This document shows, one piece after another, positions 1 through 64,000 of a stretch of DNA of 64,000 bases. Position 1 is the stretch's first letter, and every line of letters starts with the position of its first letter. The notes under the pieces are model-generated. The model was not told the DNA's origin. It saw nothing but the letters and a program-made list of their open reading frames with translations, and searched no databases. The position numbers and the translations under genes are program-made. Source of the DNA: a virus; IMG/VR virus record IMGVR_UViG_3300025154_000076, positions 1 through 64,000 of that record; one strand, written 5' to 3'.

Positions 1-105
1 TGGTACGCAGATGCTTGGAGACTTCCAAAAGAGGAAAGAGCAAAATTAAGGTCAAAAACATTTGAGGGGATTGCGAAGGCTATGGCGATGCAGTGGGCTT
101 CCTAG
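1..105 (+). CDS. C-terminal fragment of a phage C5 DNA methyltransferase-like protein (5' truncated by window edge)
   Basis: Frame +1 reads WYADAWRLPKEERAKLRSKTFEGIAKAMAMQWAS*. RSKTFxGIAxAMAxQW is a C-terminal motif typical of small phage cytosine-MTase-like proteins. Confidence 0.6.
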   Translation, partial: WYADAWRLPKEERAKLRSKTFEGIAKAMAMQWAS

Positions 106-111
106 TATTGT

Positions 112-201
112 GCCTAACGGTGGGCATAAGAAACGTGGCCTTGTAACCACTTTCGAAATGCGTACCAGCTCATCGGCCATGTTTTTTATGCCGTGTTATA
201 T
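112..201. mobile_element. attC-like cassette recombination site 1
   Basis: GCCTAAC ... GTTATAT ends enclosing the inverted arms ggcataagaaacgtggcc / ggccatgttttttatgcc. Confidence 0.65.
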
Positions 202-267
202 ACTGGCGGATTTATTAAGGCAAGCATTTGATTAATAGTACTGAACAAATTTTTAATATTTTTTAGC

Positions 268-1326
268 GTGGGCATTTTTTTTAAACATATTGGGCTTTTT
301 GAAGGGATTGGCGGTTTTAGTTTAGCCGCTGAATTAATGAATTGGGAAACTACTGCCTGGTGTGAAATAAATCCATTTTGCCAACGAATTTTAAAATATC
401 ATTTTCCTAAATCGATACCTCATGAAGATATTAGAAAAACAGACTTCACTATTTACAGAGGAGCAATTGACATCATTACAGGTGGATTCCCCTGCCAACC
501 ATTTAGCCAGTCCGGAGCGCAAAAAGGAGAAGACGATGAACGATATTTATTTCCAGAAATGTTTAGAGCAATTCGAGAGATTAAAGCCCCGTGGATTGTG
601 GCAGAAAATGTTTATGGAATTACTACACGTAAATTTAGAGAAGTGTTCGAGACTATTTGTTCATCGCTGGAAGCTGAAGGGTACGAAGTTCAACCGGTTA
701 TTATTCCAGCTTCAGCGGTCGGAGCTCCGCACGAACGAGACCGGGTTTGGTTTATTGCCTACAATTCAAACGCAGGGTTTGAAAATATGCGACAAAAATG
801 GGAAAACTCAGTTCATAGATTTGAACCTATTGCCAACTCCAACGGCTCACCAACAGAAAACGAAATACAAGCAAGGTGGAACGAGTTTAACGGCAAAACT
901 ATTACCAACTCCGACAAACTCAATGGTGACTTATCAGGACTTTATTCAAGCGGGATTTCACAGTTCGAAAAGGCCGGAATATTCGAAAATAATATTACCA
1001 ACACCAATGAGTTCAGATTGGAAGGGTTCAAAGCAAAAAAGGAAAGAAAACTCACAATTAACGGAAACTGTTGGAGCGAGTTCCCAACTCAATCCCCTAT
1101 TTGTAGCAGAAATGATGGGATTTCCTTTGGATTGGATGATATTACCTTTTCAAAATGGAGAAATGAAAGCATTAAAGGACTTGGAAACGCAATAGTTCCA
1201 CAAGTGGCAGTGCAGATATTTAAGGCAATTCAAACGGCTGCCTTAGCAGACGAAGCGCGCTGGCAAAAAATATTAAAACTTTGCCCACAAACTTCAATTA
1301 ATGGCACTGAAACCGCTTGTATATAA
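268..1326 (+). CDS. C5 cytosine DNA methyltransferase, alpha-type subunit
   Basis: Motif I LFEGIGGF, IV GGFPCQPFS, VI ENV, VIII HERDRVWF and X GLGNAIVPQ. Motif IX is not apparent in this frame. Confidence 0.9.
   Translation: MGIFFKHIGLFEGIGGFSLAAELMNWETTAWCEINPFCQRILKYHFPKSIPHEDIRKTDFTIYRGAIDIITGGFPCQPFSQSGAQKGEDDERYLFPEMFRAIREIKAPWIVAENVYGITTRKFREVFETICSSLEAEGYEVQPVIIPASAVGAPHERDRVWFIAYNSNAGFENMRQKWENSVHRFEPIANSNGSPTENEIQARWNEFNGKTITNSDKLNGDLSGLYSSGISQFEKAGIFENNITNTNEFRLEGFKAKKERKLTINGNCWSEFPTQSPICSRNDGISFGLDDITFSKWRNESIKGLGNAIVPQVAVQIFKAIQTAALADEARWQKILKLCPQTSINGTETACI
422..1195 (+). CDS. Nested alternative-frame MTase beta-type subunit (M.EcoHK31I-beta-like)
   Basis: 257-aa ORF lying entirely inside the MTase gene. 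It ends in a motif-IX-like LNPLFVAEMMGFPLDW and has four LLPT(P) repeats. Confidence 0.7.
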   Translation: MKILEKQTSLFTEEQLTSLQVDSPANHLASPERKKEKTMNDIYFQKCLEQFERLKPRGLWQKMFMELLHVNLEKCSRLFVHRWKLKGTKFNRLLFQLQRSELRTNETGFGLLPTIQTQGLKICDKNGKTQFIDLNLLPTPTAHQQKTKYKQGGTSLTAKLLPTPTNSMVTYQDFIQAGFHSSKRPEYSKIILPTPMSSDWKGSKQKRKENSQLTETVGASSQLNPLFVAEMMGFPLDWMILPFQNGEMKALKDLETQ

Positions 1327-1416
1327 CGTTTTGCGTATAAGAGATGTGGCACTTATACGAATGTTTAAATCAAGGCACAAAGCCCAATGTGCCATATCTT
1401 TTATACGCTGTTATGT
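1321..1416. mobile_element. attC-like site 2
   Basis: ATATAAC ... GTTATGT with arms gcgtataagagatgtggcac / gtgccatatcttttatacgc. The MTase stop codon lies in TAAC. Confidence 0.65.
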
Positions 1417-1457
1417 GCTGGGCGGTTTATCAGCACTAAATTTAATTTAAAAACAAA

Positions 1458-1673
1458 ATGATTATTACAGTAAAAATGAAAGACGGTGAAAGACAAAAGC
1501 CGATTGTAACTATTGACACAGAAACTTGCTTATATCCATACGCAATTATAGAAGCATTGGAATTAGCTTTAAGACTTGATGGCTATGATGAAAGTACAAT
1601 TAAGCAAGTTTTTAATCGCCAAAACGATGCAAAGTGTGAACCTGAACCGTCTGCTGATTTAGCACGGTCGTAG
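1458..1673 (+). CDS. Hypothetical protein (cassette ORF)
   Basis: 71-aa ORF between attC-like sites 2 and 3. Confidence 0.6.
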   Translation: MIITVKMKDGERQKPIVTIDTETCLYPYAIIEALELALRLDGYDESTIKQVFNRQNDAKCEPEPSADLARS

Positions 1674-1679
1674 CCTTGC

Positions 1680-1810
1680 ACATAACGACTACGTGTATGT
1701 TGTCGTTGCGTGATTGAAACAAAAATGTTAAATATAAAAATACAGTAAAATGAAAAAACAAAACTTGGATAACCCACAGGAGCAGCAATGCAATATACAC
1801 GATGTTAGGC
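1680..1810. mobile_element. attC-like site 3
   Basis: ACATAAC ... GTTAGGC with arms cgtgtatgttgtcgttgc / gcaatgcaatatacacg. Confidence 0.6.
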
Positions 1811-1974
1811 TTTCGTTGCCTGACATTAGGAACAAACTGTCTCCAATAAAAAACTTGATAGCAATGCTTGAAAATGGACTAATGAAAGGTACAATAGAAG
1901 TACACCCTTATATACAAAAGGAAATTGAGCAATGTAAAAAAAGCATTGCGTATTTGTCGGGCAATGAAGCCTAA
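1750..1974 (+). CDS. Hypothetical protein (cassette ORF starting inside attC-like site 3)
   Basis: 74-aa ORF whose stop TAA is part of GCCTAAC. Confidence 0.55.
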   Translation: MKKQNLDNPQEQQCNIHDVRLSLPDIRNKLSPIKNLIAMLENGLMKGTIEVHPYIQKEIEQCKKSIAYLSGNEA

Positions 1975-2008
1975 CTCGTTTATAATGTCAATTCAAAAAA
2001 TTGAACCA
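1972..2008 (-). mobile_element. Putative attI-like array-terminal site (copy 1)
   Basis: 31/37 identical to 55053-55089. The bottom strand ends in the GTTAGGC core. Confidence 0.5.
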
Positions 2009-2243
2009 TATGCAACTAACTAAAAGAGAACAAGATATACTCAACAGAATAGAACAATTAATATTTAAAGGTGAGTTAACTAATGCCTTTTTAGTTCAAA
2101 ATATTGAACTAAGCGGAAGATATTTAAACCTTAAAACAAGATCAGATTATGCCAATGAAAATAACAAAAGCTACAATGGTGTAAAAAATTGTCGTAAAAA
2201 TATACGCTTGTTCAATGTAAATTTTATAATAGATAACGAATAA
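2001..2243 (+). CDS. Hypothetical protein
   Basis: ORF track; the likely ATG start is at 2010. Confidence 0.55.
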   Translation: MNHMQLTKREQDILNRIEQLIFKGELTNAFLVQNIELSGRYLNLKTRSDYANENNKSYNGVKNCRKNIRLFNVNFIIDNE

Positions 2244-2253
2244 CCTAAAAATC

Positions 2254-2433
2254 ATGAAAGAATCACTCCAAAGAAGGGTTGCACAAAAGCAACAACAAAT
2301 AGCCATTGACATGAAAAAAGCAACTAAACATGCTGTACAAAACAATGTAGAAGGATTTATTAAATTTGCTCTACAAGTGAATGACTTAAACTATGAAAAA
2401 AAAGTATTGGAAGAAATTATTATTAATCTTTAA
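2254..2433 (+). CDS. Small hypothetical protein (59 aa, MKESLQRRVAQK...)
   Basis: Translated by hand; it fills the gap in a co-directional operon. Confidence 0.5.
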   Translation: MKESLQRRVAQKQQQIAIDMKKATKHAVQNNVEGFIKFALQVNDLNYEKKVLEEIIINL

Positions 2434-2443
2434 ATTTAAAATT

Positions 2444-2728
2444 ATGAATGAATATGTAGTATTGGACAATATCGCTGTTAGGGTGATAAAAAAAGAAGAA
2501 AAGAAAACACCAGGGGGAATTATCATCCCTGAAACAGTGAATGACAAAGACCCCATACGTGGGGAGGTGGTAATGGTAGGAAAAGGAAGGATGGGTGAAA
2601 AAATGCAGGTTAATGTAGGGGATATAATCCTTTTTAACAGGCATATTGGTACAAAAATTAAAACTGATGCAGGTGAAGAACTTATTATCATGCGACAATC
2701 AGAAATCACTTTTGGAATGAAAAAATAA
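2444..2728 (+). CDS. groES: Co-chaperonin GroES
   Basis: Motifs EEKKTPGGIIIPET, GEVVMVGKG, VNVGDIILF and ELIIMRQSEI; ATG at 2444. Confidence 0.88.
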   Translation: MNEYVVLDNIAVRVIKKEEKKTPGGIIIPETVNDKDPIRGEVVMVGKGRMGEKMQVNVGDIILFNRHIGTKIKTDAGEELIIMRQSEITFGMKK

Positions 2729-2742
2729 AAAATAATATTAAC

Positions 2743-2949
2743 ATGGACACAAGAGAACTATATCAGCTACTATCAAACAAAACTCTTATCGCTATTGAAA
2801 GAGATTTGGAAATAATTGAAATCTTTGCTGTGAATAAAGGGTCAAAAAAAGAGGTGAAAAAACAACTCAACTATTTGCGATCCGAAATAATTCGAGGTAC
2901 AAAAAAGGTATCTCTTATAGAAGAAACACTTCAAAAAATGGCACAATGA
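2743..2949 (+). CDS. Hypothetical protein
   Basis: ORF track, operon context. Confidence 0.55.
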   Translation: MDTRELYQLLSNKTLIAIERDLEIIEIFAVNKGSKKEVKKQLNYLRSEIIRGTKKVSLIEETLQKMAQ

Positions 2950-3182
2950 GTTATTTTTTTACTGAAAAATCAATTATGGAGGAAGGTACAACCATCCTTT
3001 ATGATAACACCACCTACAAAGAGATAGGAAGGATTAACCCATTATTGCATGATAATTTCACTGCAATAATTACTACAGGAAGAAAAAAGGGAAAACAATT
3101 TCATTCCCGGTTTAAATCCATTTGTGAAGGATGGATAGCATCTCATTTTTACCATAAAAAAAAGAAATCATATGCTTACTAA
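2946..3182 (+). CDS. Hypothetical protein
   Basis: ORF track, ATGA overlap with the upstream gene. Confidence 0.55.
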   Translation: MSYFFTEKSIMEEGTTILYDNTTYKEIGRINPLLHDNFTAIITTGRKKGKQFHSRFKSICEGWIASHFYHKKKKSYAY

Positions 3183-3348
3183 TATTTTAATAACTATATT
3201 TTTGGTTTGGGCAGGACTAAGCGCAACCTTAGTAAACAGCAAAACATCATACATTAAATTGTGGACTGTATTTTTTCCGGTAGGACTATTGTTATTTTTT
3301 ATTGTGGCATTGGATGAAGGGTTGAAATTAATTAAGAAGATTTTTTAA
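3172..3348 (+). CDS. Small two-TM membrane protein (58 aa)
   Basis: Hand translation gives MLTNILITIFLVWAGLSATL...WTVFFPVGLLLFFIVAL. Confidence 0.5.
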   Translation: MLTNILITIFLVWAGLSATLVNSKTSYIKLWTVFFPVGLLLFFIVALDEGLKLIKKIF

Positions 3349-3360
3349 CCCCTTATTCCC

Positions 3361-3405
3361 AAAACAAAAAACAGCTATCAGTTAATTGGTAGCTGTTTTT
3401 GTTTT
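3361..3405. terminator. Bidirectional rho-independent terminator
   Basis: aaaacaaaaaacagctatca-gttaat-tggtagctgtttttgtttt, located between convergent operons. Confidence 0.8.
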
Positions 3406-3928
3406 AGGTAAGTTCTAAAATTAGTTTTTCTCTCAAGCGGTATATTTCCATCCAATCACATTTCCCTCCAAGGTCTTTTATCTTATTAGCATAGTTAAGT
3501 CGCTTTTCTATTGTTCCTAAGTCCATGAGATTGTGTTCTTCGGGGGTGAGCAGGATTATGTTTTGTTTTACGAGCCTGTAGAGGGGATAACTTTTCTTAT
3601 TTAGTACATGAGCAAACAAATTTGGGAAATAAGGGGTTCCTGCATATTGGTCTAAAGATATTCCTGTCAAAAAAGATTTATGAACCCTTTCTTTCCATAT
3701 CTCATTGAACATTGCCAATTCTCCTGTAGGTTTTTTAATCTTTGTTTTAACCTTTCCTGTTTTAAGCCTAAAAACATTTGAACAATATTCACATAAACCG
3801 GATGAAAACAAATACCTTGGCCTACCACATCCATATCCCTCTGCCTTGCCGAACCCCTTACATATTTTTTCTTTGCGTTGGATCATATTTTTTGTATGTA
3901 GTGAATTAAATTTTGTTTTAATTTCCAT
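3404..3928 (-). CDS. Putative HNH/NinG-like nuclease with Cys-rich N-terminus
   Basis: FAHVL.KK.YP..R....NI.LLTPEEH motif plus Cys motifs; start uncertain. Confidence 0.5.
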   Translation of the reverse strand: MEIKTKFNSLHTKNMIQRKEKICKGFGKAEGYGCGRPRYLFSSGLCEYCSNVFRLKTGKVKTKIKKPTGELAMFNEIWKERVHKSFLTGISLDQYAGTPYFPNLFAHVLNKKSYPLYRLVKQNIILLTPEEHNLMDLGTIEKRLNYANKIKDLGGKCDWMEIYRLREKLILELT

Positions 3929-3956
3929 TATTTTAAGTTTTAAATGTTTGACTACG

Positions 3957-5309
3957 TTAATATTCTTTTGGCAATTGCTCAATAATTTTCTTAATAAGAT
4001 CTTCATTAGGCTGAAAATCTTTCTTAATACTTACATTAGCTGCCCTGGTTTTAGATGTAGAACGAGGAAATTTATAGGTTACCTTTCCCATGTTATCTGG
4101 TAGTTCAAGTTCATCCCATCTGCCATCAGATGCTTTTTTTATGAACAGATTTAATATCTCTGTTCTTTTTTCATCCAACACCTTGATATAGTTTCTGAAT
4201 ATTTCATCTTGTTTGGCCAATACCAATTCATCAGGGGTTGCCAATATCTTATTTTCAGGAGTTTCTTTCTCCATGAATTTTTCAGATACATAAGCAGGAT
4301 AATTCACCTCTTTGTTTCCCAAAGGTTCACATTCATTTATCACCTGTTGCGCTCTTTCGGCTGTTTCGAAATCCATTATCTTTTCTGCTTCGTTTCTCAC
4401 CGCAATAGCTTGTCTTGCCCATCTCACTTTTTCCATGAACCCATTACCTTGCTTTAACATAAACTGGATAAAGGGTTCATTACGTTCAAATTTATTCACC
4501 TGGAAGATATTGGATCCTATTTTTACAGGTATTTCTGCATAGTCTGATTCTGATACAAGCATTTGAAGTTGGACTTGTGCTTGGTAACTTTTTGGTAAGA
4601 TAAAATTTCCTGAATTGTAGGATTTAAAAAATATATCACAAATAGTATAATCAGCTCCATAGTCTGTTCCATTATTTCTTGCTACATCGGTGGACATTGT
4701 TTTAGCCTCTACAGGGAACCCATTACTTTGTTCTCCTGTTATCAAATTAACACTTCCTTTTCTTGCCCAAAAATCCAATGAAACAAAGAAATTACGATAA
4801 TCCGGATTAACTAAATATCCTTTTACTTCATCTGCCCTTCTGAAAAGAATATCATTCTTTTGTTTTTCCCTATATGATTTGACCCATATCTCATAATCTT
4901 TAATATTAAATTGATCCACTATTTTTGAATATTCCAATACCGGATCATTTCTTAATGCAAGATCAAGTTTTTTTGATATTTCAATATATCCTTCAGGTGT
5001 ATTATCCCAACATTCCCAAAGTTCTTTTACATCATTCTCACCCCTTCTTCCAAAAAACATAGCTGCATTGTCATAACTCTTGTCAATTGCTTTTTCACCT
5101 ATCTTTTGGTCAAATTTCTGTAAGCAAACATCATATTTCCATGTAAGGTAAAGTATTGTGCCTATCTCTGATGCCCCTATACCTCCATCATAGGCTTTTT
5201 GTCCATAAGGAGCTGCCTGATCATCTGTTAGTCCTAAGGTTCTAAATAAGAACCAATCATCACTGTGTGTGGGGATGTTGTAGTTTAAAAGTTTTTTAAA
5301 TATGTCCAT
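3957..5309 (-). CDS. YqaJ/lambda-exonuclease family recombination nuclease
   Basis: Motifs GIGASEI, SLD, EAKT and YQAQVQLQMLVS. Confidence 0.8.
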   Translation of the reverse strand: MDIFKKLLNYNIPTHSDDWFLFRTLGLTDDQAAPYGQKAYDGGIGASEIGTILYLTWKYDVCLQKFDQKIGEKAIDKSYDNAAMFFGRRGENDVKELWECWDNTPEGYIEISKKLDLALRNDPVLEYSKIVDQFNIKDYEIWVKSYREKQKNDILFRRADEVKGYLVNPDYRNFFVSLDFWARKGSVNLITGEQSNGFPVEAKTMSTDVARNNGTDYGADYTICDIFFKSYNSGNFILPKSYQAQVQLQMLVSESDYAEIPVKIGSNIFQVNKFERNEPFIQFMLKQGNGFMEKVRWARQAIAVRNEAEKIMDFETAERAQQVINECEPLGNKEVNYPAYVSEKFMEKETPENKILATPDELVLAKQDEIFRNYIKVLDEKRTEILNLFIKKASDGRWDELELPDNMGKVTYKFPRSTSKTRAANVSIKKDFQPNEDLIKKIIEQLPKEY

Positions 5310-5316
5310 GTTTTTT

Positions 5317-5715
5317 TTAACCTTTTACTTGTTCCAATACATCACCAGGCTTTACCTCTTTTTCATGTAATTCTATTAACTTATCCATATTATAGAACCC
5401 ATTATCTTTGCATCGTTCCTTTTCTTCCATCACAAGATTATACCAATGAAGCCAATTAAGGTGTTTTACATCCCTTTCTACATATCTTTTAAAAGCAGAT
5501 AGGTCTGCATTGCGTTTAGCCTTGTAATCATAGGACATCTTACAAAATTGAACCCACTTTTCAGATAGTTTTTCAATCTCTATCTTAAAACCTATAGTAA
5601 ATTCAATCTTATCCCCATTAACGATTAAATAATTATATTTTAACCCTTCATATTGGCCAATCAAATTATTTAATCGTTTAGCAGATTTTTTTTCTAAAAT
5701 AATCTGATGGTTCAT
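5317..5715 (-). CDS. Hypothetical protein
   Basis: ORF track, operon context. Confidence 0.6.
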   Translation of the reverse strand: MNHQIILEKKSAKRLNNLIGQYEGLKYNYLIVNGDKIEFTIGFKIEIEKLSEKWVQFCKMSYDYKAKRNADLSAFKRYVERDVKHLNWLHWYNLVMEEKERCKDNGFYNMDKLIELHEKEVKPGDVLEQVKG

Positions 5716-7517
5716 TTTTCAAATCTTGTTATTTCAAGTTTTATCAGGGCAAGTTCTCCATCGTTACATTTGTAGGCGAAATCAGATAAATCAAGAAATT
5801 TGTTATATCTCTTTTTTATGATCTTAAATATCTGTTCATCGGTAACATCTGATCTTATATCCCTCAATGCCTTCAGTACATTAAAAGCATCTTCCTTTAA
5901 CCTGTTATCCGGGTTCACCTCCTCTTTTTTTTCTTTAACCACCTCTTTTGACACCTTATTCTGTCCTGTGATCACAACCTTTGTTCCGGTAACTAAGGAT
6001 TCTATTATGGATTCAAGAGGTACATCGTTATTCCATAATTTGACAAAGATAAATTGTATGTCATCCTTGCCTGATATGCCTATTACATCGGCTTGCATGA
6101 ACCCCTTATTCGAGTTAAACATCACATTTTTGCTTGTGAAATCAACACCTGAAGCTACCGGGAAACAAATACATTTTGATTTGCCATCTTTGGTGTTGGC
6201 TATATAAGCATCATCCACACTCTCCACTGTGGTTTGTTTTGTTTTGGATGTAGTGGGTTTATCTGGATTAATAATTACTCCTTCAGGAAAAGGATTCATG
6301 TCTTCTAATTCTTTATATCTTTCAGCAAAAACTTCTTTATTAAAAGTACCCTGATACGTTAATGCTTCACCTTCTTTTACCTCTAATGTCATTCCTTGTG
6401 GATATAATACAAATACATGCTTCTTATTTACAGGTGTTGCCAAAATAGATGCCAGTTCGTCTTTATCGAGCCATTTTATGTGATCAATAATAAGAATTTC
6501 TGTATCCCCCGATTTTGTTGTTCCCATAATTTCATCCCCTATATTTATATCATAGGTGAAATTTCTTTTTGCTGTAAACAGATAACAATCTTTCCCTTCC
6601 TTTGTCTGTTTAACCTCAGAATTGTAAAATAGGGTAATGTATTTATCGTAATTCACCTCATTACCATCTATCACCTCTATTGAACCATTATCATTAATTT
6701 TAAGACTATATTCAGAAGAAGTTCGCATATTCAGAACAATGGCTGAATTAGGAAATCTTTCATCCCATTTTTCATTTTTAATAAGATTGAAAACAGCTTC
6801 ATCCTTATTTTCACTTTCAAAAGCCTCAATTATTCTTTGTGCAAGGGCTAATGTTTTTGTAGGTTTAAAATCTTTTCCAATATCATCTTTTGAAAGATAA
6901 CCCTGTGCAAAGATATATTCCCATGCTTCACCTTCATTTTTAAGATTCATATCATCCAAAGAACGAGTTTCCTTTTTTGGCTGTAACTGACTTTCTTCCT
7001 TTTCCCTATTTACAATCTCATTTATTTTGTCATTTATTTTGTCATTTATTTCATCAATGGAGGTAATGGGTTTCATACCATCATTTTCTACCGAAGTTTT
7101 TCTTTTTTCAACCCTTGAACCCATTATTTCATCTGCCCCGGCAAGCACATCATCAATACCTACCCCTGCATGGGCTAAAGCCTTTGATATTGCCCTTGTT
7201 TGTGCTGTGGACAATGCTGTTTCTATTGTACCATATTCGGAGTCATCAAGAGCCTTAAAATAGCTTGCTTCATATACCTCTTTCGGATAAGGGGTTTCAC
7301 TTTCTTTTCTTAACCAATTAAATGTTACCCTAACAGATACAAGCCATCCTGGTATTGCTTTATCATTGTTATAAAGTGTTTCAAATTTTGTTTCTTTAAA
7401 ATAAACACTGTATGTGTTATCTTCCCGGATTGCTTTTAGTCTTTCTGATGCTGAAGCAACATGAATTGTTGCATTACCTTGTTTTATTTCTATTGTCTTT
7501 ACCTCATTTGATTTCAT
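5712..7517 (-). CDS. Putative Rad52/Sak-like ssDNA-annealing protein with long C-terminal extension
   Basis: ETALSTAQTRAISKALAHAGVGID resembles the Rad52-like SSAP core; it lies next to the exonuclease. Confidence 0.5.
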   Translation of the reverse strand: MKSNEVKTIEIKQGNATIHVASASERLKAIREDNTYSVYFKETKFETLYNNDKAIPGWLVSVRVTFNWLRKESETPYPKEVYEASYFKALDDSEYGTIETALSTAQTRAISKALAHAGVGIDDVLAGADEIMGSRVEKRKTSVENDGMKPITSIDEINDKINDKINEIVNREKEESQLQPKKETRSLDDMNLKNEGEAWEYIFAQGYLSKDDIGKDFKPTKTLALAQRIIEAFESENKDEAVFNLIKNEKWDERFPNSAIVLNMRTSSEYSLKINDNGSIEVIDGNEVNYDKYITLFYNSEVKQTKEGKDCYLFTAKRNFTYDINIGDEIMGTTKSGDTEILIIDHIKWLDKDELASILATPVNKKHVFVLYPQGMTLEVKEGEALTYQGTFNKEVFAERYKELEDMNPFPEGVIINPDKPTTSKTKQTTVESVDDAYIANTKDGKSKCICFPVASGVDFTSKNVMFNSNKGFMQADVIGISGKDDIQFIFVKLWNNDVPLESIIESLVTGTKVVITGQNKVSKEVVKEKKEEVNPDNRLKEDAFNVLKALRDIRSDVTDEQIFKIIKKRYNKFLDLSDFAYKCNDGELALIKLEITRFEK

Positions 7518-7572
7518 GTGTGTGTTTTTTAATTATTAATTATTTTAAACCCCTTATTCATTCTCATTTTTT

Positions 7573-8019
7573 CTATTTCCATGCCTCACCTTTGTTTTCA
7601 AGGTTTTCATTCACTTTTTCTATTTTCCATTTTTTATTATTAATAGCAACAACTTTGTCATCTACTTCGACATAATATATAACCTCAAGATAATTGTTAA
7701 TAGAAAATCCCAATATTTTACCATTTGTTATATTTCTGGTAGATTTAATTGAACTTATTAGTATGCCAAGTGTAGGTTCTTGATTGTGCGCATTAATAAT
7801 AGTTCCTTTAGGAAAGAAGCCACTTGCAAAAGCTGATGAAACAAAAGAAATAATGTTTCTTTGATCATCTTTTAAACTTTCACAAGAACTATGCAAATTA
7901 ATTATATCAGTCTTAAAATCTTTTGTGATACCTTGTAAATCTCGTATAGTTGCTCTTAAATACTCAATTTCGTTAAAAAGAGAATTCATACCCTCTCTTA
8001 ATTTTCTTTTTGTTTCCAT
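7573..8019 (-). CDS. Hypothetical coiled-coil protein (paralog A)
   Basis: Starts METKRKLR, as does the neighbouring gene. Confidence 0.65.
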   Translation of the reverse strand: METKRKLREGMNSLFNEIEYLRATIRDLQGITKDFKTDIINLHSSCESLKDDQRNIISFVSSAFASGFFPKGTIINAHNQEPTLGILISSIKSTRNITNGKILGFSINNYLEVIYYVEVDDKVVAINNKKWKIEKVNENLENKGEAWK

Positions 8020-8055
8020 TACTATTGTTTTTAATTATTAATTAGTTTAAACCCA

Positions 8056-8445
8056 TTATTCATTCACCACTTCTATATTCCAAGCACTACTATAAATAGT
8101 TTTGATTTCTTTTCCGTTTTTAACATAATACATCAACTCAAAATCATCTGTAATCTTATGACCCAATATTCTGCCACTACTTATTTTTTCTGTAACATAC
8201 AAACGTTGTGATCTTGCTTCTCCTATTGATCTTAATGTAATTAACGGTTTTTTCTCCGCATTTACAAAGGTTCCTTCCATTAAGATAGTTCCTAATAAAT
8301 GATTTTTAATAAAAAACTTAAAATTATTATTAGTTTCTTTTAAAATATTAAACCGAGAACCTAAATCTTGTATGTATTCGTTTAAATTTACAACTTCTCT
8401 TTCAAGTTTTTCTATACTAACTCTTAGTTTTCTTTTTGTTTCCAT
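8056..8445 (-). CDS. Hypothetical coiled-coil protein (paralog B)
   Basis: Starts METKRKLR; shares G.ILG..I...E..YYV....W.IE.VNE with paralog A. Confidence 0.65.
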   Translation of the reverse strand: METKRKLRVSIEKLEREVVNLNEYIQDLGSRFNILKETNNNFKFFIKNHLLGTILMEGTFVNAEKKPLITLRSIGEARSQRLYVTEKISSGRILGHKITDDFELMYYVKNGKEIKTIYSSAWNIEVVNE

Positions 8446-8488
8446 GATTATTGTTTTTAAATTATTATTTTATTGAACCCCTTATTCC

Positions 8489-9361
8489 TTAAAATGGCAA
8501 ATCATCTGATTCTTCCGGCATATTAGGTCTTTCTTTTTTTTGTTCAGCAGATGGCTTTTTATCAAACTCACCTGAACTCAATGATTCAGCATATAAAGGA
8601 TTATTCTTTTCAAAATCTTTCACCTTTTCATCCACCTCATTTTGTTTTTCATTGATAATTTGTTCTTCTGTAACCCCTGTATTGTTCATATAGTTTTTCC
8701 ATGCCAAGAACATATCAATGTATTCTTCCACCTTAAATTGCTCTACCACCTGATCAGTAATTTCTTTTCCTGCATCAATATAAGCATAGGCAAGAGGTGA
8801 TCTGGCTATTTTTAATGCCTTATGAACCCTGTCTGAAAACCTGTTGTCGGTTTTATCATAAACCTCTGGATTAATAAGAATCATTTTATCCAACCAAACT
8901 TCATCTTTTATCCTTTTTGACTGATCTATGTCAGTTGCAAGAATTGTGGTAATTGACATTAACCCGGCTTTTGTTGCTACCCACAACACCCTTTTCATAG
9001 ATGGTTTTTTATCAATTTCCTGTACCATATGAGCAACCACCTGATCGCAATCTCCAAGAATCTCTATTTTACCTGAAGGGCTAAACATAGCTATCTTGTT
9101 CTGCTTATTAAGAAATTGAGTGGAATAATATGACCCACCATTTGTTCCATGATTATTGTCAAAGCATGTTAATTGCAATGTTCTCCCGATAAGAACACCT
9201 TCAATTGTCTTTTGAAAGTTTACCGTTTTTTCTCCATCGTAATATGTGAATATTGCAACATTGTCTTTGTATTTTACATCCACACGATAATCAGGGGTTA
9301 ATTTTGGATAATTTTCACCACCATGTTGACTATCTTTTAATTTTTCTTTCCATGTACTCAT
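8489..9361 (-). CDS. Putative single-stranded DNA-binding protein
   Basis: Acidic C-terminal tail EESDDLPF; located in the recombination block. Confidence 0.55.
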   Translation of the reverse strand: MSTWKEKLKDSQHGGENYPKLTPDYRVDVKYKDNVAIFTYYDGEKTVNFQKTIEGVLIGRTLQLTCFDNNHGTNGGSYYSTQFLNKQNKIAMFSPSGKIEILGDCDQVVAHMVQEIDKKPSMKRVLWVATKAGLMSITTILATDIDQSKRIKDEVWLDKMILINPEVYDKTDNRFSDRVHKALKIARSPLAYAYIDAGKEITDQVVEQFKVEEYIDMFLAWKNYMNNTGVTEEQIINEKQNEVDEKVKDFEKNNPLYAESLSSGEFDKKPSAEQKKERPNMPEESDDLPF

Positions 9362-9418
9362 TATTTTTAAGTTTTAAATTGTTTATATAATTGAAAATTT
9401 ATTTTGTAACCCTTTATT

Positions 9419-10003
9419 CTAATATATTGTTAATACTAATCCTCTTGATTTTTTATCTATTGACCATCCGTCTGGAATGGGTTCAATAAAATTAGTGTTA
9501 TCATCTTTAAGCCATCCATATTTTACCATTAAGTCCATAGGAAATTGTTGCATATTAGGGTAGTCAAAGGTTTGTTTGCTTAACCGGATGAAATGAAACC
9601 CTATTCTTAATGGAAATTCCTTACCCTCTCTTAATTGATCAAATAGTTTCTTTTGATATTTCCACCATTTGAATGATAATGCCTCATATTCCATACATGC
9701 CCTTGATTTAATTAGCATCCTTTTATTGCCATTGGTAATTATCCTTTTAGAATTCTTACTACTGGTTACTGAATAAGGAATGTATATTTTACCCTGCTGC
9801 TTGTATTCATTTATTTTGTACATGATGAAGGTTTCTTCCATTTGCATTGGTATCCTTCTTTTTACCCTTTTACCTTCTACCATCTTTTCAAATTCAGGAA
9901 GTTGTTTCTGTGTTTTAAACCCCTTACCGTCAAATGCTATTTTCCCTGTCTTTAGTGCTTCCCTAAATTCCTCCACACTATAACTTGTTTTTCCGTTGCT
10001 CAT
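9419..10003 (-). CDS. RusA-like Holliday junction resolvase
   Basis: SSKNS.R motif and acidic catalytic pattern FDYPN...PMDLM...GW.KDDN. Confidence 0.6.
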   Translation of the reverse strand: MSNGKTSYSVEEFREALKTGKIAFDGKGFKTQKQLPEFEKMVEGKRVKRRIPMQMEETFIMYKINEYKQQGKIYIPYSVTSSKNSKRIITNGNKRMLIKSRACMEYEALSFKWWKYQKKLFDQLREGKEFPLRIGFHFIRLSKQTFDYPNMQQFPMDLMVKYGWLKDDNTNFIEPIPDGWSIDKKSRGLVLTIY

Positions 10004-10020
10004 TAAATTTATCTTGTTTA

Positions 10021-10272
10021 TTATACATTAAATGTTCGTTTAACAAATCTCACTAAATTATCGTATTTACCTCTTTTATCGAGGTTAAAATCATAGTATC
10101 TTTTCTTTTCAGGGAATACATCCACCTGGTAATCATTCTTTGTCAACCTGAAATGCCATGCTTTAATAAAATTAAGGGATATATTACCCTTTTCACAAAT
10201 CTTCAACAAATCGAATTTATCTCTTTGCTGCTTTTCTTTTTTTTTCTTTAACTTATCGGAATCGGGAATCAT
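10021..10272 (-). CDS. Hypothetical protein
   Basis: ORF track. Confidence 0.55.
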   Translation of the reverse strand: MIPDSDKLKKKKEKQQRDKFDLLKICEKGNISLNFIKAWHFRLTKNDYQVDVFPEKKRYYDFNLDKRGKYDNLVRFVKRTFNV

Positions 10273-10423
10273 AATTAATTCATATGTATGGTAAAAACAT
10301 TATACTTATAATCCAATATTATAACCTGAACCACTGCCTTTACTCTGCCAACATATATAACATCATCAATCACCATCACTAATGTGGCAACCTCATTATA
10401 TTTTATTGGCTTTGTAAATGTTG

Positions 10424-10780
10424 TCATAATTCAAATTGGCTTAAATCATTTAATTGTAAATAGTCTACAATATCAATCTGTACATCTTTAATTTCAAATT
10501 GGTATATCTGTTTTGTACTTGCATCTACACATATCACTGTTGGTACTTCTAAAATATCCCTTTTTAATCCTTCTGAACCCATTATTTCCCTTGTTTGCTT
10601 TCCCCAACGAAGGAAATATGCAGGTTTATAGACAGGCTCGGTGGCTTCTAAGGCATTAATTTCTCTTGCCATTCGATCATGTTTTTCATAATTGGGTTCC
10701 CTTAATAAGGCCTCTCTCATTTTATCCAAACGAACCTCTTTCTCATTATAATAAATCATATTTATCTTGCCTATACTCAT
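10424..10780 (-). CDS. Hypothetical protein
   Basis: ORF track. Confidence 0.6.
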   Translation of the reverse strand: MSIGKINMIYYNEKEVRLDKMREALLREPNYEKHDRMAREINALEATEPVYKPAYFLRWGKQTREIMGSEGLKRDILEVPTVICVDASTKQIYQFEIKDVQIDIVDYLQLNDLSQFEL

Positions 10781-11193
10781 AGCTTATACCCTGCTTTGTT
10801 TTTCAATAAAGTTAAAGTTTTTTCTGTGAAATGAACAAATTTATGCCCTTGTCTTTTTCCTGATATGGAAATAAAGGGTTGCACAAAATCAATTTTATCT
10901 GCAAACTGATTAACACTTGCCAATGATTTCCATCCCATAAGGTCTGTAAATTGTCCTAATTCACATATATTATATGACATAAGGGATGCCACCTCTTTAT
11001 TGGTTAGCTTCAGTTCTCCCCTGTCAATCTTTTGTATTGATGTGAGAAGTTTCTTTGGCCGTTTAACTTTTGTTATTTCAAATACATCAGCATCCACCAA
11101 TTCTCCCTGGTCAACCTCTTTTTTAGGTTTTAACCCCTTATCCGGCTTTTCCTTTTTCTTCCCTTCCCAAAAGGTGTCTATTATATTATTCAT
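10777..11193 (-). CDS. Hypothetical protein
   Basis: ORF track; overlaps its neighbours by a few bases. Confidence 0.6.
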   Translation of the reverse strand: MNNIIDTFWEGKKKEKPDKGLKPKKEVDQGELVDADVFEITKVKRPKKLLTSIQKIDRGELKLTNKEVASLMSYNICELGQFTDLMGWKSLASVNQFADKIDFVQPFISISGKRQGHKFVHFTEKTLTLLKNKAGYKL

Positions 11194-11791
11194 CTGGTAA
11201 ATAGTTGTTTTTAAATTTATTATCTAAATATTCAATATACATTCTAAACTCCCTGTTCGTTTCTATTAAATTATTCACTGTTTTACAGGCATGTAACACT
11301 GTGGCATGGTCTTTATCTCCATATTGCTGTCCTACCTTCTCCAATGATGTCCTTTTTATTAATTTCATGGCAAAATACATAGCTATCTGCCTGCACTGAA
11401 CCACCTCTCTCTTTCTTGTCTTTATTAATATACTGTCCTCTTTAAGCTTAAAATATGATTCCACCTCTAATTTAATAATGTTGTAATTTATCTTCTCTAT
11501 CCGGTCTGTTTTAGTAAAGAGTAAAACATTATCCCCTTCTTTTATACCCATTATTTTGTCAAATAACTCGGCTTTGTCCAATAATGATAAGGCTTTTATT
11601 TCTGATTTATTATAGATAATCTTTTGCTTACCATGAAAAACTACAAATAAGGGGTTCGATGTCCATGCCTCCTTCATGCTGTTTAGAACACCCTTATAAA
11701 CCCCACCATTGTCCTCCGCTATTATCTTGTATTCCCTATTGAACCCTTGTACTCCCTTACTTTTACTTATTAAGCTTAGTATGTTCATCAC
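11186..11791 (-). CDS. Protein with DnaA C-terminal (domain IV) DNA-binding domain
   Basis: RKREVVQCRQIAMY...SLEKVGQQYGDKDHATVLHACKTV matches the DnaA domain IV signature; there is no AAA+ domain. Confidence 0.8.
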   Translation of the reverse strand: MMNILSLISKSKGVQGFNREYKIIAEDNGGVYKGVLNSMKEAWTSNPLFVVFHGKQKIIYNKSEIKALSLLDKAELFDKIMGIKEGDNVLLFTKTDRIEKINYNIIKLEVESYFKLKEDSILIKTRKREVVQCRQIAMYFAMKLIKRTSLEKVGQQYGDKDHATVLHACKTVNNLIETNREFRMYIEYLDNKFKNNYLPDE

Positions 11792-11808
11792 TCTTATGTA
11801 TTAGATAA

Positions 11809-12222
11809 TTAAAAAACAAGACACCAATATATCCCATGAACCATAATAATTTCTTTTACCCCTACATTTTTTCTTAAAAATGAATTTATGTTTTCATCTA
11901 ATTTTAGATTAGCAACTAAATCTGTTTCAATAACCACACCTTGTTTAGTGTAATTTTCTGGACACCTTAGTATTATCCAATTATGGGTTAGGTTGCATTT
12001 AAGATATAGTTTAAGGTGTTCGGCATAATTAGATTCTATAAATTCTAAAACCTCTTTTCCTGACACTGGCTTAATTTCTTTTGTAGGTAAAACTTCTGTT
12101 ATTGCTTTATTAATTGCTTTATAAAAATGTTTAAAATCCATAGTTGTTAGCCATCCATCTCTATTAACTGCATATTCAAACCATAGATTATCCGCTAATA
12201 CCCTTATTTCTTCTTCTTTCAT
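11809..12222 (-). CDS. Hypothetical protein
   Basis: ORF track. Confidence 0.55.
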   Translation of the reverse strand: MKEEEIRVLADNLWFEYAVNRDGWLTTMDFKHFYKAINKAITEVLPTKEIKPVSGKEVLEFIESNYAEHLKLYLKCNLTHNWIILRCPENYTKQGVVIETDLVANLKLDENINSFLRKNVGVKEIIMVHGIYWCLVF

Positions 12223-12242
12223 GTTATTATTTTTTTAACCCA

Positions 12243-12443
12243 TTATCTAATACACCAACCATCAAATATTTGCCTTTCAAAATCATCTTTGGCAACTATT
12301 AATCCTTCTTTTCTTTTTAAACAACGCATCCAATGATATGATACTGATGCAATACCTCTTTCAACCCTTTCTCCACAATGATTACATATAAGATAATCAC
12401 CAAACACCTTATCTTTTTCAAAAATTGTTTTAAAATCTTCCAT
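12243..12443 (-). CDS. Small Zn-finger-like protein
   Basis: CNHC...H...C pattern. Confidence 0.5.
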   Translation of the reverse strand: MEDFKTIFEKDKVFGDYLICNHCGERVERGIASVSYHWMRCLKRKEGLIVAKDDFERQIFDGWCIR

Positions 12444-12466
12444 TTCATCGTTATTTAATAAATAAT

Positions 12467-12676
12467 TTAATCATCAATCCATTCTTCATACTCCCATAAT
12501 TCAGAATTATAGTTATCATTACGATTAAAAGAAAATACAGATTCCTCATATCTTAAAAACCGTTTTTTATATTTAACCCTTTCTAACCATCGTGTTTCAT
12601 CATCAATAGTTAATGGAAACCATAAAAATTTAGAAATAATCTTTTCATCTCCATAATTATGTCTTTTTATTCTCAT
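12467..12676 (-). CDS. Hypothetical phage protein
   Basis: KFLWFPLTIDDETRWLE motif, common in small phage ORFs. Confidence 0.6.
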   Translation of the reverse strand: MRIKRHNYGDEKIISKFLWFPLTIDDETRWLERVKYKKRFLRYEESVFSFNRNDNYNSELWEYEEWIDD

Positions 12677-12838
12677 GTTGCTTAAAATAAAAAGGCAAGA
12701 AACAGGATTATTTTCCCCAGGTTATAGCTCGGTCGGCTATATGTATCCTGCTTCTTGCCATAGTTGAATAACATTTTTACTATTATTAGAGAGTGCTAAG
12801 ATATGAATAAATATTTATTTACAAAACTTTTTAGTCAA

Positions 12839-12870
12839 AAAAAATCCCCTCCATTAAATGAAAGGGATTC
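12839..12870 (-). terminator. Terminator after the lysis block
   Basis: aatccc...gggatt hairpin followed by a T-run on the minus strand. Confidence 0.55.
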
Positions 12871-12890
12871 TTAACTAACATGGAAACAAA

Positions 12891-13565
12891 TTAACGAACT
12901 AATAAACCTACTATAAATCCGGTTAACCCCCAAAAAGAATTGCGTTCATAAACCTTCTTTGGTGGAGGTAAAATATATAAACTTTGTGCTGATGTCATAC
13001 TTGCATTTGGATCCGCTAAGGTAAAATCAACTACTAATGTTTTTGGCTTCATCAACCCCTGACGTTTCCAATATTGGTCTGAGGTAAAGGCTACCTGATA
13101 AGAATGGGTAAAACTAAGTGTGTTTTTATGAATAATTCCATTCATAGTTAAAAATGAATCATCATAATTAAATACCCTTGATTTAAGTGTATCACCACTT
13201 GATGTTATTGTTATAGTGTCATATAGAGTTACTGTATCACTTTTTATAACTGATAACTGTCCTTCTAAATGTGAAACAAGGTTTTTGTAACCCCTTATTT
13301 TCTTTTCGAGTTCCTTATTGTTTTCAAAAAGGTTATCTGCCTGGTCTTTTGCCTGTGATGCTGTAAGGGCATAAGAATCTCTTTCTGCTATTATTCGGCC
13401 CCTTTCGTCTGTTTGGTTTCTTATTACTTTGTTACTTACCTCTATAACGTTGTTTAAACCCCTTATTTCGCTCTTTAGCTTTGAACGGTAGTTTATACCA
13501 ACGAGGATAAGAAACATTGCCAGTGCTAAAAAAAACCATATCCTGATGTTTATTTTTACGTTCAT
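12891..13565 (-). CDS. Putative spanin-like lysis protein
   Basis: N-terminal TM plus coiled coil; directly downstream of the endolysin. Confidence 0.5.
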   Translation of the reverse strand: MNVKINIRIWFFLALAMFLILVGINYRSKLKSEIRGLNNVIEVSNKVIRNQTDERGRIIAERDSYALTASQAKDQADNLFENNKELEKKIRGYKNLVSHLEGQLSVIKSDTVTLYDTITITSSGDTLKSRVFNYDDSFLTMNGIIHKNTLSFTHSYQVAFTSDQYWKRQGLMKPKTLVVDFTLADPNASMTSAQSLYILPPPKKVYERNSFWGLTGFIVGLLVR

Positions 13566-13568
13566 GAT

Positions 13569-14009
13569 CTATTCTTTATTTTTTCCAAACTCATAATTTA
13601 ACCCATCAATAAAAGATTGTGATAATCCTGCACAAAAAGACTTATTTACAGGGTCTAAGTCAGAATGCTGTTTTACATCTAATACACCAAACTTAGTGTA
13701 TAAGATAAGCAATAACTGTTTTACCTTATTTAACTGAACATCTGTAAATTTTCCTGAATTCCCAATAAGACAAACCCCTATACTTCCTTCATTAAACCCC
13801 TTTACATGTGCGCCATCTTCCAAAATATGCCTCCCTGTTTCTATTAATCCATCGTAAAACGAATCATAGGGATTAGTATCTATCTTCCCATTAAGAACAA
13901 CAAAATGATAACCTAATTCATTCCACCCCTTTGCTCTATGCCATGAACCTAATAATTCAGCATTGCCATAAGAACTATCCGAACAATGTAAAACAACTAA
14001 TTTTTCCAT
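13569..14009 (-). CDS. Endolysin, N-acetylmuramoyl-L-alanine amidase (T7 lysozyme-like)
   Basis: VVLHCS, GYHFVV, GAHVKGFN, SIGVCLIG and HSD...K.C motifs. Confidence 0.9.
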   Translation of the reverse strand: MEKLVVLHCSDSSYGNAELLGSWHRAKGWNELGYHFVVLNGKIDTNPYDSFYDGLIETGRHILEDGAHVKGFNEGSIGVCLIGNSGKFTDVQLNKVKQLLLILYTKFGVLDVKQHSDLDPVNKSFCAGLSQSFIDGLNYEFGKNKE

Positions 14010-14033
14010 AATATGTGTGTGTTAGTTAATAAT

Positions 14034-14264
14034 TCATGTTTTGGTTGTACCTCCAATAGTGGCAAGAAGGGTTATAAGTCCTGATAAAACACCACAAATA
14101 GCCACTATCCCTGTTACATCATAGTTTTTGTCATGTAACTGTCCATAGATATATACTAAACCCATTATTGTGGAAAGAATAATAACAACAATTGCTGTCA
14201 ATAATGAGATAGTCCTTTTGGAAGATGTATTTCCTTCTCTGTCTTGTAATAATTCACTTCCCAC
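14034..14264 (-). CDS. Putative holin
   Basis: Two TM segments and a G..SSKR N-terminal motif; upstream of the endolysin. Confidence 0.6.
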   Translation of the reverse strand: MGSELLQDREGNTSSKRTISLLTAIVVIILSTIMGLVYIYGQLHDKNYDVTGIVAICGVLSGLITLLATIGGTTKT

Positions 14265-14670
14265 TTCGTTGTGATATGTTAATTAAGTTTATAATAGTAT
14301 CATTTAACCGATCTATTTTACCTGACACCTCTATCCTTACATCTTCAATCTTACTACTTAGAGTATCTATACTTGAACTAACCCTTGATATTTGGGATTC
14401 AACAGCTTTAAACTGAATATCATTCTTCTCATTATGGTCTTTAAGCCTCATTTTTTCAGCATCCATAAGTTCTTTATTTTGTTTTAACATCAATTCGTGC
14501 ATCTTGAATTGTTCATCAACAAAAGATTTATCCGCTTTTTTATTAAACAATTCAGAAATATCTTTTTTCCTGTCTTTGTTCATAATGTAAAGATACGATA
14601 AAATAGATACAGCCATTAATATTGCTGATATAGCTACTGTTGCAGTAGGAAGGAATGGAATATTAAGCAT
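14254..14670 (-). CDS. Membrane-anchored coiled-coil protein (lysis-associated)
   Basis: N-terminal TM followed by a coiled coil. Confidence 0.55.
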   Translation of the reverse strand: MLNIPFLPTATVAISAILMAVSILSYLYIMNKDRKKDISELFNKKADKSFVDEQFKMHELMLKQNKELMDAEKMRLKDHNEKNDIQFKAVESQISRVSSSIDTLSSKIEDVRIEVSGKIDRLNDTIINLINISQRSGK

Positions 14671-14691
14671 AGTTTATTATTATTTTAGAAT

Positions 14692-14952
14692 TTACCCGGT
14701 ATAGTATGCATCCAGGAACACCTTTATTGCAGCAGCTAAAGCAGCAGCGGAGGCAGTAGAAGGGGTTGATACATCTGTATAATCAAAATCAATAATTTCA
14801 GGTGCTTTTATGTTATTACCTGTAGGACAAACAAGGTAAACCCTTGTACCCTTGTATCTTAATCTTAACCCTTCCTTTGGAATTATGTCCACATCTCCTG
14901 TAGCATGGGTTATGGTTAAGAAATTTGTTGAATCTGTTATTGTTTTTGCCAT
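14692..14952 (-). CDS. Hypothetical (possibly virion) protein
   Basis: ORF track. Confidence 0.6.
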   Translation of the reverse strand: MAKTITDSTNFLTITHATGDVDIIPKEGLRLRYKGTRVYLVCPTGNNIKAPEIIDFDYTDVSTPSTASAAALAAAIKVFLDAYYTG

Positions 14953-14988
14953 AGTCTTTTTTATTTAAAAGTAATCAAAATTTTTAAA

Positions 14989-17900
14989 TTAAGGTATATA
15001 AATACTACTTGACTTTGTTTCAGGCTTATCATAATATAATTTATTATGATATTCCATCAAGTCCTTATCTTTCCATAGTTTTTTTAATTTATCAGCATAG
15101 TCATCTATTGCTTTTTTTATTTCTTCTTTTTTACCTTCATCTGTTTCATTTCTATAAGCAACCAATAATGCATTTAATTCCTTGTAATCATCATCTTTAC
15201 CTAATTTATATTTTTTAGCATTATCTACAACCCATTTAACATCCTTATTACCATAAGGAGAATCATAGGATTCTTTAGCTAAACCAGTTAATTCCCATCC
15301 TATTTTGTCTTTTGCAGTTTCACTTCCTATATTGCTCAATCTTATTCCAAAATCTCCAAAATAAGAAAATGTACCTTTAATAAAATAATCAACTTGTCTT
15401 GGATCAAAACTATCTTTTGATAATTTTTGTCCTAATTTACCTAACCTACTTGACTGTTCTGTTTTCCTTAATCTAACATCAATATCTTTTTCATATTCTG
15501 GAATAATATTTTGACCTCTAAATGCATCATAATTGCTTGTTAAGGATTTAACCGACCCACTATTTGTAGTTATTCCTGTCATATCAATAGGAGATAGTCC
15601 TTTGGTAATAAACTTAACATAATCAGAATCAAATTGATCTTCTAATTTATCATCCAATACCGCTGCATCAACAAACCTACCAATTAACGAAGCCATAAGA
15701 CCTACCTCAAAAGGTTTGGGAATGGTAAGCCAGTGAATCCTTTTCATTCCTAATTTATGAATTGGAATATTATAAAATAAATCCCTCCTATAATTTGGTA
15801 AATTTTTATATTCTTCAATAATATCATCATCCTGATTTCTTATTAATAATGTATTAGCTATTTGTGGTAACATGGCGTAAATTAAAAATTTAGCTGTAAA
15901 CTGACCTGGATGCTTATGCATTGTTTTAACCAACTTACTGAAACCCCTTATTTTAGCATTAGTGAATGGTAACATATCATTTAGAGCAACCACATAACCC
16001 CCTATAACCTTAAAATCTAATAAATCTCTTGCCTCAAACGCTGCTTTTAACTTAGCGTCATAATCACTATATCCCTTTTTTTTATAATGATCATAAACAT
16101 TATAAAATTCTTCTATTCTTGTTTTCTTTTCTGAATTACCAAGTAACTTATCATACATTTTAGCTAAATCTGATGGCTTAACAAATATTGTATTTTCAGT
16201 TTTAGCCTCTTTCATTGTTTTTTGAATCATGTCATAATAAGAACCTTTATTTCTTAAATGATAACCAAATTGTCCTCCACCAAAAAGTTCATAATCATTA
16301 TATCCTTTTGTTTTATTTCTAAAATTACTAAACTTAGGAAATAAACTACTTATTACTAACCTATTTTGAAAATCTCTAATTCTGTTTCGTACTTGAAATG
16401 TGGGAAATTTAGTAACAGAAGGTCTTAATATTTTAGCATACGCTGTAAATATTAAAGGTAAATCATGCGATATATCGTGTATCCCTATTAATGATTCATA
16501 TATATCAGGACTAAACCTCCAATATTCTTTTTCCCCTTTAACATATATAGGAATAGTATAAGAATCTTTACTTTTTACCCTAAATCCTATTTCAGCTAAA
16601 TCCATCACATCACCTTCCCTCATACCTCTTTGAATTGTAAGCATATCCCTAAAGGCCACCATTGCCTCATTTCTTTTTGCATCCTTCATTATTTCATAGG
16701 TAGAGTTAATTAAAGCAACATAAGGATCCACCATATCTCTCGAACTCCCCTTTAATCTATGAATAACTTCCTTAACATTACCAATAGAACTCGTTCCATC
16801 TGAAAAAAATGCATTTTCAAAAATATCACCACCTATTTCTGTTTGTTTTATTCTTGCAAAAGCAATGTATTCAGCATTTAATTCTTTAATTAAATCATAT
16901 TGTTCTTTTGAAATACGCCCTTTTTCAACTGCAAATAAAAGATTATCATTAGCAAAATCCTGATACCTTCTTTTTAATTCATCATATATTTCTTTTTTAT
17001 CGGGATTATTTTTAATTATTTGATCATATTCTTTTATAATATCCTTAGCAACTAAATAATCATTTCTTTTTTTACCCTTTACTCCTAAACTTATTCCTGA
17101 TACATCTAAATGAGTAAAATCATATAACTTTTTATCTTCAGGTTTAATATCATTGAATTTCATTTCTTCAATTAACTCACGTACAGTCATATTCCCATCT
17201 ACATCTGTTCGAAGTATTTTTGTTTCTTTTTTTAATAATTCAGGAAAATTCTTTAATACTTCTTCAGGAGGTAATTTACCTTGTTCAATATCTTCTAATA
17301 TTTTTCTTTTTGTTAATCTATCAACAAATTCAATAGTTCTATCTGCTATCATTCTATTAGTATTAATAGCAATATCCTTTTCAAATTCTTTTCCTTTTGC
17401 TGGTTCAAATAACCATGTCCTTGTCTTTGGCATTCCAGTTTTTTCATCTATCTTTCTTTTCATCTCACCATTTACCATCCCTTTCTCCATAACATTAAAA
17501 AAAACATCATCATGCCCCAATGTTAACCTTGATAATATTTCAAAATCTTTATGTGGTAAAACAGATTCAACCCCCTTCACTTTCATTGCTTTTCTAAACC
17601 CATCTTCTCCATGAAAATACTGATTATCAACACGTGTTAGAAATGATGCTTTACTTTTAAAAGGTTCTATTAAAAATTTTGGAAATATTTTTCTTGCTAA
17701 CGACCTTTTTTCTGGATTAGATGAATGAATAATAGAACTAACAGATGATATTTTAGTTGCACTTAATAAGCCCCTCATTTGATTACTAAAATTACCAATA
17801 ACATCTTTTGTTGACTTATCAACCTTACTATTATATAAATCATATATTAACGCACTTTCTTTTGCTGCTTCTGGGTTTAAAACAAATACACGCAACCATT

Positions 17901-20900
17901 CTGCAAATCCTTCTTGCTGTTTATATTTTAATTTTTCTGCTTTACTAACTCCCCTTGGAGGTCTTGACCCTCCTGCCCAAAATTTTGATAATTCTTTATT
18001 AAGGTTATTATCTACATTATCTAATAATTTATATACATCATCTAAATAATGACCTACTTCATGTGATATAACTTCAATATTATTAGCCTTTTTAATAGCT
18101 ATTAATGAACTTGAAGGACTATAATATCCTGCTACATTACGCTTCATAACAGAATATCGTATTTTCTTTTTCAATCCATTGGCTAAATCAGTTAATATAT
18201 TTCTAAGTTTCGGAACTTCTTGAAAATCTACATTATCTATCGGAGATGGTTCTGCCTCGTATTTTTTACCAGAAGATTCAACATCTGACAATAAGTCCCC
18301 TTTATTCCTCTCCTTCTTCAGCTTATTCAACTCCCCCCTTAATTTTTCAAGTTCAACAGGGTTGTTCTCATTATTTACCCTTTCTTGTAAATCATCTATT
18401 CTTTCTTCTGTAGTGAGTTCCTTCTTTTCTTTTGAACCCTTTACCTCCTCTTTTTTCTCTGTAATGGGTTCCTGCTTAACTTCCGGTACATTAGCATTCT
18501 CAGGAAATAAATCATTCCCTTCTTTTAACCCTTGTCTTGTCTTAATTCTTCCCTCTACTGCTTTTACAAAATCTTTTCCTTTTTCTGTTATTATATAATC
18601 ACCATATATTCCTGTTATATCATATTCTATGAACCCATTCTTTTCAAGTTTATCCTGCATGGTTTTACTTAATCCTTCTTCAAATGCATCAACAGGTTCT
18701 CCTTTACCATATTTATTATAAAGAAAACCGGCTTCCATTTCCTTCATACCCCTATTCTTTGACACCTCTTTTATAGCAGTTGTTTTGCTTACACTTACCT
18801 TTTTGTTAGGTGATAATTCCTTACCCTTAATAATGGGTTTCTCTATCTTTTTTGAACCCTTTACTTCCCCTTCTTTTCCTTGTATAACAGGCTTTTCTAT
18901 TTTTTCCTTATCTAATTCCTTATCTTTCTCTATCTTATTTTGACCCTCTATTTCCTTTTCCTGTGTAATGGGTTCAATAGTTTCTTTACCATATTCTTTA
19001 TTCCATTTTTCTACTATTTCTTTTGACCCCTTACTTTCCATTGCTTTATCAGAAAATTCTTGTAGTGTTCCATCTTTTTTTACAAGATTAACTTTACCAT
19101 CTATTACAGTATAATCTGATTCACCTGCCTTTATAGTTTTTAATTCTGAACCCTCTATTTCCTCTTTTTTCTCTGTAATGGGTTCAGCCTCTTTAATTTC
19201 TTCTTTGGGTTCTGTCTTAACTTCTTCTACCTTTTCTGATTCTTTGGGTTTAATATCTTTTCCCTCTCCTCTTTCGGTAATCTGGCTAACTTCAACCTCG
19301 TTTGCAAGTTTAACCTTTTCTGTGGAGAATTCTCCTCTTTCTGCTTGTTCATTGATTCTATTATTTAAGTTAGTAATTTCTTCACCTAATATTTTTTGCA
19401 TTGATTCTATCTGTTCTGTTGTATATTCTCGCTTAGTAGCATCTTTCATTGCTTCTAATTTTTTATATTCATTATATAATAAATCAGATGCTTCTTTTAA
19501 TCTTTCATTTACAACAGGTTCATTATTAGATATTTTATCTAATGTTTCCTCCACTGATTCAGATATATTAAGATCAGGTTCTTTCTCTAATTTCAATCTT
19601 TCCTGTACCTCTTTTATTTTTTCATCATATTCTAATCTTTCTTTCTGAACTTGCTCTTTAAATTCTTTTTTAACTTCTTCTCTAACTATTGGTTTTAATT
19701 CTTCTGGTTTATTTATTTTTTCACCTAATTCTACCTCTAACTCTTTTATTGACTTAATAATGGGTTCAACCTTTGCTTTTACTGTTTCCTCACCTAATGT
19801 TTCTTTTTGACTTTCAATATAATCTCTTTTTTCTTTTAGAATATTAATATCATCCTGTATTGCCCTTGTTTTTAGTAACCCCTTATCTGTATTATTTACA
19901 GTGTTGTTAATTTTGTTTTTCCAATTAGCCTTTTCTTTGTCGCTTAACCATCCACTTTCATCAATAGCTTTAATAAATTGTTCGGGATTTTTTGTTACCT
20001 CTTTAGCCATTGCATTTATCAAAATGGTATTGTCAATAACATTCTTAGCTAATACCATTTCATTTTTTACTTCTGCATCCTTTTCTGTTGCTATTTTCTC
20101 CCCTAAATCTATTGATTGTTTCCTTAATTTTTTAGGGTCAATATCCATTTGAGAAATAGCCTCCACCGCCTTATCTGATGATGTTAAAAAGGCTGTATAT
20201 GCTTTTTTATTCATAGACCTATTCATCACATCAATAGACCCACTAAGCATATCTTTTGCCCCAAATGCAACACCCATACCTGCTGCACTCAATACATTTT
20301 GAGATGTTATTTGTCCTGTTTCCTGATATTCTGTAATAGCTGCATCTGCACCAAATAAGACACCTGATGCAATAGAAGAAGTTGTTGGAGTTAATATAGG
20401 AGCAGCCTTTAATCCTTTAAATAAATCCCCTACCTGTCTTCCTGTCAAACCAAGTGCCTCATATTTTAATCCTTCCATATATCCCTTACCAAAACCCATT
20501 GCTTTTTCAGGAATTGTTTCACCATGAACTGATTCCTTCATCCCTAATAACACCGGAAATTTAGGAATATGATTAATACCATATTTAGCTAATTGTGCAA
20601 TTTTCATTTCAGGCATAATTGGTAATGCCATTAAGTCTGGTAATATATGCCCAACACCTCCTGCAAATGACCCAAAAGCATCATCAGGAGCATCCCAATC
20701 ACCACCTATATTTTCAACCATATCAGCAGCCTTGCCTAATGTTGTTTTCTCATCCCCTTCATGTATATGATCCCATATTTCCCTTACTGATTTTAACCCT
20801 GCCTGAACATCTTCATCATATTTTTTGTTTTTAGCCTTTTTTATTGCACCAGGTACAGAATAATCATCAACCGTTCTCATAAGTCCGGCAATACCACTCT

Positions 20901-21576
20901 GCACATTCTTAGCAAATGTCATTAAATATGAATTAGGAACACCACTACCAATCCCTTTTTCATATTTAATAGCTTCTTTTAATCTTTCATCCAATATTTC
21001 CCTTTCACCATCTCTTAATTTTCTTTCAATATTATCATTATCGCTAAATCCTATTACAGAACCCCTTATTCCCTTATAATTCAAATAATCTTTAATAGTG
21101 TTTATTTCAGGTTCTAATTCAGGCATAACAATATCATTCTGAACCCTTGTACTTGATTGAGGTTGAATTGATTCTTGTTCTAATTCAGGTAATTTTTGAA
21201 TAAATTCATCTCTTGCAGTTTGGTATTCACCAACTTTAGGAAAATCCATTTTTTGAAATGGATTAATAGGTAGTTTACTTGCTGATTGTGATTGTGATTG
21301 TTCCCCTTCCAATCCTTCTAATGAAGCTTGCGAAATGGGTTCTGAAACTTCTTCCTGAACACCAAGACCTGATCTTGCCATACCTCCATGACCAAATGGA
21401 GATACTTGAGAGGGTTGTTCGATTTGTTCTTTTTTTTTTAACCCTTGTTCGTATTGTGGATATTTTTTTAAAATAGCTTCTACAAGTTTATTATCATCAA
21501 TATCTTTATATACAGGATATTTTTCTTTTATTGCCTTTGCAAACTGTTCAACCGTATATTTATTGTCGTTATCCAT
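14989..21576 (-). CDS. Giant polyvalent virion cargo/ejection protein with zincin HEVGH motif and LPD38-like C-terminus
   Basis: 2195 aa; SHEVGH...EGFAE; C-terminal ARDLLDF...LPFTNA.I.G and IPKPFEVG; N-terminal KEKYP.Y.D.DD..L motif. Confidence 0.7.
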   Translation of the reverse strand: MDNDNKYTVEQFAKAIKEKYPVYKDIDDNKLVEAILKKYPQYEQGLKKKEQIEQPSQVSPFGHGGMARSGLGVQEEVSEPISQASLEGLEGEQSQSQSASKLPINPFQKMDFPKVGEYQTARDEFIQKLPELEQESIQPQSSTRVQNDIVMPELEPEINTIKDYLNYKGIRGSVIGFSDNDNIERKLRDGEREILDERLKEAIKYEKGIGSGVPNSYLMTFAKNVQSGIAGLMRTVDDYSVPGAIKKAKNKKYDEDVQAGLKSVREIWDHIHEGDEKTTLGKAADMVENIGGDWDAPDDAFGSFAGGVGHILPDLMALPIMPEMKIAQLAKYGINHIPKFPVLLGMKESVHGETIPEKAMGFGKGYMEGLKYEALGLTGRQVGDLFKGLKAAPILTPTTSSIASGVLFGADAAITEYQETGQITSQNVLSAAGMGVAFGAKDMLSGSIDVMNRSMNKKAYTAFLTSSDKAVEAISQMDIDPKKLRKQSIDLGEKIATEKDAEVKNEMVLAKNVIDNTILINAMAKEVTKNPEQFIKAIDESGWLSDKEKANWKNKINNTVNNTDKGLLKTRAIQDDINILKEKRDYIESQKETLGEETVKAKVEPIIKSIKELEVELGEKINKPEELKPIVREEVKKEFKEQVQKERLEYDEKIKEVQERLKLEKEPDLNISESVEETLDKISNNEPVVNERLKEASDLLYNEYKKLEAMKDATKREYTTEQIESMQKILGEEITNLNNRINEQAERGEFSTEKVKLANEVEVSQITERGEGKDIKPKESEKVEEVKTEPKEEIKEAEPITEKKEEIEGSELKTIKAGESDYTVIDGKVNLVKKDGTLQEFSDKAMESKGSKEIVEKWNKEYGKETIEPITQEKEIEGQNKIEKDKELDKEKIEKPVIQGKEGEVKGSKKIEKPIIKGKELSPNKKVSVSKTTAIKEVSKNRGMKEMEAGFLYNKYGKGEPVDAFEEGLSKTMQDKLEKNGFIEYDITGIYGDYIITEKGKDFVKAVEGRIKTRQGLKEGNDLFPENANVPEVKQEPITEKKEEVKGSKEKKELTTEERIDDLQERVNNENNPVELEKLRGELNKLKKERNKGDLLSDVESSGKKYEAEPSPIDNVDFQEVPKLRNILTDLANGLKKKIRYSVMKRNVAGYYSPSSSLIAIKKANNIEVISHEVGHYLDDVYKLLDNVDNNLNKELSKFWAGGSRPPRGVSKAEKLKYKQQEGFAEWLRVFVLNPEAAKESALIYDLYNSKVDKSTKDVIGNFSNQMRGLLSATKISSVSSIIHSSNPEKRSLARKIFPKFLIEPFKSKASFLTRVDNQYFHGEDGFRKAMKVKGVESVLPHKDFEILSRLTLGHDDVFFNVMEKGMVNGEMKRKIDEKTGMPKTRTWLFEPAKGKEFEKDIAINTNRMIADRTIEFVDRLTKRKILEDIEQGKLPPEEVLKNFPELLKKETKILRTDVDGNMTVRELIEEMKFNDIKPEDKKLYDFTHLDVSGISLGVKGKKRNDYLVAKDIIKEYDQIIKNNPDKKEIYDELKRRYQDFANDNLLFAVEKGRISKEQYDLIKELNAEYIAFARIKQTEIGGDIFENAFFSDGTSSIGNVKEVIHRLKGSSRDMVDPYVALINSTYEIMKDAKRNEAMVAFRDMLTIQRGMREGDVMDLAEIGFRVKSKDSYTIPIYVKGEKEYWRFSPDIYESLIGIHDISHDLPLIFTAYAKILRPSVTKFPTFQVRNRIRDFQNRLVISSLFPKFSNFRNKTKGYNDYELFGGGQFGYHLRNKGSYYDMIQKTMKEAKTENTIFVKPSDLAKMYDKLLGNSEKKTRIEEFYNVYDHYKKKGYSDYDAKLKAAFEARDLLDFKVIGGYVVALNDMLPFTNAKIRGFSKLVKTMHKHPGQFTAKFLIYAMLPQIANTLLIRNQDDDIIEEYKNLPNYRRDLFYNIPIHKLGMKRIHWLTIPKPFEVGLMASLIGRFVDAAVLDDKLEDQFDSDYVKFITKGLSPIDMTGITTNSGSVKSLTSNYDAFRGQNIIPEYEKDIDVRLRKTEQSSRLGKLGQKLSKDSFDPRQVDYFIKGTFSYFGDFGIRLSNIGSETAKDKIGWELTGLAKESYDSPYGNKDVKWVVDNAKKYKLGKDDDYKELNALLVAYRNETDEGKKEEIKKAIDDYADKLKKLWKDKDLMEYHNKLYYDKPETKSSSIYIP

Positions 21577-21582
21577 TATTGA

Positions 21583-23178
21583 TTATTTAATTAAATCTAA
21601 AACACCCATTGGATCTTCAGTATCTTCTTCACTTTCTTGCTGTTTAGTTTCCTTCTTTTTTTCATCCTCCCAGTAATACCCCTGATCAGGATTAGAATCA
21701 GGTGCAGTAATTTGTTTTAATTCAGATGCATTATTTTGATTATAAGGTATTAATACAGTTCTTGTTTTTTTCTTTGTTTCACCATCTACCTTAACTTCTA
21801 CTTCTGTTGTACCCATTATCCATTTGTTAGGCTTAGTTTTTGACTGATAAAATGTTTTTGGATTAGTAACCCCATCTTTTGTAGAATATTTACCATATAC
21901 CATATCAAATATTCTATTTAATTCCTTTTCTTCAATTTCAACAACGCCATCAACTTCTATTTTCTTTAAATTTTCAACATCAATTTTTTCATCAGAACCG
22001 AGTGCGGATAACATAATCATACCATCATAATCTGCATGATTAATATCCATATACTTACCACCCTTTTTAAGTTTATCTTGTTTTTTTGCCCTTATCTTAC
22101 CTAATGAAGCATTTTCTCCAATGGATATATCAACATCATTAGTACTTAAAACACTTACTTCTTTTGAATATGTACCCCTTCCCTGCTTTGATTGATAGTC
22201 AATATCACTTTCATCAATATTTTGTGTACTCTTTTTATATACCGATCTTTCAAACATTCCCTTTTTATCCTGAAACACCTTATCAACCATTTCCTGTTCA
22301 AATGTGTCTTTAATATCAGGATGCTGAACAACCTCTGATAAGTCTATTTCGTTTCGTAACCATGCATCTTTTAAACCCTTGTATTTTGGGTCATTATCTA
22401 TCAGATGCCTTGCTACAGCATAATGCATATTCGGATTAGCATTTAGTTGTGATTTAATGAATTTTTTAACCTCTACATCATTTAATGTTCCATCAAGCTT
22501 AGTAAACACCAAATCTGATTTTACAGATTTAGTTACCTCTTGTCCATTTTCCTCTGTTTCAACCTCTATCATTCGCTCTCCTTGTGTAAATGCATCAATA
22601 GATTTGGAAAGAAGGGGTTCATAATCAACAGGTTTAGGAACGATCAAGCCTTTTGGACTTTGCCATCCTTCTATAATATTTTCTTCTAAGGCTTCAAGTC
22701 TTGCTTTTGAAGCATCTACATCTATATTTTTATTTTTTGAGTTATCAAGAACTACATTAAATGCCTCACCCAATTCTTTTTCTTGTGCTTGTTTTTCTTT
22801 ATCCCATGCTTCAAACCCTGCTATTTGATTTTCTAAATCCAATCTATCCTTATATGTTAATACTCCAAATTTATCCTTCAATCTTTTTTTAGCATCAGAA
22901 TCAATAGCCTTCATTCTTTTTTCTGCTTCTTCGGTTATCTTATCACTCTTATACGTTTTACCATAAGGAATTTTCTTAAATAACTCTTGTTTATTTTTTT
23001 GGTTTTGTTCAATAATACCTGACACAGAATCCATTACACCCTGTATATTCTGTCCTGTTCTGTAACCCTTTTCTCTTTCTGTTTCAATAGGGTCAAATGA
23101 AGAAGGGGTAAAAGTAAATATAGGGTTATCCCCTGTATATCTTCTAAATGGTGTATTTTGTTGAAATCTTCTTGCCAT
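21583..23178 (-). CDS. Putative cargo/ejection protein
   Basis: 531 aa, charged and helical; lies between the muzzle and the giant protein. Confidence 0.55.
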   Translation of the reverse strand: MARRFQQNTPFRRYTGDNPIFTFTPSSFDPIETEREKGYRTGQNIQGVMDSVSGIIEQNQKNKQELFKKIPYGKTYKSDKITEEAEKRMKAIDSDAKKRLKDKFGVLTYKDRLDLENQIAGFEAWDKEKQAQEKELGEAFNVVLDNSKNKNIDVDASKARLEALEENIIEGWQSPKGLIVPKPVDYEPLLSKSIDAFTQGERMIEVETEENGQEVTKSVKSDLVFTKLDGTLNDVEVKKFIKSQLNANPNMHYAVARHLIDNDPKYKGLKDAWLRNEIDLSEVVQHPDIKDTFEQEMVDKVFQDKKGMFERSVYKKSTQNIDESDIDYQSKQGRGTYSKEVSVLSTNDVDISIGENASLGKIRAKKQDKLKKGGKYMDINHADYDGMIMLSALGSDEKIDVENLKKIEVDGVVEIEEKELNRIFDMVYGKYSTKDGVTNPKTFYQSKTKPNKWIMGTTEVEVKVDGETKKKTRTVLIPYNQNNASELKQITAPDSNPDQGYYWEDEKKKETKQQESEEDTEDPMGVLDLIK

Positions 23179-23192
23179 TATCTTTGTTTTAA

Positions 23193-24035
23193 TTATTTTA
23201 CACCAGTAACTGCACTTGCGCCACCAGTAATTGCATTACCAACTAAATTAGTTCCAAAACCAATTAATTGAAACAACCTATCTTGTGCATTCATGGCTCT
23301 TTGATTTGCCACCCCTGCCTGATTGCCTCTTGATGTCCAATAATTAGCATCTCCCGAAAATTCTAAATTATCCGCCCTGTTCATTTTTTGTTCCCAAGGA
23401 GCAAGTTGATTTAGGTTCCATGCCTGATCTTCATATCCTGCCATTTCTCCATAAGCCCCTGCTAATACCATTTGGTTTTGTCTTTCTATTTGCGATCGTT
23501 GCATTTCATTGTCCTGTGCTATTCTTGCTGATTCAATAGATATATCCTGCATCCGGTTTCTGTTTTCAACACCCATATCTGCCAATGCACCTATATCAGC
23601 TCCTCCACCTCCACCCATTTCTTTTATGGCCCCTAACCTTGCTGCTGTATCTGAAGCAAGTCTTTGTTCATATTGTGCTTTGCCGGGCATCTCTCTTACA
23701 GTGGGGATGTTTCCTAATGATTGCATGATAGATAACACCTGGTTCATTGATTCAGGTATTTCATATTTAGGCATTTCACCTGCTTCTGTTCTTAATGCTT
23801 CACCCTCAGCTCTCTGTTCTTGTGCATAAGCCATCATATCTTCAAGATATTTATCCATAGAACTCCTTGCATCTCGCATTGGATCACCAATGTATTTATC
23901 ATATTGTCGACCTGCAAATCGTCCTAATGGGCCACCTAAAATAGCTCCCCATGATTCACCCGGATTTTCATCAAAAGCATTATTCCATTTATCTCGCCTT
24001 TCTTGCCTTCGTTCTATTCTATCTGCTTTGCTCAT
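23193..24035 (-). CDS. Putative ejection/pilot protein
   Basis: Gly/Ala/Gln/Met-rich helical protein with a hydrophobic C-terminus; position typical of podovirus ejection proteins. Confidence 0.6.
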   Translation of the reverse strand: MSKADRIERRQERRDKWNNAFDENPGESWGAILGGPLGRFAGRQYDKYIGDPMRDARSSMDKYLEDMMAYAQEQRAEGEALRTEAGEMPKYEIPESMNQVLSIMQSLGNIPTVREMPGKAQYEQRLASDTAARLGAIKEMGGGGGADIGALADMGVENRNRMQDISIESARIAQDNEMQRSQIERQNQMVLAGAYGEMAGYEDQAWNLNQLAPWEQKMNRADNLEFSGDANYWTSRGNQAGVANQRAMNAQDRLFQLIGFGTNLVGNAITGGASAVTGVK

Positions 24036-24142
24036 ATCGTTAGTTTTAAAATTATATCATAAAAACAAGTTCTGCATACTTACAAATATACAGAACTTGC
24101 GACACACACACAAGACATACTTTATACGTAACTTAACTTCTA

Positions 24143-27100
24143 TCATAGGCTATTCTTTTCAGAAAAATTACAATCAACAACTACTGAAAAAAGGTTCACC
24201 TCCTCCGTATTGGTATGTTGCATAGTTATCTCCATAACTTTTCCTCTTAATAACCTTCCATTTATTATTGCATCCTTACCTGTCTTACCGGGTGTGTTTG
24301 AATCTCTTAAAAAAGCAGCATGTATAACCCCTTCTTTGAATGTCATTACTTTGGGTTTTAATACCGATGACATGCCACTTGGGTACATCTTTGAAGATGG
24401 TATTGAAATACTGGTTATATCCCAATTGGTTGTATCATCTGTTTTATTATACACATTATTATCTGTATGCATTGAAATATTCATAAACAATTTATTCCTT
24501 AATGCCTCTGCATTTACCACATACTTTACACTCACATCTCTTTGTTCACCGAATAAATGATTATAGGTATCGTTTATTTCATGCCTCCATAATGTTCCTT
24601 CCATAAAGGAAAACATGGTTTGACCCATTGCTGCAATATGTTCTACCAGGGTATTATCTTCCTTGCTTAAATTCAAATAATGGGTACAACCATTTTTATC
24701 TTCATTAAAAACAACAGCATTTACCGTTGTTCCATCGATCATTACTAAAACATATTCATTAAAATCATCTATAAAGGTTGCAAATACACTTACTGTATTG
24801 GTTGATTCTCTTAATGTTTTACACTTCTCTTTAAACCATGTGTCCATGAAATAAGCTGATACAACCTGTTGCCCATTAGGAGAAGAACGGATTACTGACC
24901 CCTTATTTCGATCTAAGTAATACAAATGCCTGTTATGTTTAACTACAGACCTATAATCCTGACATCCATAGTCATCTTCAAGAGCATAAATGGTTCCTAA
25001 TACAGCATTGGATGAAACAACAAAATCACCTGAAGTAACGCTTGCTTCTGTCAACACCTTTCTGCCTATGTATGCTGAATTCTCTTTGTGTTCCTGTAAT
25101 ATTTTTAACACATCACCAACCTCTATCATGGCTGTAACTGCTCCAAATTTCTCTCCCAACACTACATAATCATCATAATCGAATGAATGTAAATAATTAA
25201 GTTCTGTATTATCAATATATCTGCCTCCGAACCTTACATGGCCATAGTATCTTTTTTGCCTTGCACTCGAATTAAAAGAGTTTAATCTGCCATAATCATA
25301 GTTTTCTGAACTATAAAAATCATTCATGTTATTCCTTGCTACAGGAAAGGCTAAATGACTATCATTTCTGTACCCAAAATAAGAATCACCACTATTCATT
25401 GTTCCACTTGCAGGAGTGGTTAAGTCAGATGATTGATTTGTTTCCCCTGAACCTGCCTTGTGATAAGCATTTGCTGTTCCTGCATTTGTTATCTCATAAG
25501 TTTTACCAATTGAGTTATAAACTTTTTCGTCTAAGTTACCAACAGGTGTATATATTTCTGCAATAAAATAATTTGCAGAATCATAGTCAAAAATCTTATT
25601 TATACCCTCTATAATAATTTCATAATACCCATTATCGTCATCTTCCCCTCCCGATATACCGCCTTCTAATAATTCAGCCAATGGAACCCAGTTTCCTGTT
25701 CCTGTTTTACTTCCTATGATTCTTATTTTATCCCCTGTATTTGCTGCATATTCTGATAATACAGAATTGTAATTGTTCTCATTAAACAATTGTACAAACT
25801 CATTTATCCTAATCCTTACATTGCCATTACTGTCAATTCTATAACTATCAAACTTATACCATTCAAAATCAGGTACATTATCATAAATTTTCCACCTCCA
25901 ATAATAAGCCCAAATAGGGGGTCTATGAGAAATAGTCCAATTAACTTTAATGTAATTATATAATGTACTTACCCCTAATTCAGAATAAGAAGGAATAACC
26001 ACTACACTATCTTTTGATATGTTAACATTGCCAAATCTACCTTGCTTGTCAGCATATTCAATTCCAAAATATTTTGTTCCGGTATGATAATGTTTATATA
26101 CAGGCATATTACGTACTGTGTATAGCCTTAAACTAATTCCTGATGTGGTTAACGTATAGGTACTTCCCCCTTGCGATCTGCTATACGCTAATATAGAAAC
26201 AAATAGATATTCATTAGATCCACTACCTTCTGTTAATACAATTGTAAACCTTGTTTCTTCTTGTTCAAAATAATCATTTAATACATCGCTTATTCTTTTA
26301 AATAACTTTCTTGGATAAAAATTATATATAAAAGTTGTGCCTGTAGCTGTACCTATGGCTATATTATTGACCAGAATAGTGGTAGAAGAATATATACTTG
26401 TAATATATGTACCTGATGGAAAATTAGCATTAGTAATAGTCATTCCTGAACTTAAAATTGATGTATCCGCTATTCCTCCTATTAAAGATGCTCCAGTTAG
26501 AACATTACCTGTAAAAGTGTCTGTTGCTAAATCATCAGCCAATACATCAAAAGAATAAGAATAAGTTTCATCAACCCATTCTCTTTCCCCAGAATCAGGG
26601 GTTCCATTTTTTAATACTAATTCAAATACTACCTTTTCCCCTTCACTTACTTCATTTGACCCATTCTTCTGTATTTTATAAAGAAAAAAACTTGATACAG
26701 CAGAAACATATGAAGAAGCAAAATCTATTGTAGCCTGTAATGAAGATAATGCACTTATACTTTGTGCTGCATAAGATAAACTAACATCAATATCTACATT
26801 ATCGAACCCTTGTACATAGTTTGCAAAAGCTATCCTTGTATTGGCAAATGCTTCTTGTGAATCAGCCAATAATGGTACATAATCAAAGGGCCTTGCTACA
26901 TCACTTTGATCTAATGCTGTTCCTGCCTTATCGTTATAAAATGGATATAATGAATTTAAGTCTGAATAAGCTAATAAATCAAAGGTAGTTCCGCTTGCTG
27001 TAGCTGCTGCATTACATACAATTATAGACCCGGAAAGAGTAGTACCAACTGTTACTGGTGTTGAAAAATTATCCCCACCAATATACATTCCTGCATCAAT

Positions 27101-28171
27101 TAACCCTATTATAGTTGAATCCACCCCTGTAATATTTACAGATCCTTCCGTTACCGTACCTGAAAATGTTCCTACTACCTTGTATTCACCATCAGAATCA
27201 TATTTCTCAATAGTATCATATAATAACCAATCTCCATTATTCCCTTCCCTAACCAATATATCAACCTTATGAACCAATGCATGACCCATACTTAGTTTTA
27301 GCACGATCATATTATTAACCAGATAATCCTCGTTAAACTGATTATTCACATAAATTTCATTCTCAGGGATAACTATTTTAGAGTATTCTGATAACACTGT
27401 CTTAGCATAATCATCATAAATATACCGGTACGCAAACTGAAACTGTTTTTTCCTTAGTAAATTGGATTTAAAGGTAGTATCTGATATATAATCGTATGTG
27501 GGTTCAAAATAAGGCGGATACTTAATAAAAGACAACAATTGTGCATCTATACTACTATAAGCATCTATTGTTCTTTCGTTTTCCCAATAGGTAGTTTCTG
27601 TATCAGGAGTTTTATTTGTTCCTGCCTGAATGCATTTATACCTTACACTTGAATAACTTACAAAATCCCCTATTTCATATGCAACAGAATTACTATAAGC
27701 TGTAAGACTATAATCTGATGCTTTTTTTATGTTTATACTTCGTATAGGATTATTATTATCTGTCCACACTAATTCATCACCTATTACATTTGCTCTTTTT
27801 ATAGGATAAGTTAAACTAAATGCAAGCAAGGCATCTTTTAAAATCAATTCAATAGTATTTGTATCAACCCATACTCTGTATATTGCATTACTGGAAGCAG
27901 TGGAATTGTATAAAAAATAAATAATAGCATTGTTTTCTATATCATCACATGAATTCATGACAATAGAATTGGCTGCAATAGTAGGGTTTGCTTCGTGGTA
28001 TATATCTGAATTAGCATCAGTGGTGGATAGGTTGCCTTTTAGATTAACTGCATTACCATACTTATTCCTTGCATTAAATAAAGACCTGTAATTTGATTTA
28101 TCAATAACCTCATTAGCTGAATCATTATCCATTACTCCATTAAAGAATTGTATGTGTTTTACTTGACCCAT
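24143..28171 (-). CDS. Tail stabilization/muzzle protein (crAss-like, P22 gp10-like)
   Basis: 1342 aa; F.NG.M..D, L.WTDN.N..R.IN, QFAYRYIY.D, R.AFANY.QG and YGCQ...SV motifs. Confidence 0.75.
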   Translation of the reverse strand: MGQVKHIQFFNGVMDNDSANEVIDKSNYRSLFNARNKYGNAVNLKGNLSTTDANSDIYHEANPTIAANSIVMNSCDDIENNAIIYFLYNSTASSNAIYRVWVDTNTIELILKDALLAFSLTYPIKRANVIGDELVWTDNNNPIRSINIKKASDYSLTAYSNSVAYEIGDFVSYSSVRYKCIQAGTNKTPDTETTYWENERTIDAYSSIDAQLLSFIKYPPYFEPTYDYISDTTFKSNLLRKKQFQFAYRYIYDDYAKTVLSEYSKIVIPENEIYVNNQFNEDYLVNNMIVLKLSMGHALVHKVDILVREGNNGDWLLYDTIEKYDSDGEYKVVGTFSGTVTEGSVNITGVDSTIIGLIDAGMYIGGDNFSTPVTVGTTLSGSIIVCNAAATASGTTFDLLAYSDLNSLYPFYNDKAGTALDQSDVARPFDYVPLLADSQEAFANTRIAFANYVQGFDNVDIDVSLSYAAQSISALSSLQATIDFASSYVSAVSSFFLYKIQKNGSNEVSEGEKVVFELVLKNGTPDSGEREWVDETYSYSFDVLADDLATDTFTGNVLTGASLIGGIADTSILSSGMTITNANFPSGTYITSIYSSTTILVNNIAIGTATGTTFIYNFYPRKLFKRISDVLNDYFEQEETRFTIVLTEGSGSNEYLFVSILAYSRSQGGSTYTLTTSGISLRLYTVRNMPVYKHYHTGTKYFGIEYADKQGRFGNVNISKDSVVVIPSYSELGVSTLYNYIKVNWTISHRPPIWAYYWRWKIYDNVPDFEWYKFDSYRIDSNGNVRIRINEFVQLFNENNYNSVLSEYAANTGDKIRIIGSKTGTGNWVPLAELLEGGISGGEDDDNGYYEIIIEGINKIFDYDSANYFIAEIYTPVGNLDEKVYNSIGKTYEITNAGTANAYHKAGSGETNQSSDLTTPASGTMNSGDSYFGYRNDSHLAFPVARNNMNDFYSSENYDYGRLNSFNSSARQKRYYGHVRFGGRYIDNTELNYLHSFDYDDYVVLGEKFGAVTAMIEVGDVLKILQEHKENSAYIGRKVLTEASVTSGDFVVSSNAVLGTIYALEDDYGCQDYRSVVKHNRHLYYLDRNKGSVIRSSPNGQQVVSAYFMDTWFKEKCKTLRESTNTVSVFATFIDDFNEYVLVMIDGTTVNAVVFNEDKNGCTHYLNLSKEDNTLVEHIAAMGQTMFSFMEGTLWRHEINDTYNHLFGEQRDVSVKYVVNAEALRNKLFMNISMHTDNNVYNKTDDTTNWDITSISIPSSKMYPSGMSSVLKPKVMTFKEGVIHAAFLRDSNTPGKTGKDAIINGRLLRGKVMEITMQHTNTEEVNLFSVVVDCNFSEKNSL

Positions 28172-28227
28172 TATTTATTTTATTAACATTTTTTAATGTA
28201 TTATGAACAATGTTTTTATTTTTTACA

Positions 28228-28929
28228 TTACCCTCTCTTTACCCCTCTAAATGAGGTTTTCCACATCATATCATAAAATTCTTCTTCCGAAAATGCGTTT
28301 TCAAAATCCCTTAAATCTTTTGCAGATATAGCATACGTCTGATAATCAGATTGTTTCCTTGTAACTCGCCATACAACGAAATCTTTTATTGCTCTAACCC
28401 CTTGTATTGGAATAACGGATTCAGCCGACATATTAACTCCTGAGCTAATGTATTGTACTAATACCTCGCTTACATCATCTCCATTAATTACAAATCTTCG
28501 ATTAGCTTCATCAACAGTAAAATAATTTGTATTAACCCCTCCTCTTGTGCCTAAATTAGCAGATATATCTTTTTCTATGGTTGTATTCTCCCCCCTGGTT
28601 GTACTTAATGTATCCTGACCCTCTATTGTTCCTTCAGGTATGATAATCTTATTGTCCCTTGTGAAAGTCCATAATCTGCCATTAGAATTGATTCCTATGG
28701 CTAACCATTTAACTAAATCTGTTGGCCATGCAACCGTACCTAATGAATCAGATACATCAATCCATTCTTGCTTGAATTTATTGAAGTGGTATAAATTAAG
28801 TTCTCTCAACCCTCCTACAGCAATTTGTAGATACTTGTTTCTGAATTTCTTATGCTGTGCTGCACCCAATTCATTTATTAAATCGTTTACGACATAACTA
28901 AGATTAACGTATGCTGTGCTGTCTGCCAT
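28228..28929 (-). CDS. Tail ring/adaptor protein
   Basis: A..GLREL.L and P.D.V.W motifs; crAss-like synteny. Confidence 0.6.
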   Translation of the reverse strand: MADSTAYVNLSYVVNDLINELGAAQHKKFRNKYLQIAVGGLRELNLYHFNKFKQEWIDVSDSLGTVAWPTDLVKWLAIGINSNGRLWTFTRDNKIIIPEGTIEGQDTLSTTRGENTTIEKDISANLGTRGGVNTNYFTVDEANRRFVINGDDVSEVLVQYISSGVNMSAESVIPIQGVRAIKDFVVWRVTRKQSDYQTYAISAKDLRDFENAFSEEEFYDMMWKTSFRGVKRG

Positions 28930-28931
28930 GA

Positions 28932-29528
28932 TTATGTTTGATTATCCTGATTATTGTCAATTAAAATGTCCTGTGGTTTACCTTCGAGAAATTCACCTAC
29001 CAATTGAATTAATGTTTGATCCATACCTCCCGGAATATATATTTCATCCGTATCATCATACTCATCAAAAGATACCACCATTACAAGTATTATCCCTGCT
29101 GCCTTATGAGCTGCGCTTAACTCCTCTAATTCTATTTTGGAACCCTTTATTATGTATGTAGTTCCTCTTTCTGTAATACTATCAAAATCAAGTCCGTTCA
29201 ATACAGACCGTTCTGATATAGATACCCTATGATATACATTTTCTGTATCCTGCTTTGGTCTTACATCTCTTATGTGTTCGTTATAAGGGAGCAACACCGA
29301 ACTTGCCGGAAGTAAGAAGTAAACTATGCTTGTATTTGTATCTGTAAGCAAATCGCCTGTTTCAATGAAATATTCTTTAGCACAAGCATCTAATTCATCA
29401 GGATTATCCCTATATGTTTGTTTCAATATTTGATTCCATGCTCTTGAAATATTGGCAGAGATAAGTTCAGGATGATGTTTATTGCCAAACCTTCTGTTTA
29501 ATAGTTCTATTAAAACTTCTTTTGTCAT
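28932..29528 (-). CDS. Tail ring/adaptor protein
   Basis: Size and synteny within the ring-protein cluster. Confidence 0.55.
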   Translation of the reverse strand: MTKEVLIELLNRRFGNKHHPELISANISRAWNQILKQTYRDNPDELDACAKEYFIETGDLLTDTNTSIVYFLLPASSVLLPYNEHIRDVRPKQDTENVYHRVSISERSVLNGLDFDSITERGTTYIIKGSKIELEELSAAHKAAGIILVMVVSFDEYDDTDEIYIPGGMDQTLIQLVGEFLEGKPQDILIDNNQDNQT

Positions 29529-30394
29529 GATTCTTGCAATTTTTGGTTATAGTATGCCAATAATTCTTCTTTGGTAAGGTTAATACCCATCATCCTTAAA
29601 ATCTTATCTGCAATAATTAATTTGTCATCATCTCTCCAACCCATTTCTACCGTTGTTGAATCAACTACAGTTCCAGCACTTTCACCCAATGAACCTTCTT
29701 CTCCTGTAGTTAATAAATGAGAATAACTCTCGTTATATTCCCAATCATCATTAATAGAAGGTGGTGTGGTGATATTGCCATCTGTTTTTGCTGTGTAATA
29801 ATGGGTTCCATATTTTACAACATCTCCGGTATTATATGTTGTGCCGGAAGCCCATGTATCAATATCAGATGGATCGCTAAAATATATCTCCCTGTAATTT
29901 GCATCAATATAATAATCAAGATTAGGAGTTGTATGAGATTTTACATAGCTAAACTTTGCACTACCAATAGTCTTTGGTTCAAAATAAAAATAATCACCAA
30001 CTAATTTAACAATAGGATGTTTTACAGTAGGTTTCTCTATAACAGAAGCCATTCTTCTATTAAACTCTTTGTCTGTTACTAAATAAATTTCTCTATGATA
30101 ATTTACAGAACTTACTGTTTGTGTATAATACACTTGTCCACCATAAACATAATCAGCAGGAATATCAGCAATACCTGTACCTGATGCTATTGCTAATGCA
30201 GTATCAAATACTTTAAGATGTTTAATACTGTTTGTTACTTCAAGGTTAGCTTCGTATTTTTCTCTTAAATCTCTGTAAAATTCAAGATTACCTACCTGTA
30301 ACATAGTATTAAAATCTTCAATAGGTAGAGTAGCACCTGATTGATCTTTGTTACTTATGAACTCAATGTATTTTTTTACTTCTTCGTTAGTCAT
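29525..30394 (-). CDS. Tail ring protein with inserted CBM5/12-like module
   Basis: NKDQSG....DFN motif and the insert WASGTTYNTGDVVKYGTHYYTA...PP....DW. Confidence 0.65.
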   Translation of the reverse strand: MTNEEVKKYIEFISNKDQSGATLPIEDFNTMLQVGNLEFYRDLREKYEANLEVTNSIKHLKVFDTALAIASGTGIADIPADYVYGGQVYYTQTVSSVNYHREIYLVTDKEFNRRMASVIEKPTVKHPIVKLVGDYFYFEPKTIGSAKFSYVKSHTTPNLDYYIDANYREIYFSDPSDIDTWASGTTYNTGDVVKYGTHYYTAKTDGNITTPPSINDDWEYNESYSHLLTTGEEGSLGESAGTVVDSTTVEMGWRDDDKLIIADKILRMMGINLTKEELLAYYNQKLQES

Positions 30395-30409
30395 TATTTT
30401 TTGAACCCC

Positions 30410-30826
30410 TTATTTTTTGTCAAAAATGATTATTGGTCTTAATAACTTAATTAACATTGGTGAAAAATTCAAAGTTACATCCGATGGGTGTTTTAAATTG
30501 TTTAACTCGGAATACTTAATCTTATCTGATTCCTTAATTTCAACCCCCGAAGGACTTTCTCCAAAACTTTCAAACCTTTTTACTCTTTCATCCATTTTTT
30601 CACCCTCTATCTTTTCTTTGGCAAGTTTTGTGTGTGCCTTGATAACAGGCTCAATAGCATCAGAAATACGCATTAGCTTTAAGGTAATGCTGCCATCCTT
30701 TGACTGGTCAAAATACTGCATTAGTCCGGTTAATGATACCCCACCATCACCTCTTGGTTGTGTTCCTAAAAATCCTGTGTTAAGTTCAAAGATTTCATTG
30801 TTTGTTAATGTTTCTTTTTCTTTCAT
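30410..30826 (-). CDS. Hypothetical protein
   Basis: ORF track. Confidence 0.6.
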   Translation of the reverse strand: MKEKETLTNNEIFELNTGFLGTQPRGDGGVSLTGLMQYFDQSKDGSITLKLMRISDAIEPVIKAHTKLAKEKIEGEKMDERVKRFESFGESPSGVEIKESDKIKYSELNNLKHPSDVTLNFSPMLIKLLRPIIIFDKK

Positions 30827-30938
30827 TGTTTGTTTGTGTTTTATGTGTGTTATTTAATAAGTTAAAGATAGTGAATTTTCAACTATTTTTTGCTTAACTC
30901 TATTTTCAACCCTTGTACTTCCTTTTCTAATTATAGTA

Positions 30939-31862
30939 TTAATTAATTTTTATAACGTAGTAATTAATAGTAGCCCCTTCGTCAACAGACACATAAAAGT
31001 CAGAATCAAATTCTCCAATACCATTAAACATATAATCCGAATTTGCATAATATTCTTCAAAACCGGTTGCTGTTACTTTCATAACTTTATTAGGATTTGA
31101 AGGATTACTATATGTATTATCATATAGCATAATAAATAAATCAGACCCAAAAAATAACATATCTGAAATATCAAATCTTTGATCTGTGCCTGTAGCGTAA
31201 GTAACCCATGAACTACCAGATGTCCATCTATATACTACAGGATAATCTGAATCAGCAAATGAATGTCCGTAATAAATATACGTACCATCACTTGCCACTT
31301 GCCTTGAATTATTACCATCATTAACTATTTGAGTTGTATATGAATCAACACCGTTCCACTTAAATAATCCTCCATCATGTACACAATATAAGTATCCGTC
31401 ATGTACTACCAATTTAGCAATACTTCCGCTTCCTATGCTTGAAGATACTGATGTTAAGGTATCTACGCCATTCCACTGATAGAGAGTACCATCTTTTAAA
31501 CAAGTATAAAGACTTCCATCAAATAAAACTAAGCATTGTCCAGGGCCTGATGCTATAGTCCCCACCGTTTCCCATGCGTTAACATCATTCCATTTACATA
31601 AACATGTAGCTGAATTAGATGATATTATTGCATATAATCCCCCAAAAGCTGGTAATAACCCATTATTAAGTACCCTATATGTAGTTCCTATACTGGAAGT
31701 TTTAGCTACCCAACTATTTCCATTTAATTCATATAATATTCCATTATCTCCTGAACAATAAAACTTACTATTATATTCTGCAAATGATGTAATATATCTA
31801 TCTATTGATTCCGATATCCAATATGATTTTTGTCCATAATATGTATATAAATATCCAAGCAT
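30939..31862 (-). CDS. Beta-propeller-like tail-associated protein
   Basis: Repeated LY.WNG(V)D/N blades; downstream of the tail fibre. Confidence 0.55.
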   Translation of the reverse strand: MLGYLYTYYGQKSYWISESIDRYITSFAEYNSKFYCSGDNGILYELNGNSWVAKTSSIGTTYRVLNNGLLPAFGGLYAIISSNSATCLCKWNDVNAWETVGTIASGPGQCLVLFDGSLYTCLKDGTLYQWNGVDTLTSVSSSIGSGSIAKLVVHDGYLYCVHDGGLFKWNGVDSYTTQIVNDGNNSRQVASDGTYIYYGHSFADSDYPVVYRWTSGSSWVTYATGTDQRFDISDMLFFGSDLFIMLYDNTYSNPSNPNKVMKVTATGFEEYYANSDYMFNGIGEFDSDFYVSVDEGATINYYVIKIN

Positions 31863-31865
31863 AAT

Positions 31866-34800
31866 CTAAGAATGTGAGCCTAAAGCACAATGTAATTTAC
31901 CATCATACATAATACCTGTTACAATATTAATAGAATTATATGATGTTAAAATTGTTTCATTAGAACCGTTAATAAAATTAAATTCATCTGCACTAAAAAT
32001 AACTGTATAAGAAGCTGCTGCTGCCTGTTTAATTATAATAGTACAAGCTGTTCCATTTTGCACATTGGTAAATACCCAATCAGTTATATTTTCTGTTAAT
32101 TGTAAAAACTGAACTTGTCCATTGTTCCAGTTTACTGAAACTATACCTGATGAACTACCAATACTTGAACTATATGGTGTAATTATTTGACCTCCTGTTA
32201 CGGTAAGATTTCCTGTAAAGGTATCTGTGGCATTGAGAAGATAAACCCCTGAATGTGTATGGTCGCCATAAGCTGCTGTGGTGTGGTCTGTACCAAAACC
32301 CGGGAAACCATCTTTATCAGAATTGGCTTCAATAGCTGCTATATGTGCTGCTGTGGCATATCCTGTTTGAGCATTTGTAGCTGCCCTGAAACTTATCTCT
32401 TGTGTACTTAAGCTTAAACCCCCTGTTGTGGCACTTGCATTAAGGGTTACTGCATTATGTATAGCTGCATAGGCTGCATTCCATTGGGTAGATGTTCCTG
32501 ATGTGGCTGTTATAACTCCGTTGACATCTAAAGATGTTACTGTTAAAGTAGAATCTACTGTTAAATTAGTAAATTGTCCATTACTCCAAGTTAACGCAGC
32601 ACTACCTACTACTCCTGTATTATCTGTTGTTGGATACAAATTATTAACTGTTAGATTATTCAATACTTTTACTGCTCCTGTAAAATAACTGTCAGCAGTT
32701 GAAGCGGAATATATCGCATAAGAGTTAGTAGTACCATAATCGAATCCAGTATCTATGTAAATACCATATAAATTAGTTACTGGTCCAGTTCCATCATTAT
32801 TAATCCTTAATCCATAAGCGGTAGTTATCGTAGCAACATTATTAGTTTGTACCAGTGCATTTATAGCAGCCATTTCATTAATAGTCTGAGAAGCATTTGT
32901 ACCTGTATGGCTTACACTAAAATCTCCTCCATACATAAGTACACTAACAGAATTAGTTCCTGACCCTTCTAAATTACAATACCCACCTATTCCGAAAACA
33001 GAAGCAACATCTCCAGAAGAACCATCTAAAGTAATATAACCGTATATATTTCTTGCTTGAGAAGTTTGGTGTGATATATTTAAGTCTGAACGTAATCCAG
33101 TATGCACATATGCACCAGCAATACTTGTATTTAGACTAAGATACATTAAATCATTACCTGTACCTGATGCTAGGTCTTTTACATAAAGAGTACTATTACT
33201 GTAATAAAATTCAGAGGTGGCGGTTAAAAGATTGATATCCCCCCACAAAGCTACTCTAGTACTAGCACCACTACCAGTAGTATAAACCCCTGAATGTGTA
33301 TGGTCGCCATAAGCTGCCGTGGTGTGGTCTGTACCAAAACCCGGGAAACCATCTTTATCAGAATTGGCTTCAATAGCTGCTATATGTGCTGCTGTGGCAT
33401 ATCCTGTTTGAGCATTTGTAGCTGCCCTGAAACTTATCTCTTGTGTACTTAAGCTTAAACCCCCTGTTGTGGCACTTGCATTAAGGGTTACTGCATTATG
33501 TATAGCTGCATAGGCTGCATTCCATTCAGTTTGTTTAGCTGTTGTAGGGATTGCATACCCTGCTGTAAATGTAACCGCTAAAGTACCTGATGAAGTAATA
33601 GGGTTTCCCGCTACCGTTAAACCAGTAGGTACACTCATATCAACACTTGTTACCGTACCTAAAGTTGTTGAATAGCCATAACTTACTATTTGGTTATCAA
33701 TGGCTGCCGAAGTCATTAATGAAGTGTCGTCATCAACAAAAGTTGTATTTACTGATAATATGCCCGAACTACCAGTTATAATTGAATATGTTCCTGCACC
33801 ATCGGTTTTCATCAATCCTGCTGTTGCAAAATCACCATCCACCAATACATCAGCATGAGAAGTTTCATAGGTGTCAACCCCTGATTCAAAGTCTGAAACA
33901 TCAGCATGAGTTATGGCTGCCCAAGCAGGGTTATTGCTTGTACCTGAATTTTTTAGATAATAGTTTGTTCCTGTTGACTTTGCTAACCTTGTAGGTGTAT
34001 TTGCTGCACTCGCATAAATTATATCTCCCTGAGTAGTTAAAACACTTTGTAAACTTGCTCCCCAACCTAGTGCTGTAGCTACACTATTCATAATTAACCC
34101 TTGATATGATGTACCTTTAGCAAGCCTTGTAGGTGTATTTGCTGCACTCGCATAAATTATATCTCCCTGAGTAGTTAAAACACTTTGTAAACTTGCTCCC
34201 CAACCTAGTGCTGTAGCTACACTATTCATAATTAACCCTTGATATGATGTACCTTTAGCAAGCCTTGTAGGTGTATTTGCTGCACTCGCATAAATTATAT
34301 CTCCCTGAGTAGTTAAAACACTTTGTAAACTTGCTCCCCAACCTAGTGCTGTAGCTACACTATTCATAATTAACCCTTGATATGATGTACCTTTAGCAAG
34401 CCTTGTAGGTGTATTTGCTGCACTCGCATAAATTATATCTCCCTGAGTAGTTAAAACACTTTGTAAACTTGCTCCCCAACCTAGTGCTGTAGCTACACTA
34501 TTCATAATTAACCCTTGATATCCTGTACCTTTAGCAAGCCTTGTCCATGTATCTGTACCATTGGCATAAATAATATCTCCTGCTACTCCTGATATGGCTG
34601 CAAGCGAAGTTAAGGTTGCGTCTAAGGGTTGAGCATAATCAACTATTGCTCCCGAAGTAGAGATATTAGTATCGGAATCCGTTACACTTGTTTCTATGTT
34701 ATTTACCGTTGCCCCTGATGCTAAACTTATTCCTCCATCAATATTTACATTTGTTCCATCCCAAAGTAATTTAGCACTTGTTTCTGCTCTTACATCAGTA

Positions 34801-35708
34801 GAATCCCAGAAAAGTAATGCTGTATTAACAGGTGTATCTTCTCTTGTGGCTACCAATTGTAAATTAGCTATTGAAGGTGATGTTTCATCTGTTGCTTGTC
34901 CAATAGCGAACCCATCTCTTACCTCATCAAATACAAATAAATAATCATCTGATGTACCTCTGTCAACCCTTATACCTGCTGTTCCTGCTGTTACCCCTGC
35001 TCCTGTTTCGCCATAATTCAACATCATGACATTATCTTCTACTAATACAGTTTCTACATTTTGAGTTACGGTAGTGCCATTAATAGTTAAATCACCACCA
35101 ATAACTACATTTTGCACCCATGTAAGGGTATCTTCTGCCTCATTTAACTCCCAATAGTTTACATTTCCTAAATTTATACCCATTAATACTGATGTACCTC
35201 CATTCCATCCTGATATTGGGTCATCTTCTGTGTAATAAAGGGTTTCATCAAATGTTATTCTTGTAATATTATTTAATAGGTTTGCATCATTATCAAGTAG
35301 TGAAACCCCTCTATTTGTCCATTGTACATATTTTTCAGCACTATTTACATTATCCCTTGCCTTTTCACTTAGCCTGTATAAATATACAGGGGAAATAATG
35401 GGTGCATCATCATAGGATTCATATACATACGCTATTCTATCTTCATAAGGTGCTGTTGATATTGTATGTTCATGTATATCATAAACCCTTACTTCATTTG
35501 TTGTTGCATTTATTATTTCTTTTATCTCATAAATATTTCCTACATAATCAACAATATATCCACCAACAGATAATGTATCAACCCCCATATTTTCAGGTTC
35601 ACCAAGTTCTTTTGGCATAACCTTACAAACATAATTATATGCTGTTGCATGAGTAGCAACATCCCTGATTATTGTAGTCCATGAAACGGAAGGTCTATAA
35701 CTTGACAT
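31866..35708 (-). CDS. Tail fibre protein with internal repeats
   Basis: 1280 aa, Thr/Ala/Gly-rich; GDLTINGTTVT.N...V.VEDN motif; 46-aa and ~81-aa repeats. Confidence 0.8.
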   Translation of the reverse strand: MSSYRPSVSWTTIIRDVATHATAYNYVCKVMPKELGEPENMGVDTLSVGGYIVDYVGNIYEIKEIINATTNEVRVYDIHEHTISTAPYEDRIAYVYESYDDAPIISPVYLYRLSEKARDNVNSAEKYVQWTNRGVSLLDNDANLLNNITRITFDETLYYTEDDPISGWNGGTSVLMGINLGNVNYWELNEAEDTLTWVQNVVIGGDLTINGTTVTQNVETVLVEDNVMMLNYGETGAGVTAGTAGIRVDRGTSDDYLFVFDEVRDGFAIGQATDETSPSIANLQLVATREDTPVNTALLFWDSTDVRAETSAKLLWDGTNVNIDGGISLASGATVNNIETSVTDSDTNISTSGAIVDYAQPLDATLTSLAAISGVAGDIIYANGTDTWTRLAKGTGYQGLIMNSVATALGWGASLQSVLTTQGDIIYASAANTPTRLAKGTSYQGLIMNSVATALGWGASLQSVLTTQGDIIYASAANTPTRLAKGTSYQGLIMNSVATALGWGASLQSVLTTQGDIIYASAANTPTRLAKGTSYQGLIMNSVATALGWGASLQSVLTTQGDIIYASAANTPTRLAKSTGTNYYLKNSGTSNNPAWAAITHADVSDFESGVDTYETSHADVLVDGDFATAGLMKTDGAGTYSIITGSSGILSVNTTFVDDDTSLMTSAAIDNQIVSYGYSTTLGTVTSVDMSVPTGLTVAGNPITSSGTLAVTFTAGYAIPTTAKQTEWNAAYAAIHNAVTLNASATTGGLSLSTQEISFRAATNAQTGYATAAHIAAIEANSDKDGFPGFGTDHTTAAYGDHTHSGVYTTGSGASTRVALWGDINLLTATSEFYYSNSTLYVKDLASGTGNDLMYLSLNTSIAGAYVHTGLRSDLNISHQTSQARNIYGYITLDGSSGDVASVFGIGGYCNLEGSGTNSVSVLMYGGDFSVSHTGTNASQTINEMAAINALVQTNNVATITTAYGLRINNDGTGPVTNLYGIYIDTGFDYGTTNSYAIYSASTADSYFTGAVKVLNNLTVNNLYPTTDNTGVVGSAALTWSNGQFTNLTVDSTLTVTSLDVNGVITATSGTSTQWNAAYAAIHNAVTLNASATTGGLSLSTQEISFRAATNAQTGYATAAHIAAIEANSDKDGFPGFGTDHTTAAYGDHTHSGVYLLNATDTFTGNLTVTGGQIITPYSSSIGSSSGIVSVNWNNGQVQFLQLTENITDWVFTNVQNGTACTIIIKQAAAASYTVIFSADEFNFINGSNETILTSYNSINIVTGIMYDGKLHCALGSHS
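32241..33526. repeat. 245-bp direct repeat pair (32241-32485 and 33282-33526)
   Basis: Read directly; one mismatch seen; offset 1041 bp (in frame). Confidence 0.9.
33987..34538. repeat. Four 138-bp tandem repeats (46 aa each)
   Basis: Units start at 33987, 34125, 34263 and 34401 and are near-identical. Confidence 0.95.
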
Positions 35709-35720
35709 ATCTTATAAAAT

Positions 35721-38057
35721 TTACGCTGATGTTGTTGTTGTTGTCGTTGTACTTGTAGTGGTGGTTGTAGTAGTGGTTGTAGTTACCTCGGTATAAAGGC
35801 CTGAAAATGTCATTACTATTTCCAAGGCATACACATCTGTACATAATGCTGTTAATTCAATAGCATTCAAATCACTTGAATCATACCATGTAGAATATGC
35901 TTGTGTACCTTTTAATGCCTGATACACATTTCCATTACCAAAATTACCATAAGCCTTAACTACCACACTTGCACAATGCTTTCCTAAATCATGCTGAATA
36001 GTTAAATCTGTGGCATTGGAACCCAATCCAAAGCCATAATTAATGGTTGCTGAATCATCTACTGTCCAACCATATTCCTGTGTAAATGATCGGGTAACAA
36101 CAGAACCACTTCCGGCTGTTGCCGAAACAACATAAACAGTTGAATTTGCACCTATGGAGCTACTTATCTTACTTGCACTCCATAATTCCGTTGCACTTGT
36201 TCCACTATCATTAATAATTCTGTGTTGCGCAACGCTATAATTATCTAAACTGTCATGGTCTATTTCAGCCTCAACTACAGATACTACGCTTGTAGTTATA
36301 TCAATCCCATTACCTTCTGTTAAAGCATCTAATTTAGCATCAAAGGTTTGAAAATCAGTAGAGGTTAAATATCCTGATTGGGTTGCTGATGCTTCTTGTG
36401 TAACAATAGTATGTTGTGCTGCTGTTAAATGATAATATTCACTTGTAGTTCCACCCTGCAAATTATCTAAATTTCCATGTACTATATCAGCCTCTATCTG
36501 TGCTGTTAACACAATATTTGCTATACTTTCAATCCCTGTTGCTGTGAACCTGGCAATCTCTCCTGATGTTCCACCACTTGCATCATTTACCAATAGAGCA
36601 TTTGTATTGGCAATACCAAAAGTCAATGAATCTTGTTTGCCATCCAATTGATCTTGTATAAGAGAAGTAACTCCATCACAATAATTCAATTCAGCATAAG
36701 AAGCTGTTAGATTATTTATAAAAGTATATGCTGTATTCCAATTTGTTTCCTCTGTAGTAGTGGGTATAACATATCCTGATGTTAAACTAAATTCTCCTGT
36801 TCCATCATTATAAGTAAGTCCTAATGCTGTTGATTCCAGACTTATCAGTTTAATATAATCAGTTAATGCTGTTGCCACATAAGAAACAACATAGGCCTTA
36901 TCTACTAAACTTCTGTCGGTATATGTTCCAGACAAATCACTTCCATAATTTACAATTGCACTAAATGTTCCCCCTAATGCAGCAGAAACATAATCAGAAA
37001 GACTTCCTACAACACTCAATACCCCTGAATTATTTTCAATAGTAGTACCATCAACCAAATCAGCTAAATAGCTTGCTGTGCCGGCTGATGTCATTTTTAC
37101 CTTTTCGTCTGTATTGGTGAAAGAAAATTGATTTTCAAATGGCACAATTTCCTCCACCTCAGGATCATCTCCTTCTAATATGGCATAAACTCTTAATGCT
37201 GAATCATAAGCATCTGCTAATTCCTGATAGTCCAGACTTAATATGTAATGAATTAATGATGTGCTTAGTTTCATTATGTTTTCTTCCAGTTCTAACACAT
37301 TATACCCACTAACCCCTTTTTGTGTATAATATGTAGTTGTATAGGCATACAATAAATCCCTGAGAGCATCCATGTCTATATTATATGCTGTATCGGTGTC
37401 TGTTAATGTTTCAACAGAATATATTTGCAACCCATCTGCCATAGTATATAATATGGTGGAGGTAAGTTCTGCTTCGTATTCACCGGAATAAATATTAGCT
37501 GCATAAGATACAGTAGGGTTTGAACCCATACTTGTTACTGTATTGCTCCCTTCTGCCATTCCTGACCCTGTAGGTGGTGTTATAGTTAGAACCCTTGATA
37601 TTGTGGTTGCATAAGCAGATGAAGCATAAGTAGTACTTTCAATACATGAAAAAGTGGAATTATATCCATCAATGGTAAACGTTACCGCAAGAGTGGGTTC
37701 AGTAAAACTATAAGTATAAGAAACTGATTTTGTATATGTCTGAATAGCATTTACTCCATCTATTACTTGTACTGTATATTCAAAGGTATATGTTCCTGCT
37801 ACTACATAAACTCCATCCAAGGGTAAAACAAAGTCTTTATACATTGTTCCACTTGACCCTACTATATCTGATGAAGCTCCATAACTTGTATTATTATACA
37901 TCACCACACTGTTTGCAGCAGTAAGTTTTATATTGCCATATACATAACTTACATTTATCCCTTCACCTGAATAATCTGTGTTATCCGTAAATCTTACATA
38001 TTTTGCTGCTACATTAAGATAAAATCTTGGTGTAAAGCTTAAATCAGAATTTTCCAT
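35721..38057 (-). CDS. Tail fibre/structural protein with C-terminal poly-Thr tail
   Basis: HGNLDNLQGG...YYHLT and ATQSGYLTSTD fibre motifs; ends TTTTTTTTTTSTTTTTTTSA. Confidence 0.7.
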   Translation of the reverse strand: MENSDLSFTPRFYLNVAAKYVRFTDNTDYSGEGINVSYVYGNIKLTAANSVVMYNNTSYGASSDIVGSSGTMYKDFVLPLDGVYVVAGTYTFEYTVQVIDGVNAIQTYTKSVSYTYSFTEPTLAVTFTIDGYNSTFSCIESTTYASSAYATTISRVLTITPPTGSGMAEGSNTVTSMGSNPTVSYAANIYSGEYEAELTSTILYTMADGLQIYSVETLTDTDTAYNIDMDALRDLLYAYTTTYYTQKGVSGYNVLELEENIMKLSTSLIHYILSLDYQELADAYDSALRVYAILEGDDPEVEEIVPFENQFSFTNTDEKVKMTSAGTASYLADLVDGTTIENNSGVLSVVGSLSDYVSAALGGTFSAIVNYGSDLSGTYTDRSLVDKAYVVSYVATALTDYIKLISLESTALGLTYNDGTGEFSLTSGYVIPTTTEETNWNTAYTFINNLTASYAELNYCDGVTSLIQDQLDGKQDSLTFGIANTNALLVNDASGGTSGEIARFTATGIESIANIVLTAQIEADIVHGNLDNLQGGTTSEYYHLTAAQHTIVTQEASATQSGYLTSTDFQTFDAKLDALTEGNGIDITTSVVSVVEAEIDHDSLDNYSVAQHRIINDSGTSATELWSASKISSSIGANSTVYVVSATAGSGSVVTRSFTQEYGWTVDDSATINYGFGLGSNATDLTIQHDLGKHCASVVVKAYGNFGNGNVYQALKGTQAYSTWYDSSDLNAIELTALCTDVYALEIVMTFSGLYTEVTTTTTTTTTTSTTTTTTTSA

Positions 38058-38069
38058 TTGTTTTTATTT

Positions 38070-38077
38070 CAAATTTA
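38070..38077 (-). promoter_or_regulatory. Bacteroidota -7 promoter element TAAATTTG
   Basis: Matches TAnnTTTG; shares GTTAAATTTGAAATAAAAAC with the portal upstream region. Confidence 0.6.
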
Positions 38078-38091
38078 ACGAAAATAAATGA

Positions 38092-38121
38092 AAAAAGGCT
38101 ATGCTCGTAAGCACAGCCTTT
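38092..38121 (-). terminator. Rho-independent terminator
   Basis: aaaggct...agccttt hairpin followed by a T-run on the minus strand. Confidence 0.6.
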
Positions 38122-38147
38122 CCAGAGTGGATGAATAGAAAAAAGGG

Positions 38148-39095
38148 TTATTTTTGTAATACTTTTTCTCTTTCGACAACTTTTTCAGCCATTAAATCTA
38201 ATATATCCCTGTGATCTGCAAGAAAATCCCTTAATTCAGGGTATTTATCTTCAGAATTAATCACAATACATATATCATTTCCAAATTTCCCTTCCTCCGG
38301 CATCCATCTCCATTTATTCTTTTCTGCATCAAAAGCAATTACCATTTCTGATTCAGCAATATTTATAGCTGCCAATATTTGAATATCTTCACCCATTTCT
38401 ACCCGGTCAAGAAACTCATTATATCCTTCTCCCTTACCACCTGATTTCTTCTCGGCAGTTACTACCTTTTTCTTTAATTCTCTCCTTATGATAGATAAAT
38501 CAAGGTTTTTAACCCCTCTCACTCCATAACTTGCAGCAATCTGACGAACATCTTTTTCTTTCAAATATTGATTGGTAAAAATAACCTGCATTACATTGGT
38601 TTCAAGCAAGTCATATTCAACTTCTTTCTTAGCTTCTAATATTTCGCTTCGTACAATGAATTCATCATTATATCTGTCTGCCATGATGAATATCAGGAAA
38701 AACAATAAATCCAATTGACTTTCATTAACATAAGCATCTTTGCCTAATACATAATGCGATGGATTGGGATTCATATTCTTTTCTTTATCCCTTTTTATTG
38801 CATTAGCAGAATAAATCCAATCACCACTTAAACTTTGATTTTTAGAAGTAATTGTTTTTACACAACGATACCTTTTTGGAGCTGGCCATTCGGCTACTTT
38901 AGAATAAGCGTTTACACTTCTGAATTTCGGATGAAACTGAAAATGTATGGGCCATTTAACTTTTTTAGGATCCGCACTGCCATTAGAAATTTCTTTATAA
39001 AAATCTTCAATAACACCAAAAGCCTCTTTTTCTAAGGCACTCATAGAAACTTTCTTTTTGTTGAGGTCTACTCTTTCTTCGTTTAAGTATAACAT
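38148..39095 (-). CDS. Conserved protein downstream of the major capsid gene
   Basis: 315 aa; synteny as in crAss-like capsid modules. Confidence 0.55.
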   Translation of the reverse strand: MLYLNEERVDLNKKKVSMSALEKEAFGVIEDFYKEISNGSADPKKVKWPIHFQFHPKFRSVNAYSKVAEWPAPKRYRCVKTITSKNQSLSGDWIYSANAIKRDKEKNMNPNPSHYVLGKDAYVNESQLDLLFFLIFIMADRYNDEFIVRSEILEAKKEVEYDLLETNVMQVIFTNQYLKEKDVRQIAASYGVRGVKNLDLSIIRRELKKKVVTAEKKSGGKGEGYNEFLDRVEMGEDIQILAAINIAESEMVIAFDAEKNKWRWMPEEGKFGNDICIVINSEDKYPELRDFLADHRDILDLMAEKVVEREKVLQK

Positions 39096-39109
39096 AGTTT
39101 GTGTGTGTT

Positions 39110-39152
39110 AAAAAAGATAAAGGGTTCCATATTCAGAAACCCCTTATCTTTT
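39110..39152 (-). terminator. Terminator after the major capsid gene
   Basis: aaaagataaagggtt...aaccccttatctttt hairpin plus T-run. Confidence 0.7.
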
Positions 39153-39158
39153 GGTTAA

Positions 39159-40613
39159 TTATGCATTTTTTATGATATATGATTGATTCATTTTTAATGC
39201 TTGTAGTCCTACATGATCTCTCCAATAGGTTCTTGTAACATCATGTTCACCAGTATAAGGCATATGATTTCCGGCTGCCCCTACTGTCCATAATTCTCTC
39301 TTACGAGAATAACCATTCATGGCTCGGTATCTCATGGAAATATTTGGTAACGAAATTTTCTTTCCGTTCACATCTTTTGCCTGAACAGTAGAAACAGGAA
39401 AACCAAATCCCCATTTATTGATTGAATAACCGGCTGCGCCATAAGTCTGTGGATTACTGAATGAATCTACATTTTGGAATACATGCTTAAAGCCTGAACG
39501 CTCAATACATGAAAAACCAAGTTGCAGACCCAATTCTTTTGTTCCTTTTTGACCCAAATAATCATAGATAAGTTTATCTCCTGCGCTTGCAGCAGTAACA
39601 ACATCTAATCCTAAATTGTCAATTTGACGTTTGAATTTATGTCCACCCATCCATAAGATTGTAGTGGAATTAATTCCCTGAGAACGGAAATGATCTTCTG
39701 CCTGATCTAAATCATCAAGGATAAAGTTTTCATCAGCATAAGTACCAGAACCACCAAGACTTGAATTCCATGAATACAACCCCTGTGAGTTCTTAATGTG
39801 GTTTCCAACACCTTCGCTATCGGTAGTTCCATTTGTATTGGTTGTGGTAACAATCAATGCAGCCGGAGCAACTTCACCAAACATAATCAAACCTTCCTGA
39901 TAAATATCAAGTCGTCTTTCTGCTCTTGCTAATTCCGGGCTATAAAGATTAAGAATTTTTCCACCATTTTCATACTTCTTAAACCAAGCCTCGTTAACCA
40001 ATTGAGTTCCCTCTGCTTTGGTTGATTCAGCTAAAATTTGAGCACAAAAAGTTCTTTTTTCATAACCCTGAGAAACAGCTTTAGGTTGCCCTGTTCCTGC
40101 TCCTTTAGAATGGGTGATTATTGACATTTCAACACCACTCGCAATTTGGTGAGGTGTAGATACATCAACAGCTATTGTTGAATTTAATGGATAAGCATAC
40201 AATGTAATTGTAGACCCACTTTCGGTAATCTTATTAATACGAGCATTATAAACATTGCTGCCTTCAGGTACTAATAAGTGAAAACCTACTCTTGGGTAAT
40301 AATTGTCATTACTATCCAAATCATCGGCATCAAGAACAAATTTCCAACACTTCAATGATCCATCATCAGTACCATAACTCGATGCCTCGGCAAGAGTAAC
40401 AGTTCGGTGAAACATACCTTCTTCAAATACAGACCATTCATCCTGTGATACAGGAAGGAAGCGATCCATTGCTTTCAAAATATCAACAGCCATAATACCT
40501 TCGTTAAATTTTTGGATAAGCTCCAATGCATTTTGTGGCTGTAAAAAATCAAATGTGCTAAGATAGTTAACTTCGGTTAACCCATCCTGCCTCGGTAAAT
40601 AATTATTTGACAT
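39159..40613 (-). CDS. Major capsid protein
   Basis: 484 aa after portal and scaffold; W...EEG..HR and E..(I)MFGE motifs typical of crAss-like capsid proteins. Confidence 0.75.
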   Translation of the reverse strand: MSNNYLPRQDGLTEVNYLSTFDFLQPQNALELIQKFNEGIMAVDILKAMDRFLPVSQDEWSVFEEGMFHRTVTLAEASSYGTDDGSLKCWKFVLDADDLDSNDNYYPRVGFHLLVPEGSNVYNARINKITESGSTITLYAYPLNSTIAVDVSTPHQIASGVEMSIITHSKGAGTGQPKAVSQGYEKRTFCAQILAESTKAEGTQLVNEAWFKKYENGGKILNLYSPELARAERRLDIYQEGLIMFGEVAPAALIVTTTNTNGTTDSEGVGNHIKNSQGLYSWNSSLGGSGTYADENFILDDLDQAEDHFRSQGINSTTILWMGGHKFKRQIDNLGLDVVTAASAGDKLIYDYLGQKGTKELGLQLGFSCIERSGFKHVFQNVDSFSNPQTYGAAGYSINKWGFGFPVSTVQAKDVNGKKISLPNISMRYRAMNGYSRKRELWTVGAAGNHMPYTGEHDVTRTYWRDHVGLQALKMNQSYIIKNA

Positions 40614-40685
40614 AACAATTTCGTTTTTAAGTTATTTAATGTGATTAATCCCTTTCTATTCATCACATTAAAAAAACAAGACTAC

Positions 40686-42113
40686 TTAACGCCTTATCCC
40701 ATGATAAGCCATCACTTTCTTTTCTTCTTCCTCATTCTGTTTTTTGTAGTCCGGCATCAACCCCTTATCTTCCGAAACAATATTTTTCTTAGTTAACTTT
40801 GTCCCAGTCCTTTGGGCATACTCATCATCAACTTTTCTTTTTGTTTCTTCAATAAGGTGTTTCCTTATCTCTTTTTTGTAAAGATGTTCAAAACTTCGAT
40901 AAATAAAGTCATCAATAAACTTCAAATGTTCATCATTAGTGGGGTCAATCTTGTATTTACGAACATAATCCTTAATGTTCTTTTCTATTTCGCTTCGTTG
41001 CGAATTAGATACTTCCATTTCAACCAATGGTTCAGATTCACCTTCTTCTGCATCAACATACTTAGTGAAATTAGTGATTTTACCCTTTATTTTATCATCC
41101 CATGTACTCAATCTTGTAGCCTCCGCTATCCTCGCTTGACTATCCGATTGCTCACGTTCCTTTTGAAAATCAGGTAAATTTGTTTTGTCTTTCATCTCCT
41201 TAAACTTTTTAATTATAGGAGATACTTCACGCTTTAATTCAAGCTTATTCATTTCAATTTCATCCGCTATCTCTGCCTGTATTCCCTGACTATTAAAATC
41301 TTCATCATCCATGTCCTTATATTTACTATCAGAACGAAAATGAGAAGGTGTTAATTTGTGTTTTTTCTCGAAGTATCTGCGAACTAACCTTGGGTCATCC
41401 TTGGGATTTTCCGCTAAATGATCTTCTACAAGCAAATTTAATGGATTTACATTTTCAGGGTCAAAATTCTTAATTCGTAAAAATTCATCAAGACCCTTTC
41501 CTGTCTGCTTTCTGAAATGATAAGCACGTACAAATTCTTCATCTTCAAGAAAAGGATTGCTGTTTTCATTGGCTTTTTTAATTAATGCCTGGTTATCCTT
41601 TTCTAAACTTTGTACTTTTTGAGTTAATCCCTTTAATTCCTGAGTAGCTTGATCAAGGCTATCATAGTTAGTACCAAACACCCTGTTTAGTATGCCTAAC
41701 TCTTTTTCAGGTTCTAACTCAACTTTTCCAGATGGAGAATCTGTATGTTTTAATAATTCTGTATATTCTTTCTGAGCATCTTCATCTGTAGTTGAAATTT
41801 CAGGAACATCTTTTTTACCCTTATATTTTTCAACTTCTTTTAAAAACTCATCTTTTGATGTAAATTTTTGTTCACCTATTTTGTATTCTGGAACCCCTTC
41901 TTTTGATGCTTCACTTTCATCCGGCTTTTTAATTTCTAATCCTTCAAATGCTGATCTTTCAGCAGTAGGGTCTGTAAATTCATGCCTTTCATCTACCCTA
42001 TCATGCTTTGCAGGATCATAATCTTCATCTGCCCTTAACATGCCTGGCTCGTTCATCATTATTCCTCCAACGTTTATTGGAGCATCTGTATTTCTAAAAA
42101 TAGGTCTTTCCAT
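40686..42113 (-). CDS. Putative scaffold protein
   Basis: Acidic coiled-coil protein between portal and capsid. Confidence 0.6.
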   Translation of the reverse strand: MERPIFRNTDAPINVGGIMMNEPGMLRADEDYDPAKHDRVDERHEFTDPTAERSAFEGLEIKKPDESEASKEGVPEYKIGEQKFTSKDEFLKEVEKYKGKKDVPEISTTDEDAQKEYTELLKHTDSPSGKVELEPEKELGILNRVFGTNYDSLDQATQELKGLTQKVQSLEKDNQALIKKANENSNPFLEDEEFVRAYHFRKQTGKGLDEFLRIKNFDPENVNPLNLLVEDHLAENPKDDPRLVRRYFEKKHKLTPSHFRSDSKYKDMDDEDFNSQGIQAEIADEIEMNKLELKREVSPIIKKFKEMKDKTNLPDFQKEREQSDSQARIAEATRLSTWDDKIKGKITNFTKYVDAEEGESEPLVEMEVSNSQRSEIEKNIKDYVRKYKIDPTNDEHLKFIDDFIYRSFEHLYKKEIRKHLIEETKRKVDDEYAQRTGTKLTKKNIVSEDKGLMPDYKKQNEEEEKKVMAYHGIRR

Positions 42114-42143
42114 AATTAAAATTTTTTGTGTGTGTATGTACTA

Positions 42144-42151
42144 CAAATATA
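42144..42151 (-). promoter_or_regulatory. Bacteroidota -7 element TATATTTG
   Basis: TAnnTTTG about 30 bp upstream of the scaffold start. Confidence 0.55.
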
Positions 42152-42157
42152 TAAAAA

Positions 42158-44560
42158 TTAATTTACATTAGATGTTTCTCTTTGCAGCCTCGATTCAAGG
42201 GCAATCCTTTCTCCTTGTTCTGCACGTAATAACAATGATTCTACCGTTGCTATCCTTTTTTCAAATTCACTCTCGGCTGGCATAGTAATAGTGGCTTCAA
42301 ACATTTTTTCTGCTCTTATTTCCTGAATCTTATTCTTAGATTTATTATTATCTATCTCAATAGCCAACATTGCTTCATTTTGCTTTATCTGTTTAGATAT
42401 TTCAAATGCTTGTATATCACTCTTTCTTTTTTCTTCTCCCTGTGCTTGAACCCTTTCTATTTCCATTTGGTGATTCAATTGCCTTTCCTTGTTTTCAAGG
42501 AATGAAATCATAACCCTTACACTCTTTAAAGGAACATTACTTGCTGTCATTTCTTTAAGTAACAAGCCATGTGATGCCCGAATAAGGGGTACACCATTCT
42601 TTCCTGACTGCATGGCAACAGTAATATAGTTATCTAACTCTGCCTTTTGTTTTTCTGTAGGAGCAGCCTCTACCTTAATTGCATAATTAGTCCTTACAAT
42701 CTTTTCACTTATCTGTAATGTTTTTAAGGTATGTTTACCCAATACAGGATAATATGCTTCATAAGCTTCCGGAAAATTCTTTAATAGTATTTGAGAACGA
42801 ATACATCCACTTAATGCTATTAACTCTTTTAAATTCATATATGCCTTATATAAAGGTCTTATTGCATTATTAGTGGCATGTAAGGCTAATTCTGAACCCC
42901 TTACGGAGGCATTAGGATCTGGGGTGCTTGCATCTGCAACCTGATTTATTCCTGTTATATCACGAAGCATTTCTATTCTAAACTTAATATCATTAAGTAG
43001 TTCAACCCCTAATTCTCCCAAACCACCTCTTAATTCTTCCATTGGCTTACCTAAGTTATTTCCAAAACCGGATAATCCCATAGGTGTTACCTTAAATAAT
43101 AAATCTCCTTTAGTCCTTCGTATTTCTAAAATTGTCATAGGACTTAATTTATTACCCCCTATTTTCAGGTTTGAAATAGAATCAATATTTATAGCAAGAC
43201 CCGGAGGTGCTGCATTGGCTTTAGCATTCTGTAATTTCAACATATCAAGCTGTATCTCATTCAATATTGGGATACAACTTTGAACCATTGATTGACCCGG
43301 CATTTTAACCATCTTTAATGACAATCGAACTTCACCATTTTCTCTTGGTTGCCCGGATTTAATACCATACTCAAAACAATGTTCTGTACCTATAATCAAA
43401 TGGCCATAATAAACATTATTTATTTGTGTTTTTCTTGTTTTTCTTTTTTCTGAATCCTTTTCTTTACCCCATTCTTTACCTTTTTGGGCATAAACCCTTT
43501 CTTGCCCATAACTACTTTTTACCAATGTATCATAGAATGTATCTGTGGATATGGTTTCAAAAACAAGAACTTTAATTTTGTGATTATCATAAGGTGTTGG
43601 GTTATCCGAAGATAGTCTATTTACTGATGTAGTATAGTTTTTTGACCCTGTATATCCGTTTTCTGTTGCCATTGCATACAAATCATCTTCCTCAAATCCT
43701 TTCTGTCTTAATTCAGCAATTGAATAATTCTCAATGTATCCCCAAAATTCTGCGTTTTTATATAATGGACTACTATCTCTTTGTATAATTACACTTGCAG
43801 GGTCAACATATTTTATTCTTGTTTTGTTTATTTGGGTATCTAATTCATCCCTTACAGCAGCATAATTTATTTTAATTAAATCACCATATATTAAATCCTT
43901 TATTTCCTTATCCCAATCCGATATATCAAAATTATGCTGAATCATAAATTCCATTGCTAATTCCTGATTGAGTTTAAAACCTCCCATGCTTTCAAATAAA
44001 TTCAATTCCTGCGTATCTTCTGGAACATAGGATTGTTTATCGTATGCCATGCCCCTTCTCTCATATGCTCTTTGCTTAAATGCCTGGGTATAATTCTCTT
44101 TGTATAATTCCCATTTTGCATCTTCCTTTTCCATAGAACTTATCTTATCTAAAGCTGTTGCTCCAATAACGTGTTCCATAGTGCTAAAAACACCCAATAA
44201 TATTCTTACATATTTAGGCATAATAGGTACAATAGACCAGTCAATATTCATTAACCCCTGACGCTTCTCTTCTTTTGTAAACCCTGAATCATATTGTGTG
44301 GATTGAGTAGTGGTTTCATTATTGATATTTACATCAAAATGAGGTTTATATTGATCGGAATCTTGCATACCATCGCCATAAGCCCTTTGAATAGCAAATA
44401 TATCTCGCATAGCATAAGGAGTATCTGCATTTTTCTCTCCATAGTCCATAATATATTTACCATAGCTGACAAACCAATCCTTATCATTCCTTTTTACATC
44501 AGGATTTATGTCATCAGAAGGTCTTTCTATATCTTTAAAATCTGTATTTTTTAGTTCCAT
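42158..44560 (-). CDS. Portal protein
   Basis: 800 aa; NIDWSIVPIMPKYV, RIKYVDPA and LRDITGIN..D.STP motifs; follows TerL. Confidence 0.85.
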   Translation of the reverse strand: MELKNTDFKDIERPSDDINPDVKRNDKDWFVSYGKYIMDYGEKNADTPYAMRDIFAIQRAYGDGMQDSDQYKPHFDVNINNETTTQSTQYDSGFTKEEKRQGLMNIDWSIVPIMPKYVRILLGVFSTMEHVIGATALDKISSMEKEDAKWELYKENYTQAFKQRAYERRGMAYDKQSYVPEDTQELNLFESMGGFKLNQELAMEFMIQHNFDISDWDKEIKDLIYGDLIKINYAAVRDELDTQINKTRIKYVDPASVIIQRDSSPLYKNAEFWGYIENYSIAELRQKGFEEDDLYAMATENGYTGSKNYTTSVNRLSSDNPTPYDNHKIKVLVFETISTDTFYDTLVKSSYGQERVYAQKGKEWGKEKDSEKRKTRKTQINNVYYGHLIIGTEHCFEYGIKSGQPRENGEVRLSLKMVKMPGQSMVQSCIPILNEIQLDMLKLQNAKANAAPPGLAINIDSISNLKIGGNKLSPMTILEIRRTKGDLLFKVTPMGLSGFGNNLGKPMEELRGGLGELGVELLNDIKFRIEMLRDITGINQVADASTPDPNASVRGSELALHATNNAIRPLYKAYMNLKELIALSGCIRSQILLKNFPEAYEAYYPVLGKHTLKTLQISEKIVRTNYAIKVEAAPTEKQKAELDNYITVAMQSGKNGVPLIRASHGLLLKEMTASNVPLKSVRVMISFLENKERQLNHQMEIERVQAQGEEKRKSDIQAFEISKQIKQNEAMLAIEIDNNKSKNKIQEIRAEKMFEATITMPAESEFEKRIATVESLLLRAEQGERIALESRLQRETSNVN

Positions 44561-44571
44561 TGTTTTTATTT

Positions 44572-44579
44572 CAAATTTA
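44572..44579 (-). promoter_or_regulatory. Bacteroidota -7 element TAAATTTG
   Basis: TAnnTTTG upstream of the portal start. Confidence 0.55.
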
Positions 44580-44588
44580 ACTAAAATT

Positions 44589-46856
44589 TTAATATTTATA
44601 CACCTTCACGAATTCACTTAAATCCACCTCGTCATTATTGGCATGTTGGAGTATTTCCTTATACTTTGATTTAGAACCTTCTAATGCTAATGCTACTGCT
44701 GTAAAACGGTCATAATGGGTTAAGTCAAATAAACCCCTTATCTGCAAGCAATCATCAATAAATTCAATATGATTTAATGTTGTTCCCCTTTGCTGAATGT
44801 AATCTCTCACATTCCTAAACAACTTTTGTTTTGATTCATCTGATTTTGTATCATAGCCATAAAAAGGTGTCAACTCCTCAAACCCTGATTTATTTATCTT
44901 TATCTGCCTCATTAGATAACCATGATAATTCCATTGTCGGAACCATTCCTCTATTACCGGAACGTTTCTTTCAGGATTCATTATGCCTCCCCAATAGATA
45001 GATGCTTTAAGAGCTTCCTCTGCAAAATCTTTTGTTTCAGGTGGTCTTTTTTGATAGGTGGCAACAAGTTTAAATGTATCCCATTCTTTTATGTCTTTCT
45101 TATCATCAAGAGAAGGGTCATAATCCCTTACTACAGACAATCCTCCATCAGAACCTTTTTTATTTGATTTAGTCCGACTAAAAGTAAAAGCATCACCACC
45201 TAATGTATATTGCGGATCAGCAGGATAATAAACCCCTTCATTTCTGTATCTCTTATTACGAACCCTTTCTAATGGTTTTTCTGATATTATCCAATCAGCA
45301 TCACTTCTTTCAGCACAAGAAACAAAAACTACATCATTTCCGAAAATCCCATTCTGCCATTCTAAAAAACCAAAAATACAAGGGTCATAATCAAATTCAA
45401 GTTCACCCCTTCTAACTTCAAGTATCTCTCGATTGAAATTTATTTCATCAGCGGAAGGGGTAAAACATTCCCTATATGTTAATGGTAATTTCCTTACATA
45501 TCCTGCAAGTCCATCAAAATCTTTAGCCTTTCTGTATTTTGCCCTGTTAGCCATTATGTCATCCAGTGAACCCTCTGTTATCATTTTCCCATCTACTCCC
45601 TTTATAGGTTTTTCTGGTGTATGCATTACAGATGCTCCATATTCATCAATAAAACCACCCCTTCCATCAGCAGCACTCATAAACACATTAACTAAACCCG
45701 ATAAGGTTGACCCATTCTTTCGATCTCCCCAATGTGATTGTTCACATAGTTTAGTATATTGTTTCATTGCTTCAGCAGTAGTTTCTTCAACTGTTGTAGT
45801 GTAAATCATCCATCCATTAATATTACCTCCATCATTTAAACATTCCTTCAATGTCTGATGCCTGGCATGAACATCTTCTAATTTTGTTTTACCCGATTCA
45901 TCCACATTCAATATGTTTATCCTTCTCTTATCATAGTAACTCTTTCCGGCAGTAGTGGCAAAATCTGATACTGAATTAAGTCCTAACCTATCATCCATAA
46001 ATGTTCCCTTTCCTCCGATATGTATTGCACCAGGCTTTAATGTTAGCCTTGTTTTTACATCAGTGGATCCTTCATGCATGGGTTTAAAAAAAAATGGTAG
46101 ATTATTAAACGGATATACAAGGTGTTTAGTAAACATTTCTTCTCCGTTATTTGAATCCATTCCTTGTATTCCACCTTCCCAATTCATGTGAGAAGTAATT
46201 AGGTTACAATGTATAGATAATGCCCTTGATGACTTACCTGCTCTACGAGCATCCATATTATTAGTACCATGTAGAACCCTTTTACCCCGATCAATCCCTA
46301 ATTCATCTTCAGTAAGGTTAAATAGATATTCCTGAACAACAAACCACCTTCTATCTCTATCCCTATAATCAGGTAGTTTACCTGTAAGCAATAAATAATA
46401 ATTCAGGTAATACCAATGCCACCCACAAATAAATGTAGGCTTGCCTTTTATAAAAAACCATTTACCATTAAACCTATGATACCATTGTGTTTTTATCCAA
46501 TTAATTTCATCCTTAAATTCTGCTTTGTTTGCTTCAAGATATGCCCATATTTCCTCCACAGTCATAAATACCTCCATCGGTTTTGTTGTCTTTCTTCGCT
46601 TTTCACGAAGTAACATATCCGGGAGTTTTTTTAGCTTATCAGGTATTTGTTCGTATTGGAATTTCTGATCTTTAGGTTTTTGGTTAAACCCTTCTATCAG
46701 GTGTATATCTGGGCAAGAAGGAAGTTTAACCCTTATCTCTTGTAAATCCCTGTCATTACTATTTACAACAACCCATGTATCTTCCGGTTCATAGCTTTTA
46801 AGAATATTAACATGAACTGTGGGATATTTCTTTTTTAGTTGTTGTAGATTCAGCAT
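44589..46856 (-). CDS. terL: Terminase large subunit
   Basis: Walker A RRAGKS, Walker B ILNVDESGK, nuclease motifs LGGD.F, ERN and D. Confidence 0.9.
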   Translation of the reverse strand: MLNLQQLKKKYPTVHVNILKSYEPEDTWVVVNSNDRDLQEIRVKLPSCPDIHLIEGFNQKPKDQKFQYEQIPDKLKKLPDMLLREKRRKTTKPMEVFMTVEEIWAYLEANKAEFKDEINWIKTQWYHRFNGKWFFIKGKPTFICGWHWYYLNYYLLLTGKLPDYRDRDRRWFVVQEYLFNLTEDELGIDRGKRVLHGTNNMDARRAGKSSRALSIHCNLITSHMNWEGGIQGMDSNNGEEMFTKHLVYPFNNLPFFFKPMHEGSTDVKTRLTLKPGAIHIGGKGTFMDDRLGLNSVSDFATTAGKSYYDKRRINILNVDESGKTKLEDVHARHQTLKECLNDGGNINGWMIYTTTVEETTAEAMKQYTKLCEQSHWGDRKNGSTLSGLVNVFMSAADGRGGFIDEYGASVMHTPEKPIKGVDGKMITEGSLDDIMANRAKYRKAKDFDGLAGYVRKLPLTYRECFTPSADEINFNREILEVRRGELEFDYDPCIFGFLEWQNGIFGNDVVFVSCAERSDADWIISEKPLERVRNKRYRNEGVYYPADPQYTLGGDAFTFSRTKSNKKGSDGGLSVVRDYDPSLDDKKDIKEWDTFKLVATYQKRPPETKDFAEEALKASIYWGGIMNPERNVPVIEEWFRQWNYHGYLMRQIKINKSGFEELTPFYGYDTKSDESKQKLFRNVRDYIQQRGTTLNHIEFIDDCLQIRGLFDLTHYDRFTAVALALEGSKSKYKEILQHANNDEVDLSEFVKVYKY

Positions 46857-47530
46857 TAAATATAGTTTCTTAGTTTATACGGATTTATATCAACAGAGTT
46901 CTTTCCTTCCATAATCCTTAATGCTACCAATTCGGGTGTGAGTTCAAGCCTTTCCTCGTCAATGAGTAAATATATTGTTCTGCTAAGTTCTTGTGTGTCA
47001 TCTGCTGTAAATATTTCCTTAACTAATGTAGACATCTTTTTTTCAAGCGAATCAATTGCGTTTATCTGTTTTGAATCATAATCGCCACCTAAAAAACTAA
47101 CCATCATGTTTTCATAAGCCTCTGATAACCCTACTAATTTTGTGTATTTAATGGAATTAAACAACATACAAAAACGAATGATCATTCGGTTAACCTGTTC
47201 GTTTTTACCCTTTATCATAAACATTATTTTAGGATCAACCTCTTTTCTTTCGTTTACACTAAACCCGGATAACTTAACTGCATATGCCTTTCTTTCAAGT
47301 AGGTTAATTTCCAATAAAGGAGAGTTTATATCGTACATATAGCATATGTATCTTATTGTCTGGTCTTTCTCTATATCAGTGAACCCATCTATTTTGTCTT
47401 TGAATTCATTATAGTCCTTAAGCCTTCTGAACCCCTTATCGTCAAGACAAAAGTTTCTTTCGCTAATAGTATGTACAGGGAACATCATATTAGCAAAATC
47501 GGTATCCTTAAAGTTATAATCCGAAATCAT
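46856..47530 (-). CDS. Hypothetical protein, possible terminase small subunit
   Basis: Immediately upstream of and overlapping terL. Confidence 0.4.
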   Translation of the reverse strand: MISDYNFKDTDFANMMFPVHTISERNFCLDDKGFRRLKDYNEFKDKIDGFTDIEKDQTIRYICYMYDINSPLLEINLLERKAYAVKLSGFSVNERKEVDPKIMFMIKGKNEQVNRMIIRFCMLFNSIKYTKLVGLSEAYENMMVSFLGGDYDSKQINAIDSLEKKMSTLVKEIFTADDTQELSRTIYLLIDEERLELTPELVALRIMEGKNSVDINPYKLRNYI

Positions 47531-48242
47531 ACACGTAAATTATATCCGCACGTTGAACAAAATAATATTTCTTATCCCCATCAAATTGACTGTGAAATGA
47601 GTTTTCAAGCAAATAAGGGGTTCGCTTTTTACTAACACATATTCTTTGCCCTACAAATAGTTCATCCTCAAAATCCTGTTTAACCCCATATTTATAATTT
47701 TTGTTTCGGGATCCTACTGCTTTTACTGTCCATGATTCTATTTCTGCATTTTCCCTATTTATTTCAGGTATAAACACATTATCGTATTGATTAAAATCAT
47801 CCCTGTTTGGCTCTACAAGAATATATCCGTTTAAACAGATTATTTCATCTCCTCTTTTTGCCACTACAAATTCTTCATACCGCAGCACATAATAAATCTC
47901 CCCCTCACAATTTATTTCAATTAAGTCTGTATGTTCATTACCTATAACCGCCAATGACTTAACCCAAACAATATCACCTGGTTTAATTTCAAGTGTGGTT
48001 TCCCATGATGTAGATACCTTGGAATTAACGTTTTCAGAATAGATTAACTTTCTTGGTGTTTTTATTATTTCAACTACCCTTCTTGAATGGGTATCTTCAT
48101 CCCATGATACATCAATATCAATAGTGATATTAGTATTTGCCAACCTTTTTTTTGATGTGTCAATAATGGGTTTCACAATAACCATGTTATTTACCAATAC
48201 TATTTCATCAAATTGTTCCCTTGTTAATTTTATTTTTTCCAT
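47514..48242 (-). CDS. Tandem GroES-like domain protein
   Basis: Two repeats of L.N.V.V.P ... V..GD/Q.V ... Y...R..D/E, a GroES-fold pattern. Confidence 0.55.
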   Translation of the reverse strand: MEKIKLTREQFDEIVLVNNMVIVKPIIDTSKKRLANTNITIDIDVSWDEDTHSRRVVEIIKTPRKLIYSENVNSKVSTSWETTLEIKPGDIVWVKSLAVIGNEHTDLIEINCEGEIYYVLRYEEFVVAKRGDEIICLNGYILVEPNRDDFNQYDNVFIPEINRENAEIESWTVKAVGSRNKNYKYGVKQDFEDELFVGQRICVSKKRTPYLLENSFHSQFDGDKKYYFVQRADIIYVYDFGL

Positions 48243-48253
48243 GTCTGTTTATT

Positions 48254-49183
48254 TTAAAATAAGTATTTACTTAAATTTTTCTCTGTGTCCTTTAGTTCCT
48301 GATAATATAAATATGAAGCACTTTCTTCTGATACCATCATTTGTTTAAAGAATGGTGATACCTGAAATGCAGGTTTACAAAAGGCCTTATTATCTACTTT
48401 ATTAACCCCTGTATTGTGAAGTATTTTAACCTGTGATAATCTCTCACTATTATCAGTGGCCATACAAAAGTCAAGTTCCTTATCCACTTTCATTTTGAAC
48501 CCATATTTCCAAGGAACCCATAACATTGCCCACATTTCTGCTGTCCATGCCTGTATTGGATATTCCTGATCTTTTGGATGATATTTATCTTTAGTGTTTA
48601 TCATGTGAACATATAACTGAGTTGAAACCCTTTCTATTTCATCCCATAGTTCATAAGTGCCATTTTTAACTATCCATTGCGCCCCACCTGCTGCATCATC
48701 ATTAGCCTCAACCAATAATGGGTCAATACCTACTATTTCACACATCTCAATAAATAGTTGTTCCCCTTTACTTTTAATGTATTTAGAGTTTAGGTATGAC
48801 CTTGCATCTGACAAATACCATACATTATCCTTATCAAATTGATTGAGGTTTATTTTCTCTTTAAATATCACATCCGGGTCTGTATAGAAAAAGGTATCTG
48901 ACCCAATATCCGAGTTGTTCTTAATAAATTCTTTCACAAGAAAGGGTTTCAAACTAACATGGTAACGGTTATCTATCCTTGTATCTCTTATTACATGGAA
49001 TTTACATTTAAAATCATCTTTATGTTCTAATAACTTAAGAATGTATTCACTAACCTTATCAACTCTTTGTCCGATCAAATAATGGGTTTCTGCTTCATAA
49101 CCCATTCTTCTGAAATTATTTATTTGTACAAGTGTTTGCCATGCATAAAAAGCATTATCCGGTAATGTAATTAGAAATTTCAT
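48254..49183 (-). CDS. GT-A glycosyltransferase resembling plant HPAT/peptidyl-serine galactosyltransferases
   Basis: Y.WQ, KP, DPD (DxD), GGAQ and WTAEMWAMLW motifs. Confidence 0.55.
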   Translation of the reverse strand: MKFLITLPDNAFYAWQTLVQINNFRRMGYEAETHYLIGQRVDKVSEYILKLLEHKDDFKCKFHVIRDTRIDNRYHVSLKPFLVKEFIKNNSDIGSDTFFYTDPDVIFKEKINLNQFDKDNVWYLSDARSYLNSKYIKSKGEQLFIEMCEIVGIDPLLVEANDDAAGGAQWIVKNGTYELWDEIERVSTQLYVHMINTKDKYHPKDQEYPIQAWTAEMWAMLWVPWKYGFKMKVDKELDFCMATDNSERLSQVKILHNTGVNKVDNKAFCKPAFQVSPFFKQMMVSEESASYLYYQELKDTEKNLSKYLF

Positions 49184-50313
49184 ATCACTCTTTTTAATAT
49201 TGTTAACCCATTATTGTTTGTAAAAATCTTATCAACAACCCAATGTTTATTTTCTTCCATAAATTCATCTATTGCCTTTTTTAACCCAAATCCACCACCA
49301 CCTGAATTATGCCATCCATAGGTTTGTGTGTCATGCATGATAATATATTTTCTTGCCTTGTTACCATGAAGTGTAAGTTCGGCTTTCAACTGCCTGTACA
49401 CATGCCATGTATCAATAAACAAAAGGTCTGTTTCCTCTATTTCAATGTCCAGTGTACTTGCCTGAATAAACTTAAAATCAATAATGGGTTTCACAATATC
49501 ATACACCTGGTTAATATTACTGCCATATTCTTTAGGGTCTGTTTTATCTATTGAAATCATTTTTTTAGGATACCCTGCTAATAATCCCCATGTTGAATTT
49601 ATTTTCCATACTCCTAATTCTGTTATATGGTTACATTCTAAGGCATATTGTCTAAGTGTATAAATATGTTCGTTAATATCTCCTTTTGTATTACAGCGAT
49701 TGACATATTTTTCCTCAATCTCTTTTTTGGGAATAATATATTTGTGGTCAATATTTTTTAAATACCCTCGCTGAATATCTATCTGGTGTTTGTAATTAAT
49801 ATTTTCTTTAACAATATCTGTTTTAGTATCAACCCCTGTATATTTACCTATTAATGAATCAAAACAAAAGAATACCAATTTAGAGCAACCCATGTATCCT
49901 GCCAATTTAATACATGATAATGCAGAAAAATCAGTGGGTTTCAATCCTAATTCAATATTATCAAACACATATCTTGGTTTGTAGGTGTCAAAACATTTTT
50001 CTGATTCATGTTTATGTACCAATAATGTTGCAGGATAAGGGTTCACTGTTCTTAGGTTGCAATTATTACAATCGGGATAAACACAATCAACCTCTATTAA
50101 TTGATTAGCAACAATTGATTTATGATACCCATCCTTTTGCATAGAATAAACATCATTATCCAAATTCAATTCGTTTACCTTATTTATTGCATAGTTAATG
50201 GCTATTACAACCCCTTCTTTAAAATGTTCTTTTTTAAGTTCTCTTATGCTTTCTCCCCTGCCTACTATATAGCAAGTTTGACCCTTGTATTTGTTTTTTA
50301 AATCTTTCATCAA
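49180..50313 (-). CDS. DUF115/Maf-like domain fused to a class I SAM methyltransferase
   Basis: N-terminal KNKYKGQTCYIVGRG.S and IAIN; C-terminal ITELGV and DLLFIDTWH...IIMHDT. Confidence 0.65.
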   Translation of the reverse strand: MMKDLKNKYKGQTCYIVGRGESIRELKKEHFKEGVVIAINYAINKVNELNLDNDVYSMQKDGYHKSIVANQLIEVDCVYPDCNNCNLRTVNPYPATLLVHKHESEKCFDTYKPRYVFDNIELGLKPTDFSALSCIKLAGYMGCSKLVFFCFDSLIGKYTGVDTKTDIVKENINYKHQIDIQRGYLKNIDHKYIIPKKEIEEKYVNRCNTKGDINEHIYTLRQYALECNHITELGVWKINSTWGLLAGYPKKMISIDKTDPKEYGSNINQVYDIVKPIIDFKFIQASTLDIEIEETDLLFIDTWHVYRQLKAELTLHGNKARKYIIMHDTQTYGWHNSGGGGFGLKKAIDEFMEENKHWVVDKIFTNNNGLTILKRVI

Positions 50314-50882
50314 TTATGTACGAATAAACAATGATTTATTTTAAGTTGTTGTTCTTCCGGGAATGTTTTCTTAAATGCTTCTATAAAATATCCATCGGCT
50401 GCATATTTTGTCCCTAATGGAATTTGTTTAGCTAAGTCTATTCTTGTGGCAAATGAACCCATGTCTATTCTGCCAATACAAGGTACACTATCAAAAAAAC
50501 AATACCCTCCATGAGAATGAACCATTTTCCAATAAATTAATCCAGGGTTATTATTGTTCTTTGCATGTGTTATAATCCAGTCCACACATACAGGAACATA
50601 ATAATTGTCATCTCCGGTCATTATCACATAATCAGCATCACTCATTTGTTTTCCGTATTCTCTTGGTGTATGCCCCCAATCATTATATTGCTTTCCCATG
50701 TATGAGAAATAAATACGATAATCATTAAATGATTTTACTATTTGTTCTGCCTTATTTTCATTTACATCATCAATAACCACATGAGCTTTCCAATTAGGAT
50801 TGTTTTGGTTTATCAATGAATATAACATGGTGAATAATGGGTTCACCCTATTGAATGTAGGAATAATAAATTCTATTGTCAT
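50310..50882 (-). CDS. Glycosyltransferase family 2
   Basis: IIPTFNR, VVIDD, GDDN and ADG motifs. Confidence 0.8.
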   Translation of the reverse strand: MTIEFIIPTFNRVNPLFTMLYSLINQNNPNWKAHVVIDDVNENKAEQIVKSFNDYRIYFSYMGKQYNDWGHTPREYGKQMSDADYVIMTGDDNYYVPVCVDWIITHAKNNNNPGLIYWKMVHSHGGYCFFDSVPCIGRIDMGSFATRIDLAKQIPLGTKYAADGYFIEAFKKTFPEEQQLKINHCLFVHN

Positions 50883-51631
50883 TTTTTTGCAATATAATCT
50901 TTAAGCATCTTTTCATAGTTATAATTCCAATGAGGTAATAACCCTATATCTCCAGTAGGGATTTTACCCTGTAACCTAAGATGTTCAATATGTCTTTTAT
51001 GACGTTCCACAACCTGATCCTGTTCTGGTCTACCTTGATCTGATCCTAATCCTGACATGTGATACGATACACCCCAATTATAAAAATAACTAACATCTTT
51101 ATTTTCAGGTGATGCTTTTGCTACCTTACCACCTGCTGCATGTATTTTTGAAATAAATCTTGAATCATATCCTGCATTATAGTGGTCGTGTTTACCCACT
51201 TTCTCCCAAATTTCTTTTGTATAAACTATTCCTGCATTGCCAATAGAATGTATGGCTTTAATTTCTTTACTAACCATAGCGACAGAATTTTGCCAATGCA
51301 AAAGGTCATATCCGGGAAAATATTTATTAATGTTATCGGAATGATTTGGAAGGAAAATATCATCGTCATCTGCGATCGCTATTGTGTTATATTTACAATT
51401 CTCTACTGTAAAATTTTCTTTTTGGCCAATAGTCTTAAATGTTTCTTTCAGATTTATAATGCGAATTTTAGGATGATCGAAATATAATGTCTGTTTTTCA
51501 TAATCATTGACAATAAGCATTTCACTTTCTCCTTCATATTCTTGCCTAAGAAATGATTCTATTGCTTCTTCTAATAAGTTAACTCTACCATAGGTAATAG
51601 TTTTATAAGAAATTGATATTGGATTTTCCAT
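50879..51631 (-). CDS. Glycosyltransferase family 2
   Basis: TYGR..LLEEAIESFL.Q.Y, IVND, DDDD and GYD motifs. Confidence 0.8.
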   Translation of the reverse strand: MENPISISYKTITYGRVNLLEEAIESFLRQEYEGESEMLIVNDYEKQTLYFDHPKIRIINLKETFKTIGQKENFTVENCKYNTIAIADDDDIFLPNHSDNINKYFPGYDLLHWQNSVAMVSKEIKAIHSIGNAGIVYTKEIWEKVGKHDHYNAGYDSRFISKIHAAGGKVAKASPENKDVSYFYNWGVSYHMSGLGSDQGRPEQDQVVERHKRHIEHLRLQGKIPTGDIGLLPHWNYNYEKMLKDYIAKK

Positions 51632-51649
51632 TATTGTGTGTGTCTAAAA

Positions 51650-51694
51650 AAATAAAATAAAAGAATAAGGGGTTCTGTGTGAAACCCCTTATCC
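51650..51694 (-). terminator. Terminator after the poly-Thr protein gene
   Basis: ataaggggtt...aaccccttat hairpin plus T-rich tail on the minus strand. Confidence 0.65.
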
Positions 51695-51704
51695 GAGTTG
51701 TTTA

Positions 51705-52235
51705 CTAAGCACCTGCCGTTGTTGTTGTGGTGGTGGTTGAAGTTGTTGTTGTTGTAGTGGTGGTTGTAGATGTAGTAGTTACATCACCAGACAATACCGT
51801 TAACTCTAACAACGAATGATTAACCTTATACCTTCTTTTCACTGACTTAATACCAGGTCTTTCGTCATATTCAACATATGATTTCAGTGCATTGTCAGGG
51901 TCAGCCCAGGCAATGATAAAATTATCCTGTTGAACAACCAATGTTTTCACATAAGCTTTACCCTTTCTTTCCAAAAGGTTCATTGACATAACCTCTCCTT
52001 TGTCGGTATTTGACATATATCCGCTTGCCCCTGCTACCGCAGCATAGGTATCATCGAGCAGATAACTATCTACATGGTTTAAATCCCTATACCAGATAAG
52101 GCAGTCGGCCCCTGATGCTTGGGTTTCACATGAGATGATCCTTCCTGAATTTAAAACCCTTGTTTCCGAACCATCGCCAAAGGTCTTTCCATTCTTTTCT
52201 TTAACTGTTGCTTGAAATAAATTTTGTGCAGCCAT
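51705..52235 (-). CDS. Putative virion (decoration) protein with C-terminal poly-Thr tail
   Basis: Ends VTTTSTTTTTTTTSTTTTTTTAGA; has its own promoter and terminator. Confidence 0.65.
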   Translation of the reverse strand: MAAQNLFQATVKEKNGKTFGDGSETRVLNSGRIISCETQASGADCLIWYRDLNHVDSYLLDDTYAAVAGASGYMSNTDKGEVMSMNLLERKGKAYVKTLVVQQDNFIIAWADPDNALKSYVEYDERPGIKSVKRRYKVNHSLLELTVLSGDVTTTSTTTTTTTTTSTTTTTTTAGA

Positions 52236-52262
52236 CTTTAATTACTTTAAATTAATACTATT

Positions 52263-52270
52263 CAAATATA
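52263..52270 (-). promoter_or_regulatory. Bacteroidota -7 element TATATTTG heading the late leftward operon
   Basis: TAnnTTTG about 28 bp upstream of the ATG. Confidence 0.55.
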
Positions 52271-52572
52271 ACATTAATTTTTCAATGTTTGAAACCCCTT
52301 ATTTTCCCATTCTTTTTTGTATATTGCACCTGAATTTCTCGACTAATTTTTTTATGTTAAATCCCTGCCATAAACTTTTGGTGGGGATTTTTTTTGTTAT
52401 TTGTTTTTTTTGACTTATTTTTGAAGCAAATAATTATTTGAGCAATGCATAAATCACAAAACATAAATCACACATTAAAGACACGTTCTTTGTCATTTGC
52501 TCAAATAATTAAAGAACTACAACCCCTTGAACATACAACTAATGTTCAGGGGTTTTTTGTTTTCACAAATAG

Positions 52573-53385
52573 TTGTCTATGAAAGAGATACCAAACATAG
52601 CAACATTAAGAATAGATGTTAAAGAATTTAACAGGCATGATAGCACCAAAAGAAATGCTATAATCTACTACTACTACCTAATGTCCTTATATCGGAAATC
52701 AATAATCTACAACTGGTCATACAAAAGGCTTTCCGAAATAACAGGTTTACACCGGACAACCATAAGCGGATACATAAAATTTTTAAAACGATATAATTTT
52801 ATAGAACAACAAGGCAATCATCTTGTGCTTAAAATAAGGCGAGATGAATATGCTAAAACTAAAGTAAAGAAAGGATTATCATGGAAGGAATTTAAAGAAC
52901 TATTTAGTATTAAGCTGTTAAAGATTAATATACAACAGCAAGAGTTTATTATTAGAATGAAAAGAATTTATCAAAAGAAAAATTCATTTGTAAGTCGAAA
53001 AGAATACAAAGCATTCTTGAAATTTTACAAAAAAAATAAAAAGAAAATTAAATTAGAAGATAAATCGAATTCTGTAATAACTCATTCAACACGATCATTA
53101 GCAAAATTGTTTAAACTCTCCGCTTCAACAGTAGGTGTATTATTAAAACAATGGAAAAAAGCAAAAAAAATAGATTATAAAGAAGAATTATCATTAATTA
53201 AAGAAAATTGTTCTTATGATGAATATAGATTAATGTTAAGTTCATTTAATAAGAATCAACTTTCTTTCTTTCCTGTATATAATGATTATTCTATATTCTT
53301 ACATAAGGGTATATCTATTTCCTTGCTTAACACATATGGAGAGAATATAAGTATGTACAAAAAACCGACACGACATGTAAAATGA
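52573..53385 (+). CDS. Basic HTH DNA-binding protein (possible replication protein)
   Basis: Two HTH-like segments, SYKRLSEITGLHRTTISGYI and STRSLAKLFKLSASTVG. Confidence 0.55.
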   Translation: MSMKEIPNIATLRIDVKEFNRHDSTKRNAIIYYYYLMSLYRKSIIYNWSYKRLSEITGLHRTTISGYIKFLKRYNFIEQQGNHLVLKIRRDEYAKTKVKKGLSWKEFKELFSIKLLKINIQQQEFIIRMKRIYQKKNSFVSRKEYKAFLKFYKKNKKKIKLEDKSNSVITHSTRSLAKLFKLSASTVGVLLKQWKKAKKIDYKEELSLIKENCSYDEYRLMLSSFNKNQLSFFPVYNDYSIFLHKGISISLLNTYGENISMYKKPTRHVK

Positions 53386-53927
53386 ACAATCAGGATAATT
53401 TTTTAAGAATTTTCACTGACGGATCTTGTTTAACAAATCCGGGCAGAGGAGGATGGGCATTTGTTGTTCTGACAAAAGACTATGATCTCCTGGATAATGG
53501 GTCAGGAAATGTTTATTACACTACCAATAACCGTATGGAATTAACAGCAGTGATTAAGGGTATTCAATTTTGTATCCACAATTATCCTGAATACAAAAGA
53601 TATATTATTTATTCCGACAGCACCTACGTTGTGGATGGCATTGAGGGGTGGATGAAAGGATGGGCTGAGAAAAAATGGAATGGTGTTAAAAACACAGATT
53701 TGTGGAAACAGGTACACAGGCTCAAATTTGTGGATAACCTAAACATCAGGGCAAAACATGTAAGAGGGCATAGTGGTAATATACACAATGAGATGGCTGA
53801 TGAATTAGCCGGAATAGCAGCAAGAAGGGAAATGCCTAATCTTCCAAGACTAACCCCTTTAGAGGAGAGAATGGCAATGGATGAAAGTAGGAATTTGGAT
53901 ATGGAATTCATGAGAAGATTGTTATGA
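53382..53927 (+). CDS. rnhA: Ribonuclease HI
   Basis: FTDGSC..NPG.GGWA, TTNNRMEL.A, SDS.Y, N.DLW and HVRGHSG...NE.AD motifs. Confidence 0.95.
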   Translation: MNNQDNFLRIFTDGSCLTNPGRGGWAFVVLTKDYDLLDNGSGNVYYTTNNRMELTAVIKGIQFCIHNYPEYKRYIIYSDSTYVVDGIEGWMKGWAEKKWNGVKNTDLWKQVHRLKFVDNLNIRAKHVRGHSGNIHNEMADELAGIAARREMPNLPRLTPLEERMAMDESRNLDMEFMRRLL

Positions 53928-53956
53928 TTTAACCCTTTCTTTTCGTATTTTTAAAG

Positions 53957-54208
53957 ATGAATAACCTTAATCTTTTTACTATGTTTATCACTAATAATTG
54001 GATTGAAGAACACTATCCACTAATCGAGGAATCCCTCCTTACAGCACTCAAACAAAACCCTGACATTCCCACAGACAAGATTTCTTTTCGCAAAAACGTA
54101 AAGACAGCTCGATTTGTCTATAATGAGGGGGTTGAACATGAGGATGAAAAGACCCTTTTAATTTTTAGTCTTGACAAATATCCTGTAAGGCTTGTGGATT
54201 CTAATTGA
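53957..54208 (+). CDS. Hypothetical protein
   Basis: ORF track. Confidence 0.5.
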   Translation: MNNLNLFTMFITNNWIEEHYPLIEESLLTALKQNPDIPTDKISFRKNVKTARFVYNEGVEHEDEKTLLIFSLDKYPVRLVDSN

Positions 54209-54401
54209 CACAGCTATAAAGCGGAATGTTGAAAATGTAGTTTTTCATAGCATTGGTTAATAACAATGTGATTTTTGTTAATAAATAGATTTTCACCTCA
54301 ACATTCCGTTTTTTTTTTTAACTTTTTTGATAAAACATTTGGAAATTAATAATTTTTACCATTACTTAGCATCTTTAAATATTAATTAATCAATTTAAAC
54401 T

Positions 54402-54587
54402 ATGGCAAAAAAGAAAGATAAGTTAGCAGAGGGCAGGTCAACATCATTTGATCCAGACCTGTTAATAAAGATTGAGCAACAGGCTAAAGAAGAAGGAAGG
54501 ACATTTAGTGGGATGGTAAACTTTATGGCATTAAAATATTTGAAAGATATATTTTCGGAAAAACAAAATCAAAATAAAGGGATGTAA
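54402..54587 (+). CDS. Ribbon-helix-helix (Arc/CopG-like) regulator
   Basis: [27 protein letters not shown] pattern. Confidence 0.7.
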
Positions 54588-54613
54588 AAATTAAGGATAA
54601 AACGAAAAATAAA

Positions 54614-55042
54614 ATGGAAACAGGAATTGAACAACTTTTAGGCAAGACATTAACTGCCGTAGTAAAAAACAAAGACAATGATGAAATCATTTTCACTGTT
54701 GATGATGGAACTGAATACAAAATGTATCATAGCCAAGATTGTTGCGAAAGTGTATTAATAGATGATATCAATGGTGACTTAAATGATTTAGTGGGTAGCC
54801 CTATTTTGGTTGCAGAAGAAAATAGTTCAAGTGAACATACGCCTGAACAATTAGCTGAAAAGGAAAAAGAAAAGCAAGAGAAAGGCGATGACTATGATAA
54901 TTATGAAGAAAGTTTCACTTGGACATTCTACAAATTAGCAACCATAAAAGGATACGTTGACATTCGTTGGTACGGTTCATCAAACGGCTATTATTCGGAG
55001 GGTGTAGATTTCATAAAAATTGGTTCGGAGAACGATTGGTAG
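54614..55042 (+). CDS. Conserved phage protein (YHxQDCCESV family)
   Basis: [34 protein letters not shown] motifs. Confidence 0.75.
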
Positions 55043-55052
55043 CTATTGACTG

Positions 55053-55089
55053 TAACTATGTTATAATGTCAGGTCAAAAAATTGCACCA
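55053..55089 (-). mobile_element. Putative attI-like site (copy 2)
   Basis: 31/37 identical to 1972-2008; lies 10 bp after the stop of 54614-55042. Confidence 0.5.
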
Positions 55090-55145
55090 AAAATTAATTC
55101 AAAATAAAGGGTTATAACCCATTATTCACATTAAAAACACATACC

Positions 55146-55352
55146 ATGAAAAACAAAATGAAAACAAAACAAGAACTTGGAAAAATATCATATTTTCTAA
55201 GAGGTGTAAGAAAACAAAGTGGTGGCCAGTCAGGAACAAGAAAATCCATAAGAAGGGTTTCCGGTATTCAGAGTTCACTTCCTTCATCCACTAAAATTGG
55301 TGGAGGTGATGCATACAGAATAAGAAATATCAGAATGACACAAAATAAATAA
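55146..55352 (+). CDS. Small basic hypothetical protein
   Basis: ORF track. Confidence 0.45.
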   Translation: MKNKMKTKQELGKISYFLRGVRKQSGGQSGTRKSIRRVSGIQSSLPSSTKIGGGDAYRIRNIRMTQNK

Positions 55353-55354
55353 CA

Positions 55355-55449
55355 ACAAGTGTGGGCATGACTACAAATAAACAAAAGCTGGTTGGTTCCA
55401 AATTTCGGAGCAATTCGGAGGTCTTGGTTCGATTCTCGCCCACACTTGT
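55355..55449 (+). ncRNA. Structured, tRNA-like element
   Basis: 12-bp closing stem acaagtgtgggc/gcccacacttgt, an internal hairpin, and GGTTCGATTC near the 3' end. Confidence 0.3.
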
Positions 55450-55492
55450 ATCTTCTCAAAATAAAGGGTTCGATTTATTAACAATTAAATAT

Positions 55493-56023
55493 ATGAAAAC
55501 TATGAAACTATTAGCAGACATCCTTGATGAACTAACACCTAATGAATTTTTTATCCTTGTCTTTGTGGCAAGAGAAGCAACAAATGGTATAACCTATTTT
55601 TCAATGAGTGAAGCACAGAAAGTTTCAAAAATTGATGATGTAGAAGAAATAAAAAGATGTATTGATAGGCTTATTGAACTTGAGTTTGTTGAATTCAGAG
55701 ATGTGGAGGGTCAATACATTAAAATTAAAGTGATCAATAAAAAAATTAAACCTTCCAATTTAAGGCATAAACCCTTTATTCCCCCAACGTTTGAGGAGAT
55801 AAAAGCATACCTTGAAATGGTTAAGGTGAGAAATGGGTATGATATTCCACCGGAAAGGGTTTATGAATACTATGGTGATAGTAATTGGATAGACAGCCAG
55901 GGTAATCCTGTAAAAAATTGGAAAGCCAAAATATTGAACAATTGGCTTAAGCCACAGTATAAGGTTAATACCAAAAATAATAATGCTAAAGATAACACCT
56001 ACAAACAGTGGGGCAAAGCCTAA
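55493..56023 (+). CDS. Phage replication initiator/replisome organizer-like protein
   Basis: N-terminal wHTH and C-terminal FIPPTFEEI..Y...YEYY...NW......VKNWKA; upstream of DnaB. The start is likely MKTMK rather than the GTG at 55361. Confidence 0.65.
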   Translation: MKTMKLLADILDELTPNEFFILVFVAREATNGITYFSMSEAQKVSKIDDVEEIKRCIDRLIELEFVEFRDVEGQYIKIKVINKKIKPSNLRHKPFIPPTFEEIKAYLEMVKVRNGYDIPPERVYEYYGDSNWIDSQGNPVKNWKAKILNNWLKPQYKVNTKNNNAKDNTYKQWGKA

Positions 56024-56174
56024 ATAAAGGGTTCAAACTAAAATTTTACAACCATGTTTAAATTAGCTAAAATACTTAATTACATATCCGAAAACAGGGA
56101 TTGTGTTTACATTTTAATATTTGCCTTATTGGCTGTAATAGCTATTATTGCTGTTGTTTTTTATTCTATAAGTT

Positions 56175-56504
56175 ATGGTACAAACCCCTTATAAATGGAA
56201 TAAATACATAGCCAATAAGGGCAAATGTGATTTCTGTGGGGTAAAGAGGGATTATTATAACTGCCGGATAACAACAGATGGGTTTCTTGCTTGTCGCACC
56301 TGTTATAATAATAAAGGGTCAAAAACAGTGGAGGAGTTCAGGGAATATATAAGGGGTTGCATCCGCAAACTTAAAAACAGGAGGATGCCACCGGAATACA
56401 GGATAGCCTCACGCTATGGAGCTGCAACACATAACCATTATTTTCTATTCTCTTTTGAAAGAAAACTAAAAAAAGCAAAAGAAAAACTCAGGAACAAAAA
56501 ATGA
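56175..56504 (+). CDS. HNH-like Zn-finger protein
   Basis: CDFCG ... LACRTC.N.KG.KTVEEFR pattern. Confidence 0.55.
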   Translation: MVQTPYKWNKYIANKGKCDFCGVKRDYYNCRITTDGFLACRTCYNNKGSKTVEEFREYIRGCIRKLKNRRMPPEYRIASRYGAATHNHYFLFSFERKLKKAKEKLRNKK

Positions 56505-57967
56505 AACAGGATTTACTCTCTATATTGGATTATGACAAGATACCTCCACAGGATATTGCAATGGAAGAAGCAGTGATTGGTGGGATATTAATAGAATCAT
56601 TAGCATTTGATTTAGTGGTAGATATTTTAACCCCTGATTCATTTTATAAAGAAACCCATAAATTCATATATCAGACTATATTCAACCTCAACAAAAAAAA
56701 CAAAGAGATTGATATTCTAACGGTAAAAGATGAACTTCAAAATAATGGGTTATTAGAAAAGATTGGTGGGGCATACTACCTAACTACCTTAACACAAAGA
56801 ACATCATCTATTGCCTCCATACAGGAATGGGCATTAAGGATAAAAGAAAAATACATACGAAGATTATTAATACAAAAATCAACAGAAACAAGAGATTCAG
56901 CCTATGACGAAAGCAAGGACTTAGAACACACACTTGACATGCTTAATATTACGATTGATACTGTTAATAAAGAAACAACAATCGGAACAGGATTAACCCA
57001 TATATCCAGCATAGCTGTTAAAGCAAGCGAAGATTTAAACCATAAGATTGAAAAAGCCAATAGAGGAGAGGTTCTTGGTGTACCTACCGGACTTACAAAG
57101 CTTGATAGTATGACATTAGGGTGGTTGCCAGGGCTTCTTATTATCATTGCAGCCAGGCCTTCATTGGGTAAAACAGCCTTTATGATTAAATTCGCTAAGA
57201 TAGCAGCTAAAAATGGGTATAAAGTGTTAATCTTCTCTATTGAGATGAATGAAATAAGTTTGGTTCATAGGCTGATTCTTTCTGAAACCACTGTTGACCA
57301 TGAAAAATACAGATCAGGAAAAGGCATAACTGAAGATGAAATGATGCAAATAAAGGGTTCATCAAAAATCATTGCGGATCTGCCTATTTACATTGATGAT
57401 AATCCCTATGCCACAGTATCATATATGCGAAGCCATGCAAGAATAAGAAAGAAAGCAGGGGAATGTGATATGATCATGGTTGACTATTTACAAATTGTAA
57501 CCCCACAAAAAGAAAAAGGCAGATCAAGGGATGAAGAAGTGGGAACCATTACCTCAGGGTTAAAAGCCATTGCCAAAGAACTTAAAGTTCCGGTTATTGC
57601 CCTTGCTCAATTAGGAAGAAAAGTGGAGGACATGAAAGACAATAGACCCAAGCTTTCCACATTAAGAGAATCAGGAAACATAGAGGCTGATGCTGATATG
57701 GTATTGGGAATACACCGACCAAATTATTATGGTGATTTATTTATTGATGAATATGTAGGAGGTAGATCAATAAGTGTATCTGCAATAAATAGGGGACATC
57801 TTATTGTACTTAAACATAGGGATGGGCCTGTGGGATATATCCCATTTTATTATTCCGATAATTTAGCAGTGATAGAAGATGCGGATTATAAAGAAAGGGT
57901 TGCAGTAGATTATGACCCTGATACATATATTAAACCAGTGGGAGATGATGAAGATCTTCCTTTTTAA
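56501..57967 (+). CDS. dnaB: Replicative DNA helicase
   Basis: PPQ...E.AV.G, AARPSLGKT, VDYLQ, LAQL.R and LRESG.IE.DAD motifs. Confidence 0.95.
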   Translation: MKQDLLSILDYDKIPPQDIAMEEAVIGGILIESLAFDLVVDILTPDSFYKETHKFIYQTIFNLNKKNKEIDILTVKDELQNNGLLEKIGGAYYLTTLTQRTSSIASIQEWALRIKEKYIRRLLIQKSTETRDSAYDESKDLEHTLDMLNITIDTVNKETTIGTGLTHISSIAVKASEDLNHKIEKANRGEVLGVPTGLTKLDSMTLGWLPGLLIIIAARPSLGKTAFMIKFAKIAAKNGYKVLIFSIEMNEISLVHRLILSETTVDHEKYRSGKGITEDEMMQIKGSSKIIADLPIYIDDNPYATVSYMRSHARIRKKAGECDMIMVDYLQIVTPQKEKGRSRDEEVGTITSGLKAIAKELKVPVIALAQLGRKVEDMKDNRPKLSTLRESGNIEADADMVLGIHRPNYYGDLFIDEYVGGRSISVSAINRGHLIVLKHRDGPVGYIPFYYSDNLAVIEDADYKERVAVDYDPDTYIKPVGDDEDLPF

Positions 57968-57982
57968 ACCCATTATTCAAAC

Positions 57983-58357
57983 ATGATAAATTTTTTACTA
58001 CATAAAGAAAACGCTAAATTCCTAAAGTTCCTGTATGATTGTCCAAAGGATAAATGGTTAACAATAAATAAGGGGTCATACAAACAATGGGATGAAATAA
58101 TTGTTAAGATAATGAATAATGGGTTCTTTAGATTTGAGTGGATTTTTAATTTATCCCCGGAGCAGATGGTGATGATTGCAAAATTCTTCGAGATACCCCT
58201 TCCTGAATGGCATAAGGCAATACATAATGGGAAAATACATAAAGACAAGATGTTTGATGATGACAAAAAAAGACACCTGTATTTAACTATCAAAAAATTC
58301 ATCTTTAAATTTTCTAAGGATAATACACAATTTATAAAAGAATCAGTTAAATTTTAA
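57983..58357 (+). CDS. Hypothetical protein
   Basis: ORF track. Confidence 0.55.
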   Translation: MINFLLHKENAKFLKFLYDCPKDKWLTINKGSYKQWDEIIVKIMNNGFFRFEWIFNLSPEQMVMIAKFFEIPLPEWHKAIHNGKIHKDKMFDDDKKRHLYLTIKKFIFKFSKDNTQFIKESVKF

Positions 58358-58361
58358 AAAC

Positions 58362-58940
58362 ATGGAACAAAAAATCAAACCTGAAGAATTTTTTCTTTAC
58401 AAAGGAAAGACCTATGTAGCCAGGATGGTTACAGACACAAAGGTGGTGGGTGTATTAAGACGATCATCAGAAACAAAAACAGGGTTTATGGAATGTGATA
58501 TTTCAGAAATAGAACGCCCTGTGCAGGTGATATGCAAAATGCTTGCGGTACCTTCAAAGCCAAAGAAAGGAGATATAATCAGGGTATGGGCTAAAGGTTC
58601 TGATATACCCACTATCTCCCGAATGGTAATGCCAATAGAGAATAAGGGGTTTCTCGAAAATCATAAGGTAGAGAGATTGTTGCCTTTCTTTTTCGGATTG
58701 GAACACCGGGAAATACTCGAAGGAAGTTATTTTAGCTTATCACAATTTGCATTATCAGAATCAATGCACAAATGGCTACTTGGAAAACCAACACCTGAAG
58801 GAGCAAAACATCTTAAAGATAATTACATAGTAGAGGTAGAATTTACTAAAGGAATGGTAGTGGTGCATAATGTGGAAGGGGAATCCATTCCTGTGATTAA
58901 AACTAATATCACCGACGGGGAAAATGAATGGTATGTGTAA
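58362..58940 (+). CDS. Hypothetical protein
   Basis: ORF track. Confidence 0.6.
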   Translation: MEQKIKPEEFFLYKGKTYVARMVTDTKVVGVLRRSSETKTGFMECDISEIERPVQVICKMLAVPSKPKKGDIIRVWAKGSDIPTISRMVMPIENKGFLENHKVERLLPFFFGLEHREILEGSYFSLSQFALSESMHKWLLGKPTPEGAKHLKDNYIVEVEFTKGMVVVHNVEGESIPVIKTNITDGENEWYV

Positions 58941-59131
58941 CGTTTAGTATATGAAAAAAATTTATTTAACAACAAGGGCATATCTCATTCAGTAGAATGG
59001 TTGAAATGCTAAATGAGGAGGCAAAACGTGAAATAACAGCAGAAGAAGCTGGATTATTTTCAAGACCTGAATGTGTTTGTGAACTACCCACACACTAAAA
59101 AGATGTGTGGGCTTCCTGCACAACGCATAGC

Positions 59132-60250
59132 CTAATGGCTTACGTTAGCGTACAAAGGGTTGTCCCTAACCCCAAAATTCTTTATATTATATGCAGCATT
59201 CAAATCCCTATCTATTGAATTATTACACTTATCACAATTGTAAGTTCTATCTGAAAGTTTTAAATCTTTCTTGTGATTTCCACAATTAGAACATACTTTA
59301 CTGCTTGGTTCAAATCTGCCAATTACAACAAGATTTTTACCTTGCCATTCAGTTTTATATTCAAGCATTGTTCTTAATTGTCGCCAACCCATTTCAGATA
59401 TGGCTTTAGCTAAATTATGGTTCTTAACCATATTACTAACTGCTAAATCTTCTAATACAATTGTGTTATACGTGTTTACTAATTCAGTAGATATTTTATG
59501 CAAGTAATCAGTCCTTTGGTTACGGATTTTTTCTTGCAATAATGCTACTTTTAATTTTTGTTTTTCTCTATTTATTGAACCTTTCTGTTTTCTTGCAAAG
59601 CTTCTCTGTTCAACTCTTAATCTTCTTTGTTGCGATTTGAAAAAGTTTTTATTTTCATACACCACACCATCAGAAGTAATTGCTAAATCTTTAATCCCAA
59701 AATCAATACCAACAGATGTTTCGGATTTAATTGGTTTTTGCTTTGGTTTTTCTATTTGTGTATCAACCAATATTGATACAAAGTATTTACCAGTAACAGT
59801 TTTGCTTAATGTAACTCTTTTTGGTAATCCTTTGAACAATCTATGATAATCAATAGCAACCTCTTTTAATTTAGGTAATTTTAAAATGTTGTTATCAAAA
59901 TCAACCTCAAAACCTTGTGGAAATGTAACTGACTGCTTAGAGTATCTATTCTTGTATTTAGGAAACTGACCTTTGCCTTTAAAAAAGTTTTGATATGCTG
60001 TATCTAAATTGATAATACTATGTTGTAGTATTTGACTTGGACATTCTTTAATGTAATCAAATTCCTTTCTTAATTCTGGAAGTTGTTTAATTAAATCATA
60101 TTTAGATATTGATGTTTTATTTGAAGCATACGCAACAGTCTTGGTCTCTAAACCAAGATTATATACCAATCTATTTACACCAAAATACCTTTGTAATTGG
60201 TTTTTTTGGTCATCCGTTGGGAATATTCTGTATTTGTATCCTTTAAGCAT
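59132..60250 (-). CDS. tnpB: TnpB RNA-guided endonuclease
   Basis: N-terminal YKYRIFPT; RuvC motifs GIDFG, LEDL and DRD.NAA; Zn finger CSNC...CDKC. Confidence 0.95.
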   Translation of the reverse strand: MLKGYKYRIFPTDDQKNQLQRYFGVNRLVYNLGLETKTVAYASNKTSISKYDLIKQLPELRKEFDYIKECPSQILQHSIINLDTAYQNFFKGKGQFPKYKNRYSKQSVTFPQGFEVDFDNNILKLPKLKEVAIDYHRLFKGLPKRVTLSKTVTGKYFVSILVDTQIEKPKQKPIKSETSVGIDFGIKDLAITSDGVVYENKNFFKSQQRRLRVEQRSFARKQKGSINREKQKLKVALLQEKIRNQRTDYLHKISTELVNTYNTIVLEDLAVSNMVKNHNLAKAISEMGWRQLRTMLEYKTEWQGKNLVVIGRFEPSSKVCSNCGNHKKDLKLSDRTYNCDKCNNSIDRDLNAAYNIKNFGVRDNPLYANVSH

Positions 60251-60396
60251 ATATTATTAAATAGTCTAAACTTTTGTAAAAGTACAACATTTTTATCTAA
60301 ATTACAAGTTTTGGTTAAATTTATTTTATTTGATACCGTATTTTGTTTAAATCATTCCGTCTTTGGTTGTAAATAATTTAAACAAAATACTACATT

Positions 60397-60801
60397 ATGC
60401 AATCAAATTACATTTCTACAAATCATTCAAAACACTATTTAAAATGTCATCTAATTCTCGTTACTAAGTATCGTAAAAATATGTTAGTTGGTCAATTAAA
60501 TGATGATTTAAAAGATATATTCAGTTCCATAGCAGATAACTCAGATTTTGAAATAGAAGTTATGGAGTCTGATGTAAACCATATTCATTTCTTAATTAGG
60601 TACATACCTCGCCTATCTATATCCCAAATGGTTCGTAGGCTTAAACAAGAATCTACTCGTCAGTTATGGTTATTGCATCATACTACTTTACGTCAGTATT
60701 ATTGGTATCGTAAAATACTTTGGAGTGATGGGTTCTTCGTTTGTTCAATAGGTGAAGCAAGTCCAGATACTATCCGTCAATATATTTTAAGCCAAGGTTA
60801 A
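60397..60801 (+). CDS. tnpA: IS200-family HUH (Y1) transposase TnpA
   Basis: H.ILVTKYR, HIH (HUH), LWSDGFF and IRQYI motifs. Confidence 0.95.
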   Translation: MQSNYISTNHSKHYLKCHLILVTKYRKNMLVGQLNDDLKDIFSSIADNSDFEIEVMESDVNHIHFLIRYIPRLSISQMVRRLKQESTRQLWLLHHTTLRQYYWYRKILWSDGFFVCSIGEASPDTIRQYILSQG

Positions 60802-60867
60802 TCATACCTTTGTCGCTTACATCCCATCCACGCTAAAAAGCGATGAATGGGTTTTACGCTCCTTTTT

Positions 60868-61026
60868 ATCAATAGGTATGATAATAACAGCAGCAGGAAC
60901 TAAGCATCCCAGAGAAAGCCTGCTTCCATTTTCATTATAGTGTTCACAATCCATACATTCAACATCTTTTGTCATTGTAGCTGTATTCAAATGATCACAC
61001 TCCGCATTAATATAATCACATCTCAT
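60868..61026 (-). pseudogene. Small Cys-rich ORF interrupted by the IS605 insertion
   Basis: The ORF runs into the IS left end at ...IPID (TTGAT). Rejoining with the 59078 flank continues in frame (KHIQVLK...FY*). Confidence 0.4.
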
Positions 61027-61074
61027 AATTTATTATTTTAAGATTTAATAACTTCATTTCATCAGAATAATGGG

Positions 61075-61365
61075 TTACAGATAAAAGCTTTCAAACATTA
61101 TTACTACAAATGACCTTACATATTCAAATAATTCTTTTTTTCCTTCCGGCATTTCCTTTCCTGGTTCACAACTCATAAAATATATCAGGGCTGCATCGGT
61201 GTGCAGGGCAGAGGCTATATCTGTTAATGTAGTATATGTAGGATTAAATCTACCATTTTCTATTTGGTTCATAGATGTTGTACTCAATCCACACATCTTG
61301 GCCAGTTCTTTTTGTGATAACCCTTTATTCTTTCTTAGTTTTGTTATTGTAGCTCCTATATTCAT
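61075..61365 (-). CDS. XRE-family HTH transcriptional regulator
   Basis: LRKNKGLSQKELA...LS...NQIENG..NP motif. Confidence 0.9.
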   Translation of the reverse strand: MNIGATITKLRKNKGLSQKELAKMCGLSTTSMNQIENGRFNPTYTTLTDIASALHTDAALIYFMSCEPGKEMPEGKKELFEYVRSFVVIMFESFYL

Positions 61366-61410
61366 AACTTTATAATTTAAAAATTTAAGACAAACTTAAT
61401 AAAAATTACA

Positions 61411-61944
61411 TTAATTCCCGATCGGCGCATACATTTTGTATCTTATCGTGTAACCATTAATCATATTTCCTTTTTTTATGGCCCGATATACCTTCATCCT
61501 ACTTACCCCAAAGTGCTTCAATAGGTCATTTATACTACTAAAATAAAGGGTTTCAGAAGAATTAAAGGCTTCCATCTTTCGCATTGTACCCTTATCATTA
61601 ACCAAAGCAGCTATATCTTCAGGCATCTTCAGATCATAAAAGGTTTTTTCATCAATAGTGTTGAATTTACAAAATGTCTTTTTTACATATTCAAGGTTTT
61701 CAACGCAATTATTCATCCTATTGCAATCTATATGACTTATAGCATACCCATCAGGCATTGGTTCCAGAAAGTGAGAAGAAACCAAAACATGGGCATAATA
61801 ATGGGTTCCTTCTATAAAATACCTAACATAACTATACCTCCCCACAATAATGGGTTTCAAATATCTCTTTAATACATAAGAATAAACCAACCCCATATCT
61901 GTTATTCCATATCTATTACCCATTCCTATCATATACACTATCAT
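61411..61944 (-). CDS. HNH homing endonuclease-like protein (HNH_3 plus NUMOD1-like C-terminus)
   Basis: H.LV..HF, HIDCNRMNN.VENLEY, and C-terminal F.SI....KHFG motifs. Confidence 0.7.
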   Translation of the reverse strand: MIVYMIGMGNRYGITDMGLVYSYVLKRYLKPIIVGRYSYVRYFIEGTHYYAHVLVSSHFLEPMPDGYAISHIDCNRMNNCVENLEYVKKTFCKFNTIDEKTFYDLKMPEDIAALVNDKGTMRKMEAFNSSETLYFSSINDLLKHFGVSRMKVYRAIKKGNMINGYTIRYKMYAPIGN

Positions 61945-62653
61945 AACTACATCTATTTAATTAAAACCTATTAATACACTCAATACAAATCCATCCTCTG
62001 TTATTCGATATTTTCCATCTGTCCCTCTTATTATTATTCCTTTATTCATAATTAATCACATTTTAATTATACAAATATATGCAATTAATACAATATATCC
62101 AAACTTATTTATGTTTCACTTATATTATACCCATATTATTAGATGTACAAAAATAAAATATAAAATAAAAATGGGATTTTGTGGATGTAGTCGATATATA
62201 TAGGGTACACACCAGATGTGGCGCAAAATGCGGATTTGCGGGGGTGTGGGGGTGTTTTCGGAATCGCATAAAACAAACGAAATGCAGTGCTAATAATATA
62301 TATATGATCTTGCCTATTGCGTGGAAAGCATATATTGTTATATATTGTATGAATCATAATCTTAATTATTGGGCTTATTCCGTTTCCCTAACTGCCTGAT
62401 AATCACTCGTGCAAGACAAATGAGAGTATAAGAATGCAGAAAGCGAATGTAAATAGGGCAATTGTGGACAGGTTGGCAGGTGTTCAGGTTGTGTCCTGAT
62501 GGTTGTGTAATTAGTAGAAAAATTGGCATCCAGGGCGCAAGATAGGACACAAAAAAAGTAATAATTACCCTTAATTCATTGAATTTACGTATATTTATTA
62601 AATTTGAATCACAATTTTAAATTGAAAAAAATTAAATAAGCAATAAAACAACA

Positions 62654-62995
62654 ATGTCAACAAGAAAACATAAGCAGCATAGCTATATAATAGATACAAT
62701 ACTAAGGAGCTATAATATAAGTAATACAATAGGTCTTAAGTATAATGAGATAATACTCTTAGTTTCATTATTTTATAGAACCCTTTATTTTGATTGTACT
62801 TTTAAAAGTACAGTTGAAAACATAACTATAATAACAAACATAAGATATAATACTGTCAGTATGCTATTAAATGACTTAATCAAATCTAAATATGTAATTA
62901 AAATCGGATTAATATATAATATTAGCGATAAAGGTAAACATCTCATAAAAAACTATCTGGCTGTAGTAGAATCTACTAACTTATATTTAAAATAA
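62654..62995 (+). CDS. Winged-HTH protein
   Basis: TVS..LNDL.K..YV.K....Y.ISDKGK pattern; TAAATTTG at 62599-62606 upstream. Confidence 0.6.
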   Translation: MSTRKHKQHSYIIDTILRSYNISNTIGLKYNEIILLVSLFYRTLYFDCTFKSTVENITIITNIRYNTVSMLLNDLIKSKYVIKIGLIYNISDKGKHLIKNYLAVVESTNLYLK

Positions 62996-63284
62996 TCCGA
63001 AACCCCTTATTTCCATATTTTCCTCATCCTTCGCAAAAATCCGACAAGTCGCACAACCGGGTCAATATAAAAGCTGATCTATATCATGCTGTTGTATGTT
63101 CTATAACAGGTATTAAGTTGATGGAACCCATTATTTTGATTTTTCATGAATTTTTATTCATTTGTAATTATTTGAATATCAATAGATAAAGTATTTTTTA
63201 ACAAAATAAATGTTAAAATATTTGCAGAATGATTGTAATGGGTATAGATTTACATAACAAATTCATTCACTAAAAAAATTAGCA

Positions 63285-64000
63285 ATGAAAAAAATAGAAA
63301 TTATGAACTTATTCGCTGAAAATGAGGTGAAAAGTACAAATGTAAAGAGTTTTATTAATAAAAATAAAGCTTTAAAATTGAATTACGAAATATGTCTTAA
63401 ATGGCTAAAAATAAAAGAAAGCAAGGAAAGTGAATTTTTATCAAAAAAACAACAAACAAGACAAGCAAAACAATTCGGGTTTTCAGTTAAGAAATATATT
63501 GTATTAAAAGAAAAATCAGAGCGTTTATTAAATGATTTTTTCACAGGGCATTCAATGGGATGTTATAGAACCCTTTCCCTAATAGGAAATAGAACACCTT
63601 TTGCAACAAATAATATTCTTAGTATTTATTCTAAGAGTTACAAATTTAAGCCGAGTTATGGTGAAATAAATATAATTTTAACTAAAAAAGAACTTGAAAA
63701 TATTGAAAACATTGCCGGAGTTTGGACAATAAAAGGTAAACATCATGCTGCTAAATGGTTGGAATCACGTGGGAATAAACAAAGTTATAGTGTTAATTTT
63801 GTTTCCGGTTATTTATTTGCAGATATTCATGGGAAAACGTTAAAAGAAGCAAAGGACTTATTTGGCAAAAGATTAGTACAATTAAAAAGAGAAAAATTAT
63901 CAAATGCGAAATTTGTAGGGTATAAACATTTAAAAGAAGCTGGGGCATGTGATCCAGGAATTAATTCATTTATTGAAAAACATAAACTAAATAAAGAGTA
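63285..64000 (+). CDS. Hypothetical protein (3' truncated by window edge)
   Basis: Hand translation MKKIEIMNLF...AGACDPGINSF... stays open to the end of the window. Confidence 0.6.
   Translation, partial: MKKIEIMNLFAENEVKSTNVKSFINKNKALKLNYEICLKWLKIKESKESEFLSKKQQTRQAKQFGFSVKKYIVLKEKSERLLNDFFTGHSMGCYRTLSLIGNRTPFATNNILSIYSKSYKFKPSYGEINIILTKKELENIENIAGVWTIKGKHHAAKWLESRGNKQSYSVNFVSGYLFADIHGKTLKEAKDLFGKRLVQLKREKLSNAKFVGYKHLKEAGACDPGINSFIEKHKLNKE

Follow-up and report, generated by a model that had tools for sequence, protein, structure and literature searches.

The window analysed here, a stretch of 64,000 nucleotides (positions 1 to 64,000 of IMG/VR record IMGVR_UViG_3300025154_000076), comes from a tailed phage of 71.8 kb, or 70.6 kb without the polymorphic unit described below, whose assembled genome record measures 72,079 bp. 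A junction and site scan of the 72-kb genome delimited the whole of an array of gene units as nine units between ten ..TAAC junctions, a stretch of about 5.8 kb that starts at genome position 67994, passes over the contig ends and stops at window position 1975. The original prediction had placed an integron-like cassette array at 112-1975; an array is indeed present there, but it holds nine units and reaches back to genome 67994. Window 1-1975 is its right-hand part, and the portion outside the window (genome 67994-71956) lies before the window start. The cargo comprises four DNA methyltransferases, one YopX protein and five small unknown ORFs, and the four methyltransferases most likely protect the phage against host restriction. 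On the + strand of the genome, the site scanner returned 13 hits, about half of them inside the array, compared with a mean of 2.7 in thirty shuffles. The observation of a cassette-like array was confirmed as real and far beyond chance. The features of its right-hand part are the following.

1-118, + strand: 3' end of the preceding cassette, repeated at genome 71839-71956.
Stop at 103-105 (full ORF at genome 71323-71943), + strand: ORF of the preceding cassette, 206 aa, a DNA methyltransferase (phrog_757 DNA methyltransferase, 4.6e-66).
109-118, + strand: tail ..TGTGCCTAAC of the preceding cassette, exactly complementary over 10 nt to GTTAGGCACA, which follows the site at 71219-71283.
115-198, + strand: site 1, with TAAC 115-118, a 4-nt spacer, an 18-bp stem, a 34-nt loop, a 2-nt spacer and GTTA 195-198.
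119-1327, + strand: polymorphic cassette of 1,209 nt, consisting of site 1, leader, C5 methyltransferase and tail ..GTATATAAC, defined by an allele pair.
195-212, + strand: 5' arm of the polymorphic cassette's terminal inverted repeat (GTTATATAC...), pairing with 1310-1327.
268-1326, + strand: cargo C-5 cytosine DNA methyltransferase, 352 aa (PF00145, 6.3e-48; phrog_363, 7.3e-64).
1322-1461, + strand: conserved module of about 140 nt, site 2 plus leader up to the ATG, with 93-98% identity among contexts.
1324-1413, + strand: site 2, with TAAC 1324-1327, a 5-nt spacer, a 20-bp stem, a 36-nt loop, a 1-nt spacer and GTTA 1410-1413.
1458-1673, + strand: cargo ORF, 71 aa, without a match in family profile searches.
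1671-1686, + strand: conserved cassette tail TAGCCTTGCACATAAC, complementary to GTTATGTGC at 1410.
1683-1807, + strand: site 3, with TAAC 1683-1686, a 5-nt spacer, a 12-bp stem, an 86-nt loop, a 2-nt spacer and GTTA 1804-1807.
1750-1974, + strand: cargo ORF, 74 aa, starting within the site 3 loop and with its stop in the terminal TAAC.
1955-1975, + strand: tail of the last unit, pairing with 1804-1825.

Three long hairpins had been predicted in this region, and two of them proved strong. The stem of site 1 pairs 123-140 with 175-192 (18 bp, 2 G:T pairs) and that of site 2 pairs 1333-1352 with 1389-1408 (20 bp, 2 G:T pairs); the DNA fold of site 2 reached -25.9 kcal/mol (z -5.7), which was equalled by 0 of 200 shuffles. 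Site 3 has a weak outer stem of just 12 bp (1692-1703 with 1790-1801, 2 G:T pairs), with the ATG at 1750 inside its loop. When the array context was folded, the minimum-energy structure (z -0.17) did not contain this stem, and site 3 was for this reason rejected as one long hairpin in that context. In the circle-junction context, a long base-of-site pairing appeared that was 9.4 kcal/mol more stable. Site 3 is a genuine junction with a weak stem; a site of this type, its loop likewise holding an ATG, was found in locus L054, where a different ORF shares the N-terminal segment MKK..QQCNIHDV of the 74-aa ORF. As had been noted for two ORFs, the stops of 268-1326 and 1750-1974 both fall in a TAAC. 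The array ends at the last TAAC junction, 1972-1975. The stretch 1971-2011, downstream of the array, recurs in other contigs.

In the sites of the array, continuous, bulge-free stems of 12-20 bp are flanked 5' by a central spacer of 4-5 nt and 3' by one of 1-2 nt. Conserved leaders of 45-70 nt precede the ORFs, all of which lie on the folding strand, and each unit's own leader probably includes a promoter. A sigma-70 promoter scan of 1-2600, which does not cover Bacteroidota promoters, found 9 against 9.1 expected. The Rfam scan of the entire window at gathering thresholds gave 0 matches, the attC model not being part of Rfam. In one unit, 68401-68798, both a hairpin and a matching 5' arm are missing.

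Each unit had been claimed to begin with a sequence complementary to its own end, and all three instances in the window held. GTTATATAC at 195 complements GTATATAAC ending at 1327 (extended match 18 nt, 83%), GTTATGTGC at 1410 complements GCACATAAC ending at 1686, and a 22-nt pairing joins 1804-1825 with 1955-1975 through two G:T pairs and one bulge. Among the eight units of this array with a recognisable 3' arm, the start and end were exact complements over 9-10 nt in seven and differed by a single mismatch in the other. The same was seen in 44 related phage loci, collected via the recombinase described below, where 88 of 153 adjacent site pairs shared at least 8 contiguous complementary bases, compared with 3.7% upon random pairing of the same ends. 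On the coding strand, a unit is composed of G with a 3-4 nt spacer, an imperfect, G:T-rich hairpin of 12-20 bp, a 1-2 nt spacer and GTTA followed by a start sequence X, then an AT-rich leader, the ORF, and X' plus TAAC. X' complements the X of its own unit, so a complete, contiguous site would exist only once the unit has closed into a circle; it would then consist of an 'R' stem of 9-16 bp followed by an asymmetric internal loop, the 'L' stem and its loop. The circle-junction fold surpassed the array fold in all six sites compared, by 4.1-11.1 kcal/mol; for the polymorphic cassette (arm 195-212) the gain was 9.3 kcal/mol.

The stems also distinguish the two strands. Non-Watson-Crick pairs on the + strand were almost all G:T, with 11 G:T-type and 0 A:C-type pairs in the array of this phage and, by a strand-neutral criterion, 175 versus 8 among 109 distinct family sites. 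Extrahelical bases, which had been suggested as a feature to look for, were not found in the sites, and strand asymmetry arises from the G:T pairs instead. An RNA structure would produce the same bias on the transcribed strand. The hairpins could thus act in RNA alone, as signals between early genes for the processing, stabilising or terminating of mRNA, with X and X' closing the ends of the message and the indel described below an unrelated deletion. The position of the sites in 5' leaders is consistent with this explanation, as are the small terminator-like stems within the site loops (7 found, 1.8 expected). Nevertheless, we consider it very unlikely, since it does not account for gain and loss of DNA exactly at the site border, in the population and between phages, for a conserved site that is contiguous only in a circular permutation of the DNA, or for arrays that terminate at a conserved junction beside a recombinase gene. 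Further, one site of Polaribacter phage P12002L was recombined as DNA by IntI1, according to the available text of PMC9892861.

Exchange of the units as DNA was examined in the sampled phage population. Genome 71839-72079 corresponds to window 1-118 followed by 1322-1450; the end of the contig joins these segments directly, and the 1,209-nt unit is absent from it. Independent contigs from two runs of the source sample (X1 and X2) contained both alleles of this unit. The 1,264-nt branch with the cassette had a depth of 25.3 in X1 and 23.6 in X2, the 55-nt branch skipping the 1,209 nt had a depth of 27 and 17.2, respectively, and the flanks of these branches had a depth of 45-51. The sampled population is approximately evenly split between phages with and without the unit, which carries hairpin 1 and the C5 methylase. 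The indel joint has 5 shared bases, and the borders lie within TAACG, leaving the register of the cassette ambiguous by 5 nt. The crossover had been predicted at G/TT; this is correct for the complementary strand, whereas on the strand as read the border is TAAC|G, 5' of the hairpin. Because the crossover lies 5' of each hairpin on the coding strand, the hairpin travels with the downstream gene. No circle joint was present among the assembled contigs, the material searched being contigs and not reads. Two runs from other studies (X5 and X7) cover just about 1881-3000 and short modules, at low depth.

A deletion flanked by a 5-nt direct repeat, in a unit with 18-nt inverted ends, is compatible with replication slippage, in which copy-choice between TAACG repeats brought together by secondary structure requires no dedicated enzyme. 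However, an X/X' stem would favour loss from GTTA to TAAC and not the observed loss of the hairpin plus unit, and slippage explains neither the insertion of unrelated cassettes at the same border nor the association with a recombinase. We regard it as highly improbable.

Unit-wise variation was also evident between phages. The site-2 module was recovered in 12 contexts in which the upstream DNA is unrelated, homology begins at TAAC|G and then stops at the start codon of different ORFs, with at least 8 different downstream ORFs represented; the exact site-2 20-mer is present in 10 IMG/VR contigs and in LR745206.1. The tail TAGCCTTGCACATAAC follows 5 distinct ORFs in 6 loci, being identical in L006, L007/L013, L012 and L014, altered by one mismatch in L001 and degenerate in L008. 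From the TAAC onward, loci L019 and L020 match at 100% for 1,229 nt, including the recombinase region; before it they are unrelated. The original prediction had staked itself on unit-wise variation at the junctions, and such variation was seen in the population, between L019 and L020, and across the 12 site-2 contexts. Its proposal that the phage captures and shuffles accessory genes in the manner of cassettes is supported by this gain and loss of units at junctions, within the source population and between phages.

Conservation of the site-2 module at 93-98% identity over 12 phage contexts, up to the ATG, is compatible as well with modular shuffling of a different kind. In T4-like phages, indels are reported to be mediated by PeSLs, composite motifs of a promoter and a stem-loop (PMC4122927 and PMC2839356, in the parts available to us); there, as here, the variable accessory genes of plastic genome regions are flanked by composite modules of hairpin plus leader. 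The hairpin-plus-leader modules could by analogy be terminator/promoter cassettes moved through homologous recombination by phage genes, with no site-specific enzyme, and this phage encodes a RecE-like exonuclease at 3957-5309. PeSL exchange, as those parts present it, operates by homologous recombination and between similar copies, whereas the sites of this array are dissimilar: blastn of the array against 60 loci revealed no homology between sites 1 and 2. The observed indel joins sites through 5 shared bases only, and the break in homology is fixed at TAAC|G instead of falling at varied points. Shuffling of this kind also leaves unexplained the unit-specific X/X' complementarity, the G:T strand bias and the link to a tyrosine recombinase, and we consider it unlikely.

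This phage and related contigs were also searched for recombinases. The original prediction had found no integrase in the window and proposed that one is supplied in trans or encoded upstream. None is in the window, and none is elsewhere in the 72-kb genome: a search of all 72,079 bp at E <= 10 returned nothing for the tyrosine recombinase profile PF00589, with positive controls detected in 14 of 14 cases, and nothing for the serine recombinase profile PF00239. Supply in trans is plausible, since a recombinase gene stands at the end of arrays of the same site type in related phage contigs. The recombinase of these contigs is a 265-aa, Xer-like protein encoded beside a conserved junction, TAAC|TATTATATATAC, that ends the arrays. 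A search of the present genome for this attI-like junction, allowing up to 3 mismatches, gave nothing beyond chance AT-rich matches.

The recombinase aligns to VchIntIA over residues 10-177 and 260-313 only, such that about 48 IntI residues are without counterpart and the IntI insertion is missing. TIGR02249 scored 159-170 bits on the recombinases of related contigs, under its cut-off of 265, and their best solved relative was XerA 4a8e (1.9e-34). By these alignments, the enzyme associated with the arrays in relatives is Xer-like and not an integron integrase. Sites in the 44 loci were concentrated on the recombinase strand (190 upstream and 13 downstream, compared with 25 on the other strand), and these 203 one-strand sites compare with 19 in one shuffle per locus. 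Of the 29 loci whose upstream sequence extends for 2 kb or more, 27 had an array. Two contigs have the site-2 type in the same arrays, upstream of the recombinase by 4.8 kb and 3.7 kb. This co-location in other contigs suggests a link between the Xer-like enzyme and the sites of the present phage. No synteny linked the flanks of its array to the recombinase loci (1 of 16 proteins matched, in L041), and so there is no evidence that a recombinase was deleted from the present phage. A search of IMG/VR for relatives of this phage via its 450-aa RecE-like protein gave no pattern match. Among bacterial relatives of the recombinase, upstream arrays of the same geometry occurred in only 3 of 71 eligible loci. 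In some bacterial loci (L118, L130 and L139), sites were found downstream on the other strand.

The genome does encode an IS200/IS605-family Y1 transposase (TnpA, 60397-60801; PF01797, 2.9e-33), together with a divergent TnpB. Enzymes of this family act on single-stranded hairpins and cleave 3' of a tetranucleotide, at ends that are sequence-specific. Single-stranded 'peel and paste' by this resident TnpA, with insertion 3' of TAAC, could in principle move the units, and the hairpin activity and tetranucleotide cleavage of the family accord with such a role. Yet PF01797 is missing from 5 of 5 other array-bearing records, and the end hairpin of the insertion sequence itself (about 60820-60850) is unlike the cassette sites. 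In contrast to an IS200/IS605 element, whose two subterminal hairpins, left and right, share one sequence type, the units have diverse hairpins, against the sequence-specific ends of the family, and none of their own at the right end. Of the explanations considered, movement by TnpA is the least credible.

The arrangement recalls other elements that depend on Xer recombinases. CTX-type phages integrate as folded single strands via XerCD, and inverted sites bound the gene modules of pdif elements. The arrays described here resemble them in their Xer-family candidate catalyst, in a folded single strand that would mimic a two-arm site and in the inverted sites that bound gene modules. CTX-type phages and pdif modules differ in that they rely on host XerC/D and 28-bp dif-like sites; neither forms arrays of multiple cassettes closed by an attI-like end.

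A further comparison is with integrons. In a classical attC site, the elements R'', L'', L' and R' form the arms, the crossover is G|TT, and the bottom strand is recombinogenic. As in integrons and CALINs, single-gene units are arranged in arrays with imperfect hairpin sites between them and an AAC...GTT core, the start of a unit complements its own end, units are gained and lost one by one at the core, and one strand is favoured in folding. In relatives, the array abuts a simple site by the 5' end of the tyrosine recombinase gene, a geometry that, read on the complementary strand, is the classical integron's. There are also differences. Unlike a complete integron, the present genome has no integrase and no attI-type primary site beside one, and in relatives the IntI-specific insertion is missing from the recombinase. 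Unlike integron cassettes, the cargo ORFs are flipped onto the folding, recombinogenic strand, each behind its own conserved leader instead of a common promoter. The sites also depart from attC: their central spacer is asymmetric (4-5 nt versus 1-2 nt), long uninterrupted stems bear G:T pairs in place of extrahelical bases, and the R stem measures 9-10 bp or more and not 7. As defined in the available text of Cury et al. 2016 (PMC4889954), a CALIN is a cluster with two or more attC sites but without an integron integrase nearby. The array shares with CALINs and attC sites the AAC...GTT core with own-unit complementarity and the precise excision and insertion of units at that core. Collectively, these data suggest, with a probability of roughly 75%, that it is a recombinase-less, integron-like cassette array whose units are exchanged by a site-specific system, the mechanism of which we infer as follows.

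The + strand would fold as single-stranded DNA, and a Xer-like recombinase would cut where the R stem meets the spacer, at AA|C or C|G. Units would be excised as circles and inserted at another site, as the integron does on the bottom strand. Since a recombinase is absent from the present genome, it would be supplied by a co-infecting phage or by a Bacteroidota host. More broadly, and in our judgement with the balance of evidence even, Bacteroidota phages may run a gene capture of their own, built like an integron. It would use a short Xer-like recombinase without the IntI insertion, choose the strand by G:T pairs instead of extrahelical bases and place its cargo genes, with portable promoters in front of them, on the recombinogenic strand. 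The enzyme would be encoded by large phages, and the recombinase-less arrays of small phages such as this one would be serviced in trans, by co-infection or by host relatives. A shared backbone of site, leader and tail around at least 8 unrelated ORFs would then reflect active cassette making.

Should this reading be correct, phages swap accessory genes, in this case mainly anti-restriction methylases, as discrete cassettes through a site-specific system and not only by illegitimate or homologous recombination, which would explain the plasticity of the early-gene region of many Bacteroidota phages. It would also mean that a folded single-strand site can be recognised without the IntI-specific domain. 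The conserved backbones with unrelated ORFs provide a natural case for the origin of cassettes, an open question for integrons, and the roughly 50:50 mix of alleles in one sample provides a concrete experimental substrate.

A literature search for hairpin cassette arrays linked to a Xer-like recombinase in phages found none, the nearest report being that of Qi et al. 2023 (PMC9892861) on Polaribacter phage P12002L. In the available text, that phage has a recombinase-less cluster with two methyltransferases, and IntI1 recombined one of the two attC sites tested, acting on just the bottom strand. The same text describes these two attC sites and, within it, no unit design, crossover side, leader, population polymorphism or linked recombinase. 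Both phages are of the Bacteroidota type, have no integrase and carry methyltransferase cargo; virulence is stated there for P12002L only. When NC_028924 (P12002L) was scanned, its architecture proved the same as here: sites of the form TAAC-spacer-stem-GTTA, with X/X' complementarity, were found around gp54, gp53, gp38, gp36 and gp35. The tail TGTGCCTAAC and arm GTTAGGCAC of the methylase cassette of the present phage also occur in P12002L.

The final 241 bases of the contig correspond to window 1-118 followed by 1322-1450, so that the contig represents a circle read slightly over once. The original prediction placed an integron-like array at 112-1975; units are present there, but the array is larger and begins at genome position 67994. 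Upstream TAAC junctions at 67994, 68397, 68795, 69922, 70660 and 71219, together with window junctions 115, 1324, 1683 and 1972, make ten junctions and nine units. In addition to the cargo listed here, the array carries five small ORFs without a family.

Array cargo with recognisable families (genome coordinates)
69193-69924: D12 N6-adenine methyltransferase
70012-70662: phrog_757 methyltransferase
70826-71209: YopX protein
71323-71943: phrog_757 methyltransferase
268-1326: C5 methyltransferase

The three predicted sites in the window are real and highly non-random.

Sites in the window
115-198: site 1; TAAC, 4 nt, 18-bp stem with two G:T pairs, 34-nt loop, 2 nt, GTTA
1324-1413: site 2; TAAC, 5 nt, 20-bp stem with two G:T pairs, 1 nt, GTTA
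1683-1807: site 3; same TAAC/GTTA frame, stem of only 12 bp, 86-nt loop

Long hairpins had been proposed for all three. This held for sites 1 and 2, the latter folding at -25.9 kcal/mol (z -5.7), but not for site 3, whose stem is not in the minimum-energy fold of the array context. The proposed self-complementarity of unit starts and ends was borne out: exact 9-nt complements join 195-203 to 1319-1327 (extending to 18 nt at 83%) and 1410-1418 to 1678-1686, and the helix between 1804-1825 and 1955-1975 contains one bulge and two G:T pairs. The stop codons of two ORFs fall within TAAC, as originally noted. A recognisable 3′ arm follows the site in eight of nine units; seven of these eight end in its exact 9-10 nt complement and one contains a single mismatch (GTCAGCAAC vs GTTGCTAAC). 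The unit at 68401-68798 has no hairpin and no matching arm. Circle-junction folds were more stable than array folds by 4.1-11.1 kcal/mol at all six of the phage's own sites compared, and the circle-junction fold of site 3 contains long base-of-site pairing that is missing from its array-context fold.

Sites of the site-3 type (window 1750-1810; 5240-5330 of L054, a locus from elsewhere) carry a start codon within the loop, so that the N-terminal residues MKK..QQCNIHDV are site-encoded; in two phages these residues are fused to different C-terminal parts. The site at genome 68795-69167 (L005 4795-5167) holds a complete 73-aa ORF (68874-69095) in its 328-nt loop, closed by a 15-bp stem (68806-68820 with 69149-69163), and the D12 methylase occupies the usual cargo position behind it in the same unit. 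The 41-nt stretch from the last TAAC to the ATG at 2009 (1971-2011) recurs with 2 mismatches in other contexts, in contigs of sample run X1 and of run X7 from another study, and could represent a leader module without a hairpin. The 5′ portion of site 1 (window 123-134, GGTGGGCATAAG) and the ..TATAAG.. motif found in many stems may both resemble the arm of a Xer/dif site.

Unit-wise gain and loss at the junctions had been predicted, and a 1,209-nt unit was found both present and absent. Within the phage's own contig, the junction behind the 206-aa methylase exists in two versions: ..TGTGCCTAAC either runs straight into site 2 or is separated from it by site 1, the C5 methylase and ..GTATATAAC. 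Both alleles were recovered in independent contigs of two public runs (X1 and X2), which may stem from the source samples. The unit-bearing branch (1,264 nt) had depths of 25.3 and 23.6 in the two runs and the 55-nt branch that skips 1,209 nt had depths of 27 and 17.2, with a flank depth of 45-51; thus, approximately half of the population is without the unit. The joint shares five bases, TAACG; that replication slippage produced it is highly improbable. The lost piece consists of site 1, the gene and its tail, and site 2 is retained; on the coding strand, this places the crossover to the 5′ side of the hairpin, and it assigns each hairpin to the downstream gene. The predicted G/TT junction therefore stands on the complementary strand only, which reads C-G-T-T-A at the crossover and is compatible with classical G|TT. 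Relative to the cassettes of integrons, the cargo genes have the opposite orientation.

The exact site-2 20-mer was found in 10 IMG/VR contigs and in LR745206.1, a 634-kb uncultured phage. In 12 of 12 contexts, homology (93-98%) starts at TAAC|G, with unrelated DNA upstream, and continues up to where the following ORF starts, with at least eight different ORFs of 59-88 aa downstream. The tail TAGCCTTGCACATAAC follows the ORF in the window and in loci L006, L007 (= L013), L012 and L014, has one mismatch in L001, is degenerate in L008, and is absent from L011 and L015. Since the tail is shared along with the site and leader, the conserved element is contiguous only if circularly permuted (tail, TAAC|G, hairpin, GTTA-X, leader, where X is the unit's start arm). 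PeSL-type homologous exchange is an unlikely alternative to a site-specific system. At least eight unrelated small ORFs occupy one site/leader/tail backbone (window 1322-1686; L001, L006-L015), and the breaks between backbone and ORFs fall at the ATG and the stop codon.

As predicted, the window lacks an integrase; neither a tyrosine (PF00589) nor a serine (PF00239) recombinase was detected in the entire genome at E <= 10. A tyrosine recombinase of 265-266 aa is present in two of five other array-bearing records, both large phage contigs, and starts ~55 nt past the terminal ..TAAC|T of a co-oriented array. In agreement with the predicted unit-wise turnover, two recombinase contigs are 100% identical over 1,229 nt from the terminal TAAC onward and unrelated before it. 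The window's site-2 type is present in two recombinase-linked arrays, where 4.8 and 3.7 kb separate it from the recombinase downstream.

A search of IMG/VR with this recombinase yielded 44 loci, which were scanned for AAC, 3-6 nt, a contiguous stem scoring >=9, 0-3 nt and GTT. The recombinase strand contained 203 sites (190 upstream and 13 downstream of the recombinase start), compared with 25 on the opposite strand and 19 after one shuffle per locus. At least two sites lie within 3 kb in 27 of the 29 loci having at least 2 kb upstream (L055 and L062 being the misses), and start/end complementarity of at least 8 nt was found in 88 of 153 adjacent pairs, compared with the 3.7% that random pairing gives. 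In these relatives, the arrays terminate at a conserved junction, TAAC|TATTATATATAC, whose distance to the recombinase ATG is 50-60 nt; this junction was not found in the phage's own genome. The best solved relative of the recombinase is archaeal XerA (4a8e, 1.9e-34); alignment with VchIntIA is confined to residues 10-177 and 260-313, indicating that it has no IntI-specific insertion. Across 20 recombinase sequences, the catalytic R, H-x-x-R, H and Y do not vary. Bacterial relatives comprised 246 stretches (39-63% identity), the best 80 of which are nearly all from Bacteroidota, with a few from Spirochaetota, and arrays of the same geometry lie upstream in only 3 of 71 eligible bacterial loci. 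In Flavobacterium and Tenacibaculum genomes (L118, L130 and L139), 3-6 scanner matches lie downstream of the recombinase gene on the opposite strand, a layout unlike that of the phages.

Good folding was limited to the recombinase-sense, coding strand. By a strand-neutral criterion (five Watson-Crick pairs, then eleven positions scored as G:T-type or A:C-type), the phage's own array had 11 G:T-type and 0 A:C-type pairs; 109 distinct sites gave 175 and 8 on that strand. This bias fits a single-strand recombination substrate whose strand would be set by G:T pairs. It suits RNA structure equally well. Overall, a function at the RNA level only is quite unlikely.

The record (72,079 bp, rated 100% complete), whose positions 1-64000 make up the window, is the genome of a tailed phage, within which an IS605-type insertion sequence is located (59132-60860).

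Phage genes and insertion sequence
3957-5309: RecE-like exonuclease
42158-44560: portal
44589-46856: large terminase
56501-57967: DnaB-like helicase
59132-60250, minus strand: TnpB, 372 aa, with OrfB_IS605, Cas12f1-like TNB and HTH domains
60397-60801: divergent Y1 transposase TnpA, 134 aa
~60820-60850: IS605 end hairpin, following TnpA

It is extremely improbable that this resident Y1 transposase mobilizes the units, as its family is missing from all five other array-bearing records and its own end hairpin is dissimilar to the cassette sites.

Collectively, the unit design, precise borders, portability, strand bias and co-location with an Xer-like recombinase in relatives support a site-specific cassette system, with a probability of about 75%, and uphold the original interpretation with the corrections described. 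The array has no recombinase of its own and belongs to an integron-like cassette system found in Bacteroidota-type phages; how the reaction proceeds chemically, and which enzyme serves this phage, we infer. The folded plus strand would display an R stem (X′TAAC with GTTAX, X′ being the complement of X at the unit's end), a spacer and an L stem, and the recombinase would cut at the R stem/spacer border. Units would exit as circles and insert either at a different site or at TAAC|TATTATATATAC, with resolution through replication, as has been proposed for integrons. Because both the enzyme and the TAAC|TATTATATATAC junction are missing from this phage, it would have to be served by a co-infecting phage or host relative.

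In its operation the array is integron-like, and it is similar to a CALIN as defined in PMC4889954. It has the AAC/GTT core, complementary unit starts and ends, and turnover of whole units, but lacks IntI, attI, extrahelical bases, a symmetric spacer and promoterless top-strand cargo. The available portion of Qi et al. 2023 (PMC9892861) reports 17 CALINs in phages, five methyltransferase cassettes and, in Polaribacter phage P12002L, a two-methyltransferase CALIN, of which IntI1 recombined one of two tested sites, on the bottom strand only. That portion does not describe the unit design, crossover side, leaders, population polymorphism or Xer-like recombinase, and a literature search found no other paper on these. 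Our scan of the P12002L genome revealed two arrays of the same architecture on the early-gene strand, with covariation at the fourth base of the sites (GTTG paired with CAAC). P12002L and the methylase cassette of the present phage share the arm and tail GTTAGGCAC and GTGCCTAAC. Both P12002L arrays end alike, in ~70 nt after TAAC (AACGGATAAAAC...; NC_028924, 37185-37260 and 29151-29250, minus strand), which may be a common array terminus.

Follow-up and report, generated by a model that had tools for sequence, protein, structure and literature searches.

A polar, over-represented ATAADGGGTT motif in a phage genome that looks like a self-marking signal

The window analysed here covers positions 1 to 64,000 of a phage record of 72,079 bases, the probable host of which belongs to the Bacteroidota. 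Its left end lies in a cassette arc of 7,115 nt, which takes in 68000-72079 and 1-3035 of the record and in which attC-like imperfect inverted repeats stand between arrayed small ORFs. Further genes encode a RecE/YqaJ-like exonuclease (3957..5309, -), a candidate phage-encoded end-processing enzyme the presence of which was counted in favor of the Chi-like reading of the motif discussed below, a DnaA domain IV protein (11186..11791, -; Bac_DnaA_C, E 2.3e-21), a winged-helix (HTH_36-like) protein of a type common in phages (52573..53385, +) that opens the rightward block, a ribbon-helix-helix protein (54402), and an HNH_3 endonuclease (61411..61944, -), a candidate nicking or cutting enzyme. 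An IS200/IS605-family element occupies 58941..60850, with TnpB at 59132-60250(-) and Y1 TnpA at 60397-60801(+). Family searches returned no match for the 62654 protein and no hit for the product of the gene located upstream of the DnaB-like helicase gene (55361..56023, +). No known RecBCD inhibitor was detected among the 60 ORFs compared with Pfam or PHROGs, most of which matched nothing; this lack was likewise counted for the Chi-like reading.

Dispersed through this genome is the word ATAADGGGTT, with 65 exact matches on both strands of the window and 74 in the whole record. The preliminary description had claimed about 60, and every coordinate it named is on our list. Three forms occur, ATAATGGGTT, ATAAGGGGTT and ATAAAGGGTT, numbered 1, 2 and 3 after the strand of each copy given below. 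The consensus is the 11-mer R-ATAA-D-GGGTT; the signal spans at least 11 bp, and base preferences extend from -4 to +14. The many one-off variants mentioned previously are real, each exceeding its order-3 expectation: GTAAD.. (11 observed vs. 1.2), AGAAD.. (20 vs. 1.7), ATCAD.. (11 vs. 1.6, although five of the 11, all from a single 138-nt tandem protein repeat at 33876-34510, are not independent), ..GTGTT (10 vs. 1.8), ..GGGTC (8 vs. 0.6) and ..GGGTA (7 vs. 2.4). Counting enriched variants together with exact copies yields 141 sites; exact copies alone occur about once per kb, and inclusion of tolerated near-variants brings the density to about two sites per kb.

Coding copies begin with the first one in the window, 3036..3045 (-, 1), antisense in ORF 2946-3182(+). 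Antisense copies also reside in ORF 3404-4006(-) (3629..3638, +, 2) and in the exonuclease gene (4468..4477, +, 3). ORF 5317-5715(-) carries 5396..5405 (-, 1) in sense frame 1, and ORF 5712-7517(-) carries 6100..6109 (-, 2; sense frame 1), 7118..7127 (-, 1; sense frame 0) and 7287..7296 (+, 2; antisense). Sense frame 0 is used by 10576..10585 (-, 1) in ORF 10424-10780(-), by 13289..13298 and 13457..13466 (both -, 2) in ORF 12891-13565(-), by 14159..14168 (-, 1) in ORF 14034-14264(-) and by 29141..29150 (-, 3) in ORF 28932-29528(-). ORF 10777-11193(-) combines 10871..10880 (+, 3; antisense) with 11132..11141 (-, 2; sense frame 1), the DnaA-domain-IV gene has 11647..11656 (+, 2; antisense), and the 2195-aa ORF 14989-21576(-) contains 15942..15951 and 21060..21069 (both -, 2; sense frame 0), 19877..19886 (-, 2; sense frame 1) as well as 18830..18839 and 19757..19766 (both +, 1; antisense). 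Next come 29798..29807 (+, 1; antisense) in ORF 29525-30394(-), 31657..31666 (-, 1; sense frame 1) in ORF 30939-31862(-), 35235..35244 (+, 3; antisense) in ORF 31866-35708(-), 40759..40768 (-, 2; sense frame 1) in ORF 40686-42113(-) and 47430..47439 (-, 2; sense frame 1) in ORF 46856-47530(-). Antisense copies then occupy ORF 47514-48242(-) (47613..47622, +, 2, and 48163..48172, +, 1), ORF 48254-49183(-) (49079..49088, +, 1), ORF 49180-50313(-) (49481..49490, +, 1, next to 49205..49214, -, 1, in sense frame 1) and ORF 50310-50882(-) (50834..50843, +, 1). In the rightward genes we found 55461..55470 (+, 3; sense frame 1) and 55770..55779 (-, 3; antisense) in ORF 55361-56023(+), 56183..56192 (-, 2; antisense) and 56349..56358 (+, 2; sense frame 0) in ORF 56175-56504(+), 56742..56751 (+, 1; sense frame 1) and 57350..57359 (+, 3; sense frame 0) in the DnaB-like helicase gene 56501-57967(+), and, both in sense frame 1, 58116..58125 (+, 1) in ORF 57983-58357(+) and 58642..58651 (+, 2) in ORF 58362-58940(+). 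An XRE-type HTH ORF, 61075-61365(-), holds 61319..61328 (-, 3; sense frame 1), the HNH gene holds 61543..61552 (+, 3), 61798..61807 (+, 1) and 61847..61856 (+, 1), all antisense, and ORF 62654-62995(+) holds 62779..62788 (-, 3; antisense).

Over-representation on both strands is evident, as none of 100 dinucleotide-preserving shuffles of the window reached 65 copies (mean 1.38, sd 1.43, max 6). Analytic Markov models of orders 1-6 predict 1.5, 1.9, 3.0, 6.1, 10.5, and 33 copies for the whole record, the higher orders absorbing the motif itself. Codon usage does not explain the excess, in agreement with the earlier proposal: 49 copies lie in ORFs, compared with 7.19 +/- 2.23 (max 13) after synonymous-codon shuffling and 1.05 (max 5) after shuffling of codon order (200 shuffles each), and the motif occupies five different reading-frame contexts. 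Enrichment, amounting to 25- to 50-fold against low-order nulls and 7-fold against the synonymous-codon shuffle, thus persists under nulls that preserve codons as well as under Markov models of orders up to 5. The motif is even forced into conserved proteins. In the large terminase subunit (TerL, 44589-46856(-)), the family-conserved M-T-N-Y reads L-T-H-Y at 44712..44721 (+, 1; antisense), the two substitutions being precisely those that generate the motif; this copy forms an inverted pair with 44732..44741 (-, 2; sense frame 0, IRGL). Since synonymous-codon shuffling retains only about 7 of the 49 coding copies, the motif is a DNA-level signal under selection and not an RNA or protein feature.

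Between genes, copies are 5-fold enriched and nearly all exact (25 of 28 sites), while coding sites include 66 near-variants. Twelve of the 25 intergenic copies overlap a stop codon or lie within 3 nt of one. The motif TAA itself is the stop codon of ORFs 8056-8445 (8050..8059, -, 1), 12243-12443 (12237..12246, -, 1) and 30410-30826 (30404..30413, -, 2; next ATG 9 nt on). Stop codons are also overlapped at 3347..3356 (-, 2; ORF 3172-3348(+)), at 57967..57976 (-, 1; DnaB-like helicase gene, next ATG 6 nt on) and at 61067..61076 (+, 1; XRE-type ORF), and 56024..56033 (+, 3) abuts the stop of 55361-56023; the latter two are the only unpaired intergenic plus-strand copies. Others follow a stop at 1 nt (9408..9417, -, 3; ORF 9419-10003), 3 nt (8476..8485, -, 2; ORF 8489-9361), 5 nt (63001..63010, -, 2; ORF 62654-62995(+), against gene direction) or 15 nt (7548..7557, -, 2; 30 nt before the ATG of 5712-7517). 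Two more are located in the 337-nt divergent region 52236-52572 (52293..52302, -, 2) and, against gene direction, in 62996-63284 (63125..63134, -, 1). Five inverted pairs form hairpins. Intergenic pairs consist of 39117..39126 (+, 3) and 39138..39147 (-, 2), after the capsid-like ORF 39159-40613 and followed by a T run on the gene strand, of 51665..51674 (+, 2) and 51683..51692 (-, 2), predicted to be a T-tailed, terminator-like hairpin on the minus strand (51694-51663), and of 55104..55113 (+, 3) and 55116..55125 (-, 1), separated by 2 nt. Copies sit where they are cheapest, i.e., in spacers, stop-codon fusions and variable protein parts, and a few inverted pairs would have been co-opted as hairpin terminators.

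The preliminary description had the motif occurring in both orientations. This holds for the genome as a whole, where the plus strand carries 30 of the 74 exact copies and polarity is statistical rather than strict, but not where DNA is free of coding constraint: unpaired intergenic copies number 15 minus to 2 plus (binomial p = 0.002), with ratios of 8:1 beside plus-strand and 7:1 beside minus-strand genes. Free copies are polar relative to the chromosome and not to the genes. After exclusion of the hairpin pairs, the optimal circular segmentation had 16 plus to 6 minus copies in a plus-rich arc from 47613 to 61847 vs. 9 plus to 33 minus in the remainder (permutation P = 0.010 with exact copies only, 0.012 with variants), the arc boundaries being picked post hoc and the one near 47.5 kb being blurred. 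Minus-strand genes inside the arc have 8 antisense and 2 sense copies, the reverse of those outside (16 sense, 10 antisense). Third-position GC skew did not independently support a strand switch within the arc. A sharp change of orientation occurs near 62.3 kb, next to the HNH gene and within 61857..62778, an interval that includes two AT-rich regions between divergent genes (61945-62180 and 62551-62653): exact copies plus variants amount to 14 plus and 4 minus from 56024 to 61847 and to 14 minus and 3 plus from 62779, the first site past the flip, to 70286. The stretch 61.8-63.4 kb showed no terminus-like repeat.

As noted before, the mobile parts are motif-free, with no copy in 1-3035 or 58941-60850; the cassette arc has no exact copy against 8.1 expected, and Poisson P for absence from both elements is 3e-4. 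Together with the codon-preserving shuffle, the frame contexts and the TerL replacements, this bears out the proposal of a signal selected across the native genome. The motif is also specific to this lineage and by no means equally common in AT-rich relatives: 80 kin loci (1,133,165 bases) contain 2 copies, and five complete kin genomes of 72-77 kb, one with 31% GC, contain 0, 0, 1, 0, and 1. Kin presumably infect other hosts, and such near-absence is expected for a signal matched to one reader.

Polarity by chromosome and the sharp flip favor a reading of the motif as a signal for an end-tracking enzyme, and they narrow the list of functions considered previously toward this option. We tentatively propose that it acts as a polar, Chi-like site for a helicase-nuclease entering from an end, a possible though rather doubtful identification as regards reader and action. 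Known Chi sites are likewise G-rich and asymmetric but only 5-8 nt long, shorter than the motif described here; to our knowledge, density and fold-enrichment are far above those of Chi in any phage. Length and density hence count against this reading, as do the looseness of the polarity, the post hoc arc boundaries, the GC-skew result and the lack of a terminus-like repeat. The phage lineage would have accumulated the motif under selection, and an enzyme tracking along DNA from an end would read it, the G-rich word lying, on either side of about 62.3 kb, on the strand that would end 3' there. Most likely, the site would attenuate or redirect a helicase-nuclease, which may come from the host (an enzyme of AddAB/RecBCD type) or be the RecE-like exonuclease system of the phage itself, so that motif-rich phage DNA would survive and motif-free DNA would not.

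The closest rival is a self-tag bound as duplex by a phage-encoded protein. The extent of the motif and its flanking preferences rather resemble the footprint expected for a protein that binds duplex DNA. Candidate binders are the winged-helix protein and the 55361..56023 product, a candidate replisome organizer judging from gene position and sequence. Of the four binders suggested earlier (the 11186, 52573, 54402 and 62654 proteins), the 11186 protein probably reads ordinary DnaA boxes instead because it shares an identical recognition helix with Bacteroidota DnaA. A host-specified signal would be common to other phages of the same host; three scans of IMG/VR pairs found no other dispersed, motif-dense genome, nor did a metagenome scan among the matches listed, which argues weakly against this explanation. 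An orientation-blind coating protein is less favored, given the polarity of free copies and the flip.

Taken as a Chi-like signal, the motif looks like a self-marking device that a DNA-tracking enzyme would read. If this is true, the physical ends of the phage DNA, or an end exposed in a replication or packaging intermediate, would map near 62.3 kb.

Both by count and by rank, the word ATAADGGGTT (D standing for A, G or T) dominates this phage, and its fragments account for the most frequent 9-, 10-, 11- and 12-mers in the genome. The window, which spans the first 64,000 bases of the record, contains 65 copies, compared with a mean of 1.38 and a maximum of 6 in 100 dinucleotide shuffles, and the whole record of 72,079 bases contains 74 exact copies; analytic Markov expectations of orders 1 to 5 range from 1.5 to 10.5. 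In agreement with these figures, the preliminary description had arrived at about 60 copies by eye against roughly one expected, and every coordinate that it listed recurs in the computed list. Its view that codon usage offers no explanation is likewise borne out: on a crude longest-ORF map (92 ORFs covering 93% of the record), 49 copies fall inside ORFs, versus 7.2 ± 2.2 (maximum 13 in 200 shuffles) when protein sequence and codon usage are preserved and 1.05 when codon order is shuffled. A peptide or codon artefact as the source of the motif is rejected by the synonymous-codon shuffle together with the spread over reading frames. The motif is a DNA-level signal under strong selection and, as an over-represented asymmetric word selected in this manner, resembles Chi sites.

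With regard to its anatomy, 58 of the 74 copies are preceded by A and 13 by G, and the central base is T in 30, G in 29, A in 15 and never C (G 12, T 8 and A 5 among the 25 intergenic copies). Significant preferences in the flanks comprise G or C at position -4, a purine at -2, any base except G at +10, and A or C at +11 as well as at +14. The core of at least 11 bp and these preferences from -4 to +14 form a contiguous asymmetric footprint of about 19 bp, outside of which no conservation was found up to 70 nt on either side and no second element at a fixed distance. A longer repeat or MITE carrying the motif was rejected on account of these unconserved flanks. Six one-substitution forms are enriched 3- to 13-fold, and exact copies and variants together amount to 141 sites. 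For the ATCAD variant, five of 11 copies stem from one tandem protein repeat, a 138-nt (46-aa) unit present five times at 33876-34519 on the minus strand within ORF 31866-35708, each unit containing the variant. Of the 28 intergenic sites 25 are exact, compared with 49 exact copies and 64 variants in coding DNA. The exact word is therefore the optimum, and compromises occur in coding DNA.

The copies are placed where their cost is least. Intergenic DNA makes up 7.0% of the record yet harbors 25 of the 74 copies, a 5-fold enrichment (binomial P = 1.4e-11), and in 12 of these 25 the upstream stop codon is overlapped or lies at most 3 nt away, the stop often being the TAA within the word or a T followed by the AA that opens its complement. 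Coding copies are divided into 24 sense copies, in frames 0 and 1 (frame 2 would give a stop codon), and 25 antisense copies (3, 11 and 11 by frame), and occupy five peptide contexts. In the large terminase subunit TerL, the residues L-T-H-Y replace the M-T-N-Y of relatives exactly as the complement of the word demands; a 71%-identical TerL relative has neither. The structural and packaging block (14989-47530) contains 0.49 copies per kb, the remaining motif-bearing DNA 1.79. Spacing is exponential-like rather than regular, with 18 adjacent pairs within 60 nt compared to 15.4 expected, and there is accordingly no sign of phased coating. The densest windows of 1.2-3 kb begin at 55104, beside putative replication genes, and are not significant (P = 0.21-0.44), so that both regular spacing and clustering were rejected. 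Five pairs of exact copies are inverted, with starts 12-21 nt apart, and 64 of the 74 copies are unpaired; the pair at 51665/51683 was called as a terminator-like hairpin, the one at 39117/39138 is followed by a T run (by eye), and the other terminators of this phage do not use the motif.

The preliminary description had reported copies in both orientations, which is correct for the totals (44 exact copies on the minus and 30, about 40%, on the plus strand), but the polarity of the unconstrained copies had gone unnoticed. When the four intergenic hairpin pairs are set aside, intergenic copies number 15 on the minus and 2 on the plus strand (p = 0.002), the ratio being 8:1 next to genes on the plus strand and 7:1 next to those on the minus strand. 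Segmentation of the circular map with two breakpoints, all five inverted pairs being left out, gave as the best split a plus-rich arc at 47613-61847 with 16 plus and 6 minus copies and a remainder with 9 plus and 33 minus copies (permutation P 0.010, or 0.012 with variants). One boundary is a sharp flip between 61847 and 62779, with 14 plus to 4 minus sites before it and 14 minus to 3 plus sites after it (variants counted), and the opposite one, near 47.5 kb, is blurred. Within minus-strand genes, copies are 8 antisense to 2 sense inside the arc and 16 sense to 10 antisense outside it, plus-strand genes at 62.6-68 kb contain 4 antisense and no sense copies, and intergenic copies run with the upstream gene in 12 cases and against it in 13. 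Motif orientation therefore appears to track the chromosome and not transcription. GC skew at third codon positions lacked a clean replication signal and neither confirmed nor contradicted replication as the cause; terminus-like repeats were absent at 61.8-63.4 kb, and orientation does not switch at the putative origin region around 55 kb.

The motif is specific to this lineage. In 80 IMG/VR loci of phages related by TerL (at most 36% identical; 1,133,165 bases in total) it occurs twice. Five related genomes, 72-77 kb in size, contain 0, 0, 1, 0 and 1 copies; four of the five have a completeness rating of 100%, and one has 31% GC. A family-wide trait was rejected accordingly, and none of the 36 related loci of at least 15 kb has a comparably enriched 8-mer of its own. 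The best TerL identity within IMG/VR is 36%, while other collections include proteins of 71% identity to TerL and of 95% identity to the protein with DnaA domain IV discussed below. Only 26 of the 92 ORFs have any match in the five related genomes, nearly all of them structural or packaging genes, and subtraction of gene content was uninformative. IMG/VR scans for motif pairs returned 88 convergent, 86 tandem and 108 divergent stretches, among which there was no other dispersed, motif-dense genome, the other multi-copy hits being local tandem arrays. Among the matches listed from a metagenome scan (at least 119 stretches) there was nothing comparable and no motif-dense bacterial contig, an outcome still compatible with a motif-rich host. 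Literature searches with the literal motif retrieved only primers and unrelated sequences and those for Chi over-representation in phage genomes only unrelated matches, and uptake sequences go unmentioned in the available portion of the SuMu phage paper.

Large viral contigs of up to 375 kb and 44-52% GC (L018, L024, L026, L029, L059, L063 and L087 from IMG/VR; L182, L273 and L275 from metagenomes) contain 40-55 copies of ATAAGGGGTT, which lie inside a conserved element of 17-18 nt that is strictly intergenic, is located about 25 nt 5' of Shine-Dalgarno sequences, follows the genes in orientation and forms convergent pairs at operon ends. This element resembles promoters of single-subunit phage RNA polymerases and probably is the promoter of a phage-encoded RNA polymerase. 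These contigs were rejected as genomes sharing the motif, the 10-mer there being part of a longer intergenic element taken as an unrelated promoter. In addition, the 10-mer occurs six times, dispersed over about 4 kb, in L330, a contig of an IMG/VR giant-virus MAG (35% GC).

The record, rated 100% complete by CheckV, is that of a tailed phage encoding TerL, a portal protein, virion proteins, an amidase and two family-2 glycosyltransferases. Replication and recombination are represented by a DnaB-like helicase, RNase H and a RecE/YqaJ-like exonuclease; none of the searched ORFs could be recognised as a primase or DNA polymerase. A six-frame search of the record for tyrosine integrases (PF00589) gave no match, so lysogeny is not evident; an XRE-type helix-turn-helix protein is present and the record has no tRNAs. 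A Shine-Dalgarno-like word precedes 8 of 92 starts. ACACACA runs were observed 4-20 nt 5' of the starts at 7517, 14009, 30826, 39095, 42113 and 51631, mostly of structural genes, and may act as translation enhancers in a genome devoid of Shine-Dalgarno sequences. Megablast against cultured phages found no match, and the nearest cultured TerL relatives belong to Flavobacterium, Cellulophaga and Tenacibaculum phages (26-28% identity). Together with the scarcity of Shine-Dalgarno-like words and the likeness of the phage's DnaA domain IV to that of Bacteroidota, this indicates that the host is probably a member of the Bacteroidota. The record was found in groundwater metagenome runs of four studies, its sequence being identical across the runs compared, with no variant letters.

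In agreement with the preliminary description, exact copies are missing from both kinds of mobile DNA in this phage. The first is a small-ORF array with imperfect inverted repeats (record positions 68000-72079 and 1-3035), an arc of 7,115 bases without a single exact copy as compared to 8.1 expected (P = 3e-4). Its repeat ends resemble integron attC core sites in that a conserved GCCTAAC is matched by GTTAGGC, one unit recurs across the two ends of the record, and the array includes a D12-class adenine methyltransferase (69193-69924). No tyrosine recombinase was found in the record. The arc would represent a phage-borne array of integron-like cassettes. The second is a complete IS200/IS605-family element (58941-60850) with a Y1 transposase TnpA (60397-60801) and TnpB (59132-60250). 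The closest TnpB proteins in species-representative genomes are 44-49% identical (Calidithermus, Paenibacillus; the 49% match is partial), and TnpB was rejected as a clue to the host, its relatives being at most 49% identical and in unrelated phyla. A further block, 47514-52235 on the minus strand, adjoins the terminase genes, lies within the plus-rich arc and is missing from the five related genomes; it encodes the two family-2 glycosyltransferases and an MptE-like/DUF115-type protein and may serve to glycosylate virion proteins or DNA.

Among potential readers, the protein of 201 aa encoded at 11186-11791 on the minus strand combines an N-terminal half without assignment with a DnaA domain IV sharing 50-67% identity with that of Bacteroidota DnaA. 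The recognition helix is identical, and base contacts differ at one position (E, compared to A in hosts), such that the protein may allow the phage to occupy host DnaA boxes. An oriC with DnaA boxes of the Escherichia coli type has been predicted for Prevotella in the portion of the study available (PMC4755523) and, given the host-like helix, the protein probably reads ordinary boxes. The motif does not align with the canonical DnaA-box 9-mer, and the box itself is not enriched (8 occurrences in the window, 4.9 expected). Candidate binders of the motif are a winged-helix protein (52573-53385) and a protein without family match encoded upstream of the helicase (55361-56023), and an RHH protein (54402-54587) and an XRE protein (61075-61365) are further DNA-binding candidates. 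On the enzyme side, the candidates are the RecE/YqaJ-like exonuclease (3957-5309) and, encoded beside the flip, an HNH endonuclease (61411-61944). No relatives of the candidate binders were found in IMG/VR when co-occurrence with the motif was sought, and no tie between any candidate reader and the motif was established.

Polarity argues for a reader moving in a set direction, and we therefore rank first, tentatively and at well below even probability, a Chi-like signal for a helicase-nuclease that enters at DNA ends. Chi sites measure 5-8 nt, are read as single-stranded DNA by RecC or AddB, are enriched in the core genome of the host and attenuate its helicase-nuclease. Like the motif, the Chi sites of RecBCD and AddAB are short, asymmetric, G-rich words that are over-represented as DNA, inside and outside coding sequence, and restricted to a single lineage of readers. 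Their orientation is set by the chromosome and not by genes, as that of the motif appears to be. The G-rich strand would end 3' at the point of helicase-nuclease entry, as in known Chi sites, and the flip would then predict DNA ends or exposed intermediates at around 62.3 kb. On the other hand, the motif is longer than Chi sites (11 bp or more, with flanks in addition), surpasses them by far in density and enrichment, and is polar only in a statistical sense; its length and its 19-bp footprint argue against the Chi-like reading and for a duplex binder. Polar guide sequences read on duplex DNA, by a winged-helix domain, are exemplified by KOPS and SRS, the guides of the FtsK and SpoIIIE translocases. 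These words are likewise G-rich and polar and point towards a single chromosomal site from both sides, but they are bacterial and about ten times sparser, and no FtsK-like motor was seen in the phage, the packaging ATPase of which is a classical TerL.

It is possible, though doubtful, that the motif is a self-tag for a phage-encoded protein, monomeric or two-domain, that binds duplex DNA at some 140 sites. Such a protein, for instance the one encoded at 52573-53385 or 55361-56023, would mark, compact or protect phage DNA, or load the replisome or terminase on it, as opposed to host or mobile DNA. The contiguous asymmetric footprint and the graded tolerance of near-variants agree with duplex recognition, several DNA-binding candidates are encoded, the densest windows start beside putative replication genes, and a phage-encoded reader fits a motif confined to one phage among the five related genomes, the 80 related loci and the IMG/VR scans. 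Chromosome-level polarity, however, is not predicted by an architectural binder that is blind to orientation, the density peak at 55 kb lacks significance, and for none of the candidate binders did a homologue lead to a motif in other genomes. A further proposal, likewise well short of probable, is that an 11-mer at a density like that of uptake sequences and with a preferred polarity constitutes a virus-encoded self-recognition code that separates the phage chromosome from host and mobile DNA. The reader of this code could gate the phage exonuclease or license packaging or replisome loading, and its being encoded by the virus would explain the absence of the word from related phages and other viruses.

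Recognition by a phage nicking system is unlikely. Phages of the T5, phiKMV-like and tf-like types have localized single-strand interruptions at consensus sequences of at least 9 nt on one strand, and in phage tf a 9-nt consensus, of which lineage-specific variants exist, recurs 14 times, always on the same strand, as far as the available text of the study extends (PMC3517423). Like the motif, these sites are phage-specific, over-represented and strand-biased in genomes of podophage size; the 15:2 ratio of unconstrained copies, the lineage specificity and the HNH endonuclease fit as well. In contrast, those phages have only 4-14 sites, about one third of the present density in the case of tf, and all on one strand, while 30 of 74 exact copies are here on the opposite strand, and opposed nicks at the five inverted pairs would create double-strand breaks.

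Stoperator-like operators or roadblocks, by which a phage repressor would silence or time transcription, are less probable still. According to the accessible part of the source, repressors of Cluster A mycobacteriophages bind more than 20 asymmetric 13-mers across the genome as monomers with two DNA-binding domains, and these stoperators occupy promoters and short spacers between genes, in the orientation of transcription (PMC9283540). The many asymmetric, lineage-specific sites, their intergenic enrichment and the XRE- and RHH-type regulators are in line with such a system. Stoperators, however, number about 20-36 and belong to temperate phages with an immunity repressor and an integrase, compared with 74-141 sites here in a phage without evident lysogeny, two thirds of them (49 of 74 exact copies) inside ORFs, and with an orientation that ignores transcription, intergenic copies standing at 12:13 and coding copies at 24 sense to 25 antisense.

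We attach low probability to an uptake sequence of a naturally competent host (DUS/USS) carried by the phage. DUS and USS occur at about 1 per kb, and to our knowledge no uptake sequence has been reported for Bacteroidota. Word length, density (74 copies in 72 kb), occurrence on both strands and in five frame contexts, preference for gene ends and inverted-pair terminator hairpins are all shared with the motif. In the available text on Neisseriaceae and Pasteurellaceae, about half of the uptake sequences and 75-90% of those in inverted repeats are located in predicted terminators, and a reading-frame bias exists inside genes (10.1101/2025.10.24.684340). DUS and USS, however, populate chromosomes of competent bacteria, where an uptake receptor binds them and uptake and recombination drive their spread, whereas this phage shows no sign of lysogeny and has little in common with the bacterial records compared. 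Matches to the literal motif in the literature are irrelevant, the metagenome matches listed include no motif-dense bacterial contig, and uptake sequences are not defined by a strong polarity along the chromosome.

Lower yet we place a lagging-strand priming site for a primase with a long recognition sequence, used every 1-2 kb on the displaced strand. The spacing on the minus strand, 1.6 kb for exact copies and 0.8 kb with variants, is close to the size of Okazaki fragments, the polarity is independent of transcription, and the 3' end of the word and its tolerated variants resemble the short sites of phage DnaG-type primases. Known primases need, however, only 3-5 nt, neither a primase nor a polymerase was recognised, and there is no switch at the putative origin region. 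The least probable reading, and one largely refuted, takes the motif for part of a promoter or terminator or for a side effect of bias in codons, peptides or composition: the two hairpin pairs and the use of the 10-mer in the promoter-like element of the large viral contigs speak for it, but most copies are unpaired, half of the coding ones are antisense, a second element is lacking, other terminators dispense with the motif, and null models that preserve codons or composition fall short 7- to 50-fold. The remaining probability belongs to readings outside those considered here.

Recognition words that saturate a genome, i.e., uptake sequences, Chi and KOPS, are known from bacterial chromosomes, and the phage recognition words of which we are aware form only sparse, intergenic or single-strand sets such as stoperators and nick sites. 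Here, a virus carries a word at the density of bacterial uptake sequences, with chromosome-level polarity, with selection strong enough to alter conserved terminase residues, and with exclusion from the mobile DNA that the phage itself carries. The 19-bp site can serve directly as bait to find the reader, and the flip at about 62.3 kb provides a testable prediction on genome ends. Should the reader be a host helicase-nuclease, the motif would be the first Chi-type sequence for a lineage of Bacteroidota and a clear case of a phage evading degradation from DNA ends by sequence alone. If it is encoded by the phage, a new kind of viral discrimination between self and non-self would be at hand, and a virus-encoded self-code, if true, would be the first self-tag system of the uptake-sequence or Chi-like kind to belong to a virus.
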